A stretch of 64,000 bases of DNA. Origin: Paragordius varius. Its lineage: Eukaryota; Animalia; Nematomorpha. The notes under the pieces were generated by a model. That model ran no database searches. It saw nothing but the letters and a program-made list of their open reading frames with translations, and was not told the DNA's origin. The stretch's first letter is position 1. Each line of letters opens with the position of its first letter. The stretch spans positions 2,976,001 to 3,040,000 of the forward strand of contig OZ176053.1 of the NCBI GenBank assembly GCA_964247055.1, in the 5' to 3' direction. Positions 1-64,000 of the stretch are shown piece by piece. The position numbers and the translations under genes are program-made.

Positions 1-652
1 TTATAAATATATTATAATATGGGTAAAAGATTTAAGAGTTATGTATACTAAAATTTTTTTGATAACTATCTCAAGCTACGTAATAAAAAATGAGAACAAA
101 CCATTTATGGATATTAAAATTTATCGCTTATAGTTAATAACTTAGTGATTTTCGTATATATTAAAACAACTATATTTTAAATATAATAATCCATTTATAA
201 ATTAGTTAGAATCCCAAAAAACTCTTGCGAGCTAAAATCAAATTCTATAATAATTAAAATTTTCAGTACGATGATTCATTTTTAAAATTTACTCAAATTT
301 AGAAGATTTAAATTTTTATAAAAAAAGTATTACTCATAATATTGTGTCCTAATAGAAAAAAAACATACAATCAGTGTGTAATTCTACTTGGGGCATTAAT
401 GGTTTATTTAATATATGTTTATTCAACTTTTATACCAATTTTACCCCGCACTTGGGTATTAGTTTAAAGATTTTAGATAACTTATATTTTTTTCAAAAAA
501 TTAAGGATTTTAATTTTCAAAAGTTAAACCAAATAATATTTATTTAAAAGGCATCAAAATACATACATTTATGTCGCAATGCGGTATTAAAAAAAATAAA
601 ATTTTGCTAAATAAAATGTTTATAAAAGTATTTATAGGTTAAAAAAACGTAC

Positions 653-3600
653 CAGAATTTCCTTTAACAACATGGCTTATGGGTATTTCGTGGAAACGAT
701 GCTTTCGACAAAGGAATTCCATAACCTCGGCTGGACAGCTATATATCAAATCTCGCAAATTGCAATCAAAAAGGGTGTTTATAGACTCGTTTTGTTCACT
801 AAAATGCACATAAAAAAGGTTATTGGAAAAAATATGTTGTTGTGATAAAAGCGAGCTACACTAAAATATATATTATTTACACCTCGAATTTACCATTATA
901 CATTTCAAATACACTCTTAAATATTTCAGTTTTATACCTGATTAGAAATTCATCCAAAAAATAAATTGTGTTTTTGGGATATTTAAACTTATATTGATAT
1001 AAAATATTTTTTATGGCATAATATATTTTTTTCTAGATGTTAATTTTAAACAAGATTAAATTTTTTAAAATTCCGAAAAAAATAAGATAATTTTTATTAT
1101 ATTTAAAAACAAATAATTTATTTAATGTTAGGGGTGAAATTTAATGGTTCAAAGGTATATTCGAGTAGTTTTTTAATGTTAAAGGTGAATTTGAGATGTA
1201 AATGGTATAATTTAGTTTAATTTTGATGAACAAATCAAAAATCTCATCAAAAATAAAAGTATAGGCATATTTTTTTTCATAATTAATTTAGTCATAAATT
1301 AAAAATAATTTTCTCACATAATTAATGCTTACAATCCTCGAAATAAATGGTATAAAATATAAAATTACTCTGACAAATTCATATCTCAACTCTGGTACTA
1401 TATTAAGCATTATAAATACTAACAATCAATGATAATAGTTATAAATGTTTAATTTGCAACACATGGCAAAAATGTTGGCAAATATTTACTTTATTGAAGG
1501 ATATTGTTTCACAATATGTTGGCAAAACGGATTATCCGGATGTTTTACATATTCATGATTACACATGGGATCCTCTAAATAAAAAATAGACCCATAAAAA
1601 TTATCTTATACTAAAGAAGTAATAATATAAACCTTGGGTGTAGTGATAAAAACAAGAAAAGGCTTAGCGTTCATGTGTTTCATTTTGTAAAAAAAATTAT
1701 ACTTCAATTATACCAAAGATTATCTGGTTTTTATCACATTAATTGATTCTTTTTCTTGTTTTTTGAAAAAAAACATTAAATCTCAATTTTTAAAAACCAA
1801 AAAAGTTTTTAAAATGCAAATCTTTCATATAAAACATTTAGCGAACCCTGATCAGATGCTGGAATTGTAGAATTAGGTTCATAAAAAATTGGTATATTTA
1901 GGCGCATCTCTTTGCGAAAAACACGAGTACACAGTAAAAAATCTTCCCTGTCAAGGCAAATAAAGCCAATCCATTCTTGGCGTCCAATTATGTTTTCCAA
2001 ATAGCAAAAAGCACCATCGTTTTGAGGATTAGTCTTAATCTATAATATACCATTTATAGTTCAAATCCACCCTTAAACAACAAATTCACCCTTGAACAAT
2101 TCAAATTATCCCTAAAAGAAATTATGTGTTTTTAAAATTCAAAAAATACCTATATTTTTTATATTTATAAAAAATAAAATTACGTATAAAATTAATATAA
2201 TACTAAAAAAATAATTAGGCCATAAGATTATATTTCTTATAAATAATCAGTTATATTAGGCCGAAAACACATAATTTATTTTTAGGGTGAATTCGAATTG
2301 TTCAAGGGTGAATTTGAATTGTAAATGGTAATATTAAATAATTTTCTTTATGATCAATGATTCATAGCATTGAGTTTTAAAGGTTAAAAAATAATTAACA
2401 GTTTGAAATCTAAAAAATGCAGTTATTCTCGTTATAAATGTAGCATATATAACTAAAACAAATTGAAGTTTACTGTTAAGATTAATTAAAAATGCTTAAA
2501 ATTTGGAAGAAATTTTTTTTTACATAAAATAAATTTGATTTTTGTAATTTGATTGTATATGAATATTAGATAAAATGTTTTTGACCAATTTATTTTATCA
2601 GAAAATATAAAATGGTAATCAAATGCTTACAGATTAAATTTCTTTTATAATTTTAACAAATGGTAGAAATAAAAAATCGGCTAAAAAAATATTAATGGGC
2701 TGGCTGTGCACTTACATTCAAACAAATGGGACCAATTATGGGCTTTCGTAACATGCTATTGGGTATGGCCGTATTTTGTACCCATTGATACGCACTATAA
2801 GCATCAGGAAATTTTTGTTTTATGCTTTGAATTCGATACGTTTCACGATTATTTGCACAATCTTGGATTTGAGCACATTCTAATTCCACATGAGAAAATA
2901 ATTAAAATCTAAAAATATCATACACATAATTTTTATCAAATAAATGTTATTCTGGTTATAGGCCTAAAAATAAAATTAATGTGTTTTATTTTGGATAATT
3001 TTCGTACAAAAAAATATTTTCGCTCATATTAAATAATTTTATTTATATTACCGTTATTTTCAACACATGCACAAGCAATTATCTTAAAAATATAATATAA
3101 AATTATATTATAAAAAATATAATTTTAAATTTTAGATAAAAAAAAATTATTTCAATTACTTTGTTTTTCAGCTGCTAATTCTACCAAACGCTTTTTTAGA
3201 TCTGCCTGTTCGGTTTCAATGTTAGCTTGTTTTGTGGCATATTCCCTTTTCTTTGCCATGAGCTCTTTTAACTTTGGCTAATTTAAATAAAAGTATATTA
3301 AAAATTAATATACTTTTTACTTGGAACAGAAAAAATAAGGATATTCTCATTCGCTAAATATCTTTGTATTTGAAGTCCAATACACAGCCGCAATAATAAT
3401 AATAAAAAATAATAAATTAGAGTCAAGGCATTTACAATTTGGTTAAAATTTGACGAATTTGACTGCTTATCATGACCAAAAACGTTATGATTCTTTTGTG
3501 AATTATTGCTAAAATATTTGTTTCAAGACACTTGTGTCACATAATGCGAAAAACTAATACAGAACTATATTTTATCAACGCTTTAAACTTTAAATCCCAA

Positions 3601-6600
3601 CAACAACTTTTTTTGTAGTTTATAAGTAAAAATTATTCCCTATTTACAGATGAATATAAAGTGGTGTGCTGATATATATTTATATCGAACAAAAAAAACT
3701 AAACCTTGCTAGCATCTTCTTGCATTTTTTCATTGGCTATTTGTTGTTCAAGTTCACGAGTTTCCTTAGTAAGGGCTTTTATCGCGTTTTGACTTAAGCG
3801 ACAAGTGTCAACCTTACATTCATAGTCTCGTTTAAGTCCATCAATCGTTACAGTTTGGAGGTTTGAAATATTTTCCCTTTGTTTCCGGAGTTGGCACATA
3901 AGATCCTCCATGTATTTTGTCTAAAGAATAAATATTATATTAGGATTTAGTTTAGTAAATTACAATATTTAGTCAATTTTAATGAATAATAGGATATAAA
4001 AATTTTAAATTAATAGGTTAAATGCAGGACCTCAAAAATATATATTTTCCGATTCTTACAATTATTTGATCCAATTGATTATATTTTTTATTTTTGCAAA
4101 TTTATTTTAATTTAATATGTTATTTTACACTGAACTATAATATACCATTTACTTTTCAAATTCACCCTTACACAATTCATTACCCTAATATAAATTAAGT
4201 GTTTTAAAGATTTAAAATTACCTAAATTGTTATATTAATAGAAAATGAAATTTAGTTTAAAATTAAAATAATGCTGAAAAAATAATAAATCATGCCATAA
4301 TATATTTCATACTAATATAATGAGTTGTATTGGTCCGAAAACACATATATTTTTAGGGTGAATTCGAATTGTAAATGGTATGACAAAAATAAACCTATCC
4401 ATAAAGGTAAAAGATAGAGAAAATAAATAAATTGATCATAAATGCAGCGAAAAAATTGGCTATTAAAAACATTTGTTTTGGTTTACATTCCTGATAACAA
4501 GCCTCTATAAACCAATTTTGTGAATTCGATTCTACATAATTTAATGATTTTTATTTGATAAATATACTTTGATAAACCGATTGTTTAATTAAAAATGTAA
4601 AATTTTATTGGATAAATGCATTTTTTTAATAATAAAACCAAATGTTGTACCTTAATTCGACAACGATCTTCCAGTATTTGAATATTTTTAGTAGTTTGAT
4701 CGCATAAATCCTGTTTTGTTTTACATTGTTCCTGTATTTTAGCATTTGATTTTTCCAACTCCTTGCATTCATTTGTTATTTGAATCAAATTGGTTCGATA
4801 TTCACGATATGTCTAAATTATAAGCAATAATATAATGAAAGGTAATACAGAAATAAATGTTAAAAATTTAACATTTAAATATATACTTTTGACAAAAATT
4901 CGAGTATAGCTACCCAAAAAATATTTATTATGGTTACCAATTGAGCCACTAAAAAAATAAAACTAACAGATATCAAAATAAATAATTGATATAATTATTG
5001 AATTCTCAAATGATAGGGTTTGTTTAATGGCATATGGATTTTTATGATAATCTAATCAATTAATACCATTAACAAAAATATTTTTATCCAGAAAACAATA
5101 TTAACCAATAAAATGGCCTTAATAGTGTGGTGATGAATTTGTCATGACAAATAGAACGATAGGTAAATAAATTATAAAATTTACACAGTACAATAATTTT
5201 AGTTTTATTTGCAATATAATTTACGTAATAAATTTGTTAAAAATTGATTGGAAATTGGTATCATATTCAAAAGGGATTAATAATAAACAATAATCGCAAA
5301 TAATATTTTAATTATCTTTTTTTGGCTAATATTGGATCAAGGCGCGGTTGCCTTATAACTTTGTATTCAATTCATAAAATTAAAAAAATATTTTTGATAT
5401 TACAACCATTAGAACGTTTTAAATTAATTTATAAAGGACAATATCTTGTATTGGAATAATAATGAATATTAAAATTCATTCGTTTAGCATATAAAATAAA
5501 GTAAACATCTTGGATGGTAACACTTATTTTTCAAAAAACCCAAATATATAACATGCAATCATATAAAATTTGCTTAAAAAATCCAATTACATAATAAATA
5601 AGAGAAATAAAAAAGCAAATTTTTTTAGCATACCTATGTTAAAACAATATCATATTTATGTTTCATATCAGATAAAATTAATCTATAAGATATATAAACT
5701 ATATGATTTAGTTATTTAACGAAACCACAACATAAAAATAGTAAAATTACTTATACATAAAACAAACAAATGCCTTTTTTTGATAAACAATTTATTAATA
5801 TTAAATTACTTTTCACATCTCTCTAATTGATATAGTAGGTTACATATTTATATAGCGAAAAATGTTTTGGATAATGATGATGTAGTTAAAATTTTTGAAA
5901 AAAAAATATTATGAAAAAATATTTATAATGTATCCGAAAATGCAAAAATTCCCTTGATAAGTAATAAAAAAATATTTTTCAATGGACTACGTCAATGGAT
6001 CACAGGAATGATTTATTAATTTTTTAACACTCATAACGTTTTGAATTTGTTTAATATACCAGAGTGATTTGAAATTTATAAATCTTCAAAGTATTTAAGG
6101 TATTAAGCCAAATTTTAAAATATCTTTAGCCTTTAAGGCGCCTAAAACAAATTTTTTTTTTAAAAAAATGTAAAATTATAAAAATTCTCAACTCAAACTT
6201 TTTCGTCGCCATTTTTTTCTTTAATTAACTAAATTGCTAATAAAATAGACAAATAATGGTAATGGTTAGACAATAAAACTAATAAACCTTAGTAGGCTTT
6301 TAGGTTGCATTTTACCGCAAAACTTGATATTGATTGATATTAAATTCAGCTGATAAATTCAATATATTTTAGACTATATAAGTTACAAAACTGCAATAGA
6401 TATTCTTATCTAATACAGGAAAACGATGTTAGGTAATTAAATTTTTACTAAAATAACTTAAAGAGTAATTTATTTACAACTGGATAAAACCACTCCAATA
6501 TGTCATCGCGGACAAGAATGTGAAAAGGTCATGAAGTGTTAATTAGGAATAGCAACTATATTAGATAACTAGCAATTTTTCAAAATGATTTTGCTATAAA

Positions 6601-8059
6601 TTAATAAATAACACTTGAATAAAATATTATAATCGATCTTATAAAAACTTACAATATGAAAAAAATATAAGCAATATTAACACTTGGATTTTTAGTCCTT
6701 CGATTCAAATTGGGGTAGTTGGATACCCCAGGCCTGTTTAAAATCAAATACTTTAAAAAGTATGGAAGAAATAGAAACCATGGCAAAATTTTGCACTTAC
6801 ATAACATTAATAAACCGAAATATATAAAAAATTTTATTCAAAAAAGCTAAAACTGAAAGGTAAAAATTTCGTCAACGTGATATGTTTGAAATGGTAAAAT
6901 TAAAAAATAATACAAAATAAACCATTTTTCCTTTTTCTATCAATGTTAGATGTGATTTAAATAAAAAATTAGCTTTTATTTTTGTTTTAAAATCAAATAA
7001 ACACGATATTTTGCAAAAGTACTGTAAAATAAAAATGGCGTCGAAGTAGTTTGATATGGAACTTTTTTTTCAAAACCAAATTTTATTTAGGGATTTCGGC
7101 TTATTTATATAATTTTGATTAGGATAAAAGCATAAATTTAAATTAAGACCATTTCTTTCAGTAGTTTTTAATAAATATTAATTTTAATTTAGTCTGGGGT
7201 ATTTAGATACCCCAATTTGAATCGAAGTGTTAAAAAAATTACCATCCAATGCATTTTCTTTTTCATCAAATCTATTTTTTCAATATATTTTCGTTTGTTG
7301 TTAAAAGCTTCAATCTCCTTGTCAAGATTCAAATTTTGTTTTTTCTTGCCATCTTAATTTTAAATTTTTTATTATTTTAAAAGCATTACTTAAGATATTC
7401 AATGATTCCTTCATATTTATCATAATATTTTTACAATTTCCCAAATTGTCTTCCAATATTTTGCGCATTTTAATAATTTTTACATTCCCTATCTAATCGT
7501 TAAATATAATTTTTATACAGCTTTCTCAGTATTAATTAACAATTCTAACGGATTCATTTTGGCAAAATCAGCGACCCTATCTTGCGGCAAAAATTGACAT
7601 AAATTTTCCACATCAATCTTGTATTTATCAGTTAAGTCTTGAATCTTAAACAATTATATACATATAAAAAAATACGTCTTTTTGTGTTACATGCTTATAA
7701 TCTATGGTCCATTTAGATGCATCTTTAGTTATAATACGTGATATGATTGAATTAAGGCCTTTTGAATTATATCTAAAACATGATTAACATGTAAATAAAA
7801 CAATTCAATCTCCAAATATGCCTTAGTTTTTCCATATTGTATGAAGGAGGAAATTTGTTTCCCACGATTTATAAACGATGTTTTGCCATTCAAAACAAAC
7901 AAAATCCCATTAAACATAGACGATTTACCGGTCCCATTCGAACCTGAAACAATGTTTAAACTACGATTGGGAAAATATTCGGCATAATCATATGTGCTAA
8001 ATTTTACATAAATAAAACCAAAAATTTTTGAAAACGAATCTCACAATGTGTCCATCCAT
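653..8059 (-). CDS. SMC5: Structural maintenance of chromosomes 5 (SMC5), 5' ~585 codons; gene continues off the left edge. Exons (minus): 8059-8019, 7996-7802, 7772-7676, 7644-7519, 7492-7390, 7352-7243, 4812-4651, 3920-3705, 3277-3160, 2879-2716, 2039-1847, 1574-1490 (tentative), 798-653
   Basis: Spliced translation gives MDGHIVRFVFKNFCTYD...GSNGTGKSS (Walker A), NLCQFLPQDRV (SMC5/6 Q-loop), a coiled coil, and hinge motifs FPDAYSAYQW...PIIGPI and LRDLI...EVMEFLC...HEIP. All joins are GT-AG with consistent phases. ORF-track fragments 7729-7917, 4585-4788, 3699-3911, 2692-2889 and 1809-2000 are its exons. The hinge exon joins are less certain. Confidence 0.92.
2048..2330. mobile_element. TA-target MITE family F (other copies 891-1207, 4143-4380, 54385-56401 with nested inserts)
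   Basis: TIR TACCATTTACAATTC(G/A)AATTCACCC with 21-bp units CAATTCGAATTCACCCTTGAA. Confidence 0.8.
6028..6538. mobile_element. piggyBac-like MITE family B (other copies ~12250-12742, ~20550-21060, ~26465-27690, ~52670-53145, 59713-60225)
   Basis: TTAA|CACT(T)CAT...ATG(A)AGTG|TTAA ends; shared internal sequence among copies. Confidence 0.75.
6681..7229. mobile_element. piggyBac-like MITE family A (other copies ~11237-11735, 23783-24315, ~31480-31980, 38043-38579, 38991-39564, 58607-59160)
   Basis: TTAA|CACTT...AAGTG|TTAA ends, with a subterminal inverted repeat CGATTCAAATTGGGGTA..TACCCCAG set off by an asymmetric spacer, as in piggyBac termini. Confidence 0.85.
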
Positions 8060-8190
8060 CCATTCAAATACACCGCCATTTATTTTAAAATCATAAGATC
8101 AGTGCTAAGCACACATGTAAAAAATTGAGCACTATAAAAAATTTATTTATTTATAAATGCGAATAATTATATTTAACAATGTTATGCGAT

Positions 8191-9210
8191 TCAAAATCGA
8201 CAGAATTCATGATAAGGTTCGAGTGTGCGAAAATCTCGCCAAACAGGAGGCATGTAATCTTTTAAAATCTTGCCACATTTTTTACAGGGTGAATTAAATA
8301 GCGTTGAAAAACTATGCAACCAAGTCATAAAAGATTTTATAGCCAGTTCTGGTATAAGTGGTGAATAAAAATGTAACATAGCTGCTTGAGCGTAATCTGT
8401 TATTTTCTGAAATATTTTAAATTTTGATGGAATCCAAATATCTGATTGATTATCCGAAGTTTTGCTGTAATCTGTGTCTGGAACACTGCTCCAAAAATAT
8501 TGATTGTCTAAATTCCTTTCAACCAATGTTGCAAAAACTGGATCTGGGTGTTTGGAATAATTTAAATTCATGAGTTGAATTTCGTTTTCACATGTTTCCA
8601 TGTTAGGATTAAAATCGTGATGAGCTAAAAATGTTTCTTCAAAACTTCGAACATTTACCGATTCAATAATTAAACTTTTAAGCTTAATTTTTGCTCTTAA
8701 AACATTGTTAATAACGATGTCTAGACTCACACAATTGGAATTTACCATATTTTTTTCCATTTGAATGGACATATCTGTAAAAAGACGATTTAAATTGGAA
8801 ATGACATAATCAATCAATTGAGAAGGCGCATTATACAAAGTGGAAGATTTTTTCTGGTTTTGTGTCGATCTTTTTAGTGAATTTTGAGTCAACAAAGATG
8901 ATGCAAATGCGCTTTTCTCTGCCAAACTGTTTGTCCATTTATATGTTCTTAAAATATTGTTATATAAATCTAATTTGTCTGTATCTTGCTTCAATATGGA
9001 TAAAGTTCCAGAATTTGTTGGTATAGTTTCAATAAATTTTAATCTGGATTCTAAGTCTTGATATTCTTTGCCAATGTTTGCAATTATTTTTTGAAAATTC
9101 TCAACATTATTTTCTCTTGTTAATTTATTCAATGATAGTTTTAATTGATTTAAACCCAATAATATATTGTTTATATTTGATTCCTCCATAAAATTTAAAT
9201 TTAATATCAT
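8191..9210 (-). CDS. MED27: Mediator complex subunit 27, intronless, 339 aa
   Basis: Single ORF with the MED27 C-terminus DIW..S.F.IFQKITDYA..AMLHF...SF..WL.S...LF..PC.KCGK.L....PP.WRDFRTLE.YH..CR. Confidence 0.95.
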   Translation of the reverse strand: MILNLNFMEESNINNILLGLNQLKLSLNKLTRENNVENFQKIIANIGKEYQDLESRLKFIETIPTNSGTLSILKQDTDKLDLYNNILRTYKWTNSLAEKSAFASSLLTQNSLKRSTQNQKKSSTLYNAPSQLIDYVISNLNRLFTDMSIQMEKNMVNSNCVSLDIVINNVLRAKIKLKSLIIESVNVRSFEETFLAHHDFNPNMETCENEIQLMNLNYSKHPDPVFATLVERNLDNQYFWSSVPDTDYSKTSDNQSDIWIPSKFKIFQKITDYAQAAMLHFYSPLIPELAIKSFMTWLHSFSTLFNSPCKKCGKILKDYMPPVWRDFRTLEPYHEFCRF

Positions 9211-9476
9211 TCATTCATAAAATAGTCCAATTTAAACACCTAATGGAATAATTATAACACCTATGTGGCTTTCAACACATACTAAAAAAATATTTTTTAT
9301 AATTTATTAATCAAAGAATAATCGCGATCATATTTTATATATGATTAAAATTATAAATGCATTCAATATTATTGATAAGCAACATTCAACAATTTTTTAA
9401 AATATTTGGTAAATATAGTAGTGCTATTAGGCGCAGAGAATTATAATTATATGTCTTGTTAGCAGGAATTTTTATA

Positions 9477-10802
9477 TTATGTATAATTCGAATTAGTATG
9501 GTAAGGAGGCTGTGTCACATTTAAAATATCATTGTTCCTTGTTAAAATAGTATTTTCCGTTAATGGTAATTGTGTATGTGTAATATTGGAGCGAACCCAT
9601 TCACCCATATCAAAATCTTCCAACATACTCCGTTGAATAAAGGGATGTTCCATTAAAGCTTTAAGATCGGCCCGTTCTTTGGGGTTTTTAATAAGGCAAC
9701 AATTGACAAAATCCACGAACTCGGGAGAAAAGAGACATGCAGGAAGGGATGGGGGTTCTTCACAAACTATATAGTCTAGGAGCTCAAATATAGACATTTT
9801 TTGAGATGGGAGGGAATAATCTATAACTTCTTCATCAATAGCCATATTATTATTATTATCTGTATTATTTGTATTAATAGTAACAAGATCGGTGATAGGA
9901 GATGTAAGACTAGTTGTTTGTTCAATTGTGGGATTTTTATTCGCCTCTTCCCTAGCAAACTTGCGAATTAGCGCATCAAGTTCTGGTTCAGTGATTGGTG
10001 GGATGGGATATCGACCGATTGCCATTTCAACCAAACTCAAACCTAAGGACCAAATATCGCTTTGAACCGTATATTGATGGCCTTCAAGACGTTCAGGGGC
10101 CATGTAAGATCGTGTCCCAACAAATGTATTTGCCATAGAATCGATGAGTTGTCCACTGACACCGAAGTCACACATTTTAATTTCGCCACGTGAGTTAACC
10201 AATATGTTTGAGGGCTTAACATCCCTATGTATGATTTGATGTTTATCCCTGAGATAAGTTAAACCTTTGATTACTGCTATGGTGATTTTACCTAAAATGT
10301 TTTCAGGGATTCTTCCCAGCTTTTTTTGCACTAAATCTAAGGATCCACCATCCATGTACTCCATACATACATTTATTTCACGATCATTGTAAAATGCTCC
10401 GTAAAATCCTACAATATGAGGGGAATTACATTCATGCAAAACTTTGAGCTCACGTAATATTTTGATGCGAATATCGGCTTTTACTTCAAGATGAATCATT
10501 TTACGAGCCATTATGGTTCCTGTAGGCTTATGTAAAACTTTCGTTACAACACCTCCATTCCCAGCACCAAGTTCACCCAGCACCTCGAAATCATCAGGAT
10601 GTAATTCGCCTATTCGGGATTTTTGTTTGAAAAACAATTCTAATCTGTTGCGTTCAATATCATCTATATCTAATTCCGATAATCTTTTCTGAAGTTTCTC
10701 AAAATTTTTTGTAGTATCTTTATTTTCGCTGATAATGTTGTTCTTGTTGGCATCGGTAGACGGTAAAGTCAAATTGAATTTGTTCTTGGGATTTTTTTGC
10801 AT
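9477..10802 (-). CDS. MAP2K1: Dual-specificity MAP kinase kinase MEK1/2 (Dsor1-like), intronless, 441 aa
   Basis: N-terminal D-motif (KNKFNLTL), NES-like helix, [71 protein letters not shown]. Confidence 0.97.
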
Positions 10803-13800
10803 ATGCGATCACATGTGGATATATCACATATGTACACCCTATAGATTCGGCGAAATATATGTATGCATATTATATACCTAAATATTTACTATATAGAGTG
10901 AGAATTCAAATATATTATCAAAATACTTTTATATAACGATTAGTGAGTATAAAAAATATAAAATTAAGAAACTTGTTTTAACATTTCGATTCAAATTAAG
11001 CTAAATAACCCAGGGCAATATAAAGGTTGGTATTTTTAATAAACTACGGAAACAAACAGTTCCAAGTACATTTATGCCTTTACCCTAATAAATATAAAAG
11101 CCAATTAATAAAATTTAGATTTGGAAAAAAAGTTACGCATCGAACTACTTGGACACCATTTTTATTTTACATCATTTTCGTATATCGAGTTTATTAATTC
11201 TAAACCTAAAAATAAGCTAATATTAAAGCATCTAACACTTGGATTCCTTTCAGTCCTTTGATTCAAATTGGAATAGTTGGTATTTCAGTCCTGTTTAAAA
11301 TTAACTATTTCAAAAAATATGGATTGAATTAAAACCATGGAATTGCACTTAAATAACATTAATGAACCAAAATTTATAATATTCATTCAAAAATACTTGA
11401 TATAATTTATTTTACTGTAAAACTCAAGGTAAAAATTTAGTCAACATGACATGCGTGCATTATATAAATTTAAATACAAAGTAAACCACTTTTTCTGTCA
11501 CTATCAAAGATAAAGGGATTTAAAGCTAAAATTATCTTAATTTTAGCTTTAAAAAAAAATAAACACGGTCATAAATTTGCAAAAAAATGGCGCCGAAGTA
11601 GTTTCCTATGGAACATTTTTAAATTTTATTTAGATATTTCCAATTATTTATATAATTTTTGTTAGGATAAATTGGGACCGTTTCTTTCGATAGTTTTTAA
11701 AAATCAATAGGGGGTATTTGGATAATCGAAGTTTTAACATTACATAAACAGAATAAGTGGTATATTTTGGATTATTTTTATATTTAGCGTATGCACACAT
11801 GTCATGTTGGATAAAGTTTTTCCTTTGGGTTTGCCTCTCAACAAGTAATATTAAGTATTGAATGAATTTTTTTCATACTTTGATTGATCAATGTTAAATA
11901 AGTGCAAACTTTTGCCGTGGTTTTAATTTATTCCACATTTTTTGAAATATTTAATCTTCATGGTTCTAAAGGCTTTGAGCCGTATGAGGAGTGTAATAAA
12001 GTGATTACCACTTTTGTGGTAACTGCTCCATAACAATGGCGAAATTTGAGCTAATTGTTAAATAATTTTATTTTAAAGCTATATGCTTTAAAAATATAAC
12101 TATAAATTAAAAGAAAGAAAATTTTTTATAAAATTTTATAAGTTTTGGAACCGTCCGAAACCTGCAGTTTTTTAAAATAAAGGCAAAAAGACAGATGTTT
12201 TGCAAATAAATGCAGAGTTTGACATCAAAAAGCTATTTTATTTCAAAAATGGATGTTCAAGACCTTTTGGGGTAGTCTTGTATCCCACTTAATTTTTTAA
12301 ACAGTTTTAAAAGTTATTTGAGAATTTAATTATCAAACATTATTCCCATGTTTTAGATAAAAAAGTTTCTATATTTTACAGTTTTGTGGCTTCTAGATTC
12401 TAAAATTTAGACAGCCCCAAAACACGATTGAAACGAAGAACTGATTTTAAAATATCAGGTTTTGCTGTAAATGTAGCCGGACTTTGTAAAGTTAATTTTC
12501 TTAACATAATATACATTTATTCCTATTGAATTGCATCGATTTAAAAATATTTATAAAAATGGCAGCAAAAAAGTTTGAGATGAGGCTATTTTAACAATTT
12601 ATATTTTTTTTAAAAAAATTGTATAATGCGCCTAAAATAAAGAAAGCATATTTTATTCGGCTTAATACCTTAAATACTTTTTTAGATATCCAAATTTCAA
12701 ATTACCTTGGGATATAAAACTACCTCAAAATATAATGGAGTGTTAATATAATTTATATATTTATAAAAATGAAATATGCTGACTTTGTGATCTGTTTCCG
12801 GAAAACCGGTAGACCCATTCAAATCCAAATATCGAAAATATATAATCATTAATGAATGCCCCGACAATAGCTTCGCCCTTTTTTGAATTAGGACCCCAGT
12901 TCGGGCCCGCGCTGTGTATAAACGTTTTTTTTTAAAACTACAGTCCACAAAATCGTCCCTTTGAGACAATTTTCTGGAAAATGTGTTGCATTCGATTTCA
13001 AATATGATTATATTTTACTTATTTTGGAATGCGGCGAACATAGTCGGCTCGCTTTTTTAATTTAGGACCTCTTTTTACCCGCTCCCCGGAAAATGCTATT
13101 TTTTTTGAAAAAAACGTCCACAAAAATATTTTTTTGAATCTATTTTTCGCCCAAGGTATGAGACCGTAGAAATTTGTTAAGGATTCCAGGTATTCCCTGT
13201 TAAAAAGCAAAAATTTTAGCAGTGTTTTTTTATTGGCTGCTGTGTATGAAGAAACCCGGTAAAAACTGCTCCATCATATAGAAATAGCGTGCCTTTGGGA
13301 CTAAATTTCAAAAAACTTATCAGGCCATATGAGTTCAAAAGGGCTTAAAATATTTCCCATAAAAAAGCAAAAACTTAAGTAGCGCAGTTTTATTAAATCA
13401 CCCCTTAATTAGGCCCTTGCCCTAAAAAATGCGCCACTATGGAATGACATTTTGGTTTTGAGGCAATTTTTTGAAAATCCCACGGAGCATATGGAATCAA
13501 TCATGATTTCAGGTATTCTCCCTAAAAAGGCAAAAAGTTTAATCAAGCGCTTTGTATCAGCTCTAAAACTGCGCTACCATATGGAAATTGCGTTGTTTGG
13601 GAGTTAATTTTCAGAAAACTTATCAGCATAGGTTTAATAAGATCCTGAAATATTACCTGTAAAAAGGTAAAAATTTAAGTCGAGCGGTATCCGTTAATTA
13701 GGTCTACACCCTAAAAATGCGCCATCATTGAACTATTATTTAGTTTTAAAGCCATTCTTCTAAAAATTATTAAGAACATATGGAATGAGTGATGATTCCA

Positions 13801-15484
13801 GGCGTTCTTCTATAAAGGCAAAATTTTTTATCGAACTTTTTTATTATTGCCTCTGGGCGCCACCATATCTACAGCATGACTTTGGAGACAAATTTTGAAA
13901 ACTTATCAGCCCATATGAGTTCAAGAAGGGCTTAAAATATTACCCATAAAAAGGCAAAAATTTAAGATCGGTTTTATTAAACTACACCGCGCCACTATAG
14001 AATGACACTTTGGTTTTCAGGCAGTTTTTGGGACATCCCACGAGAGCATATGGAATCAATAATAATTCCACGTATTACCCGAATTAAGGCAAAATTAATT
14101 GAGTGTTTTTTTTCGCCCCTGGTTAGGGGGCTGCCCGCGTAAAACTGCGTCACCATATATCTATACAGCATGTCTTTGGAGCCAAATTTCAGATAACCTA
14201 TGAGATTATGTGAGTTCAATAAGAACCTAAAATATTTATTACCCCTTAAAAAACAAATATTTTAGTATAGGGGGTAATTTTAATGGGCTGCTAAGTGAAG
14301 TTTTACGCTTTAAAAAATGCGCCGCCATAGAACGATTTATTAGTTTTAAAGCAATATTTCCAAGAACCTATAGGTACATATGGAATCCATGATAATTCCA
14401 GATATTTTCCATATAAGGCAATTTAATAATGTTTCGAAATAATCCACTTTTTTCAAATAGCGGCTTCGCAGGCTCCAACTTACACCATCATGTTTACCAC
14501 GGTATAATAATTTATTACAGAAGAATTTTTTTAGCAATTTTAATTTAAAATCAACTGCCAAAATGATAGTTTATGGGTACAAAACTACTTTAAAATGTAA
14601 TTTTCTCTAAAAAATTAAAAATTAACGAATATTTTACAATTTATTTTTTTATTGTTATCCATCATATGACAAATTATATCAGTTTGCCATAACCTGCCTG
14701 ATTCAAACTTTTATTATAGATAAAGCTTACCTAGGGCGGGATTATTAATGATATGAACTCCAAATGATGTTGTTTGAGGCTAGGAATCATTTTTCTAATG
14801 TTATTTAAACACTTTTGAATCAGGGTTAGGTCTTAGCAATTTATTTAATGATCTGGCCTAATTAGGAATTGGTGAGTTGAGAACTTAACATACAACGTAG
14901 GGTTTTTTTATAATCATACGGCATTACAAAACGGACAAATTACACTAATTAAAGCGATCAACTGCATCACCAGTTATATATAGGAAATTTACAAAAGTGT
15001 GTAAGTCAAACCTCTTTCTCCATATTATTTATATACCCGATGTCAAAAATAAAGCTTTTCTACACGTTTCACCCAATAATTTCTTATGTTTTTTTATACT
15101 AAGATCATTGCTAAATAAACATTTGTTAACGTTGTTTAAATTTGATGTGCTTGGGGCCTTTATACCCTTAAACCCGCTCAATAAGATGTTTTGAGGCTTT
15201 TTTTCGCCAGAATTATGAGATCATAATAAATTGATTAGGAGGGCAGATCGCGTGTAAAGGCAAAAAATTTGCCCCCCAAGATTTACTCTAGTTATTAATA
15301 ATTAAATATAAATACATGGGGAAAAATCATAATTCTACAACACTCTGGAACATAGAAACTTTGAAAAAATCTAGCCAAGGTTGTTTTATTTAAATAGATA
15401 TTAAGCACTTCATGTTTCTAATGATACTTTTTAAGATAATTTAAAAAGTTTTTATAATTTTAATTGATATCTATTGTGAATATG

Positions 15485-18400
15485 TTATAATTTCGCATAA
15501 TGCGTCGGTTGAATATATAAGTATTCTTTTCCTGGTATTACTTTCATATCTAAAAATCAATTGAATATAAATAAGTAAATGCTAATAAGTGACAAGTATG
15601 AATGAGCTAAATAAAGCTCGGAAAACCAATTATTACCTTGTAAAAACAAATTTATTTAAAAAGTGAAAGATGAATCATATAAATTATGCATAAAAAGGGA
15701 TGATTTGTGATTGATATTTTTAAATCAGAATCATAAGATACAAACGGTTCAACATTACACAACCTCTTCGTAAAACATAAGACTCGGTATCATTTATAAA
15801 AAAATATTTTAAAATCCTCCTGTTTGTCAATAATGACTTCTAGAACGCTTATATAAAAAGGATAGAGTAAGATATCATACTTATATTTTGAGAATTATAT
15901 TTTTTATATTTTAGTATATAAACCTTAAAATCGCAAAATTTTTGCTAAAATTTATATTATAAATTTAATTATTTTACTATTAAACTCTGTGCCCCGGCAA
16001 ATTTTAAAATTTATAGGTTAAATTGGCATATGATAATCTTTTATGTATATTAAAAGCATGTAAAAGGATTTTACTAAGGTTCATCCTGATTTTTCAAATC
16101 CAAAATCAATTTTTTTCTACGTGGCTCTTTAATGCGCTCAAAATGTATTATTGCATTGTGAATCTCAATAAATTTTAATATAAAATATTCGTTTTCGTTA
16201 ACAATATTAACACAATTTATATATGTCTTATTTTTTTATTATAAAGACACTAAAAATTTACAAAAAATTGATAATTACTAGCTGGCCCTGTCACGCTTCG
16301 CTGTGACGTAGTCTAACCGATAAATATTCTTAATAATTGGCAAAAATAGAGGTAATGGAGATAAAAAAATAATAAACGTATTTAATAAAAAGAATATTTT
16401 TAATTATTCTTTTACGGGTTTTCGCATAGGCTTAAATATTGTTTACTCGCAATTGTCCATATTTAAACTGTCCCTTATTAAATTTAATATTCAACTATCA
16501 TTGGATTTATTTTAAAATTTTCGTTTTAGGAATCATGGTTAAAAGTTTTATTTTGAAATTGTGTTAGTTGGGATCAAGGGATATAAAAAGTAAATCATTT
16601 GTGTTCCCTTTTTAAAGGAAATAATGATATTATAAAAATTTCCCAGAAATTTTTAACTGAACTCGTATGGCTCCTTAAGTTTTTGAAAATGTCTCAGTTT
16701 TAAACCGGTAGACCCCTACGTATAGACCTAAATTGAAAAAAAGTCAAATTCTTTCCTTTATAGGGCAAATATTTGGAATTATCTTTGATACCATCATCTC
16801 ATAGGTTATTTGAAAAAATAACACAACACTAAAAATCGTTATATGGTGGCGTATTTTTAGGGCATAAAGGTCCCAAATTAACAGCTAATCAAAAACGCCT
16901 GACCTTTTTTACCTAGTTACGGGTAATATTTCAAGCTGGAGCTCATATGGCTTCATAAATTTTCTGTAAATTAGCTCCAGAACAACGCAATTTCTATATA
17001 GTGGCGCAGTTTTTGGCGGGTAGCTCCTAACACAGGGGTAGGTATAAAAAAGCTGTGGGGATTTGCCTTTATATGAGAATATCTGGAATTATCATGCATT
17101 CCATATGTTCCTATTAACATAGGTTTTCCGAAATTTGGCTCCAAAGGCATGCTGTATTGATATGATGACGCAGTTTTACACGGGTTCCCCCCTAACCAGG
17201 GGCGAAACAAAAAACGCTCGATTAACATTTTTGCTTTAATCCGGGTGACCTGGAACATGATTGATTCCATATGATCTCGTAAGATTTTCGAAAAATTGCC
17301 TCACCAAAAAGACATTCTATGGTGGCGCATATTTCATGGCAACAGCCTAATTAAGGGGTAATTTAATAAACCCCTTTACTTAAATTTTTGCCTTTTAACG
17401 GGTAATATTTCAAGCCTTTATTGAACTCCTATGGCCTGATAAGTTTTTTCAATTTGCCTCCAAAGTCATGCTGAATCGATATGGTGGCGCAGTTGTAGGG
17501 GGTCCCCTACACAGAGGCAAATATAAAAAATTTGGATAAAAATTTTTGCCTTTATAGAAGATTACCTGGAATCATCATTCATTCCTTATGATCTTAATAG
17601 TTTTTGGAAGAATGGCTTTCGAACTAAATAATTTAAGGATAGCGAATTTTTTAGGGCGTAAAAGGCTTAAATAACGGCTAATTAAAAAAAACCGCTAGAC
17701 TTAAATTCTTGCCTTTTTACGGGTAATATTTCAGGCACTTATTAAACTTATGTGGCCTGATAGTTTTTCTGTAAATTAACTCCTTAACAACGCAATTTCG
17801 ATATGGTGGCGCAGTTTAAGGCGGGTATCTCCTTACCCAGCCTCCAATATATAAAAAACGCACGACTAAAATTTTTGCCTTTTAACAGGGAATACCTGGA
17901 ATCCTTATCAAATTTCTCCGGTCTCATACCTTTGGCCAAAAATAAATTCAAAAAATATTTTTATGGACGTTTTTTGGAAAAAATGGTACCGGAAGAGCGG
18001 GTAAAAAGAGGGCCTAAATAAAAAAGCGAGCCGACTATGTTCGGCGCCATCGAAAAAAAGTAAAAAAATCATATTTAAAATTGAATGGTCCCACACGTTT
18101 TTCGGAAAATTGTCTCAAACACACGATTTTTGTGGACTCGTCTTTTCAAAAAAACCCCATTTTCTACAAGGGGTGGGCCCGAACTGGGGGCCTAATTCAA
18201 AAAAAGGCGAAGCTATTGTCGGGGCATTCATTAATGATTATATTTTTTCGACATTTGGATTTGAATGGGTCCACCGTTTTTTCGGAAACAGATCACAAAG
18301 CCACCAATTTCCATTTTTATAAATTGTTAGGCAAATCTGAAAGATATACTTTATTTTTATAATATTTTTCTGTGTTATATGCAAATGTGAAATACATACT

Positions 18401-21400
18401 TTGGTTATTATCATAACTTTCACCGTTATTTTGAATTGTATTATTTTTTATATTTTTTGTGTTATATGTAAATATATAACCTTTGTTACTTGAAATTTTA
18501 TTGATATAATGCAAATCATGGACAGTTAAAATTGCTATATATACACCTTAAAAAACCAAATAAATAGTTCAGTTCATTTTCACATTTCTTTTATTTATCT
18601 CTTATCTTAAAAGATAAAATAAATATATAGATTTCAGGTAATATTTAATGATAAGTTGTCAACGTAGTTTTTTTCATACTGTATATAACAATATATTTCC
18701 TATATCACTGCTGCTCAAAACATTTATCCCTTAATTTACATATTTTATATGATTTTTTCTATTAATATAACCAATCTGTAATTTTTATTTCATTAGTATT
18801 ATTGGACCATATTAAAAAGGTATAGTTCTATTTATAAATATTGGGTAATATTCGACGGTAAAATCATTCAATAAATCCCAATAATTTAATTTATTTAGCA
18901 AAATTGATTGTTCGCATCATAGCACTTCATTAAATAATATGCAACAAATTGCTATTGTTTATAAGTATTTATTATTGTGTTATATCTCTTTGATAATTTG
19001 ATATATCGCTAACATGTCGATATAATAAAGGCCACATAATTATTTTCACTCAGAGTTTCCAAAATCAGATTATTATTTGTTGTCATGTTTAGTAGGAATT
19101 TATCTTGATATTGAATATCAGGCAGTGATATTAAATGATCCATCACGTTAACCTCTATCGAATTATCGTCCTATTCATTATAGACATATATATATATAAA
19201 TATATGGATGAAATGGTGTTTTTCAAGTTACATAGTTTAATTAATTTGGTAAGTTCAAATAAATACACATGTGTTAAAATTTAATAGTTCAATTAAATAG
19301 TTATCAAATATTAAAAAAATCGATCATGTTACAATCTATGTTGTAAGATACCATAAAATATATTTATTTGCCAATTTTTAGCGATTGGACAAAACCAAAA
19401 AAATATAATATTCTGTAAAATGTTTGAGATTAGTTTAACATTTTATAAATATTGTATATCATAAAAATATGTACTGATAAATTATATATATTTTCATAAG
19501 AAAGGATATCAGAATTATCATGCTTCTTGTTTCGGCGCTTCCTATTAATGATTTAAGAGAGTTATTATTTACAGTTTTTTGCAGAAAATGGCATATTTGC
19601 GCACATTATGGTAAATAATTTTTTGATAGATAAATGATTTTATCCAAAAACTATCACTGAATAAAAAGCAAAATTTAGGTAAACTCTTATCTTTTTTCCC
19701 AGAGTCTCAGCCTATTGGACCAGATGGGCAAGTTCTCTAAACATAAAGGCAAAAAGGCGGAGATTGACGATAAAAACTTTATATGTATGATAATTTGACA
19801 TCAATAAAATTTTCCGAAAAAATATATATTTTGCTCAAAAATTTAATTTACATAAAAATTTTGGTACAGAGAGTTTTATGATATTTTGAGAGATGGTGGA
19901 AATAGTATAAATCTCTTTAGTACACTTTTTCATCAACTGAGTTTTAATTAAAAGGTTGACTTTTAATTGGGTAAATTTTTGTAAAATACAATTTAATTGA
20001 CAGAAATTTAAAAACGAACCAATATTTTTATTTAATTTAAAATTACTAATGTACAGCATCATTGAATAAAGAAAAATGATTTTATAATATTTTAAAGCGT
20101 ACCTATTCCATGATGCCTTATAAAATGTAGCATGATTTAAAAATTTGGCTAATAATTTTTAACCAAAGTATGAATCTTTTTCAAACATCCCATAATTTAG
20201 CTTATAAATAATTTAGTCGCGAATCTCTGCAATTATTTTAAAAAAATTTAGCAATTTAGAAAACCGATAAAATTTACGTAACCCATATGTAAAAATTACA
20301 TTTGCTTTTTAAATGTAATATATCATATATTTTGATGGTAATTTTTGAAATAAAGCATTTAGCTTTTACCAAAATATTTGATATAATGTGGTCTAATATT
20401 GCGATTTTTTGATGTGCAATTACCACAAAACTTCAAATTTATTATATCACTCATAAGCCGAAAAACCAAGAGCATCTAAGAATCATGATACATTTAGCTA
20501 TCAGAAATTGTATAATCAATATATTTTTTATATCCGATTTTGAAAGTATTTTCACACTTCATTACCTTTTAACTTTTTTGTTTTACCTTTTGGGGTAGTT
20601 TATCCCAGAGCTCAATTTGTAAAACTACTGTTTTGAAAGTTAATTTTTAAATTTAGATAAAAAAGCGATTATTTTTTACAGTTTTATGACTTCTTCGTCT
20701 GATGAGACAGCTCGAAAACACGATTGAAACGAACAGCTTATATTTAATAAACCTATATCAAGTTTTCCTGGTAAAATGTAGTCTGAAGATTAAAGTTAGT
20801 AACACTTTCTAACCATAATATACATTTATTTCCCTCTTGCATTGTCGATTTAAAAAAGTTTGTTGAAAAAAATGGCGGAAAAAAATTGAGGTGAGGATTT
20901 TTTTACAATTTTACATTTTTTAATAAAATATTTTTATAAACCGCTTAAAAATCTAAAAAGGCATATTTTTAGATTCGGATTAATACCTTAATTACTTTTT
21001 ATGATATTCAAATTTTAAATCGCTCTGTGATTTAAATTAATTCAAAAATAATGGAATTTTATGAGCTTAGAAGACTTGAATACATTTTATTTAATTTGGA
21101 CCAATAATGGAAACTTAAAATACTTATATTTAAGATCGCTCTGGGGTATTAAACCATAAAAACTGAAGTAATAAATAAATACCTGTGTATTTCCATACGT
21201 ACGTTCTTCACAAATTTCTTTCAGACTATCATTATCAGTAATATAACAAATGATTAACCGTAATTCCTTGTTGAATTTCAAAACGTAATGACCCTATAAT
21301 AAGTATTTGAGATTTTAAGGCACTGAGAAAGAAAAGATTTTAGTTTAAATAGGTTTTATTGCCTTTAAAGATATATTTCAATAAGAGATGCGATAATTTG

Positions 21401-24400
21401 AGTAAAAATTATACAATTATAATACACATATATAAACCGGACATTCATTCTTTAAAATCTTTTAATAATTGCTAAAGTAATATATTTTTTCATTTATACT
21501 GGAACGGTCGGAATATTGGTATTGAAAAAACTTAAATCATTAGGATTATAGGTGTATTTCCAAATTTTAAGATAATAAACAGTAGTAAAAATTGTGAATA
21601 AACAGAATTAATTTTTTTCCATATATATACTACATAATACAATTTTCAATATGAAAAAACTTACATTAAACCAAAAATCTCGAATATTATTGTATGTTAA
21701 TAATGCTTTAAACAAATCTTCGTTGGGTGCATATGACAAAAGATGTGGCTTATTTTGGGTAAGGTTCATGTAGACTAATCCATAAATATGGTTATTTTTC
21801 TTTGATAATGTGACATTCCTAATTTTATTAATATATATATATATATATTATATGATTTATTTAAATCTAATTTCTAAACATTTACTTTAACCCTTATGGG
21901 TCGTCAACACAAACAGCTTCTCAAATCGCATTTGATTCAAAAATCCGGCGAGCCGCATATAAATAGTATATCACATATATTTACTAATTATTAATCAATG
22001 TCCAAAACTGTAAGATTTTTTGCAGATAATTTACCATTTAAGTTAGCTTTTACGCCTTTAAACTTAAAAAATTAATGCATAGAGTATTTATTCTTGTAAA
22101 GTCTACATATGTTATTTAATCGACATATAATGGTTAGGTTAGTTATTAATGACATAATACAAATAATTTAAATTGGCGAAAAATGTCAATTTATTTAGTA
22201 TTTGTAATATTTAAAAATGACGCAAAATTGCAAATTTAGAACTTAGATTATATTTTGGTTTAGGAAATTTCAATCGTGGGGATGTTAGACTCTGCTCTAA
22301 TATGCCTAGCTCTAAAATCTAATTAAATAAAAAATAAAAGGGAAAATTAATAAAACCTGGCATTATATCGGTTATCTATAAGCAACTGCGAAACAATTCC
22401 TGACAAATTGTCGATTTTGCACCAATCCTTGTATAATAAGGTATCATCGATGAAATTCATTTGTTGGAAAGCTAATATGTTTAAAAAATCGACATTTTTA
22501 TAAACATAATAAAGAGTTGCTAAAATACTATTTAGTTTTCCGATTAATCAATATCTATTTGTGTAACATGAAAATTAGTTGTAATAACCTTATAATAAAA
22601 ATGAATATCTCGTTGTTTTCGGTTCTTTACACAGTGTTCATAAAAAAATAAACTGATAAAATATAAATCTTCTGATATGAAAATATATGAGAATTTTCAT
22701 GGTGCTTTTGGTTTTGGCCCTAACGAGTAATATAAGAGAGTTATTTTCACTTTTGTGGCAAGTGCACCTTATCAGAAAAGGGCAAAATTTTTGCACATAT
22801 TTAAATAATTTTTTTTCAACCAATGCTATATGCTCCATTCCAAAAAATATCACTAAAATATATTTTGAACTACATATAAAAAGCAAAACATTATTTTAAA
22901 AAAATTATAATTTTTAGATGTCGGCTCCCAACGTTTCAAGTTTTTCGCTCTTCTAAAATAGCCTAAAACAGATGAAAAAATGCCTTGCGGGATAAAAATT
23001 TTGCATATATGCTAAATTTAGATAACAACTAAAAATATTTTTTAAAAAAACTTTTTTCAAAATATTTTTTTGAAAAATTTTGTTGAAACGTAGTTCATAC
23101 CATTTTGAGGCATTAGGGAAACGATATATGAACGCTTTAAGACATTTTAAAAATACCTTTTCTACATATTTTGATTGAAACATTTGTTTGTCTTCAAAAT
23201 TAGGTTCACTCAAATTTGTGCTATTTACGAAAATTAACCAATATTTTATAGCAAACGAAACTTTTATTTTGGACGAAGTGTTATGATGATCTAAAATGTA
23301 GTTTGCGATAATGTATATCAATTTATTGATTAAAACCTTATATTTTAATGAGCTCATCAGGAGTTTTTTAAAAGTTTTTATCTATAAAACTGATAATATC
23401 ACATACGAAGAGCTCCTGGACTATTTATCCTTTATAAAACTTAATATATTTAACCATACCAACACAATCACACAAATAAAAATTAAAAATAATTTATAAA
23501 CGTAGTGTATGAAATCGGGGTTTTATATAATATCTTGATAATATATACATCTCATAAAACCGTCGAGATTATGGTGCATTTCTGGAGACCTATGAGTCAT
23601 TTAAAGATCACAAAGTCGCAAAATTAGCCCACTTTATGGTAAATATGTTTTTAGCTCAGGCATACTTGATCCTAAAAAGTTAATATTAAAATATAGTATA
23701 AGCTATTTTAAAAAGTTATATGACCAGGTGTAGTCATAAATCTTTTTTAGTTTTTAAAGGGAAATTAATTATATATTTTTAACACTTCGATTCAAATTGG
23801 GGTATCTAAATACCCCAAACTACATTTGAGTTAGGCTTTTTAAAAAAAATACTGAAGCAAACGGTCCCAATTTAAATTTATGCTTCTTTATTAATATAAA
23901 TTATATAAATATGCCAAAAAATCTAAATAAAATTTTGTTTTGAAAAAAATGTTCCATGTCAAACTACTTCGACGCCATTTTTATTTTACAAAATTTTTGC
24001 AAAATATCGTAGTCATTTAATTTTAAGGGTAAAATTAAAGCAAATTTTTTATTTAAATTATATTTAACATTGATAGAAATAGAAAAAGCGGTTAATTTTG
24101 TATTATTTTCAATTACCATTGCACACATGTCACGTTGACTAAATAATAAAAACTTTTTTTATATATTTCGGTTTTTAATGTTATATAAGTGCAAACTTTT
24201 GCCATGATTTCAATTCTTACCATATTTTTAAAGAATTTAATTTTTAATAGGCCTGGGGTATTTAACTACCCCAATTTGAATCGAAGGATTAAAATGAATG
24301 TGTTGTATCCAATTGTTAAATACTGTCCACCGGCTACATTTTTGCCAATCTTTGGGTATTAAATGAATGCTATGCCAGTTTGTGGCAAACCATTCGAGCC

Positions 24401-27400
24401 ATGCCCCAACGTCATACAATATACTAGTGCTGCTCTGCCAGCATGTGCATTGATGCGAAAGGGTAATAGCCAATTGGTCATGTGATGATTCGGAAATAAT
24501 TCCCATCCCAGCGATTTTATTGTCTTTCACTGGCTTTGATGTGAGATAGAGTATTGTCATACAGTAAACTTATTTTACCATGTCTTCTGGCCCATTCCGG
24601 GGTTTTTTGATCGGTGCATGGTTTAAATAAATCATTTGTAGCCGATGAGTTTTGTATTAGGGGCTTTATTGGACTTTTTTAGTATATAATACAGCTCTAA
24701 TCCGATCACACTCAGGGCATTTTCTTGCGGAGTAGTTTGGCCTTGGTGATAATGAACTGTCTTAATAAGGCAAAATGTGTTCAGCTTTGGATTTAAAAAT
24801 AGCTTCCATCCTTCCCCAATTCTACCAAAAATAGTTCCTTTCGTGACTTACATGATTTAACAGGTCACTTTGCAAGCTATTTGATCTTCAGTCTAATTGC
24901 GTGAGCATTTACTGAGTTTGTATTCCCTCATTACTTGACGTCTACTGCTTGTTTTTGTGATGCAATATGCTCCTTTTCGTTGTGTTGTCTGAGTCATCAT
25001 CAATAAATCCTCCGCCTTATCGTCTTCGCAGCTGTGCTATTAGAGCGCCTACTTTCTTTTACATTGATATCAAACTTATTAACAAATCCATGTTTCACAT
25101 GTTTTAATGGAGCAAGTCATTTTATATTTATGTCCGATGACTGACTTTCAACAGCCTTTTTCTTTTGATATTAAAAGAAAAGCAGTTGTCGCATTCAGGT
25201 ACAAAACTTGAGATAATGACGGAATAATAAAAATAAACAATACTTTTCGGCATACTCAACCTGTTTTGTCGTTCAATTTCTGATAAACAAAATGATGTTT
25301 TAAGTGAATCGTCAGCGTACTTTTTGCTGACGTCTTCTCTTATAATAGTTAAAAGTTGAAGAATACCCCTGGTTTAATGATACCTTTTATGGCTATTTAA
25401 GCAAAAAATATACCATTTGCACTTCAAGAGTGTCCTTAAACACTTCAAGTTGGTCCTTGAACATTTCAAGTTGGTTCTACACTTCAGGTTGGTCCTTGAA
25501 CATTTCAAGTTGGTCCTTGAGCACTTAAGGTTGGTCCTTAAATTTTTTAAATTTTTATTACCTTAATTTTTGCATGTATATTTTTATTTTATAAATTTAA
25601 CCTAATTATCTTTATTTATTATATATTTTTTATTTAAAAATCAAAATTTTTAATCAAAAACCACTTATTTATTTAAACCAATTTTTTCCAATTCAATATA
25701 ATTATTAACTTTTAAATGTTTTCAATGAAAAATTGTAAATACCAGTATATATTTATTTAATAGGTGTGAAAATCTTATTAATATTCAAAATAATTATAAG
25801 AAATTAAAAGGATATACGGTTTCTCAGTGATTAAAAGTTGATATTGATGTAAAATTTATGTTAAATAATTGAAAATAGGTCAAAAAGGATAAAATCGATG
25901 AATGATTTACGATTTGATTGATAAAAGTGTAATACAAAACAAAAAAGTCAAAGGACCAATGAATTTTTTTAAGACCAACTTGAAGTGTTCAAGGACCAAC
26001 TTAAAATGTTTAAGGAGCAATTGAAGTGTTCAAGTACACTCTTGAAGTGCAAATGGTATATGTTACGGTTTAAAAAATTTTCAATTTTAGTATAAAATTA
26101 TTTCGATAAAATAATTACAATCTAGAAAAATGTATCAGGATATGGCGAGGGTGATTTTAGTTACTAATACAATAATCGTGAATTCGCATATCAGATGTTA
26201 AATTTTTCATGGAAGACATATGATCCAATTTAAGCTGGATCGTTGAAGAAACCAAGAAAATGCTAAAATTACTTAGTTAATTGATTTCGATTAAATAAAA
26301 TATTTTATTATAATAAGTATTTACTAGAGATATATATTGTATAAAAATTTTTCTCATACTATACCATTTGCACATCAAGAGTGTCCTTGAACACTTCAAG
26401 GTCTTTGAACATTTCAAGTTGGTCCTTCAACACTTAAAGTTGGTCCTTGAGCACTTCAAGTTTGTCTTTTTCCTTTTGTGTCCGCGATGATATATTAGGG
26501 TAGTTTAATACCCATTATCTTGTGGATAAAATACTGTTTCAAAAGTTATTTTAGTTAAAATTTTAATATAAACCATTGTCCTATATAGATAAAAAAGCTT
26601 ATATTTTTTACATTTTTGTAACTTTTAAGGTCTACATAGGAACAGCTTCAAAACACAATTTGATTAAACAGCTGTTTTTGAAATTAATAAATATAAAGTT
26701 TTTGCTGGTAAAATAAAATTTGAATGTTTACTAAATTTATTCACATTTCTAGCCATAATATACAATTATTTGCCTATTGTTTTAGCGATTTAAAAATAAA
26801 TTATGGAAAAAACGGTGCAAAAAAGTTTGAGTGATTTTACAATTTTACATGCCTAAAATAAAGAATGCATATTTTTATAATCTGCTTTATACCTAGGGTT
26901 GTGCTGACCAAGTCATGACCCGGTCATTTGACCGAGTCATGACCAGGTCAGTGACTATTTATTTCTTGAGCATGGTCATTAAAAAAACAGCTGTTTTTTG
27001 AAAAATTGCTAGTACTTTTTTTGGGAAAAAGATACTAAGATTTAATTGTTTTTTAATATAATTTTTAAAAAATATATTTTAAATATTTAAGGATGCATGT
27101 TAACAATATAATATTGTTAAACATGCATCCTTATAACATTAGCATTTAAGCATATCCAGTTATTTTGAAAAACAAAACAATCAAGCGCTTTGCAAAATAT
27201 GCAATTATACCATATATGTGAACCAATTAAATAAAAAACATCCTATAATAGGATATTTAATGATGAAAGAAAGTGTAAAACAAACTAGGTAAAATTTTAT
27301 TTGAAATATCCAGTATTAAAAGCTATGTATTTGAAGATTCAGAAGGCCACACACATAAGGCAAAATTCATTTTAAAACAAATTTCTTGATTAAATTTGAT

Positions 27401-30273
27401 TAAAAATATTTGTAAATAAATATCAAATAATGTATAATACAATCTTTTTAAAAAAACATGACTTTATTAGTAAAACGCAAGTGTCATTCGAACATTATTT
27501 TGACAATCCAATATCGCAGGATACTAAATTAAGTAAAAAGTGGTCATGACCATAATCTAACTGGGTCTGACCGGACTTTTTTGAAAAAGCAGTCAAATGC
27601 ACAACCCTATTTATACCTTATATACTATTAAAGATATTTTAATTTTGAATCGCTCTGGGATATAAAACTAACCCCAAAAGTCACAAAGTGTTAACAACGT
27701 ATGCATTTTTTAAGTTTTTTTAATCATAATCAAAAATATATAAATTTCATCGCGCAAAGCTTAATTCAAAGAAAACGAGCCCAAAGCGACCAAAAATTTG
27801 AGAATTTTAAAGCCCATATCTAAAATTTAAACTAATTAAAAATACTTATTTTTTTAAAATGTAGTTTGAAACTTATATTCAGCATAATATGCGCTAATTT
27901 TGCGATTTTTTTATATGGGTCAATTAGTTAAAAATGGTATGTAATCAACTTAAATTTAAGGCCCAAAACCAGTATGAGAATCCTGATATGTTTACCTATC
28001 AGAGCATATATATTTCATCAAGTACAGTGTTTATAAAATGATTACAACTTATTAAATTTAATATTTATCAAGTGTTTGAACTTTATTCATATTTGATAAA
28101 AATACTTGTTGAAATTTCGGTATTAAAGGTGTTTTCCAAGGCTTCCATTTTCATTATATATGTTAAGGTGAAAGTATAATTGGCAGTATAAGCATTAACA
28201 TATTGGTGACATGTATTATTTTCTGGACTGAACGGAATTATCTAAAATAGAAACAAATAGAAATAACTGCTTGTTTACTGAAGAAGTTGAAAAAAGAATC
28301 GTTTATAAATGTTTTAACAAATCAATATATTTTCAATCGGTTATTATTTTGTATAAACACTATATTTAAGATACTCTTTTATTATAATAATAAATATGCG
28401 TGTTTTAAAATTATTGTGGTAAGATAACCAAACACTAACTCTTCTTTCCAAATTTTAGATCAAAGCCCCTACTATAGCAAATCGTTATGTGTAAATCTGT
28501 TGTGAGTCTTTTCTAATTTTAGTAAAGTCAAAGGCTTAATCCTAACAAAACCAAAATATTATGTACAGGAAAAAAGCCTACAATTATAATAGAAGGAGTA
28601 GAAATAGAAATAGTTAAACAGTTAACGTTTTTGGGCGCAATAATTTCAGAGGATGGGTTTTCAACTCCTGACATTAGAAAGAGAATAGGATTGGGTAGAG
28701 AAGCGATGACCAAATTAATAAAGATTTGGAAAAACAAAAGCGTAGGAGTTGAAACCAAAAAAAGATTACTCTACTGTTTCGTTCTCCCGGTCACCACATA
28801 TGGATGTGAGAGTTGGATTCTCAGAAAAAAGGACAAAGAAAGGCTCATGGCTTTTGAAAGGAGTTGCTGGCGTAGGATGTAGGATACGCCTGGAAGGATA
28901 AAATTAAGAATGAAAATTTAACTACAGAAATAAAACCTAAAACAAACATCATGGAGATAATTCTAAAAAGAAAGTTAACATATTTTGGTCATGTCATGCG
29001 ATCGAATTCTCTGGAGAAAGATACAATGTTTGGGAAGGTAGACGGGCAAAGGAAACGAGGCCGACCACCGATGAGGTGGTTGGATATGATAAAAGAAGAG
29101 ACCAAAATGACACTGAAAGAGCTCAATATAGCGGTTAAAGATAGAAAAAAATGGAAAGAAATAGTTAAAACTATATCCAAAAAGTCGTTTACGACTTAGG
29201 AAAAACCAACCAACCAACCCATGAAAGATTTAACACTGGTTTGCCCCTGCGGAGAAATGTTAAGGTTCGAAAAAACTGTTTTTTCAAAAACATACAAATT
29301 AGCCCTCCCTACTCTAAACAATCACTCTACTTTAAATAAAATTAGCAATCAACGAATATGAAGTAAACTAAAATAATATCATTGACCTAAAGCACATTTA
29401 ATATTACATTAAACATTGAGCGGGTTCTAGGTTCAATTATAAAAAAATAAAAAATATACCTGAGTTTCGTTAAAGCATGGTTTGACATTTTCATAACATC
29501 TTTTCATTGTTAAGGAATAAGTGACTTGAGCTGTCAAATAGGACGTCCAGCATACATTTATGTTTTGGTTATTCGAATGCGCATTTATCGTTAATTGTGA
29601 ACTATTAACTATAGGTAAAAAATGTATAAGTCAAAACGGGTAATGGTTATAATTTTCAACACACTATTAAAATAAAAACATAAAAATTGAGAACTATGTG
29701 CGAATTCGTCGTTAAAGATCCAAATATCCATAAGCCATGAATACACTTTATATTCAAATTTCCTCAAGTTAAGAATTTTAATTTCTGTTTATTGGACATT
29801 CGGAAATCGACAAGTGTAAAACCCTATTTCCGATTTTCAGAACCGTATTTATCTTTTCGATTCCTAAAACGTTTTTAAACCAATAATTGGTCGCTAACAC
29901 AGTCATCATACATACAGAACCATTTTGGATAATACAGTAGAAATTATACGGACAAAACGTAAAAATATAAAGACAAATATTTTTAATCTTTACACAATCA
30001 ATTCTATATTTTACAATTAAGTAGCTTATATGGATAACATTGAGGTTTAAAGTTAGATAAAAATATTTGTCTTTATATTTACATGCCCGTATAATTTCAA
30101 TTTTTCTGTATTCGGAATTCTTTGATAATTTAAAATATAATCTATTTTTTAATTTAAAACAATCTAAATCATATGGATTAAATAAAACTATTCATATGTT
30201 TACCTTTTGTGGCATGAAGATATAGTTGGATATGACATGATAGTATTAATGCCAAATATATTTTTGAATTCAT
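15485..30273 (-). CDS. Unannotated secreted glycoprotein, copy A (~318 aa, FN3-like N-terminal domain). Exons: 30273-30204, 29608-29460, 28241-28106, 22471-22357, 21818-21665, 21293-21183, 19170-19014, 15549-15485
   Basis: Eight AG/GT-bounded open exons with phases 1,0,1,2,0,0,1 that chain without a stop (957 nt). Exon 1 is signal-peptide-like (MNSKIYLALILSCHIQLYLHATK). All exons are also open and splice-compatible in the paralog. Skipped additional exons are possible; the last exon is the least certain. Confidence 0.75.
16276..18325 (+). mobile_element. DINE-1/Helentron-associated (Helitron2-type) non-autonomous element with central tandem repeats; partial minus copies ~12757-14560, ~35775-36835, ~54575-55470, ~55712-56170
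   Basis: 5' end TACTAGCTGGCCCT followed by hairpin GTCAC-GCTTCGCT-GTGAC. 3' end with a CCGG-TTTT-CCGG stem-loop and ...TTTTATAAATATATAGAT terminus (clearest at 54575). About ten ~150-165-bp internal repeats. Confidence 0.7.
25411..26058. mobile_element. TA-target MITE family D (other copies 26362-~26465, 62838-63209, 63514-64000)
   Basis: TIR TACCATTTGCACTTCAAGAGTGTCC plus 21-bp tandem units CACTTCAAGTTGGTCCTTGAA. TA duplication shown by the empty site near 30894. Confidence 0.85.
26834..27609. mobile_element. hAT-type MITE (family E), 776 bp
   Basis: TIR TAGGGTTGTGC; perfect TSD TTTATACC; subterminal GTCATGACC repeats; nested in a piggyBac-like MITE. Confidence 0.9.
28532..29218 (+). mobile_element. 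5'-truncated copy of the same RTE element
   Basis: Nearly identical to ~42.26-42.94 kb (a handful of substitutions, one 1-bp deletion). (CAAC)n tail. The empty site is visible at ~61310-61325 in the paralogous block. Confidence 0.95.
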
Positions 30274-32261
30274 GTTCAAAAAATTTATATTATAAAACTT
30301 TAAAATAAAATCTGTAATTTATTTTACTGATATACTTTGAATATATATGCCTAAAATGATGAAACTTTTCCCGTAAAAGTCCTATATGATGTATTAGTTT
30401 CAATATTGATGATTTTAAAGAATTTAATAGAATATACGTAAAACAATACACTCTTTACTTTATTATATCAGAAATTATTGAAAAATGTATGTTTATAAAT
30501 TCTATATATGTGAGCTAAATACACAAATTAAATCAATACAATTTTATGATTTGAACCTAAGTATAGTTTTTTTCGATATCCTTATTAGAAAATGACGAAA
30601 TGTCAATAATGAAATTGGCTAAAAATAATTTTGAAGTAAATTTTGCTCGCTATTTCTCGGATGTATTGTTAATTACACAATCCTAGGTCAACATAACGTA
30701 AAATAATTGGTATTTTTTGTAATATTGCATATCCTATTTTAAATATACAGAGTAAATACAATCAACCCTCATTTTGGGGATATTTTTAGGGACCCACATT
30801 TTTACATATTTTGGGAAAAATGACCTTTTGCGCCTTACTTGGGCCATAATACAAACATTAAAAAAATTTTATTTACCGGAAAACATGAATAAATATGTCA
30901 AGGTTGATAAAATAAATAAACTCTGATAGAAAAATGTATCAGGATAGGGGGTGATTTCAGTTACTAATACAATAATCGTATATTCGCATATCAGAGGTTA
31001 AGATATTAGGGACCCACATTTTTACATATTTTTGTGAAAAATGACCTTTTGCTTCTTACTTGGGCAATAATACACCATATAAAAAAAATTTTACTGGAAA
31101 ACATAAATAAATTCAAGGTTAAAAATATTCCATTTTAGTATAAAAGTATCAGATAGAAAAATGTATCAGGATATGGTGAGGGTAATTTCAGTAACAAATA
31201 CAATAATCTTGAATTCGCATATCAGAGGTTAAATTTTTTATGGAAGCCATACGCTCCAATTTAAGCTGGATCGATTGAATAAAACCAAGGAAATGCTAAA
31301 ACTACCTAGTATTTTCTTCTAAAGTTGCTAGAAACATATATTATTTGAAAAATTTTTCATACTATTTAACATTTTCAAAAAAATATAATTTCAATATGTA
31401 CTGGATTTTATTATGGTTTCTATGTAACCAGATAAGCTACGGCTAGTTTTGATTTTTCCAAATCATATATTTTATAAATTTTTTTATCAACACTTTAATA
31501 TAAATTTAAATAGTGACCGTAGACCATATTTAAATTGATATTATTAAAATTAATGACAACGGTTCCAATTTGAGTTTTATACTTTTAACCTGATAAAAAT
31601 TATATAAAAAAGCCAAAATATCTAAAAATTAGTTTTGAAAATGAGCTCAACTTCGACGCCATTTTTAATTTATACTATTTTTACATATTGTGCTTTTTTG
31701 TTTTTAAAGCTAAATACTTTTTTTTATTAAAATGTTGTCTAATAGGTTGCATTTATTTTTTTAGTAATATGTCATGTTGGCTAAATCTTTGCGTTCAGGT
31801 TTATCCATAAACTAACTAATAATTTTTTTAAAATTAATCTTTTTTATCTTTCGGGGCATTAATGTTGTCTGGCAAAATTTTTGTAATGGTTTCAATTTAT
31901 TCCAAATTTTCAAATAGATTTCAGACAAGCCGCCAAATTTAAATCGGAGGACTGAAATGAATGTGTTGTATCCATATGTCAAAAATTTAATCACATGAAA
32001 ATAAACCCCACAAAGTGATATTATATGAATTAATAGAAATTATATTAAAACCGAAACATGTATTTTTAGCTGGAACCATAATTCTAAAAATATTAACGCT
32101 AAAGCATTTAAATTCAAACAATTTAATATTTTTCCAAATTTTTTTATTTAATGAGCCAAATCGTTTTGAATATTTAAAATTTGACCCAAGTATATATAGT
32201 TTTTAAATTATTTATATTAAACATGGGTCTGGGATATATACTAAAACGTTGATATAAATAC

Positions 32262-32367
32262 TTGTGCATCCATACGTATGTTCTTCAGAAATTTCGTTCA
32301 GACAATCAACATCAGCAAGAAATATTTTTAACCGTAATTCTGCGCTGAATTTCGAAACATAATGACA
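32262..32367 (-). pseudogene. Diverged remnant of exon 6 of the duplicated secreted-protein gene (third copy)
   Basis: Translates CHYVSKFSAELRLKIFLADVDCLNEISEEHTYGCT versus GHYVLKFNKELRLIICYITDNDSLKEICEERTYGNTQ. Its acceptor side abuts the hAT element starting at 32371. Confidence 0.65.
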
Positions 32368-32370
32368 ATA

Positions 32371-34785
32371 CAGTGGTACTCACCAAAAAAATTTGACGGG
32401 CCAAATAAAAATATATTTTTTTCGAGGGTCATGAACCTTATAATGGCTATTCCTTAGCTATTTGACACATATGCACATATTTATACTCTAAATCAGCACA
32501 ATGATTTTTTGCGGATCGCATGTAAATCCAGCTAAAAACTCGTTTTGCACCATTTAGTTAAAAAAATTAAATTTTTTTTTGATAACCACATTTATTTTGA
32601 TATTAACCAATAATTTTTGACAGGTTTCGCCTTATAACAGGCCAATCCTTTTACCTCGTCCATATGATCATCGGTTAAGCGATTTTTGTATGTATTTTTG
32701 ACATACTTCAGTTTTGAATATGCCATCTCACACATCTATGTTGAGGGAAAAACAATTATGATAACTTGAGCACATTTTTAAATATTTTCATATTTATTTG
32801 GCATATCTTGCCAAAACTCTACGTATCTTTCTTCTCTACGATTCTCCTTGTAGACTACAAATTGGAATCATTTTTAAATACGAATTCTTCAATAATATGC
32901 GCCTGATCAAAACCGAAATGCTCAAGTTGCTTAATATTGGATATATCCATATGCCATGGATATTCAACGAGTTTTAAGCAATTAATATTTCTTAATTTTT
33001 GAAATCTGAATTTTTTCTCATTAGATAAAATGTTAAATGATGTATATTATTGTATTAATCTTCGCGGTAAATTCCATATTTTCTTCATGAATCGTTTTAA
33101 GTGTTGGAAAATATAGGAGTGTTTTATTTATAAAATCTTGTTTTATATTATTATTCATCAATAGCAAATATTTGTAGCAAATTAGGTTATTATTTTGTTC
33201 CCTTAAAGACTTGTATTATAATAGGTTTATAAGTAATGTCCCAATGTAGGGTAATAAAACCCACCATTTTCGCTATTAATTTCCTCGTCAAACTTTCTGT
33301 CTCTTATAGATAATAGAATTTCATGTCTTGTCTTAAAACAAAAAATCTATTTAATACTTTGCTAAGGCTTAGCCATCTACTGGTGTAAGAATATCATCAA
33401 ACTATCTGTAAGAAGGTTTTTTAAATTTAAGGCGGTTGAATTCTCTGCCACGGATTTGGTTTATCCGCAACCGTTTTGAATTGAGTGATTTATCTTTTAT
33501 ACGTTAAACCAATGAAAAATAAAGCAGTGAAAGGATAAAATATTTTGCAAATTATATTTGTCTTTCAAAAGAGGAATAAATCCATCCTTTGTTTATTCCA
33601 ATCATAGAGGGACAGCCATCTGTGCAGATCGAAACCAATTTTCATAGAAATACCATTATTATCGAAAAATTGCTAATTTCGAGAAAATCACTTCCTCTCT
33701 GGTAGTTCATTGGTAAAAATTTTATTCTCGTTGATTATGTTGTCGTTGCAAAATCTCACGAAGAGCGCACATTGAGGTGTTGAACTAATATCAGTGCTAG
33801 AATCAATAGCAATACTAAATTTGCAGTTTTACAGAGCCAATAATGTATTGTCAAAATATATTTAGACATATTTTCAATGCGTCGAGCTCATGTTGAATCA
33901 GAAAGTTGAAATTTGCCTCATGATTTGATCTTTATTATGGAATTTATCTAATAAAAAGTGCAATCATTTATTAGACATTCTTTTATTAGTTGGGAATCAG
34001 TAAACGGTTTCATATTTTTTTCCTAAAATATAGAAAATTTTATACGAAGCCAATGTTACAGCTTTTTCGGGGAATAAAGTGGCCATAATATATTTTTCTT
34101 TCTGGTATAATTCCTTTATCTTTTTATAATTTTCGTTTCTTTCCTCGTGATTTTCTAGGAATTTATGAGAATGATGGATTGTAAAATGTCTTTCAATATT
34201 GTTTTTTTTATAACTATGTTGTCCTTACATATAAGGCGTGAAAGATTCTTCCCATTCTTTTTTTAAATTAGTGATTTTTATTGGATAATTTACGTTTTTA
34301 TGTCATCCTTTGAATTTATGTGTAAAAATTATGTAAAAAAATAGGAATATAATTTGAATTATGCTATAAAAAAACACGAAATTTAATGATGTTGATTTGA
34401 GAAATATTTTATAGGGATGACTTATAAATGATGCAGGATAGCAGAAAAGAAGATGTATATGCAAGTTTGGGTGAAAGGCTTGCTTAAATACAATAAAGGA
34501 ATGCAATATTTCAAAATAGAAAAAAATAGAATACAGAAACAAAAACAACATGTGCGAAAATTTTGTAATCATTTTAATATAGGGATCCTTTTTTACATTC
34601 CAAATTGAGTAAAATATAAAAATTACCAAAATTAAATCTAAAGAAATTAAATTAATATTAAAATAAGTGAAAATTCGTTTATGTCTATTTTAATAATTCA
34701 TCAATAAATCATTATGGTCATAGGGCAATTTAAAAGCACTCTTAGGGCCGCATGCGGCCCGCGGGCCGGGGTTTGAGTACCACTG
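32371..34785 (-). mobile_element. Degenerate hAT (Buster-type) transposon
   Basis: TIR CAGTGGTACTCA at both ends. Minus-strand remnants FKKEWEESF, NIERHF, SIAIDSSTDIS, SICTDGCPSMIG, KVLNRFF with many stops. No clear TSD. Confidence 0.8.
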
Positions 34786-35178
34786 CACTAGGGTGCGGCC
34801 CTAACCATATTTTAATTTGATGGATGCTTACTAAATTTAACGTTTAAACATTGAATACTTTAACCTATTATAGATTGCATCAAAGTTATGCTATTATTTT
34901 GTTCTTTTTTTCAGGCGTGAGGCCAAAACAGGAGCAAAAGAGCGTTAATAGCTTTAACCTAATATTAAAAATAATTAAAACCATTTTACAAATTTGGTTT
35001 CATAAGTTTTCCAAAATTAAATTGTGGCGCATTTTACAGAGTGTAGATATCTGCATAGCCGCTAATTTAAAAAACTTCAGACTAAATGTTTAGCCCTTAT
35101 ACCAGGGGCTTAAACCATGATTGTTTTTACATGGTCTTATAGCGGTTCCGAAAAGTTGCGTTAAAGCCACGTTATCTT

Positions 35179-35453
35179 CAGAGGCGTAGCTTGCATTTCT
35201 GGCGCCTGGTGCATGAATCCATGATGGCGCCCCTCCCCCTCCATGCAACCCTTTGCATTCTAAAAAATTAATCATATTCAAACCATGGTCATGACAACTC
35301 ATATATGGATTTTTATCTATTATTAAAAATAATAGCTTTTAAAAACCTATTTTTATGAAATAAAATTAATTTTTTTAAATCCGGCTCCCCTTCAACTATG
35401 GCGCCCGGTGCATCAGTCTACCTTTCCACCCCCCCCCCCCCCATACGCTTCTG
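35179..35453. mobile_element. hAT-type MITE, 275 bp
   Basis: TIR CAGAGGCGTA/TACGCTTCTG; perfect 8-bp TSD GTTATCTT. Confidence 0.85.
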
Positions 35454-37141
35454 GTTATCTTTTTATGATGATGTATTTTTAAGGGTAGCATAACCGGCAG
35501 CTTATTTTATAAAAACGGGGATTGTCAAATATTTTCCATGATATGGGAAACAAGCTAACTTCTTTATGCTTTATAGTCTCAAAGGGTGGAATTTTACTAA
35601 GCGGCTAATTTAGAATAAAAAGTGCTGAGCTTATTTTCTTCTTTTATTCTGAAAACTAAAATTGTTTAATTACGTTTTTTCGGTAACAATTGGATCTTAT
35701 CCTATTTCTACTTTAATTTAGATATCATTCAACCCAGCAAATTATACATGTTACCAATATACCAAAGCTTATAAAAAAACACAAGTCCACAGAAATTGTG
35801 TCTTTGAGACAATTTTCCGGAAAACTTGTGGGACTATTTAATTTCGAATATGATTTTTTTTACTTTTTTTCTATTGCGCCGAACATAGTCAACTCGCTTT
35901 TTTAATTTAGGCCCTCTTTTCACCCGCTCCCCCGGTAAAATGCCATTTTTTCCAAAAAACGTCCACAAAAATATTTTTGAATCTATTTTTCGCCCAAGGT
36001 ATGAGACCGTAGAAATTTGATAATTCCAGGTATTCCCTGTTAAAAGGCAAAAAATTTAGCAGTGCATTTTTATATGGCTGCTGGGTAAGATACCCCCTAA
36101 AAACTGCCCCATCATATCGAAATAGCGTGCCTTTGGGACTAAATTTCAAAAAACTTATCAGGCCATATGAGTTCAATAAGGGCTTGAAATATTACCCGTA
36201 AAAAAGGAAAAATTTACGTAGAGCGGTTATTAAAATACCCCTTAATTAGCCCCTTGCCCTGAAAAATGCGCCACCATAGAATTACATTTTGGTAGGCCAT
36301 TTTTTTCAAAATCCCACGAGAGCACTTGGAATCAATCATGATTTTAGGTATTCTCCATAAAAGGCAAAAAGTTTAATCAAGCGTGTATCAACCTCTCTTA
36401 AACTGTGTTACCATACGGAAATTGCGTTGTTTAGGAGTTAATTTTCAGAAAACTTATCAGTCATATAGCTTTAATAAGGGCCTAAAATGTTACCCGTAAA
36501 AAGGTAAAAATTTAAGTCGAGCGGTTTTTTATATTAGCCGTTAATTAGGTCCTTTACGCCCTGAAAAATGCGCCATCATTGAACTCTAATTTAGTTTTAA
36601 AGCCATTTTTCCAAAAACTATCAAGAACATATAGAATGAATGATGATTCCAGGTGTTCCCCTATAAAGGCAAATAAATTTATCGAACTTTTTTATATTTG
36701 CCTCTGAGGCTACCCCCCTACAACCGCGCCACCATATTGATACAGCATGACTTTGGAGGCAAATTTTAAAAAACTAATTAAGCCATATGAGTTCAAGAAG
36801 GGCTTGAAATATAACCCGTAAAAAGGCAAAAATTTAGAGATTTACGCTAGTTATTAATACTTAAATACAAATCATGTAAATTTGGAAAAATCATAATTCT
36901 AAGATACTCTGGTACATAGAAACCTAAAAATCCAGCCAAGGTTGTTTTATCTAAATATTGAAGCTTCTAGTAATACTTTTTAAGATAATATTAAAAGTTT
37001 TTATAATTTTAATTGATATCTATTGTAAATAGTAGGTAGTAAAAGCAAAAGTATTTTATTTAATAGTAAATAACCTAGTTTTAGCATTTACTTGGTTTTT
37101 TTAACATATCCTGTATAATTAATTGATACGTCATTATGATG

Positions 37142-40100
37142 TTATAATTTCGCATAATTAAAATATAAGTATTCACTTCCTGGTATTACTTTCATATCTA
37201 AATCAATTGAATATAAATTAGTAAATGCTAATAAATGACAAATATGATTGAGCTAAGTAAGGGTCGGTTAAATAAAAACCAATTATTACCCTGTAAATAC
37301 AAATTTATTTAATTATGCATAAAAAAGGGATGATTTGTGATTGATATTTTTAACTAAGAATCATAAGATACAATCCGTTCAACTTTACACAACCTCTTCG
37401 TAAAACATAAGACTCGGTGTCATTTTATAAAAAAATCTTTTCCTCAAGTTTGTCAATAATGACTTAAAACGCTTATATATAAAAAGGATAGAGTAAGATC
37501 TCATACTTATATTTTTTATATTTTAACATATAAACCTTAAAATCTCAAAAATTTTGCTAAAATTTATATTACAAATTATTTTACTAATAAACTTTGTGCG
37601 CGCATTTGGTAAATGGAATTTTTCTTTGTATATTAAAAGGATGAAGGGGATTTTACGAAGGTTCATCCCGATTTTAAACATCCAAAATTAATTTTTTCCT
37701 ACACATTAGCTCTTTAATGCGCTCATAATGTAATATTGCATTGTGCTCATTAGTATTTGATTATATTAAGATGTTACCTAAGTTAGTTACCAATACCATT
37801 CTGAACAATTTATTATTAGTCATGGATTTCTGATTTATATGGTTTATAAAATAGTATAAGAATAACCATTTCGCATTCGTAATTTCCATCGAATTAATTT
37901 AAAAGATATTTCCTAATAACAACTTATCTTTCCAATTATCCTAATTTTAAATTACGCTATGTCTATAATTGTCGTTTTTACTGCCAAAATCCGATTCTGA
38001 CTTCATAACAATTTCCTTTGGCATCGTTATTGGTTATATTAACACTTAGCAAATTAGGGCATCTAAAGACTCCAGATTATATTTAGGATATTTAAAAAAA
38101 TTCTGAAATATAAGGGTTTAATTTATATTTCTGCTTCACTCTTAATAAAAACTATTTAAATAAGCCAAATATCTAAAAATTTGGATTTAAAAAAACAGTT
38201 CTATATGAAACTAATACTCCATTTTCATACAACATTTTTGCAAAATATCCTATTTATTTGTTAACGCTAAAATAAAAGGTAAATTTTTAAGTGAATCACT
38301 TCTAACATGTATATAAACAGGTAAGTGGTTAATATTGCATTATTTTATAATTACCTATTTACACATGTCATGTTGACTATATTTTATTAAGATTTATTCA
38401 AATAATAATTTATATAAATTTTTTTCAAATATCCTACATTATATTTCGGTGCATCGATGTTATGCTAGTGTAAACTTTTGCTACTTAAATTTCCATATTT
38501 TTAGAAATATGGGATTTTAAGCAGGCCTGGGGTCGCTAATTTTAATCGGAACAATAAAATGAATGGTTGTATCCAAGTGTTAATAGCAGATTACACACAA
38601 ATGATTAATCCCATATGTTTTTTGTAAAAAATACTGGGCATTGATTATTTATATTAAAATTAATTTTAACATATTATATTCGTTCTCTTTAATATTAACA
38701 CAATTGATTATATGTTTTATTTTTCTATTTTTATCAGAGGCTAAAAAATCTGGCAATATTTAAATTTGTCATTGTATTTTGACTCATAATGTATATAACA
38801 ACATATTTCCTGTAAAATTGCCGCGCAAAACATTTATCCCTTAATTTACATATATTATATGACTTTTTTTATAAATATAACCAATCTGTAATATTTATTT
38901 TATTAATATTATTGGATCATATTAAAAAAGTATAGTTATATTAAAATATTAGGTAATATTCGACGGTAAAATCGTTCAAAATATTATTAACACTTCGATT
39001 CAAATTGGGGTATCTAAATACCCCAGATTAAATTTAAATCAATATTTTTAAAAAGCTACTGAAGGAAACGGTCCCAATTTAAAATTATGCTTCTATCCTA
39101 AAAAAATTTAATAAATATGCCAAAATTTCTAAATAAAATTTTGTTTTGAAAAAAAGTTCCATGTCAAACTACTTCGACGCCATTTTTATTTTACAAAATT
39201 TTTGCAAAATATCGTCTTTATTTAATTTTAAGGGTAAAATTAAAGCAAATTTTTTATTTATATTACATCTAACATTTATAAAGCTAGACAAAGCGGTTTA
39301 TTTTTTATTATTTTTTATTTTACCATTTCACACATGTTACGTTGACAAAATTTTTACCTTTCGGTTTTAGCTTAAAATAAGTATTATCAAGTTTGTATAA
39401 AATTTTTTATATATTTCGGTTTATTAACGTTATATAAGTGCAAAATTTTGCCATGGTTTCGATTCCTTCCATACTTTTTAAAGTATTTGATCTTAAACAG
39501 GCCTGGGGTATCCAACTACCCCAATTTGCATTGAAGGATAAAATGAGTGTGTTGTATCCAAGTGTTAATTTAATTTATTTAGCATAATTAATTGTTTGTA
39601 TCATAGCACTTCATTAAATAATATTTTTTTTTTTTTTTTTTTTTCATGCATGAAACCATGTGATTGAAAGCGGGAGGATATTCAAGGATAGTATTTTTTA
39701 TTATATACTATAAATATATTTAAAAAATAGGTTTCCTTTTAGTAATTATTAATCTTTTTCTTTGTTTTGTAGAGTTTTTATTTTATTTGTATGCTAAGTA
39801 TGTAATTTAAAGAGTAACATAATTCTTAAGTCATCAAAAATCATTGTTATACAGATCTCTCTCTTTTTTTTTTCTCTACTCCTTGGTGCCTAATTATTTT
39901 ATTTTTACAAGCCTAGCCATAATTTCTTTATATTTTTTCCTTTATGATTGCCAGATAGAGCAAAATATCAATATTTATAATTTATCCAAATTAACAACAT
40001 TTATAAAGATTACTCTTTAATTTTAATTATTCTAGATATTTATTTTTGTAAAGAGGGTAAGTGAGAGGGAAGGCAATGGCAAACCACCCTCGTTTATTAC

Positions 40101-43100
40101 TGCCAAAAAATAGTTTTACTAAATGAACTTAACAAGAATTTTCAAAGTTGGATGCTGGAATGTACGTTCCTTAACATCAACCAAACAAGTGATAATTGAA
40201 AAGGAAATGGAAAGATTGAACATAGATATACTGGGTCTAACGGAAACCAAGCAAAAAGGTAGCGCGAAAGTACAAAACGAAAATTATACATTGTTAAGAT
40301 CGGGGAGAGATGACCAGAAATCTGAAGGCGTTGCAGTATTAATAAAAAACAAATTAAATAAAAGTCTCATTAGTTATACACCATATACACCCAGAATCAT
40401 GAGTATTAGGCTGAATGCCAAGCCACTTAAATTCACATACATAGTAGTCTATGCTCCTACGTCAAACGCTCCCAAAGAAGACATAGAGGACTTTTATGCA
40501 ACGTTGCAAATAGTTTTGGATGAAACGAAGAAAGGAGATATGATTATCATAGGAGGGGATTGGAACAGCAAAGTGGGTAGAGGTAGAGTAGATCAAATAG
40601 TCGGACCATATGGATTGGGGGAACGAAACGAGGCCGGGGAAGCACTGATCAATTTTTGTCAAGAAAATGAGATGATGATAACCAACACATGGTTTCCACA
40701 ACACAATAGGAGGTTATACACATGGACCTCTCCATGTGGTAAATATAAGAATCAAATTGATTACATAATGTGCCCTCAAAAATGGTAAAGCTCTATAATT
40801 GATACCAAAACAAGCAAAAGCAGCGATTGCTCTAGCGATCATGAGCTTTTAATAACCAAAATCAAACTTAAAATAATTAAAAATAAGGTTAAACAGATAT
40901 ACAGATATGACACTCGGAACATTCCAAATAGTTTTAGAACAGAAACCAAAGATAGATTAGAAAGATTGGACAATGGATGTAGCTCAGAACAATTATGGGG
41001 AACGATAAAAAATGTTGTTAATGAAGTGGCAAAAGAAAAAGTGCAGAGAGTAAAGAGGAAAGATAACAAATGGATCTCAGAAAAGAGTATAGAGATAGCA
41101 GAAAAGAGGAGAAAAGCTAAATCAAGAGGTGATAATAAAATGGTAAAATTATATAACAAAGAATTTCAACGACAAACAAGGAAGGATTACGAAGATTTTC
41201 TTAATAAACAATGTCTGGAAGTGGAATTAAATAACAAAAAAGGATTAATGCAACCAATGTTCCAGAAACTGAAGCAAATGACTCATAAACCTTTTATATC
41301 ATCACAAAAGATTAAAAAAGAGAATGGCACCATATTGTGCAAACAAACAGAAGTACGAGAAAGATGGAAGGAATACACCCAAAAACTCTATCAGGCTCCT
41401 CAAACAAAGGTGTTGCAATTAAAAGAAGAAGAACGTGATCCAGATATATTAAGAGAGGAGGTTGAATTAGCCTTAAAACAAATTCCTAACAACAAAGCGA
41501 CGGGATTAGACAATATCCCAATAGAGTTCATAAAAGCTATTCCCGTTGAAAAGTTACACCAGCTATGTCAAAAGGTGTGGGAAACATGTGAGTGGCCAAA
41601 CGATTGGGCATCATCTGTATATCTCCCAATATATAAAAAAGGAGATGTACTCCAATGCGAGAATTATCGGAACATATCTCTTATTAGCCACGCTAGTAAG
41701 GTCTTACTAAAAGTAATACAAAACAGAATGCACAGTATCATACAGACAGAAATACCAGAAAATCAAGCTGGATTTATGAAGGGAAAAAGCACAAGAGACC
41801 ATATCTCAAACATGAGAAGGATAATGACATCAAAAGAGTTTCAGAAAGAATAATACATGTGTTTTATTGATTACAGACAAGCCTTCGATTCGATTAATTA
41901 TGACTCCTTGTGGGAAACATTAAAGTTAGTAGGGGTATCGTCTCACTTAATAAGATTGATCTCTCTGTATGTAAAACAAAGAGCGATTATTAGAACACCA
42001 GCGGGGGACACAGACGAAATACCAATCTTGAAAGGAGTCAGACAAGGGTGTTGCTTATCCCCTTATCTGTTCAATATGTGCACAGAAATGATAATGAGGA
42101 AGTTGGATGGTAAAAATATAGGAGTAAGAATAGGAGGGAGAACAATCAATAATTTAAGGTTTGCAGACGATACCACTCTTATAGCTGAAAGTGCAAATGA
42201 TTTGAAGGAATTGATTGAAGAGATTCGAAAGGAAAGTTTGAGGTATGGTCTTAGGCTTAATCCTAACAAAACCAAAATATTATGTACAGGAAAAAAGCCT
42301 ACAATTATAATAGAAGGAGTAGAAATAGAAATAGTTAAACAGTTAACGTTTTTGGGCGCAATAATTTCAGAGGATGGGTCTTCAACTCCTGACATCAGAA
42401 AGAGAATAGGATTGGGTAGAGAAGCGATGACCAAATTAATAAAGATTTGGAAAAACAAAAGCGTAGGAGTTGAAACCAAAAAAAGATTACTCTACTGTTT
42501 CGTTCTCCCGGTCACCACATATGGATGTGAGAGTTGGACCCTCAAAAAAAGGGACAAAGAAAGGCTCATGGCTTTTGAAAGGAGCTGCTGGCGTAGGATG
42601 CTAGGATACACCTGGAAGGATAAAATTAAGAATGAAAGTCTAACTACAGAAATAAAACCTAAAACAAACATCATGGAGATAATTCTAAAAAGAAAGTTAA
42701 CATATTTTGGTCATGTCATGCGATCGAATTCTCTGGAGAAAGATACAATGTTTGGGAAGGTAGAAGGGCAAAGGAAACGAGGCCGACCACCGATGAGGTG
42801 GTTGGATATGATAAAAGAAGAGACCAAAATGACACTGAAAGAGCTCAATATAGCGGTTAAAGATAGAAAAAAATGGAAAGAAATAGTTAAAACTATATCC
42901 AAAAAGTCGTTTACGACTTAGGAAAAACCAACCAACAAAAAAATATTTGCTATTGTTCAGAAGCATCTATTAAATTATGTTATATCTCTTTGATGATTTG
43001 ATATATCGCTAACATGTCGATATAATAAAGGCCACATAATTATTTTCACTCAGAGTTTCCAAAATCAGATTATCCTTTGTTGTCATGTTTAGTAGGAATT

Positions 43101-46100
43101 TCTCTTGATATTGAATATCAGGCAGTGATATTAAATGATCCTTCACGTTAACGTCAATCGAATTATGGTCCTATTTATTATAGACATATATATATATACA
43201 TAAAATGGTGTTTTTTCAAGTTATAGTTTAATTAAAAATTTGGACTAAAGTTCAAATAAATCAATCATGTTACAACCTTTTAAGAAACCATAAAATATTT
43301 TTAAAAACAAAAAAATATAATATTATGTAAAATGTTTGAAATTAGTTTAGGTAGATAGGTAACTCCTTAGGTCGAGTTTGACCCCTTGGAAAATGACAAG
43401 TTCTCTCCACTTGTCTATTTCTTATGCTATTTCTTTCAATTCCTTTATACATCTACCAGATCAGTATCCAGCCATCTTAACATCGGTCTTCCTTTTATTT
43501 CTTTTCCCTTCAACTTTTCCAAAAATTAAATCCTTCTCCTGAGGTGTATTTCTTAAAATGTGACCAATGTACGTAAACTTTCTTTTTATTAGAGCCATTA
43601 AATGACTCTCAATATTTCATTTTTTTCTTATTGTTTCATTCTTAACCTTGTCAGACCATCTAATATTCAACATTATCCTCCAACACCACATTTCAAATGC
43701 TGCATTCCTTTTTTTATCATTCTGTTTTAGTGTCCAACTTTCGGCAGCATAAGTTGCTACCGGGAAAACCATGCATTTCATTATTTGGTCAACTTGTTCG
43801 CAGCCGACTTCCCTAATGCTATGCGGATTTTGATACCTGGCTTTGAGGAGCCGTTTTTATCTATTAGAGAGCCAAGCATAGGATTTCATTTACTACTTCT
43901 AATGGGGTGTCGTCTATGGTTATATTAGGTTTATTTTCTAATAAACTCATAATTTTGGTTTTCTTAGGATTGAGGTTCAATCCATATCTTATGCTTTCTT
44001 CTCTTACTAACCTTATCATATTCTCTAATCTTTCTACATTATCCGCGATCAGAGTCGTGTCATCTGCGAATCTTAGATTGTTAAATCCTTCTCCCTGCTA
44101 TCCTTAGGCTTTCAGTCGCTTCATCTAATTTTGTCATGATCATTTCATCACTTGGTGTAGTCTGTTCAGGAAAATCTTCAATAAATTTTGCTTGCATGAC
44201 TAATGAGAGCTATCTTTCTATAGTTCTAGCAATTTAATTTTTCTCCCTTTTTAAAGACTGGGATAAACAGTGAGGTTTGCCAGTCTTTTGGCCAACCTGA
44301 CTTCCATACTTCCTGACACAATCTATGTATAACTGATATCGACACTCTTATTAATTCCAAGGGAATATTACACTAGTCGACAAATTTGGACATTTTTGAG
44401 CACCACCACTCAAACTTTTAAATTATGACTAATTTCAGTTTAAAACCGAATGTGAAAGAATTTTTGATCCCGCCAATCAGAGTTTTGAAATATTATAGGT
44501 TTTTCAATTTTTCAAAAAAAAGAGAAAATCAAGAGAAAATTAAATATAACTTTATAATAAAATGTTATTATATTATAAACTTAATATCATTTAATAAAGC
44601 GTTATAAACTCTATCTTTTGAATATAAATAGGTCATTTAAATATCAGAGAGGAAAAATAGTACGGACTTAAACGTCAAAATTTAGTCTTTTTCTTTCAAG
44701 TGAATTTTTAATACGTATAAAAATTTTTTAAAAAAATACTAAAAAAGGCATTCTATGGTTTAAACCTTCGGTTTTTAGATAGGCTATATTTTTTTTGTTA
44801 GTTTTCGTTCTTTCGAGTACTTATTAGGCTTTTTTTCTTGCGTTGGTTCTTACAAAAAATCCTTATTTATACCTAGTGGATATACTTTATTTATTTAAAT
44901 TATTGGTTGTTTTGTATTTTTAATTTCAGATGGATGTTGTGTAGCCACTTTTAGTAGAATTTACTATTATGGGATTGGACCATTTGTATTTTAATCTTTT
45001 TAATTGTAGAATTTATCTAACTTTATTCTGTGAATTGGTTAATTTGACATGTCAATTTGCCTGGATGCTTTCTCTCTTATCAGGTTTTACGATTACTTAT
45101 TGTTATCTTTGCCATATCTGGCATAATTGGATCGCTTGGGGGATATGCAGAGCTTGTGCAGCCGCCCGGATCTATCACACTATACATAAGCCCCTTTTAG
45201 ATTTTTAATACTTTGGCTCTTAGCTTGTTTAGTATCTTAATTAATGCCTAGAATTTTGTATGCATGGAATATTACTTTTATCGACTTGTTCGTTTGAATA
45301 TTTAAACATATGTACACGAGGAATGATTGTTATTTTTAAATTAAATACAAATTTAAAAATTAAATTCCGGAAAAATCCTATTGGTGGCCTCAATTTTCTT
45401 TTTTGTTTTGGCCTTTCCATGCCATTAGGTATCAGAAAATGCAAAATAATGGGGTGGTGCAAAACCTTGTTGAGCAGTGTTATCTATTCCCGAGGCTTTC
45501 CTTATTGGTATCGATTTTAAAGCTTTTACCACCTCTACTTCCAGTATAGTATACATAACTCATCATCCCCAATCCCATATATTTGTCTATCGTTTGCACC
45601 TGGGTCCGCATTATATAGCTGTTTGGTGTAATTTCCCATCTTTGTTTAATTTCTATTTCCGTCGTCAGGATTCTTCCATCATTATCCTAAATTTTAATGT
45701 TTGGAAGTTGGTATTGATTTGTTACTTTTCTGATGGTTTGGAGGCTTACTTAAGCCTTTTCCTCAATGGTCGAGCATTGTTCGTTCCAATATTCCTCCAG
45801 GTCCTTCCTTTTCTGTCTCTGGAGTCTTGAATTTAATTTTTTAACCATATCTATTTCTCCTCTTTTCTTAGCTCTTCTTCTTTCTTCAATTATTTTTATG
45901 CTGTCATCCGATTTTATATGATGTTTTTTTCTTTGGTGAATATTTTTGGGCTGTTTCGTGAATTATTGTTTTTATGCTATTCCTTTGGTTTTCTGAGATA
46001 TTATCTTTTGTAGCTAGTAATAACTATTGTTTACCTCTATTTTATATTCTAAAGAAATTTGTTTAACATTGTATTTGTGTTCTTTTTTATTCTTCCGGGT

Positions 46101-49100
46101 TTTTAACATGTGCGTTTTAATTGTTGTTAATAGTTGATGATCGCTTGAGCAGTCAAACTTTTCTTGGTTTTAGCATTTGTGAAGAACTTTTTCCATTTTT
46201 GTTGTCCTATAAAATAATCTATATGGTTTTTGATTTTCCCACAAGGGGTCTAGATGTATGACCGTCTTTTACGTCGATTATATCATGTATTCACAACAAA
46301 CAGTTGATTAATCATACAGAATTCTATCCATCGTTCACCAGCTTCGTTCCTTTTGCCTAATCCTTGTTTTCCCACTATCATGTCATACTCTTGATTACCA
46401 ACCTTACTATTCCAATAACCACCTATTATAATCATATCCTTTTTAGGTACAGAGTTTAATAAGTCTTGGAGCTGTTCGCAATATGCAACTATTTTTTCTT
46501 GTTCGGAGTCCGCTGTAGGGGCACACACAATGATATATGTTAAGTTAAAACGGCTAGCATTAAATCTGATGCTCATGATTCTAGAAATATTTATATTAAA
46601 CGAGTTGATAAATTTATTATATTTTTATTTAATATTACACCAACACCCTTCCTCCTTATTTCATTATGTCCCGACATATAAATACAATTTTCTTCGTTAT
46701 ATAAAACACCATTGCCCTTGTTATGGGTTTCGATACCCAAAATGTTTAATTAAATTCTTTGCATATCCTTTCCTAATGGGTCTTTTTTTCTTCATTCCAA
46801 CCCCTGACGTTCCAGTTTCCTATACGTATTTTATCTATCATTTTAATTTTTGGCTTATTTTTATGAACTGGTTTGCCGGGGCTTTGTTCCATACTTAAGG
46901 TGTATGTTTTCCGTCTTTGCAATCTAAGTAATAACTTAAAAGATATTTTAAAAGTAACATTATAAAAAACAACTGAACCTTATCATATATAGCAGGGGTG
47001 GCCACACTTTTTTTGTCGCGAGCTTTTTTTGGCTTTTTTGTTAAAAAAAGAGTTCGCGATCACCCAGAAATATTTATCAAAAAAACTCAATCAACACTTT
47101 AAATGATGTATATACCTGCTTTACAGATTAGAGTGATTTGTTTAAACCATTTTAAAATTGTAATTTTTTATCTATCAACCAAATACAAAAATAATTTTAA
47201 TTAAAAGACAACGGGTTATTAACTACCTTAATTTTTTAACCAACATAAAACACTTCAAAATATTTATTTATTTTCTATTATATGAAATTTTACAATATAA
47301 AAATTTAAACAATGCATTTGAAATTACAGGGGAGAATACATTATGATACAAAAAATAAAAGAAATAAAAAATAGCATTCCAATTTAGAACCATAATTTGA
47401 ACATAAATAAGAGTACATTAAAATTGTATCAGTTTTAATTCTATCCACATATTTTTTAGTAAATCGGCTTTTTCCTAAGCGAAAATACAACTCGATAAAC
47501 ATCCATATTTAATAAAGAAAAAAATATTTAAAACGCCCGACTGCGAAAAAATTCAGAAAGTTTATCTAAATTAGGTTCAAATGAAGTCAAAGCAATTCTC
47601 AAACATGATTCTAAATGTTTATTAGTTAATTGTGACCTCTGTTTAGTTTTGATAGCATTCATAATTGAAAAAGCCGATTCACATAAATATGTGGATCCAA
47701 AAAAAGAATTGAAGAATGCAGCGGTTTTCCAAATATGGGGGTATTTATCTTTATTTATAAATTTATATATATCTGATCCTAATGATTTTAGATGGATATC
47801 GCATTTAACATTTATTAATTCCTCTTCCAACTCTGCTAAATTTGGTACACCAAGAAAGTGGCTGAGTTTTTGAGCAATATATTCAACATTATTATTATTA
47901 AATGGGCATGATAAAAAATAGCGATGTCTTCAAGTTTATTTATAGATGAAAATCGTTTTTCAAAATCATTAATAAGCAAACCAATATCATCTGCATATTT
48001 TTCAAAAGAGAGATTCTCTATTTTTTCAGACACCGCTGCCAGATTAAAAAAATGTTTTAAATCTCGGTTTTTTAATTGTGTTTCTACTACTGTTAGTGTT
48101 TCCTTAAAAGATTTTAAAGCACCCATCATATCCATTATTGTTTTATCTTTTCCTTGTAATTGGATGTTTAATTTATGCAATTTTTCCGTGATATCGCATA
48201 AAAATGCAAGATCAAGCAGCCAATCTTGATCTTTCAATTCAGGGTATGAAAATTTAGAATTCTCTAAAAAAATTTCTATTTGTGGTAAAAGTTGCCTAAA
48301 TCTAATTAAAAATGCGGCACGACTCAACCACCTTACATCAGTATGTAATAAAAGTTCTCCATATTCCACGCCGCACTCATTTAACAAAATTCGAAATTGG
48401 CGGCGGGACAAGCTTTTTGTTCGAATGGCGTTAACAATTTTAAAACAGGGGTTCATTACATGATGGTATTTTAAAACTTTTGAACATAAAACTTGATTAT
48501 GGATTATACAATGGTAATCAATGAACTTGGGAAATGCACTGTGATTTTTACATAAAGCGATAAAGCCGTTGTTAACGCCAATCATAGCTGGAGCTCCATC
48601 AGTAGTTATAGATGCGAGTTTTACGATGGGAAGTTTCGTATCTGTGATAAATTTATAAAAATCAAAAATATCCTGCCCTCTGGTTCGTTCGTGGAGAGGT
48701 ATTATAGTTAATAATTCCTCCTTTGCAGATAAATCACTAAATATCATACGAATAAAAATGCATAATTGGGCGATTCCAACATAATCGGTGGACTCATCGA
48801 GTTGCAAGGAAAAAAAATACAGTTATTAATATTTTCATGTAAAATTTCATCAAGATTACTAATATCTTCAGCCCTGCGCATAACGATATTTCTCGATAAG
48901 CTTATGCTTTTAATAGCTGTCATAATATTATTTTTGTTATCAAAATTTTCAAATAAAATATCACAAGCGCTAATAAAGGCTTCTTTAAATATTTCACCAT
49001 CTTGGAATGGCTTATTGTTCCGAATGAGTATTTCCGCTACCTTGAATGAAGCAATCGTAGCATTTTTATAGTCTTTGTTGTATTTAAGTATGCTATTTTG

Positions 49101-52100
49101 TGAGGCGGATAATTGTTCTTTTAATTCCTTTACTTTAATGTTGCGTTCTTGAGTTTGTAAGGGGTAGTTTTTGGAGTAATGTGGATGCAGAGATCTATAA
49201 TGTCTTTCAATATTTGACTTTTTGGGCAAAGCAACAGTACTATTGCATATTAGACAGGTGCATGTTTCATTTATCATAATAAAAAAGTATTCATGCTCCC
49301 AATCTTTCTTGTATCTGTACAACTTTTTTTGGCTCATTCTAAAATATAAGTTTTAAAAACCTACTTTTGGTGTATCAAATCAAATCTAACTTCACGATTA
49401 TGCTTCTGATTTATGAATAAGCTTTGCTCAAAGTTTTGATATATTCAAGGGAAATGACTGATTTTAAGTTTTAATGCAAATGCTCCAAAACATATGAATT
49501 ATAATTAATAAAATAATTTTTTACACCCTTTTCTTAGACGTTTTTTTTTAATTTAAACCGTATTTTTTTGTATTTTAAATTTAAATTCGCTCAGAAGTAG
49601 CCAACTATCCGAAAAAAATCAATAAAATTTTTTTTAAAAAAATATTTTCAGGCGGTCACTTTTTGAGTTGTCGCGGTCACGAGAGTGACCGCGGTCACCT
49701 CGTTGGCCACCCCTGATATATAGGTATCTACATAACAAAATAAACAGAATCATTTGACTGTGATTATAAGATTGTGATATATTTATCGGAAATAGTGATT
49801 AAAGAAGTAATAAAAGGCATAAAAATAATTATTTTGGTTTTAATTGGATGATATAATTGATTTATAATCTATTCTATCATTTTTTTGAACTAAATATTAT
49901 GAGTAAAGTAAAAAATATAAATAATAGTTATGAACAAGAAGATTTTTATACAAGTCTTGGCATCCGTACTACCGGCAAGATGATTGTAATATATGTATAT
50001 ATACATATAAATTTATAATTAAGACCGACCTTAGAGAGAATATAGATACTTGAAGTAGTTTGGTTTTTATTCATAATTTTAAATTTATGAAGAACAAAAA
50101 GACAACAGAAATAACAAAATGAGACATATTCGCTATATAATTTATATAAAAAACACAAAAAAAAGAAGAAGTATATATATATACACTGTGTGCAAAAAAG
50201 AGGGTCATTTTGATTTAACGAAAAAATTTTTTTTTCATGAGATATCTTATGACCAGCGTATTCATTTGCCGCAAAAATTTTTATTTGTTGACAACCTAGT
50301 TTTTGAAATATTGAGAGAAAATCGAAATCGGGCAAAAAGTGAAAATTAAGGATAATTCAAAAAATAATGATAATATTTGAAATATTATCGTTAATTATTA
50401 GGAGATATTTTCAATATATAAATAGCCTAAAATCATATAGTTAGGGTTTCTATAAAATTCAGCTCAAAAGATGACGTTTTTTTATCACACTTAAAAGACA
50501 AAAAAATTTAATGAAAATATATTAAAATAATTTTTTTTAATTATTTACTACCTAAACTCACTACTTAAATCTTAACATTTATATTTTATTCAGCAAATAA
50601 TACTTATATATTAAAATAAAACCAAAAATGTTTTTTATTTTTGCATTTTTTTGTCATCTGGTTTATGAGTGTATAAAATATTTAAACTGTTTTATTTTGG
50701 ATTCTTACATGAGTGGGAATTATTGAGTATATAATTTATGCAAAATATGATGTAAAAGTAATGGAATATCAACCAACAATCCTTACAAATTCCTGTAACA
50801 AGTCTGTTTTATGACAAATTGGTATTTTATTTGGACTTGCACGGATTGTTGGTTGATATTCCACTACTTTTAAATCCCATTTTGCATAAATTATATACTT
50901 TATATTTCGCACTCATGTAAGATTCCAAAATAAAACAGTATAAATTTTTTATACACTCACAAACCAGATGACAAAAAAATGTGAAATTAAAAAACAATAT
51001 TTTTTGGTTTTATTTTGATATATAAGTTTTTTTACTGAATAAAATATGGATGTTAAGATTTTAATAGTGAAGCCAGTAAATAATTAAAAAAAATTATTTT
51101 AATATAGTTTCATTAAATTTTTTTGTCTTTTAAGTGTGATAAAAGAAAAACGCCATCTTTTGAGCTGAGTTTTATAGAAACCCTAACTATATGATTTTAG
51201 GCTTTTATATATTAAAATTATCTCCTGAAATGATAATAAACCATAATATTTTAATATTTATCATTATTTTTTGAATTATCCTTAATTTTCACTTTTTGCT
51301 CCATTTCGATTTTCTCTCAATATTTCAAAATCTAGATTGTCAACAAATAATAATTTTTGCGGCATATGAATTCACTGGTTATAAGCTATCTCGTGAAAAA
51401 AAATTTTTTTCGTTAAATCAATATGACCCTCTTTTTTGCACACAGTATATATATATATATATATAATATAAATAGCTATTTTAAAAATTAAAAAATACTT
51501 TCGTTGGTTTCAATTGAATTCCTGTGATCCAAAAATTAGGCTAATTAAAGTAAAAAACTTGCGACCGAGCATAAAAAGTCTGAGATTAGTTTAACATTTT
51601 ATAAAAAATGTTTAATAACATAATGTTAACAAAAATATATCCTGAATCTCTCATAAGAAAACGTATAATTATCATGCTTCTGGTTTTGGCGCTTTCTACT
51701 AATGATTTATAAAAGTTATCATTTACAGTGTTTTGGTAATTGCTTCATATCAGAAAATGAAAGAATTTACGCACATTGTTAAATAATTTTTTGATAGCGA
51801 AATGCTTTATTATCACTATAATATGTTAAATATAAAAAGCATAATTTATCTTTTGGAGAAGGGCTCCGAAAGCTTTAACTCTTTACACCATGGGCTAGTT
51901 CTCTTAACACAAGGGCAAAAGGGCCGAAGGGATAAAAATTGTAACTATATGTTAATTTTACACCAATAACATTTGCTGAAAACATATTTTTCTCCAAAAA
52001 TTATGTAGAGAGTTAAATCACGTTTATATGATTCGATGATGCTGATTTTCCATCAAATTAGAATTATTAAAATGTTTTATTGTTTTAAATATGGGTATAT

Positions 52101-55100
52101 TTTTCTAAAATACAATTTATGTTTAAATATAAATTGCAAGACGAACCAATATTATTTAAATTCTGAAGTAATAATGTTTAGAATCATCGGATTAGAAAGA
52201 AAAGGGGTTTTATAATATCTTGCCGTTTTCATGATGCCTTAAAAAGTATGTAGTATGATTCAATAAAGTTTTCTTAAAAATTTTTATCCATAGTATGCAT
52301 TTTTCAAAAATATTTATTCTAGCTTTAATTAAATTGTCACGAACTGCATTTTTTATTTAAAACGAATTTAGCAATTTAGAAAGCTGATAAAATTTGATTA
52401 CGCAATCCACATGTAAAAATTAAATTTTATAAAAGTATTTTGCTTTTTAAATGTAGTATATCATATATTTTGAAGGTATTTTTTGAAACAAAGCACTCTA
52501 CTAAAATATTTGATATAATGTGGTCTAATTTCGCGATTTTTCGATATTCAATTACCACAAAACCTCAATTTATTATATCACTCGTAACCCGAAAAACCAA
52601 GAATAATACATTTATATCAGAATATATATAATCAACATATTTTTTATATCCAATTTTGAAAGCAGTTTCACACTTCATTACCGTTTTACTTTTTTGTTCT
52701 AGTTTACCTTTTGGGGTTTATATTCCCAAAGGTCGATTTCGTAAAACTACTGTTTTGAAAGTTAATTGTATCAGTTAAAAAGCTCATATTTTTTACAGTA
52801 GATTGAAACCACGATTGAAACGAACAGCTTATATTTGAATAAAAATATATCAAGTTTTTCCTGGTAAAATGTAAAAAGCTTCTCAAGGTTAATATTATCA
52901 TGTATACCATAATATATATTTATTTGCCTCTTGCATAGTCAATTTAAAAAAGTTTATTGAAAAAAATGGCGTCAAAAAATGTAAGGATTTTTTTATAATT
53001 TTACACTTTTTAATAAAAATTTTGTATAATGCGCCTAAAAAACTAAAAAAGCATATATTTAAATTAGGTTTAATACCCTAATTAATTTTTAAGATATTCA
53101 AATTATCGCTCTGTGATGTAAAATTACTTTAAAAGTAATGAAGTGTTAATGAACTTAGAAGATTTGAAAACCTTGGCCCACCAATAATCGAAAGTTTAAT
53201 TTACTTATATTTAAGATCACGGTATTAAACCATAAAAATTGAAGTAATAAATAAATACCTGTGTATTTCCATACGTACGTTCCACACAAATTTCTTTCAG
53301 ACAATCATTATCAGTAATATAACAAATCTTTAACCGTAATTTCTTGTTGAATTTCAAAACGTAACGACCCTATAATAAGTATTTAAGATTTTAAGGCACT
53401 GGGAAAGAAAAGATTTAGTTTAAATAGGTTTTATTGCATTTAAAAAATAATTTGGTAAGAGATGCGATAATTTAAGTATAAGTTATAAATTATAATACAC
53501 ATATAAAAACCGCAAGACATTTATGTTGTAAAATCTTTCAATATTTAATAAAGTAATATATTTTTATTAACATTTATAGCTTGAAATGGTTGGAATCTTG
53601 GTATTGTACAAAAACTTAAATCATTGGTATTATAAGTGTATCTGGGTTGTGCATTTGACTGCTTTTTCAAAAAGGTCCGGTCAGACCCAGTCAGACCATG
53701 TTCATGACCACGGTCATGACCACTTTTTAGTTGAGTAAGTATCATGCAATATTGGATTGTCAAAATAATTTTCAAATTACGCTTGCGTTTCACTAATAAT
53801 GTCCTATTTTTCTTAAAGGTTTGTATTATACATTTTTTTGATATTTATTATTTACAAATATTTTCAATTAAATTTAATCAAGAAATTTGTTTTCAAATAA
53901 ATTTTGCCATATGTTTATGGTTTTTGAATCAAGAATTACATTTTTAATACTCAATATTTCAAATAAAAATTTACCTAGTTTCACTTTCTTTATCATTAAA
54001 TTATTGGATGTTTTTCATTTTATTGGTTCACATATATGGAATTACATATGCAAAGGGCTTGATTGTTTGGTTTTTCGACATAACTGGATATCCTTAAATG
54101 CTAATGATATAAGGATGCATGTTTAACAATTTTTAATATATTGTTGAATAAGCATATTTGAATATTTTTTTTTAAAAAATATATTAAAATAATTTTACTA
54201 TCTTTCTTTCAAAAAAATACTATCAATTTTTCAAAGAACAGCTGTTTTTTGAATGACCATGGTCAAAAATAAATAGTCACTGACCTGGTCATGACTTGGT
54301 CAGCACAACCCTAAGTGTCTCCCCAAAAGATTTTACACAGTAGTTAATTGTGATTAATAAATAGAATCAATTTTTTACCATATTTACCATTTGCAATTCA
54401 AATTCACCCTTGACCAACTCAACCACCGAACAATTCGAATTCACCCCTGAACAATTCATATTCACCCTAAAAATAAATTATGTGTTTTCGAGATATATAA
54501 ATCATCATTAATATGAAATATATTTTTACGACATAGTTTATTATTTTATTAATTTTAAAAAGAATTTCATATTTAAATCTATATATTTATAAAAAGAAAG
54601 TGGTGGCTTTGTGATCTGTTTCCGGAAAACCGGTAGACTCATTCGAATCCAAATATCAAAAAAATATAATCATTAATGAATGCCCCGACAATAGCTTCGC
54701 TCTTTTTTTGAAATAGGCCCCCAGTTCGGGCCCATCCCGTGTAAAAAACGGTTTTTTTGAAAACAGCAGTCCACAAAATCGTGTCTTTGAGACAATTTTT
54801 TGGAGAACCTGTTGGACCATTTAATTTGAAATATGATTTTTGTTTACTTATTTTTGATTGCGCCGAACATAGTCGACTCACTTTTTTATTTAGGCCCTCT
54901 TTTTACCCGCTCCCCCCAGAAAATGCCATTTTTTTCAAAAAAAATTAGGTCCACAAAAATAATTTTTTGAATCTATTTTTCGCCCAAAGTATGAGTCCGT
55001 AAAATTTCAATAAGGATTCCAGGTATGCCCTGTTAAAATGCAAAAATTTTAGTCAAGCGTTTCTTTGATGATAGCTGCTGGGTAAGGAGATACCCGCCAA

Positions 55101-56605
55101 AAACTGACCCGTAGTATCAAAATAGCGTGCCTTTGGGGCTAAATTTCAGAAAACCTATCAGTTCATATGAGTTCAATAGCTGCTTAAAGTATTACCCGAT
55201 AAAAGTCAAAAATTTTAGTCGAACGGAATTTTTGAATTAGCCGTTAAATAGGCCCTTTACTCCCTAAAAAAGGCGCTATCATTGCACTATTTAGTTTTGA
55301 AGCCATTCTTCCATAAACTATTAGGAATGAACGATGACTCCAGGTATAAAGGCATAATTTCTTATCTAACTACATTTATATTGGCCTCTGGGTAGGGGGC
55401 TACCCGCCTAAAACTTCGCCATCATATCGATACAGCATGCCTTTGGAGCCAAATTTCAGAAAACTTATGAGACTATGTAAATCATTTTAAAACTTCGTGC
55501 CTTATAACAAAATTGCTCATAAAATCAAAAATATATTATGCTCATTTTAAATAAAATTGTCTATCTTAATATTCAAACGACACAATGATCAATCAGACTT
55601 TATTGATTTTAAACATAAAATCGTATTAGGTTATTGTTTTATTATTTATTTATCTATTATATGTATAGGATGTTAAAAAATATATGGATAATAAAACATT
55701 ATTTATGGTAATCATATTTATAAAAATGGAAAGTGGTGGCTTTGTGATCTGTTTCCGGAAAACCGGTAGACCCATTCAAATCCAAATGAAATAATATAAT
55801 CATTAATGAATGCCCCGACAATTGCTCACCCTTTTTTGAAATAGGCCCCCAGTTGGGGCCCACCCCGTGTGAAAAACGTTTTTTTTTGAAAACAGAGTCC
55901 ACGAAGTCTTTGAGAAAATTTCCGGAGAACGTGTTGGACCATTCAATTTCAAATATGATTTTTGTTACCTTATTTTCGATTTCGCGGAATATCGTCGTCT
56001 CGTTTTTTAATTTAAGCCCTCTTTTTACCCGCTCCTCCCGTAATATGCCATTTTTTTCAAAAAAACAAAATCCGCAAAAATAATTTATTGAATCTATTTT
56101 TCCCCCGAGTAAATAATTATTAGTATAAATGCACCGTTTTAAAATTCCTATGAGATCATAGCTATTAAATAATTTTCAAAATAATCCACATGTGTGGATT
56201 TTATTGTCCCTTTTTTCAAATAGCCCCCCCTCCCCCAGAAATCCAGAGATTTACGCTAGTAATATTATAAAATAAAGTTATTTTTTAATTTTGAAAAACA
56301 CCTAATTATATTAAGGTGAACTTGAATTGTTCGAGGGTCAAAATGAATTGTTCAAAGGTGAATTTGAACTGTTCAAGGGTGAATTTGAATTCTAAATGGT
56401 ATATATACTACATGATACAATTTTCAATATATAAAAACTTACATTAAACCGAAAATCTCGAATATTATAGTATGTTAATAATGCTTTAAACAAATCTTCG
56501 TTGGGAGAATATGACAAAAGATGTGGCTTATTTTGGGTAAGGTTCATTTTAACGAATCCATAAATATGGTTATTTTTCTTTGATAGTGTGACATTCCTAA
56601 TTTTA

Positions 56606-56647
<42 letters not shown>

Positions 56648-58415
56648 TAATTTAAATGTAATGTCTAAAAGATTTACTTTAACCCTCTATACGGATTGTC
56701 AACACAAACAGGTTCACGGATCTCATTTATGACTCAAAAAATCCGGCGAGTCGCATATAAATATTATATCAAAATATATTTACTAATTGTTTATCAGTGT
56801 CCAAAACTGTAAGTTTGGTAGACAATTTACCATTTATTACGCCTTTGCACTCAAAAAATTGATGCATAGAATTTTTATTCTTGTAAAGTCCTGCTATTTT
56901 ATTTAATCGACATAATTGACTTGTTACGTTTACGTGTTCGTCAAACATAATTTTTTATGCATGTGATTATATAACGAAAATGTTACAATTTTTATATATT
57001 CTAATAAAATTATGTAAATACCCCTAACGAGCAATTGATGGTCTTTTACGATATATTTTATGAGGATAAATTCTCGGAAGAATTATAATAAAAATAAAAT
57101 TGGCCAAAATTGTCAATTCTTATTTTTAACTATTAAAAAATGTCGCAAATTGCAAATTAGAACTTTGATTATATTTTAGTTTAGAAATTTTCAGCCAATA
57201 TAGAGCACTTCAGATTTTGCTCTAAACGCATATGCCTAGCTCTAAAATCTAATAAAAATTAAAGAAAATCAAAATTAAAACCTGGCATTATATCGGTTAT
57301 CTATAAGCAATTGCGTAACTATTCCTGACAAATTGCCAATTTTGCACCAATCCTTGTATAATAAGGTATGATCGATGAAATTCATTTGTTGGAAAGCTAA
57401 TATGTTTTTAACGAAATTCTAAATTTTCATAAATATAATAAATAGTTCTGCTAAAATACTATTTAGCTTTCCGATTAATCAATATCTATTTTAACCTTAA
57501 AATTAGATTGTAATATTATAATAAAAAATGAATATCTCGTTTTCGGTTCTTTACACAGTGTCCACAAAAAAATAGACTGATAAAATATAAAACTTTTAAT
57601 ATATGTATGAGGATTTTCATGGTGCTTTTGGATTTGGCCCTAACGAAGAGTTATTTTCCTTTTTGTGGCAAATTCACCATATTTGCACATAATTTTTTTC
57701 GGCCAATGCTATATGCTCCATTTTAAAATATCATTATTAATTATGAACTAAATATAAAAAGCAAAACAATATTTTTAAAAAATTAAAATCTCCGAAAGTT
57801 CCAAGTTTTTCGCTCTTTTAAAATAGCCTAATTCTCTTAAAATACAAGAAAAAATGCCGAGATTGCGGGATAAAAATTTTGCATATATGCTTTATCAAAT
57901 AAAAATATTTTTTTAAAATACTTACTTTTGTCAAATTACAAAATTTTGTTGAAGCGTACTTTATACTATTTTGAGGCATTATGGAAACGGTACAAAACGC
58001 TTCAAGACATTATAAAAACATTTTTCTATAAATTTCGATGCTGAACATTTCTATCACCTCAGATTTTAATTAAAATATTCGTTTGTCTTCAAGATTATGT
58101 TAAATCAAATTTATGTTTTTTTACGAAAGTTGCCCAAAATTTTATAGCAAACGAACCTTTAAATTTTGGACGCAGTGTTATGATTGAAATGCAGTTTGTG
58201 AATCAAGTTAATGGCTAAAACTTTAAACTTTATAGCTCATCAGGAGTTTATTATTTTTAAAGCTATTTATCTATAAAACCGATATATTCGAAGCGCTGCT
58301 GAAACCATTTTATATTTTATAACACTCACTATATTTAACCATACCACCATATTCACACTAATAAAAATTAAAAAAATATTAAGTGTGGGAAATTGGGGTT
58401 TTATATAATATCTCG

Positions 58416-58449
<34 letters not shown>

Positions 58450-61400
58450 ATAGAAAACCATCAAGATTCTTAGCGTGCATTTCTTGAGCCGAGTCATTTT
58501 ACAAAGTTAGTTCCACTTATGTGGTAATTGGTTTAAATCAAAAAGTAATTACACATTTTGCTAAATATTTTTTTAGTGTAAGCAATCCAAAAATTTTATA
58601 TTAACACTTCGATTCAAATTGGGGTATCTGAACCCCAGACTATATTTAAGTTGATAATTTAAAAAAACTACTGAACGAAACGGTCTTAATTTAAATTTAT
58701 GCTTCTATCCTAATAAAAATTATATAAATAAGCCGAAATAACTAAATAAAATTTAGTTTTGAGAAGCTCCATGTCAAACTACTTCGACGCCATTTTTGTT
58801 TCATAAAATTTTTGCAAAATACCGTGTCAATTTATTTTTAAAGATAAAATTAAAACTAATAAATCACATCTAACATTAATAGAAATAGATAAAGTGGTTT
58901 ATTTTGTATTTTCAACTTAACAAATGCACACATGTCACGTTAACTAAATTACCTTTGGGATTTACCTTAAAATAAGTAATATTAAATATTATTGATTAAA
59001 AGTTTTTATATATTCCAGTTTATTAATGCTATATGATTGAAAAATTTTGCCATGGTTTCGATTCCTTCCATATTTTTAAAAAGTTTAAATTTAAACAGGC
59101 CTGGGGTATCCAACTACCCCAATTTGAATGGAAGGACTGAAATAAATGTATAACCAAGTGTTAAAATACATAATAAACTATTTTAAAAAATTATATTGAC
59201 CAGTAATAGTCTTTTCTTATTTTTAAAGGAAAATCAATAATATATTTTATATTGACCACCGGCTTCTAAAATTTTTTCCAATTAATGGATGCTATGCCAG
59301 TTTTTGTGGCAAACTATTTGAGCCATTTCCCAACGTCTTACAATTTAATAAAGTGCTGCTTTGCCGCCAGCATGTACATTGATGCGAAAAGGTAATACCC
59401 ATTTGGCCCTGTAGGGGAAGATGCGGAAATAATTCCCATCACAACGCTTTTAGTTTATTTCACTGGCTTTGCTGTGTGAGATGGAGTGTTATATACTAAA
59501 ACTAATTTAAGTTGTATTTAACTTCTAATGCAAGGCTATTTTAGAAAAATACACGTATTTAAATTCAATTCAAAGGCGATATAAATTTTATTAAAAATCT
59601 GAGGTAATAAATGTTCAATATCATCGAATTATGTAGAAAATTTATAATTTCTTATACCGTTTGTAACATGCTATCATATACGCTTGACAAAATTTGCCAA
59701 AAATTCAATTAACACTTCATGACCTTTTCCTTTATTGTCGGCTGTGACACATTAGGGTAGTTTTATATCCCAGAGCTGAATCTTGTAAAAAAACTACTAT
59801 TTTGAAAGTTATTTTTGTTAAAATTTTAATATAAAACATTGTTATCCTGTTTAGAAAAGAGCTTATATTTTTTAAATTTTTTAATTTCTAGATAAATTGG
59901 GACAGCTCCAAAACATGATTGAACAACAGTTGATTTTGAAATTAATAAATATGAACTTTTTAATGGTAAAATTCAATCTGAAAGCTTACTAAAGTTTTTA
60001 TTAACAATTCTAGGATTAATATACATTTGCCTATTGTATTTGCGATTAAAATAATATAGAAAAAAATTGCGGTGAAAAACTTTGAGTGAATAATTATCAA
60101 TTTTATATTTTATTGAAAATAATTTTTTGTATTATGTGCCTTGCATATTTTTATATTCGGCCTAATATGTTTAAAAATATTCGAACTTCGAATATCTGGA
60201 TAAAATCACCCAAAGTCATAAAGTGCTAACTAGGTATGCATTTAATCATAAATATTTTTTTACATCATAACAAACATATATTAAATTTAATCGCGCAACG
60301 CTTAATTCAGAGAATAGAATTTCAAAGCCCAAATCTAAAAATAAATATAAATACTTATCTTTTTTGTAGTTTATATATATTATATTGAGAGTTTCTGGAT
60401 TAATGCTAGAAAAATTTATTTGGCATAATATGCGCTTTGCGGTTTTTTGTATGGGTCATTTAGTTTAAAAATTTATGTATTTTACTCTAATGCAGGGGTG
60501 TCCAACACAATATCTTCGCGGATGCTTTGATAATTTTTGGGTTTTTTTTATTTATTTTAAGCCCAATTTTGGATGGATGTATCTTCTATATAATCGTAAA
60601 TTTTAGATTAAATTCCAATTTTTATTTTTAAACATTTTTTGAGAGCGCTTTTGCGTACAAAAAAAATCGTGTTGGGCATCCCTGTAATGTAAGGCTCAAA
60701 ACCAAAAGCACTATAAAAATCCAGCTATGTTTACCTATCAGAGCATTAATATTTTATTAAGATGTTTTTTGTGAACGTCATTACCCTTCTGTACACAACC
60801 ACACTGTTTACAAAAAGATTATAACTTATTTTACATTTAATATTTATCACTGTTTAAACTTTATTCATATTTGATAAAAATACTTGTTGAAATTTTGGTA
60901 ATAAAGGTGTTTTCCAATACTTCCATTTTGATCATATAGGTCAAGGTGAATGTATAATTGGCAGTATAAGCGTTAACATATTGATGACATGTATTATTTT
61001 CTGGACTGAATGGAATTTTCTACAAAAGAAATAAATAGAAATAATATCTGCGTGTTTACTGAAGAAGTTGAAAAAGGAAATGTTTATAAATATGTCCCAA
61101 GAAAACCAAACTATTTGCAATCGGTTATTATTTTATATAAATGCCAAATTTAAGATCATCTCTTTTTATAATAATAAATATGCGTGTTTTAAAATTATTG
61201 TGGTAAGATAACCAAACATTAACTCTTCTTTCCAAATTTTAATTAACCCCCTACTTACAACAAATTGTTATGCCGAATAGTTGTGGAACTTTGAGTGTTA
61301 TTAGTTAAGTAAAGTTAACCCATGAAAGCTTTAACACCGGTCTGCCCCTGCGGAGAAATGGTAAGAATCGAAAATACTGTTTCTTTAAAAACATACAAAT

Positions 61401-62247
61401 TATTCCGTCCCTACTCTAAACAATCACTTTACTTCAAATAAAATTAGCAAACAATGAATATGAAGTAAACTAAAATAATATTATTGACTTAAAGCACATT
61501 TAATGTTTCATTAAACTTTGGGCGGGTTCTAGGTTCAATTATTCAAAAATAAAAAATATACCTTAGTTTCGTTATAGCATGGTTTGACATTTTCATAACA
61601 TCTTTTCATTGTTAAGGAATAAGTTACTTGAGCTGTTAAATAGGACGTCCAGCATACATTTATGTTTTGGTTATCCGAACGCGCATTTATCGTTAATTTT
61701 GAACTATTAGCTATAGGGGAAAAATGTAAAGTTAAAAAATAAAACTGGTAATGGTTATCAGTACACTCTCTATTAAATTTTTCTCTAGAAAAACATAAAT
61801 AAAATTATGAATTATGTGAGAATTCGCCGTTGACCCAAATATCCATAAGCCATGTAAGTGGCTCAAAATACGCTTTATAGAATTTAATTTTTTCCAAAGA
61901 ATTTTAATTTTTGTTATTTGATATAATGGAGGACATTCGGAAATCTACAAGATATATAAAACCCTAATTATCCCGATTTCCAGAACCGTATTTATCTTTT
62001 CGATTCCTACAAAAATATTCTTAAAATAAATATTGGTCCCTAACACAGTCCTAATATATAGAGAAACATTGTAATAGATTAGAAATATTCTTTGATAACT
62101 TAAAAATAAAATATTATTTTTTTATTTAAAAAAACAATCTAAATCATATGGATCTAATAAAAGTGTTCATACGTTACCTTTTGTGGCATGAAGATATTGT
62201 TGGATAAGACATGATAGTATTAATGCCAAATATAGTTTTGAAATCAT
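37142..62247 (-). CDS. Unannotated secreted glycoprotein, copy B (~315 aa). Exons: 62247-62178, ~61710-61562, 61019-60884, 57396-57282, 56596-56443, 53369-53259, 43170-43014, 37197-37142
   Basis: Same exon sizes and phases as copy A (70,149,136,115,154,111,157 nt; last exon 9 nt shorter, in frame). Synonymous changes are concentrated in exons 3-4, e.g. IPFSPENNTCHQYVNAYTANYTFTLTY is identical as protein with 6 silent changes. Signal peptide MISKLYLALILSCLIQQYLHATK. Confidence 0.75.
40052..42936 (+). mobile_element. Near full-length RTE-clade non-LTR retrotransposon; single APE+RT ORF 40123-42921 with two in-frame TAA stops (40786-88, 41851-53)
   Basis: APE motifs (GCWNVRSL, GDWNSKVG, NQIDYI, SDHELL), RT motifs (GVRQGCCLSPYLF, LRFADD) and the RTE C-terminus (YFGHVMR...GRPPMRWLD). 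The three ORF-track pieces share one frame. (CAAC)n tail. Confidence 0.95.
40065..40105 (+). promoter_or_regulatory. Candidate RNA pseudoknot in the RTE 5' UTR
   Basis: GAGGG(40065-69)/CCCTC(40087-91) interleaved with TGGCA(40077-81)/TGCCA(40101-05), 18 nt upstream of the ORF ATG. Confidence 0.5.
44371..45479. mobile_element. Tc1/mariner-like non-autonomous element inserted in the old RTE
   Basis: Imperfect TIRs CACT(AG/GC)TC(G/A)ACAA...GCACCACC with TA on the left. Interrupts the RTE frame between GIDN and IPLELI. Faint Tc1 HTH-like remnant inside. Confidence 0.6.
46993..49715 (-). mobile_element. Buster/Charlie-type hAT DNA transposon with transposase 49337-47528 (GTF2IRD2/SPIN-like), two -1 slips in T-runs
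   Basis: TIR CAGGGGTGGCCA; perfect 8-bp TSD ATATATAG (46985-92, 49716-23). BED finger, LDESTD, TTDGAPAM, HCIIH, VRWLS, STYLCESAFS. Confidence 0.95.
50184..51447. mobile_element. Foldback/palindromic TA-target MITE (~1.26 kb)
   Basis: Whole element is an inverted repeat (arms ~600 bp, short loop near 50.81 kb). Ends CACTGTGTGCAAAAAAGAGGGTCAT; flanked by (TA)n. Confidence 0.85.
53643..54313. mobile_element. hAT-type MITE (family E), inverted relative to 26834 copy
   Basis: Homologous to 26834-27609; TSD AGTGT(A/C)TC; empty site near 21550. Confidence 0.85.
60493..60684. mobile_element. Small hAT-like MITE
   Basis: TIR CAGGGGTGTCCAACAC / GTGTTGGGCATCCCTG; absent from the paralogous site (~27950); TSD imperfect (TAATG). 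Confidence 0.7.
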
Positions 62248-64000
62248 GTTCAAAAAAATTTATATTATAAAACTTTAAAATAAAATCGGTAATTTATTTT
62301 ACTGATATACTATGAATAGAAATGCTTGAAATGATAATTTGGGTAAAAGTCCTATATGATAAATTTATTTCAAGATGATATAGAAATTAATAGAACATAC
62401 GTAATACAATATATTCTTTACTTTATTATATCAGAATTTATTGAAAAATGTATATTATTATATAATTATTAGATAAATGATCTAAATACACAAATCAATA
62501 CATAAACCTAAGTATAGTTTTTTTTTCGATATCATTCTTATAAAATGACGAAAAGTCAATAATATTGACTAAAAGTAATTTTGAAGTAAATTTTGATCGC
62601 TATTTCTCGAATGTATTGTTGATTACACAATCCTAGGTCAACATAACGTAAAATAATTGGTATTTTTTGTAATATTGCATAACCTATATTAAAAACAAAG
62701 AGTAAAATCAACCCACATTTTGGGGATATTTTAGGGACCCAAATTTTTACACGTTTTTGTAAAAATGACCTTTTGCTCCTTACTTGGGCATACACACATA
62801 TAAAAAAATTTTATTAACGGGAAAACATAAATAAATATACCATTTGCACTTCAAGAGTTTCCTTGAACACTTCAAGTTGGACCTTGAACATTTCAAGTTG
62901 GTCCGTAAAATTTTAAATTTTAATTTAACCATAATATTTTCATTTATTTTTTATTTCATTATTAAACCTAATTTTCTTTATATTGTTAATTCATTTAAAA
63001 AAAATTTTTATTTAAAAACCACTTAAAAGTTGATATTGATTTTAAATTTTTGCTAAATAATAGAAAATAGGCTAAAAACGATAAAATCGATGAATGATAT
63101 ACGATTTGATTTATAAAAGTTAAAAACAAAACAAAAAAGTCAATAAACCAATGAAGTTTTAAAGGACCAACTTGAAGTGTCCAAGGACACTCTTGAAGTG
63201 CAAATGGTATATGTTATGGTTTAAAAATTTTGAATTTTAGTATATTATTTCGATAAAATAATTACAATCTAATAGAAAAATGTATCAGGATATGGCGAGG
63301 GTGATTTCAGTTACTAATACAATAATCGTGAATTCGCATATCAGATGTTAAATTTTTTATGGAAGCCATATGCTCCAATTTAAGCTGGATCGGTTGAAGA
63401 AATCAAGAAAATGCTAAAACTACTTAGTTACTTGATTTTGATTAAATAAAATATTTTGTTATAATAAGTATTTACTTATAGATATTTATTGCATATAAAG
63501 TTTTCTCATACTATACCATTTTCAAGAGTTTCTTTGAACACTTCAAGTTGGTCCTTGATCACTTCAAGTTTGTCCTTAAAATTTTTATATTTTGATTTAA
63601 CCATAATTTTTGCATTTAATTTTCTATTTTATTATTTTTTACCCTAATTTTCTTTATTTATTATATATTTATTCATTTAAAATGAAAATTTTATTTAAAA
63701 ACCACTTTTTTGTTTCAAACTAATTTTTTTCCAATTTAACAAATGTTTTTGATGAAAAATTGTAAATAATAACCCAACAAACTTATATATTTTTTACGTG
63801 TTAAAATCTTACAAATATCCAAAATTATCAGAAATAAATAAAGATATACGGTTTCTCAATGATTAAAAGTTGATATTGATTTAAAATTTATTGTAAATAA
63901 TAGAAAATAGGTTAAAAATAATAAAATAGATGAATGATACACGAGTTGATTGATAAAAGTTAAAAACAAAACAAAAATATTTAAGGACCAGCTTGAAATG

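What the first reader, a model, noticed from the sequence alone, without database searches (positions are those of the whole stretch)
15485..62247. Hidden tandem pair of genes for an unrecognised secreted FN3-like glycoprotein
The apparent gene desert appears to encode two paralogs invisible to the ORF track. Copy A reads MNSKIYLALILSCHIQLYLHATK-VNSSQLTINAHSNNQNINVCWTSYLTAQVTYSLTMKRCYENVKPCFNETQ-IIPFSPENNTCHQYVNAYTANYTFTLTYIMKMEALENTFNTEIST-TFQQMNFIDDTLLYKDWCKIDNLSGIVSQLLIDNRYNA-RNVTLSKK...RDFWFN-GHYVLKF...YGNTQ-DDNSIEV...FIIST-YMKVIPGKEY...KL*. It has a signal peptide, a beta-rich first domain with FN3-like W and Y-x-F pattern (inference), about nine N-glycosylation sequons and no transmembrane helix. 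Frames, phases and splice sites are preserved in both copies although the introns are full of indels and differ by >10 kb of TEs. I do not recognise the family; it may be a lineage-specific secreted effector or ligand-binding protein.
Basis: partly seen in the sequence, partly recalled or inferred. Interest (0 to 1): 0.82.

Follow-up and report, generated by a model that had tools for sequence, protein, structure and literature searches.

The report
Unannotated secreted glycoprotein gene family
The "gene desert" holds two real split genes, part of a five-gene family, that appear to encode a roughly 298-residue secreted, sugar-coated, disulfide-bonded protein with no detectable relatives elsewhere; this is a real but fairly ordinary lineage-specific family, and its function is still unknown.

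Summary
The tandem pair is real. Copy A (19009-30273) and copy B (43009-62247) lie on the minus strand. Each has seven GT-AG exons and an 897-nt reading frame (298 aa).

- **Exon conservation:** exons are 90-96% identical between the copies, against 81% for the aligned non-exon DNA. They carry no indels in 897 columns, against 28.5 per kb outside.
- **Family size:** three further paralogs exist, two just beyond the window and one on another contig. Phases and eight cysteines are conserved. dN/dS is 0.21-0.46.
- **Junction check:** the distant paralog has exons 6 and 7 fused in one open frame, which confirms that junction without RNA data.
- **Last exon rejected:** All five copies end Cys-stop in exon 7. 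A, B, C and D then share a short 3'UTR with an AATAAA signal.
- **Protein features:** signal-peptide-like start (seen in A, B and D only), 6-9 N-glycosylation sequons, no transmembrane stretch.
- **Relatives:** Pfam, PDB, two word searches, a 1.84-billion-protein HMMER search and two metagenome scans found none.
- **Fold:** "FN3-like" and a ConA/LamG-like C-terminal half remain weak leads.

The joined spliced model was neither searched nor folded. This is an orphan secreted family of modest interest.

The parts
30204..30273 (-). Copy A exon 1: ATG plus signal-peptide-like 23 codons, phase-1 donor G|GTAAAC
   Evidence: 94.2% identical to B. Homologous start (MNS..., hydrophobic core) in paralog D.
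29460..29608 (-). Copy A exon 2: first half of the N-terminal beta-rich domain, 3 conserved Cys, invariant VCW
   Evidence: 94.7% identical to B.
28106..28241 (-). Copy A exon 3: second half of the N-terminal domain, 1 conserved Cys, YTFT.TY motif
22357..22471 (-). Copy A exon 4: DWCK cysteine and conserved NLS sequon
21665..21818 (-). Copy A exon 5: the exon best conserved with the distant paralog E (63% aa identity)
21183..21293 (-). Copy A exon 6: 2 conserved Cys
   Evidence: Fused to exon 7 in paralog E.
19009..19170 (-). Copy A exon 7, terminal: conserved NMT sequon, ends Ser-Thr-Cys-stop (TAG 19009-19011)
18882..19008 (-). Copy A 3'UTR, conserved with B, C and D, ending in AAATAAATTAAATTA (18882-18896) 113 nt after the stop
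62178..62247 (-). Copy B exon 1
61562..61710 (-). Copy B exon 2
60884..61019 (-). Copy B exon 3
57282..57396 (-). Copy B exon 4
56443..56596 (-). Copy B exon 5
53259..53369 (-). Copy B exon 6
43009..43170 (-). Copy B exon 7, terminal, ends STC-stop
39625..42943 (+). 3.3-kb insertion with APE and RT open frames (non-LTR retrotransposon). It splits copy B's conserved 3'UTR about 62-65 nt after the stop. B's copy of the AATAAA motif now lies at 39566-39580.
15485..15556 (-). Rejected as an exon.
   Evidence: 79.4% A/B identity equals background. It has a 9-nt indel and its upstream flank is better conserved than the 'exon' itself. It is absent from paralogs C, D and E.

Best explanation
The region holds two members (A and B) of a five-gene, taxonomically restricted family. 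Each gene has seven exons (six in the distant paralog, which lacks intron 6) and ordinary to long, TE-filled introns. Each encodes a protein of about 298 residues. That protein has a cleavable-looking signal peptide, then a roughly 95-residue beta-rich module with four conserved cysteines (exons 2-3), then a roughly 180-residue beta-rich module with four more (exons 4-7). The last of these cysteines is the C-terminal residue.

Shown here: the genes are real, intact and under purifying selection, and the family grew by local tandem and inverted duplication. A/B is the youngest pair (dS 0.11).

Inferred: the product enters the secretory pathway, is N-glycosylated at 6-9 sites (three sequon positions are kept in all five paralogs), and is locked by four disulfides. 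One of these probably ties the start of the second module (the DWCK Cys) to the C-terminal Cys.

Most likely role (inference, about 40%): a soluble extracellular binding protein made of an Ig/FN3-like module followed by a lectin-like jelly-roll module. It would act at the animal's surface or in its surroundings. If the genome is a horsehair worm's, as an earlier untested note says, those surroundings could include the insect host.
For: - **Exon versus background:** 90-96% against 81% identity, and zero indels in 897 exon columns against 28.5 per kb outside (P=8e-12).
- **Family:** five paralogs have open E2-E7 frames, conserved GT-AG sites and conserved phases.
- **Independent junction check:** the exon 6/7 junction is confirmed by natural intron loss in paralog E, which has one 94-codon ORF.
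- **Selection:** dN/dS is 0.21-0.46, and dN differs from dS at Fisher p 0.016 to 2e-19.
- **Protein features:** eight invariant Cys and conserved sequons; hydrophobic N-terminus with a conserved MNS start in A, B and D; no TM-grade hydrophobic window.
- **3' end:** terminal Cys-stop in all five, plus a conserved 3'UTR and AATAAA in A, B, C and D.
- **Family size:** exactly five members by profile search of the genome.
- **No relatives:** Pfam, PDB, word searches, 1.84-billion-protein HMMER search (33-35), metagenome scans (43, 44).
- **Weak fold leads:** ConA-like/LamG for exons 6-7; fn3/Ig-like for exon 2.
Against: - No transcript or protein evidence of any kind is available here.
- First exons of paralogs C and E were not found, so a signal peptide is shown for only three of the five.
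- The signal peptide was judged by eye and by hydropathy, not by a trained predictor.
- Copy B's 3'UTR is interrupted by a young retrotransposon, so B may be impaired.
- Fold leads are below the tools' reliability lines, and the only fold attempt gave pLDDT 40.
- Absence of relatives is weak evidence. Only exon-sized queries could be used, and the databases evidently do not hold this genome's own genes.
Confidence: 0.65

Rival explanations
1. It is a highly diverged member of a known extracellular architecture: a true FN3 (or Ig-like) domain followed by a ConA-like/LamG-type lectin domain. On this reading it is not a new family at fold level.
For: The language-model search gives ConA-like/LamG clusters as top hits for exons 6-7 (0.88), and fn3 and Ig-like clusters for exon 2 (0.83 and 0.77). 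hhalign aligns exon 2 in register with strands A-B of genuine FN3 domains of this genome, Trp on Trp. The terminal Cys plus a Cys near the module's start resembles jelly-roll domains closed by an end-to-end disulfide (my own knowledge).
Against: All these scores are below the tools' stated reliability: recognition 1773 and 1796 against the 2300 that most known families reach, and hhalign probability 7.5%. Exon 3 shows no FN3 signal. Pfam and PDB profiles give nothing even at E=10.
Confidence: 0.2
2. One reading: exon 7 splices from ...ACA T|GTTAG to a last exon at 15485-15556 (B: 37145-37198), adding about 21 residues.
For: A phase-compatible GT follows the Thr codon and an AG precedes the small ORF in both A and B. 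B's 9-nt deletion there is in frame.
Against: A/B identity in the 'exon' is 79.4%, equal to the 80.8% background, while every other exon is above 90%. The 110 nt upstream of it are better conserved than it is. Nothing like it lies downstream of exon 7 in paralogs C, D and E. Cys-stop is conserved in all five copies, followed in A, B, C and D by a conserved 113-126 nt segment that ends in AATAAA and then loses similarity.
Confidence: 0.05
3. The copies are unexpressed or decaying duplicates (pseudogenes) that merely have not yet accumulated lesions.
For: No expression data. No first exon was found for C and E. A TE sits in B's 3'UTR. A/B dN/dS is 0.46, with exons 6-7 above 1 on very few changes. 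Relic exon fragments lie nearby at 32263-32364 and 35722-35772.
Against: Five copies diverged up to dS about 1.5 with all E2-E7 frames open, all splice sites intact and dN/dS 0.21-0.43 on the older pairs. Zero exon indels against 28.5 per kb in flanking DNA.
Confidence: 0.07
4. The coding pieces belong to a transposable element or an endogenous viral glycoprotein gene rather than to a host gene.
For: The region is TE-rich, and the protein is an orphan glycoprotein.
Against: There are only five copies genome-wide, four of them in one cluster. Six conserved spliceosomal introns have conserved phases. There are no terminal repeats and no adjacent RT or integrase that belongs to the unit. The RT/APE frames are separate, younger insertions absent from copy A at that position.
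Confidence: 0.02

Closest known systems
Fibronectin type III domain (Pfam PF00041) proteins
   Same: The exon 2-3 module has about the right length (~95 aa) and alternating beta-type hydrophobic patterns. An invariant Trp in exon 2 aligns with the FN3 strand-B Trp in hhalign. There is a Y-x-F-x-L-x-Y stretch where the F-strand tyrosine corner would lie. An fn3 cluster appears among the language-model hits.
   Different: No Pfam match even at E=10. hhalign probability is only 7.5% for exon 2 and nil for exon 3. The module has four conserved cysteines, including an adjacent Cys-Trp, which is not an FN3 feature. Genuine FN3 domains of the same genome score 42-68 bits in the same kind of six-frame search.
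Concanavalin A-like lectin / laminin-G-like jelly-roll domains (PF02210, PF13385)
   Same: The exon 4-7 module is about 180 aa and looks beta-rich, as far as a low-confidence model shows. The top language-model neighbours of the exon 6-7 piece are ConA-like/LamG clusters. The predicted location is extracellular.
   Different: The score of 0.88, with 94-112 shared features, is below the tool's reliability line. There is no Pfam or PDB sequence match. The fold is not established (pLDDT 40).
Taxonomically restricted, tandemly duplicated secreted cysteine-rich glycoprotein families of invertebrates and parasites (generic class; my own knowledge)
   Same: Small family in a local cluster. Signal peptide, conserved cysteines and many sequons. 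No homologs outside the lineage. Moderate purifying selection with faster-evolving stretches (exon 5 omega about 0.9-1.2 among cluster paralogs).
   Different: No expression, localisation or interaction data. At 298 aa with two modules it is larger than typical small cysteine-rich effectors.

Membership tests
FN3 (PF00041) | Significant match to the family HMM | tested here: not met
   hmmscan of every exon of copies A and E at E<=10 gave no fn3 hit. Each exon is only half a domain, so power is low.
FN3 (PF00041) | Profile-profile similarity, in register, to genuine FN3 domains | tested here: inconclusive
   Exon 2 profile against 10 FN3 domains of this genome: 20 columns in register, Trp on Trp, P=0.0046, probability 7.5%. 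Exon 3 gave no alignment.
FN3 (PF00041) | Seven-strand beta-sandwich fold | not testable with these tools
This needs the joined exon 2-3 sequence.
ConA-like lectin / LamG (PF02210, PF13385) | Significant match to a family HMM or to a solved structure's sequence | tested here: not met
   Pfam and PDB searches of the 93-aa exon 6-7 piece and of the exon profiles gave nothing.
ConA-like lectin / LamG (PF02210, PF13385) | Jelly-roll beta-sandwich fold | tested here: inconclusive
   AF2 of the exon 6-7 piece gave pLDDT 40.3 and is unusable. There is only a language-model lead at 0.88.
Zona pellucida domain (PF00100); considered because of the eight conserved Cys | ZP-N/ZP-C cysteine spacing, a C-terminal propeptide with a cleavage site and a membrane anchor, and an HMM match | tested here: not met
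   No Pfam hit. The first four Cys span only about 41 residues. The protein ends at the eighth Cys, with no hydrophobic tail. The comparison of spacing rests on my own knowledge of ZP domains.
Secreted N-glycoprotein (generic) | N-terminal signal peptide, no TM helix, conserved sequons, even number of conserved Cys | tested here: met
   Hydrophobic N-terminus in A, B and D. Maximum KD19 is <=1.44 everywhere. There are 6-9 sequons, three positions kept in all five copies, and eight invariant Cys. No trained signal-peptide predictor was available.

The most novel reading that the evidence does not exclude
The family is a lineage-specific secreted lectin-like binder that the animal releases to interact with another organism. 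An earlier, untested note takes the animal for a parasitic horsehair worm, in which case the partner could be its insect host, through immune evasion or manipulation. The fold may not be related to any known family.
Probability: 0.12. Interest if true: 0.65.

Novelty: new member of a known kind. Interest (0 to 1): 0.3.

Why it matters
The finding shows that an apparent gene desert in an unannotated, very AT-rich animal genome holds a small cluster of intact, selected genes. It also supplies corrected seven-exon models that an annotator could use. Orphan secreted glycoprotein families are common in poorly sampled phyla, so the existence of this one is not surprising. It would become interesting only if expression data tied it to a specific stage or to host contact, or if the full-length fold proved new. 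The natural intron loss in one paralog is a useful RNA-free validation of a splice junction.

Tried and rejected
rejected.
- **Internal repeat between exons 4-5 and 6-7:** suggested by a MAFFT misalignment. hhalign gives probability 0.2%, so it was rejected.
- **The two hits of the 1.84-billion-protein search (P0001, P0002):** both are long repeat proteins. Many short repeat matches to different parts of the query add up to the score, and one looks like cadherin-type repeats. Rejected as homologs.
- **Mixed full-length and fragment alignment for a longer profile:** MAFFT misplaced the exon 6 fragments, so the single 93-aa natural ORF was used instead.
- **AF2 of the exon 6-7 piece:** pLDDT 40, so no fold search was run on it.
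- **First exons of paralogs C and E:** not found by tblastn, nhmmer or a signal-peptide/donor scan.
- **CAGCTG motif:** None of the six window matches lies in a family exon.
- **Literature searches for hairworm secreted families:** nothing relevant.
- All searches used single exons, exon alignments, or the naturally fused exon 6-7 frame of paralog E.
Full report
**Setting.** The window is G000:C4:2976001-3040000 of a 110.5-Mb, 44-contig assembly. GC content is 21-35%. An earlier, unchecked note of this scan (s1-252886) takes the genome for a horsehair worm (Nematomorpha). I did not test that. Upstream of the finding lie a Med27 gene (8191-9210) and a Ser/Thr kinase gene (9477-10802), both on the minus strand.

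Self-comparison shows a colinear duplication, A 15256-31310 against B 36822-63428, broken by large insertions.

Along the chained A/B alignment, the seven exons E1-E7 are 90.4-95.6% identical. The 8832 aligned non-exon bases are 80.8% identical (63-nt windows: SD 9.8%; only 18% reach 90%). There are no gap openings in the 897 exon columns, against 264 in 9278 non-exon columns (28.5 per kb; Poisson P=8e-12).

Every intron is GT-AG. The phases (1, 0, 1, 2, 0, 0) are the same in both copies. True exon bounds of A are 30204-30273, 29460-29608, 28106-28241, 22357-22471, 21665-21818, 21183-21293 and 19009-19170. The lengths sum to 897 nt, which is 298 codons plus the stop. B has the same exon lengths.

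**More copies.** Six-frame searches of the whole assembly with exons 5 and 2, and then with five-sequence profiles of exons 2, 5 and 7, find exactly five loci and nothing else above noise:
- A and B, in the window.
- D, at C4:3048698-3056362 (+).
- C, at C4:3060885-3069901 (-), convergent with D.
- E, on another contig, at C3:10273824-10278960 (+).

All have open E2-E7 frames with the same splice sites and phases.

In paralog E, exons 6 and 7 are one uninterrupted 94-codon frame (L017:2679-2960). Intron 6 is absent there, and the junction reads exactly as the spliced model of the other copies predicts. This is evidence for that junction that does not depend on RNA.

Pairwise Nei-Gojobori estimates over about 274 codons give dN/dS of 0.21-0.46:
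- A-B: dS 0.11.
- A, B, C and D among themselves: dS 0.35-0.43.
- Any of these against E: dS 1.2-1.6.

dN differs from dS at Fisher p=0.016 (A-B) down to 2e-19. These are real genes under purifying selection.

**The last exon.**
- A/B identity is 79.4%, the same as background.
- It contains a 9-nt indel, and the 110 nt upstream of it are better conserved than it is.
- No counterpart lies downstream of exon 7 in C, D or E.

Instead, all five copies read Ser-Thr-Cys-stop at the end of exon 7. In A, B, C and D the stop is followed by a conserved segment that ends in AAATAAATTAAATT 113-126 nt downstream, after which similarity is lost. That is the pattern of a terminal exon with a short 3'UTR and a polyadenylation signal.

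In B this 3'UTR is split 62-65 nt after the stop by a 3.3-kb insertion (39625-42943). The insertion carries endonuclease and reverse-transcriptase frames, so B's conserved signal now lies at 39566-39580.

**The protein.**
- Exon 1 gives M-N-S, a hydrophobic core and a small-residue site (..LHA|TK) in A and B. D has a homologous start.
- No first exon could be found for C or E.
- Eight cysteines are invariant in all five paralogs: three in exon 2, one each in exons 3 and 4, two in exon 6, and the C-terminal residue.
- Copy A has nine N-x-S/T sequons; the others have six to eight. The sequons before the exon 3 Cys, in exon 4 (NLS) and in exon 7 (NMT) are kept in all five.
- No 19-residue window exceeds Kyte-Doolittle 1.44.
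- Together these point to a secreted, glycosylated protein with four disulfides. The signal peptide was not scored with a trained predictor.

The joined sequence was never built for a search or a fold.

| Search | Query | Result |
|---|---|---|
| Pfam at E<=10 | all exons of A and E | nothing of note |
| PDB sequences | 93-aa fused exon 6-7 piece; profiles of exons 2, 3, 5, 7 | nothing below E=0.2 |
| Word-index search, 5.8 billion proteins | exon 6-7 piece; exon 5 profile | nothing |
| Full HMMER search, 1.84 billion representatives | exon 6-7 piece | two hits, E=1e-5 and 3e-4 |
| JGI metagenome contig scans | exon 5 and exon 2 profiles | no relative |

The two HMMER hits are long repeat proteins whose many short repeat matches add up. 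They hit different parts of the query, so I do not take them for homologs.

Absence of relatives carries a caveat. Only exon-sized queries were possible, and the databases evidently lack this genome's own genes.

**Fold leads.**
- The language-model search places the exon 6-7 piece nearest to ConA-like/LamG clusters (0.88). It places exon 2 near two unnamed clusters, then an fn3 cluster (0.83) and an Ig-like cluster (0.77). Recognition scores are 1773 and 1796, below the 2300 that most known families reach.
- I built a profile from ten genuine FN3 domains of this genome. hhalign aligns exon 2 residues 4-24 in register with FN3 columns 4-23, Trp on Trp, but at only 7.5% probability. Exon 3 gives nothing.
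- AlphaFold2 on the exon 6-7 piece with its small alignment gave pLDDT 40.3, strands only, and is unusable.

"FN3-like plus lectin-like jelly roll" is therefore a reasonable guess and nothing more.

**Interpretation.** The best-supported reading is a taxonomically restricted five-member family of secreted two-module glycoproteins that expanded by local duplication. I favour an extracellular binding role (about 40%). The grounds are the domain-like layout, the glycosylation, the disulfide that probably closes the second module end to end, and the faster-evolving second half of exon 5 among the clustered paralogs (omega about 0.9-1.2 on about 26 changes). None of this is tested.

**Verdict.** Orphan secreted families are common in unsampled phyla, so interest is modest.

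Noticed in passing
window 39625-42943: A 3.3-kb insertion with APE (40123-40788) and RT (40966-42921) frames splits copy B's conserved 3'UTR 62-65 nt after the stop codon. It is flanked by ATATT on both sides. One end carries A21 on the gene (minus) strand although the frames are on the plus strand, so the insertion may be composite.
   Followed up: partly
window 28532-29217 vs 42253-42939: A 687-bp segment in copy A's intron 2 is 98% identical to the 3' end of the RT-bearing element behind copy B. This looks like a young, 5'-truncated copy of the same retrotransposon.
   Followed up: no
window 32263-32364 (-) and 35722-35772 (+): Relic exon fragments lie between copies A and B. One is exon 6-like (60% aa identity, both Cys lost). 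The other is a weak exon 3-like piece on the other strand. They suggest a further, decayed copy.
   Followed up: partly
copies A and B, exons vs introns: Synonymous divergence in the exons (dS 0.11) is about half the divergence of the aligned introns (19% mismatches, about 0.22 corrected). This may reflect constraint on synonymous sites or exon-limited gene conversion. Earlier notes on this genome propose DNA exchange between exon copies.
   Followed up: no
L017:2679-2960 (G000:C3:10278679-10278960): Paralog E has lost intron 6 precisely, so exons 6 and 7 are fused in frame. The other four introns seen in E (2 to 5) are retained.
   Followed up: yes
window 43349-51572: An 8.2-kb insertion in copy B's intron 6 carries several ORFs, including one with a Spin-doc-type zinc finger (PF18658; 48744-49337, minus strand). 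It is probably a DNA transposon and is absent from copy A.
   Followed up: no
window 8191-9210 and 9477-10802 (-): A Med27 gene and a 441-aa protein kinase gene each appear as a single uninterrupted ORF next to a family whose genes have kb-sized introns.
   Followed up: no
exon 5 of paralogs A, C, D (window 21665-21818 and L013/L014): Exon 5 has dN/dS of about 0.9-1.2 among the clustered paralogs, while the other exons are at 0.1-0.7. The changes look concentrated in its C-terminal third (by eye). Counts are too small for a test.
   Followed up: partly
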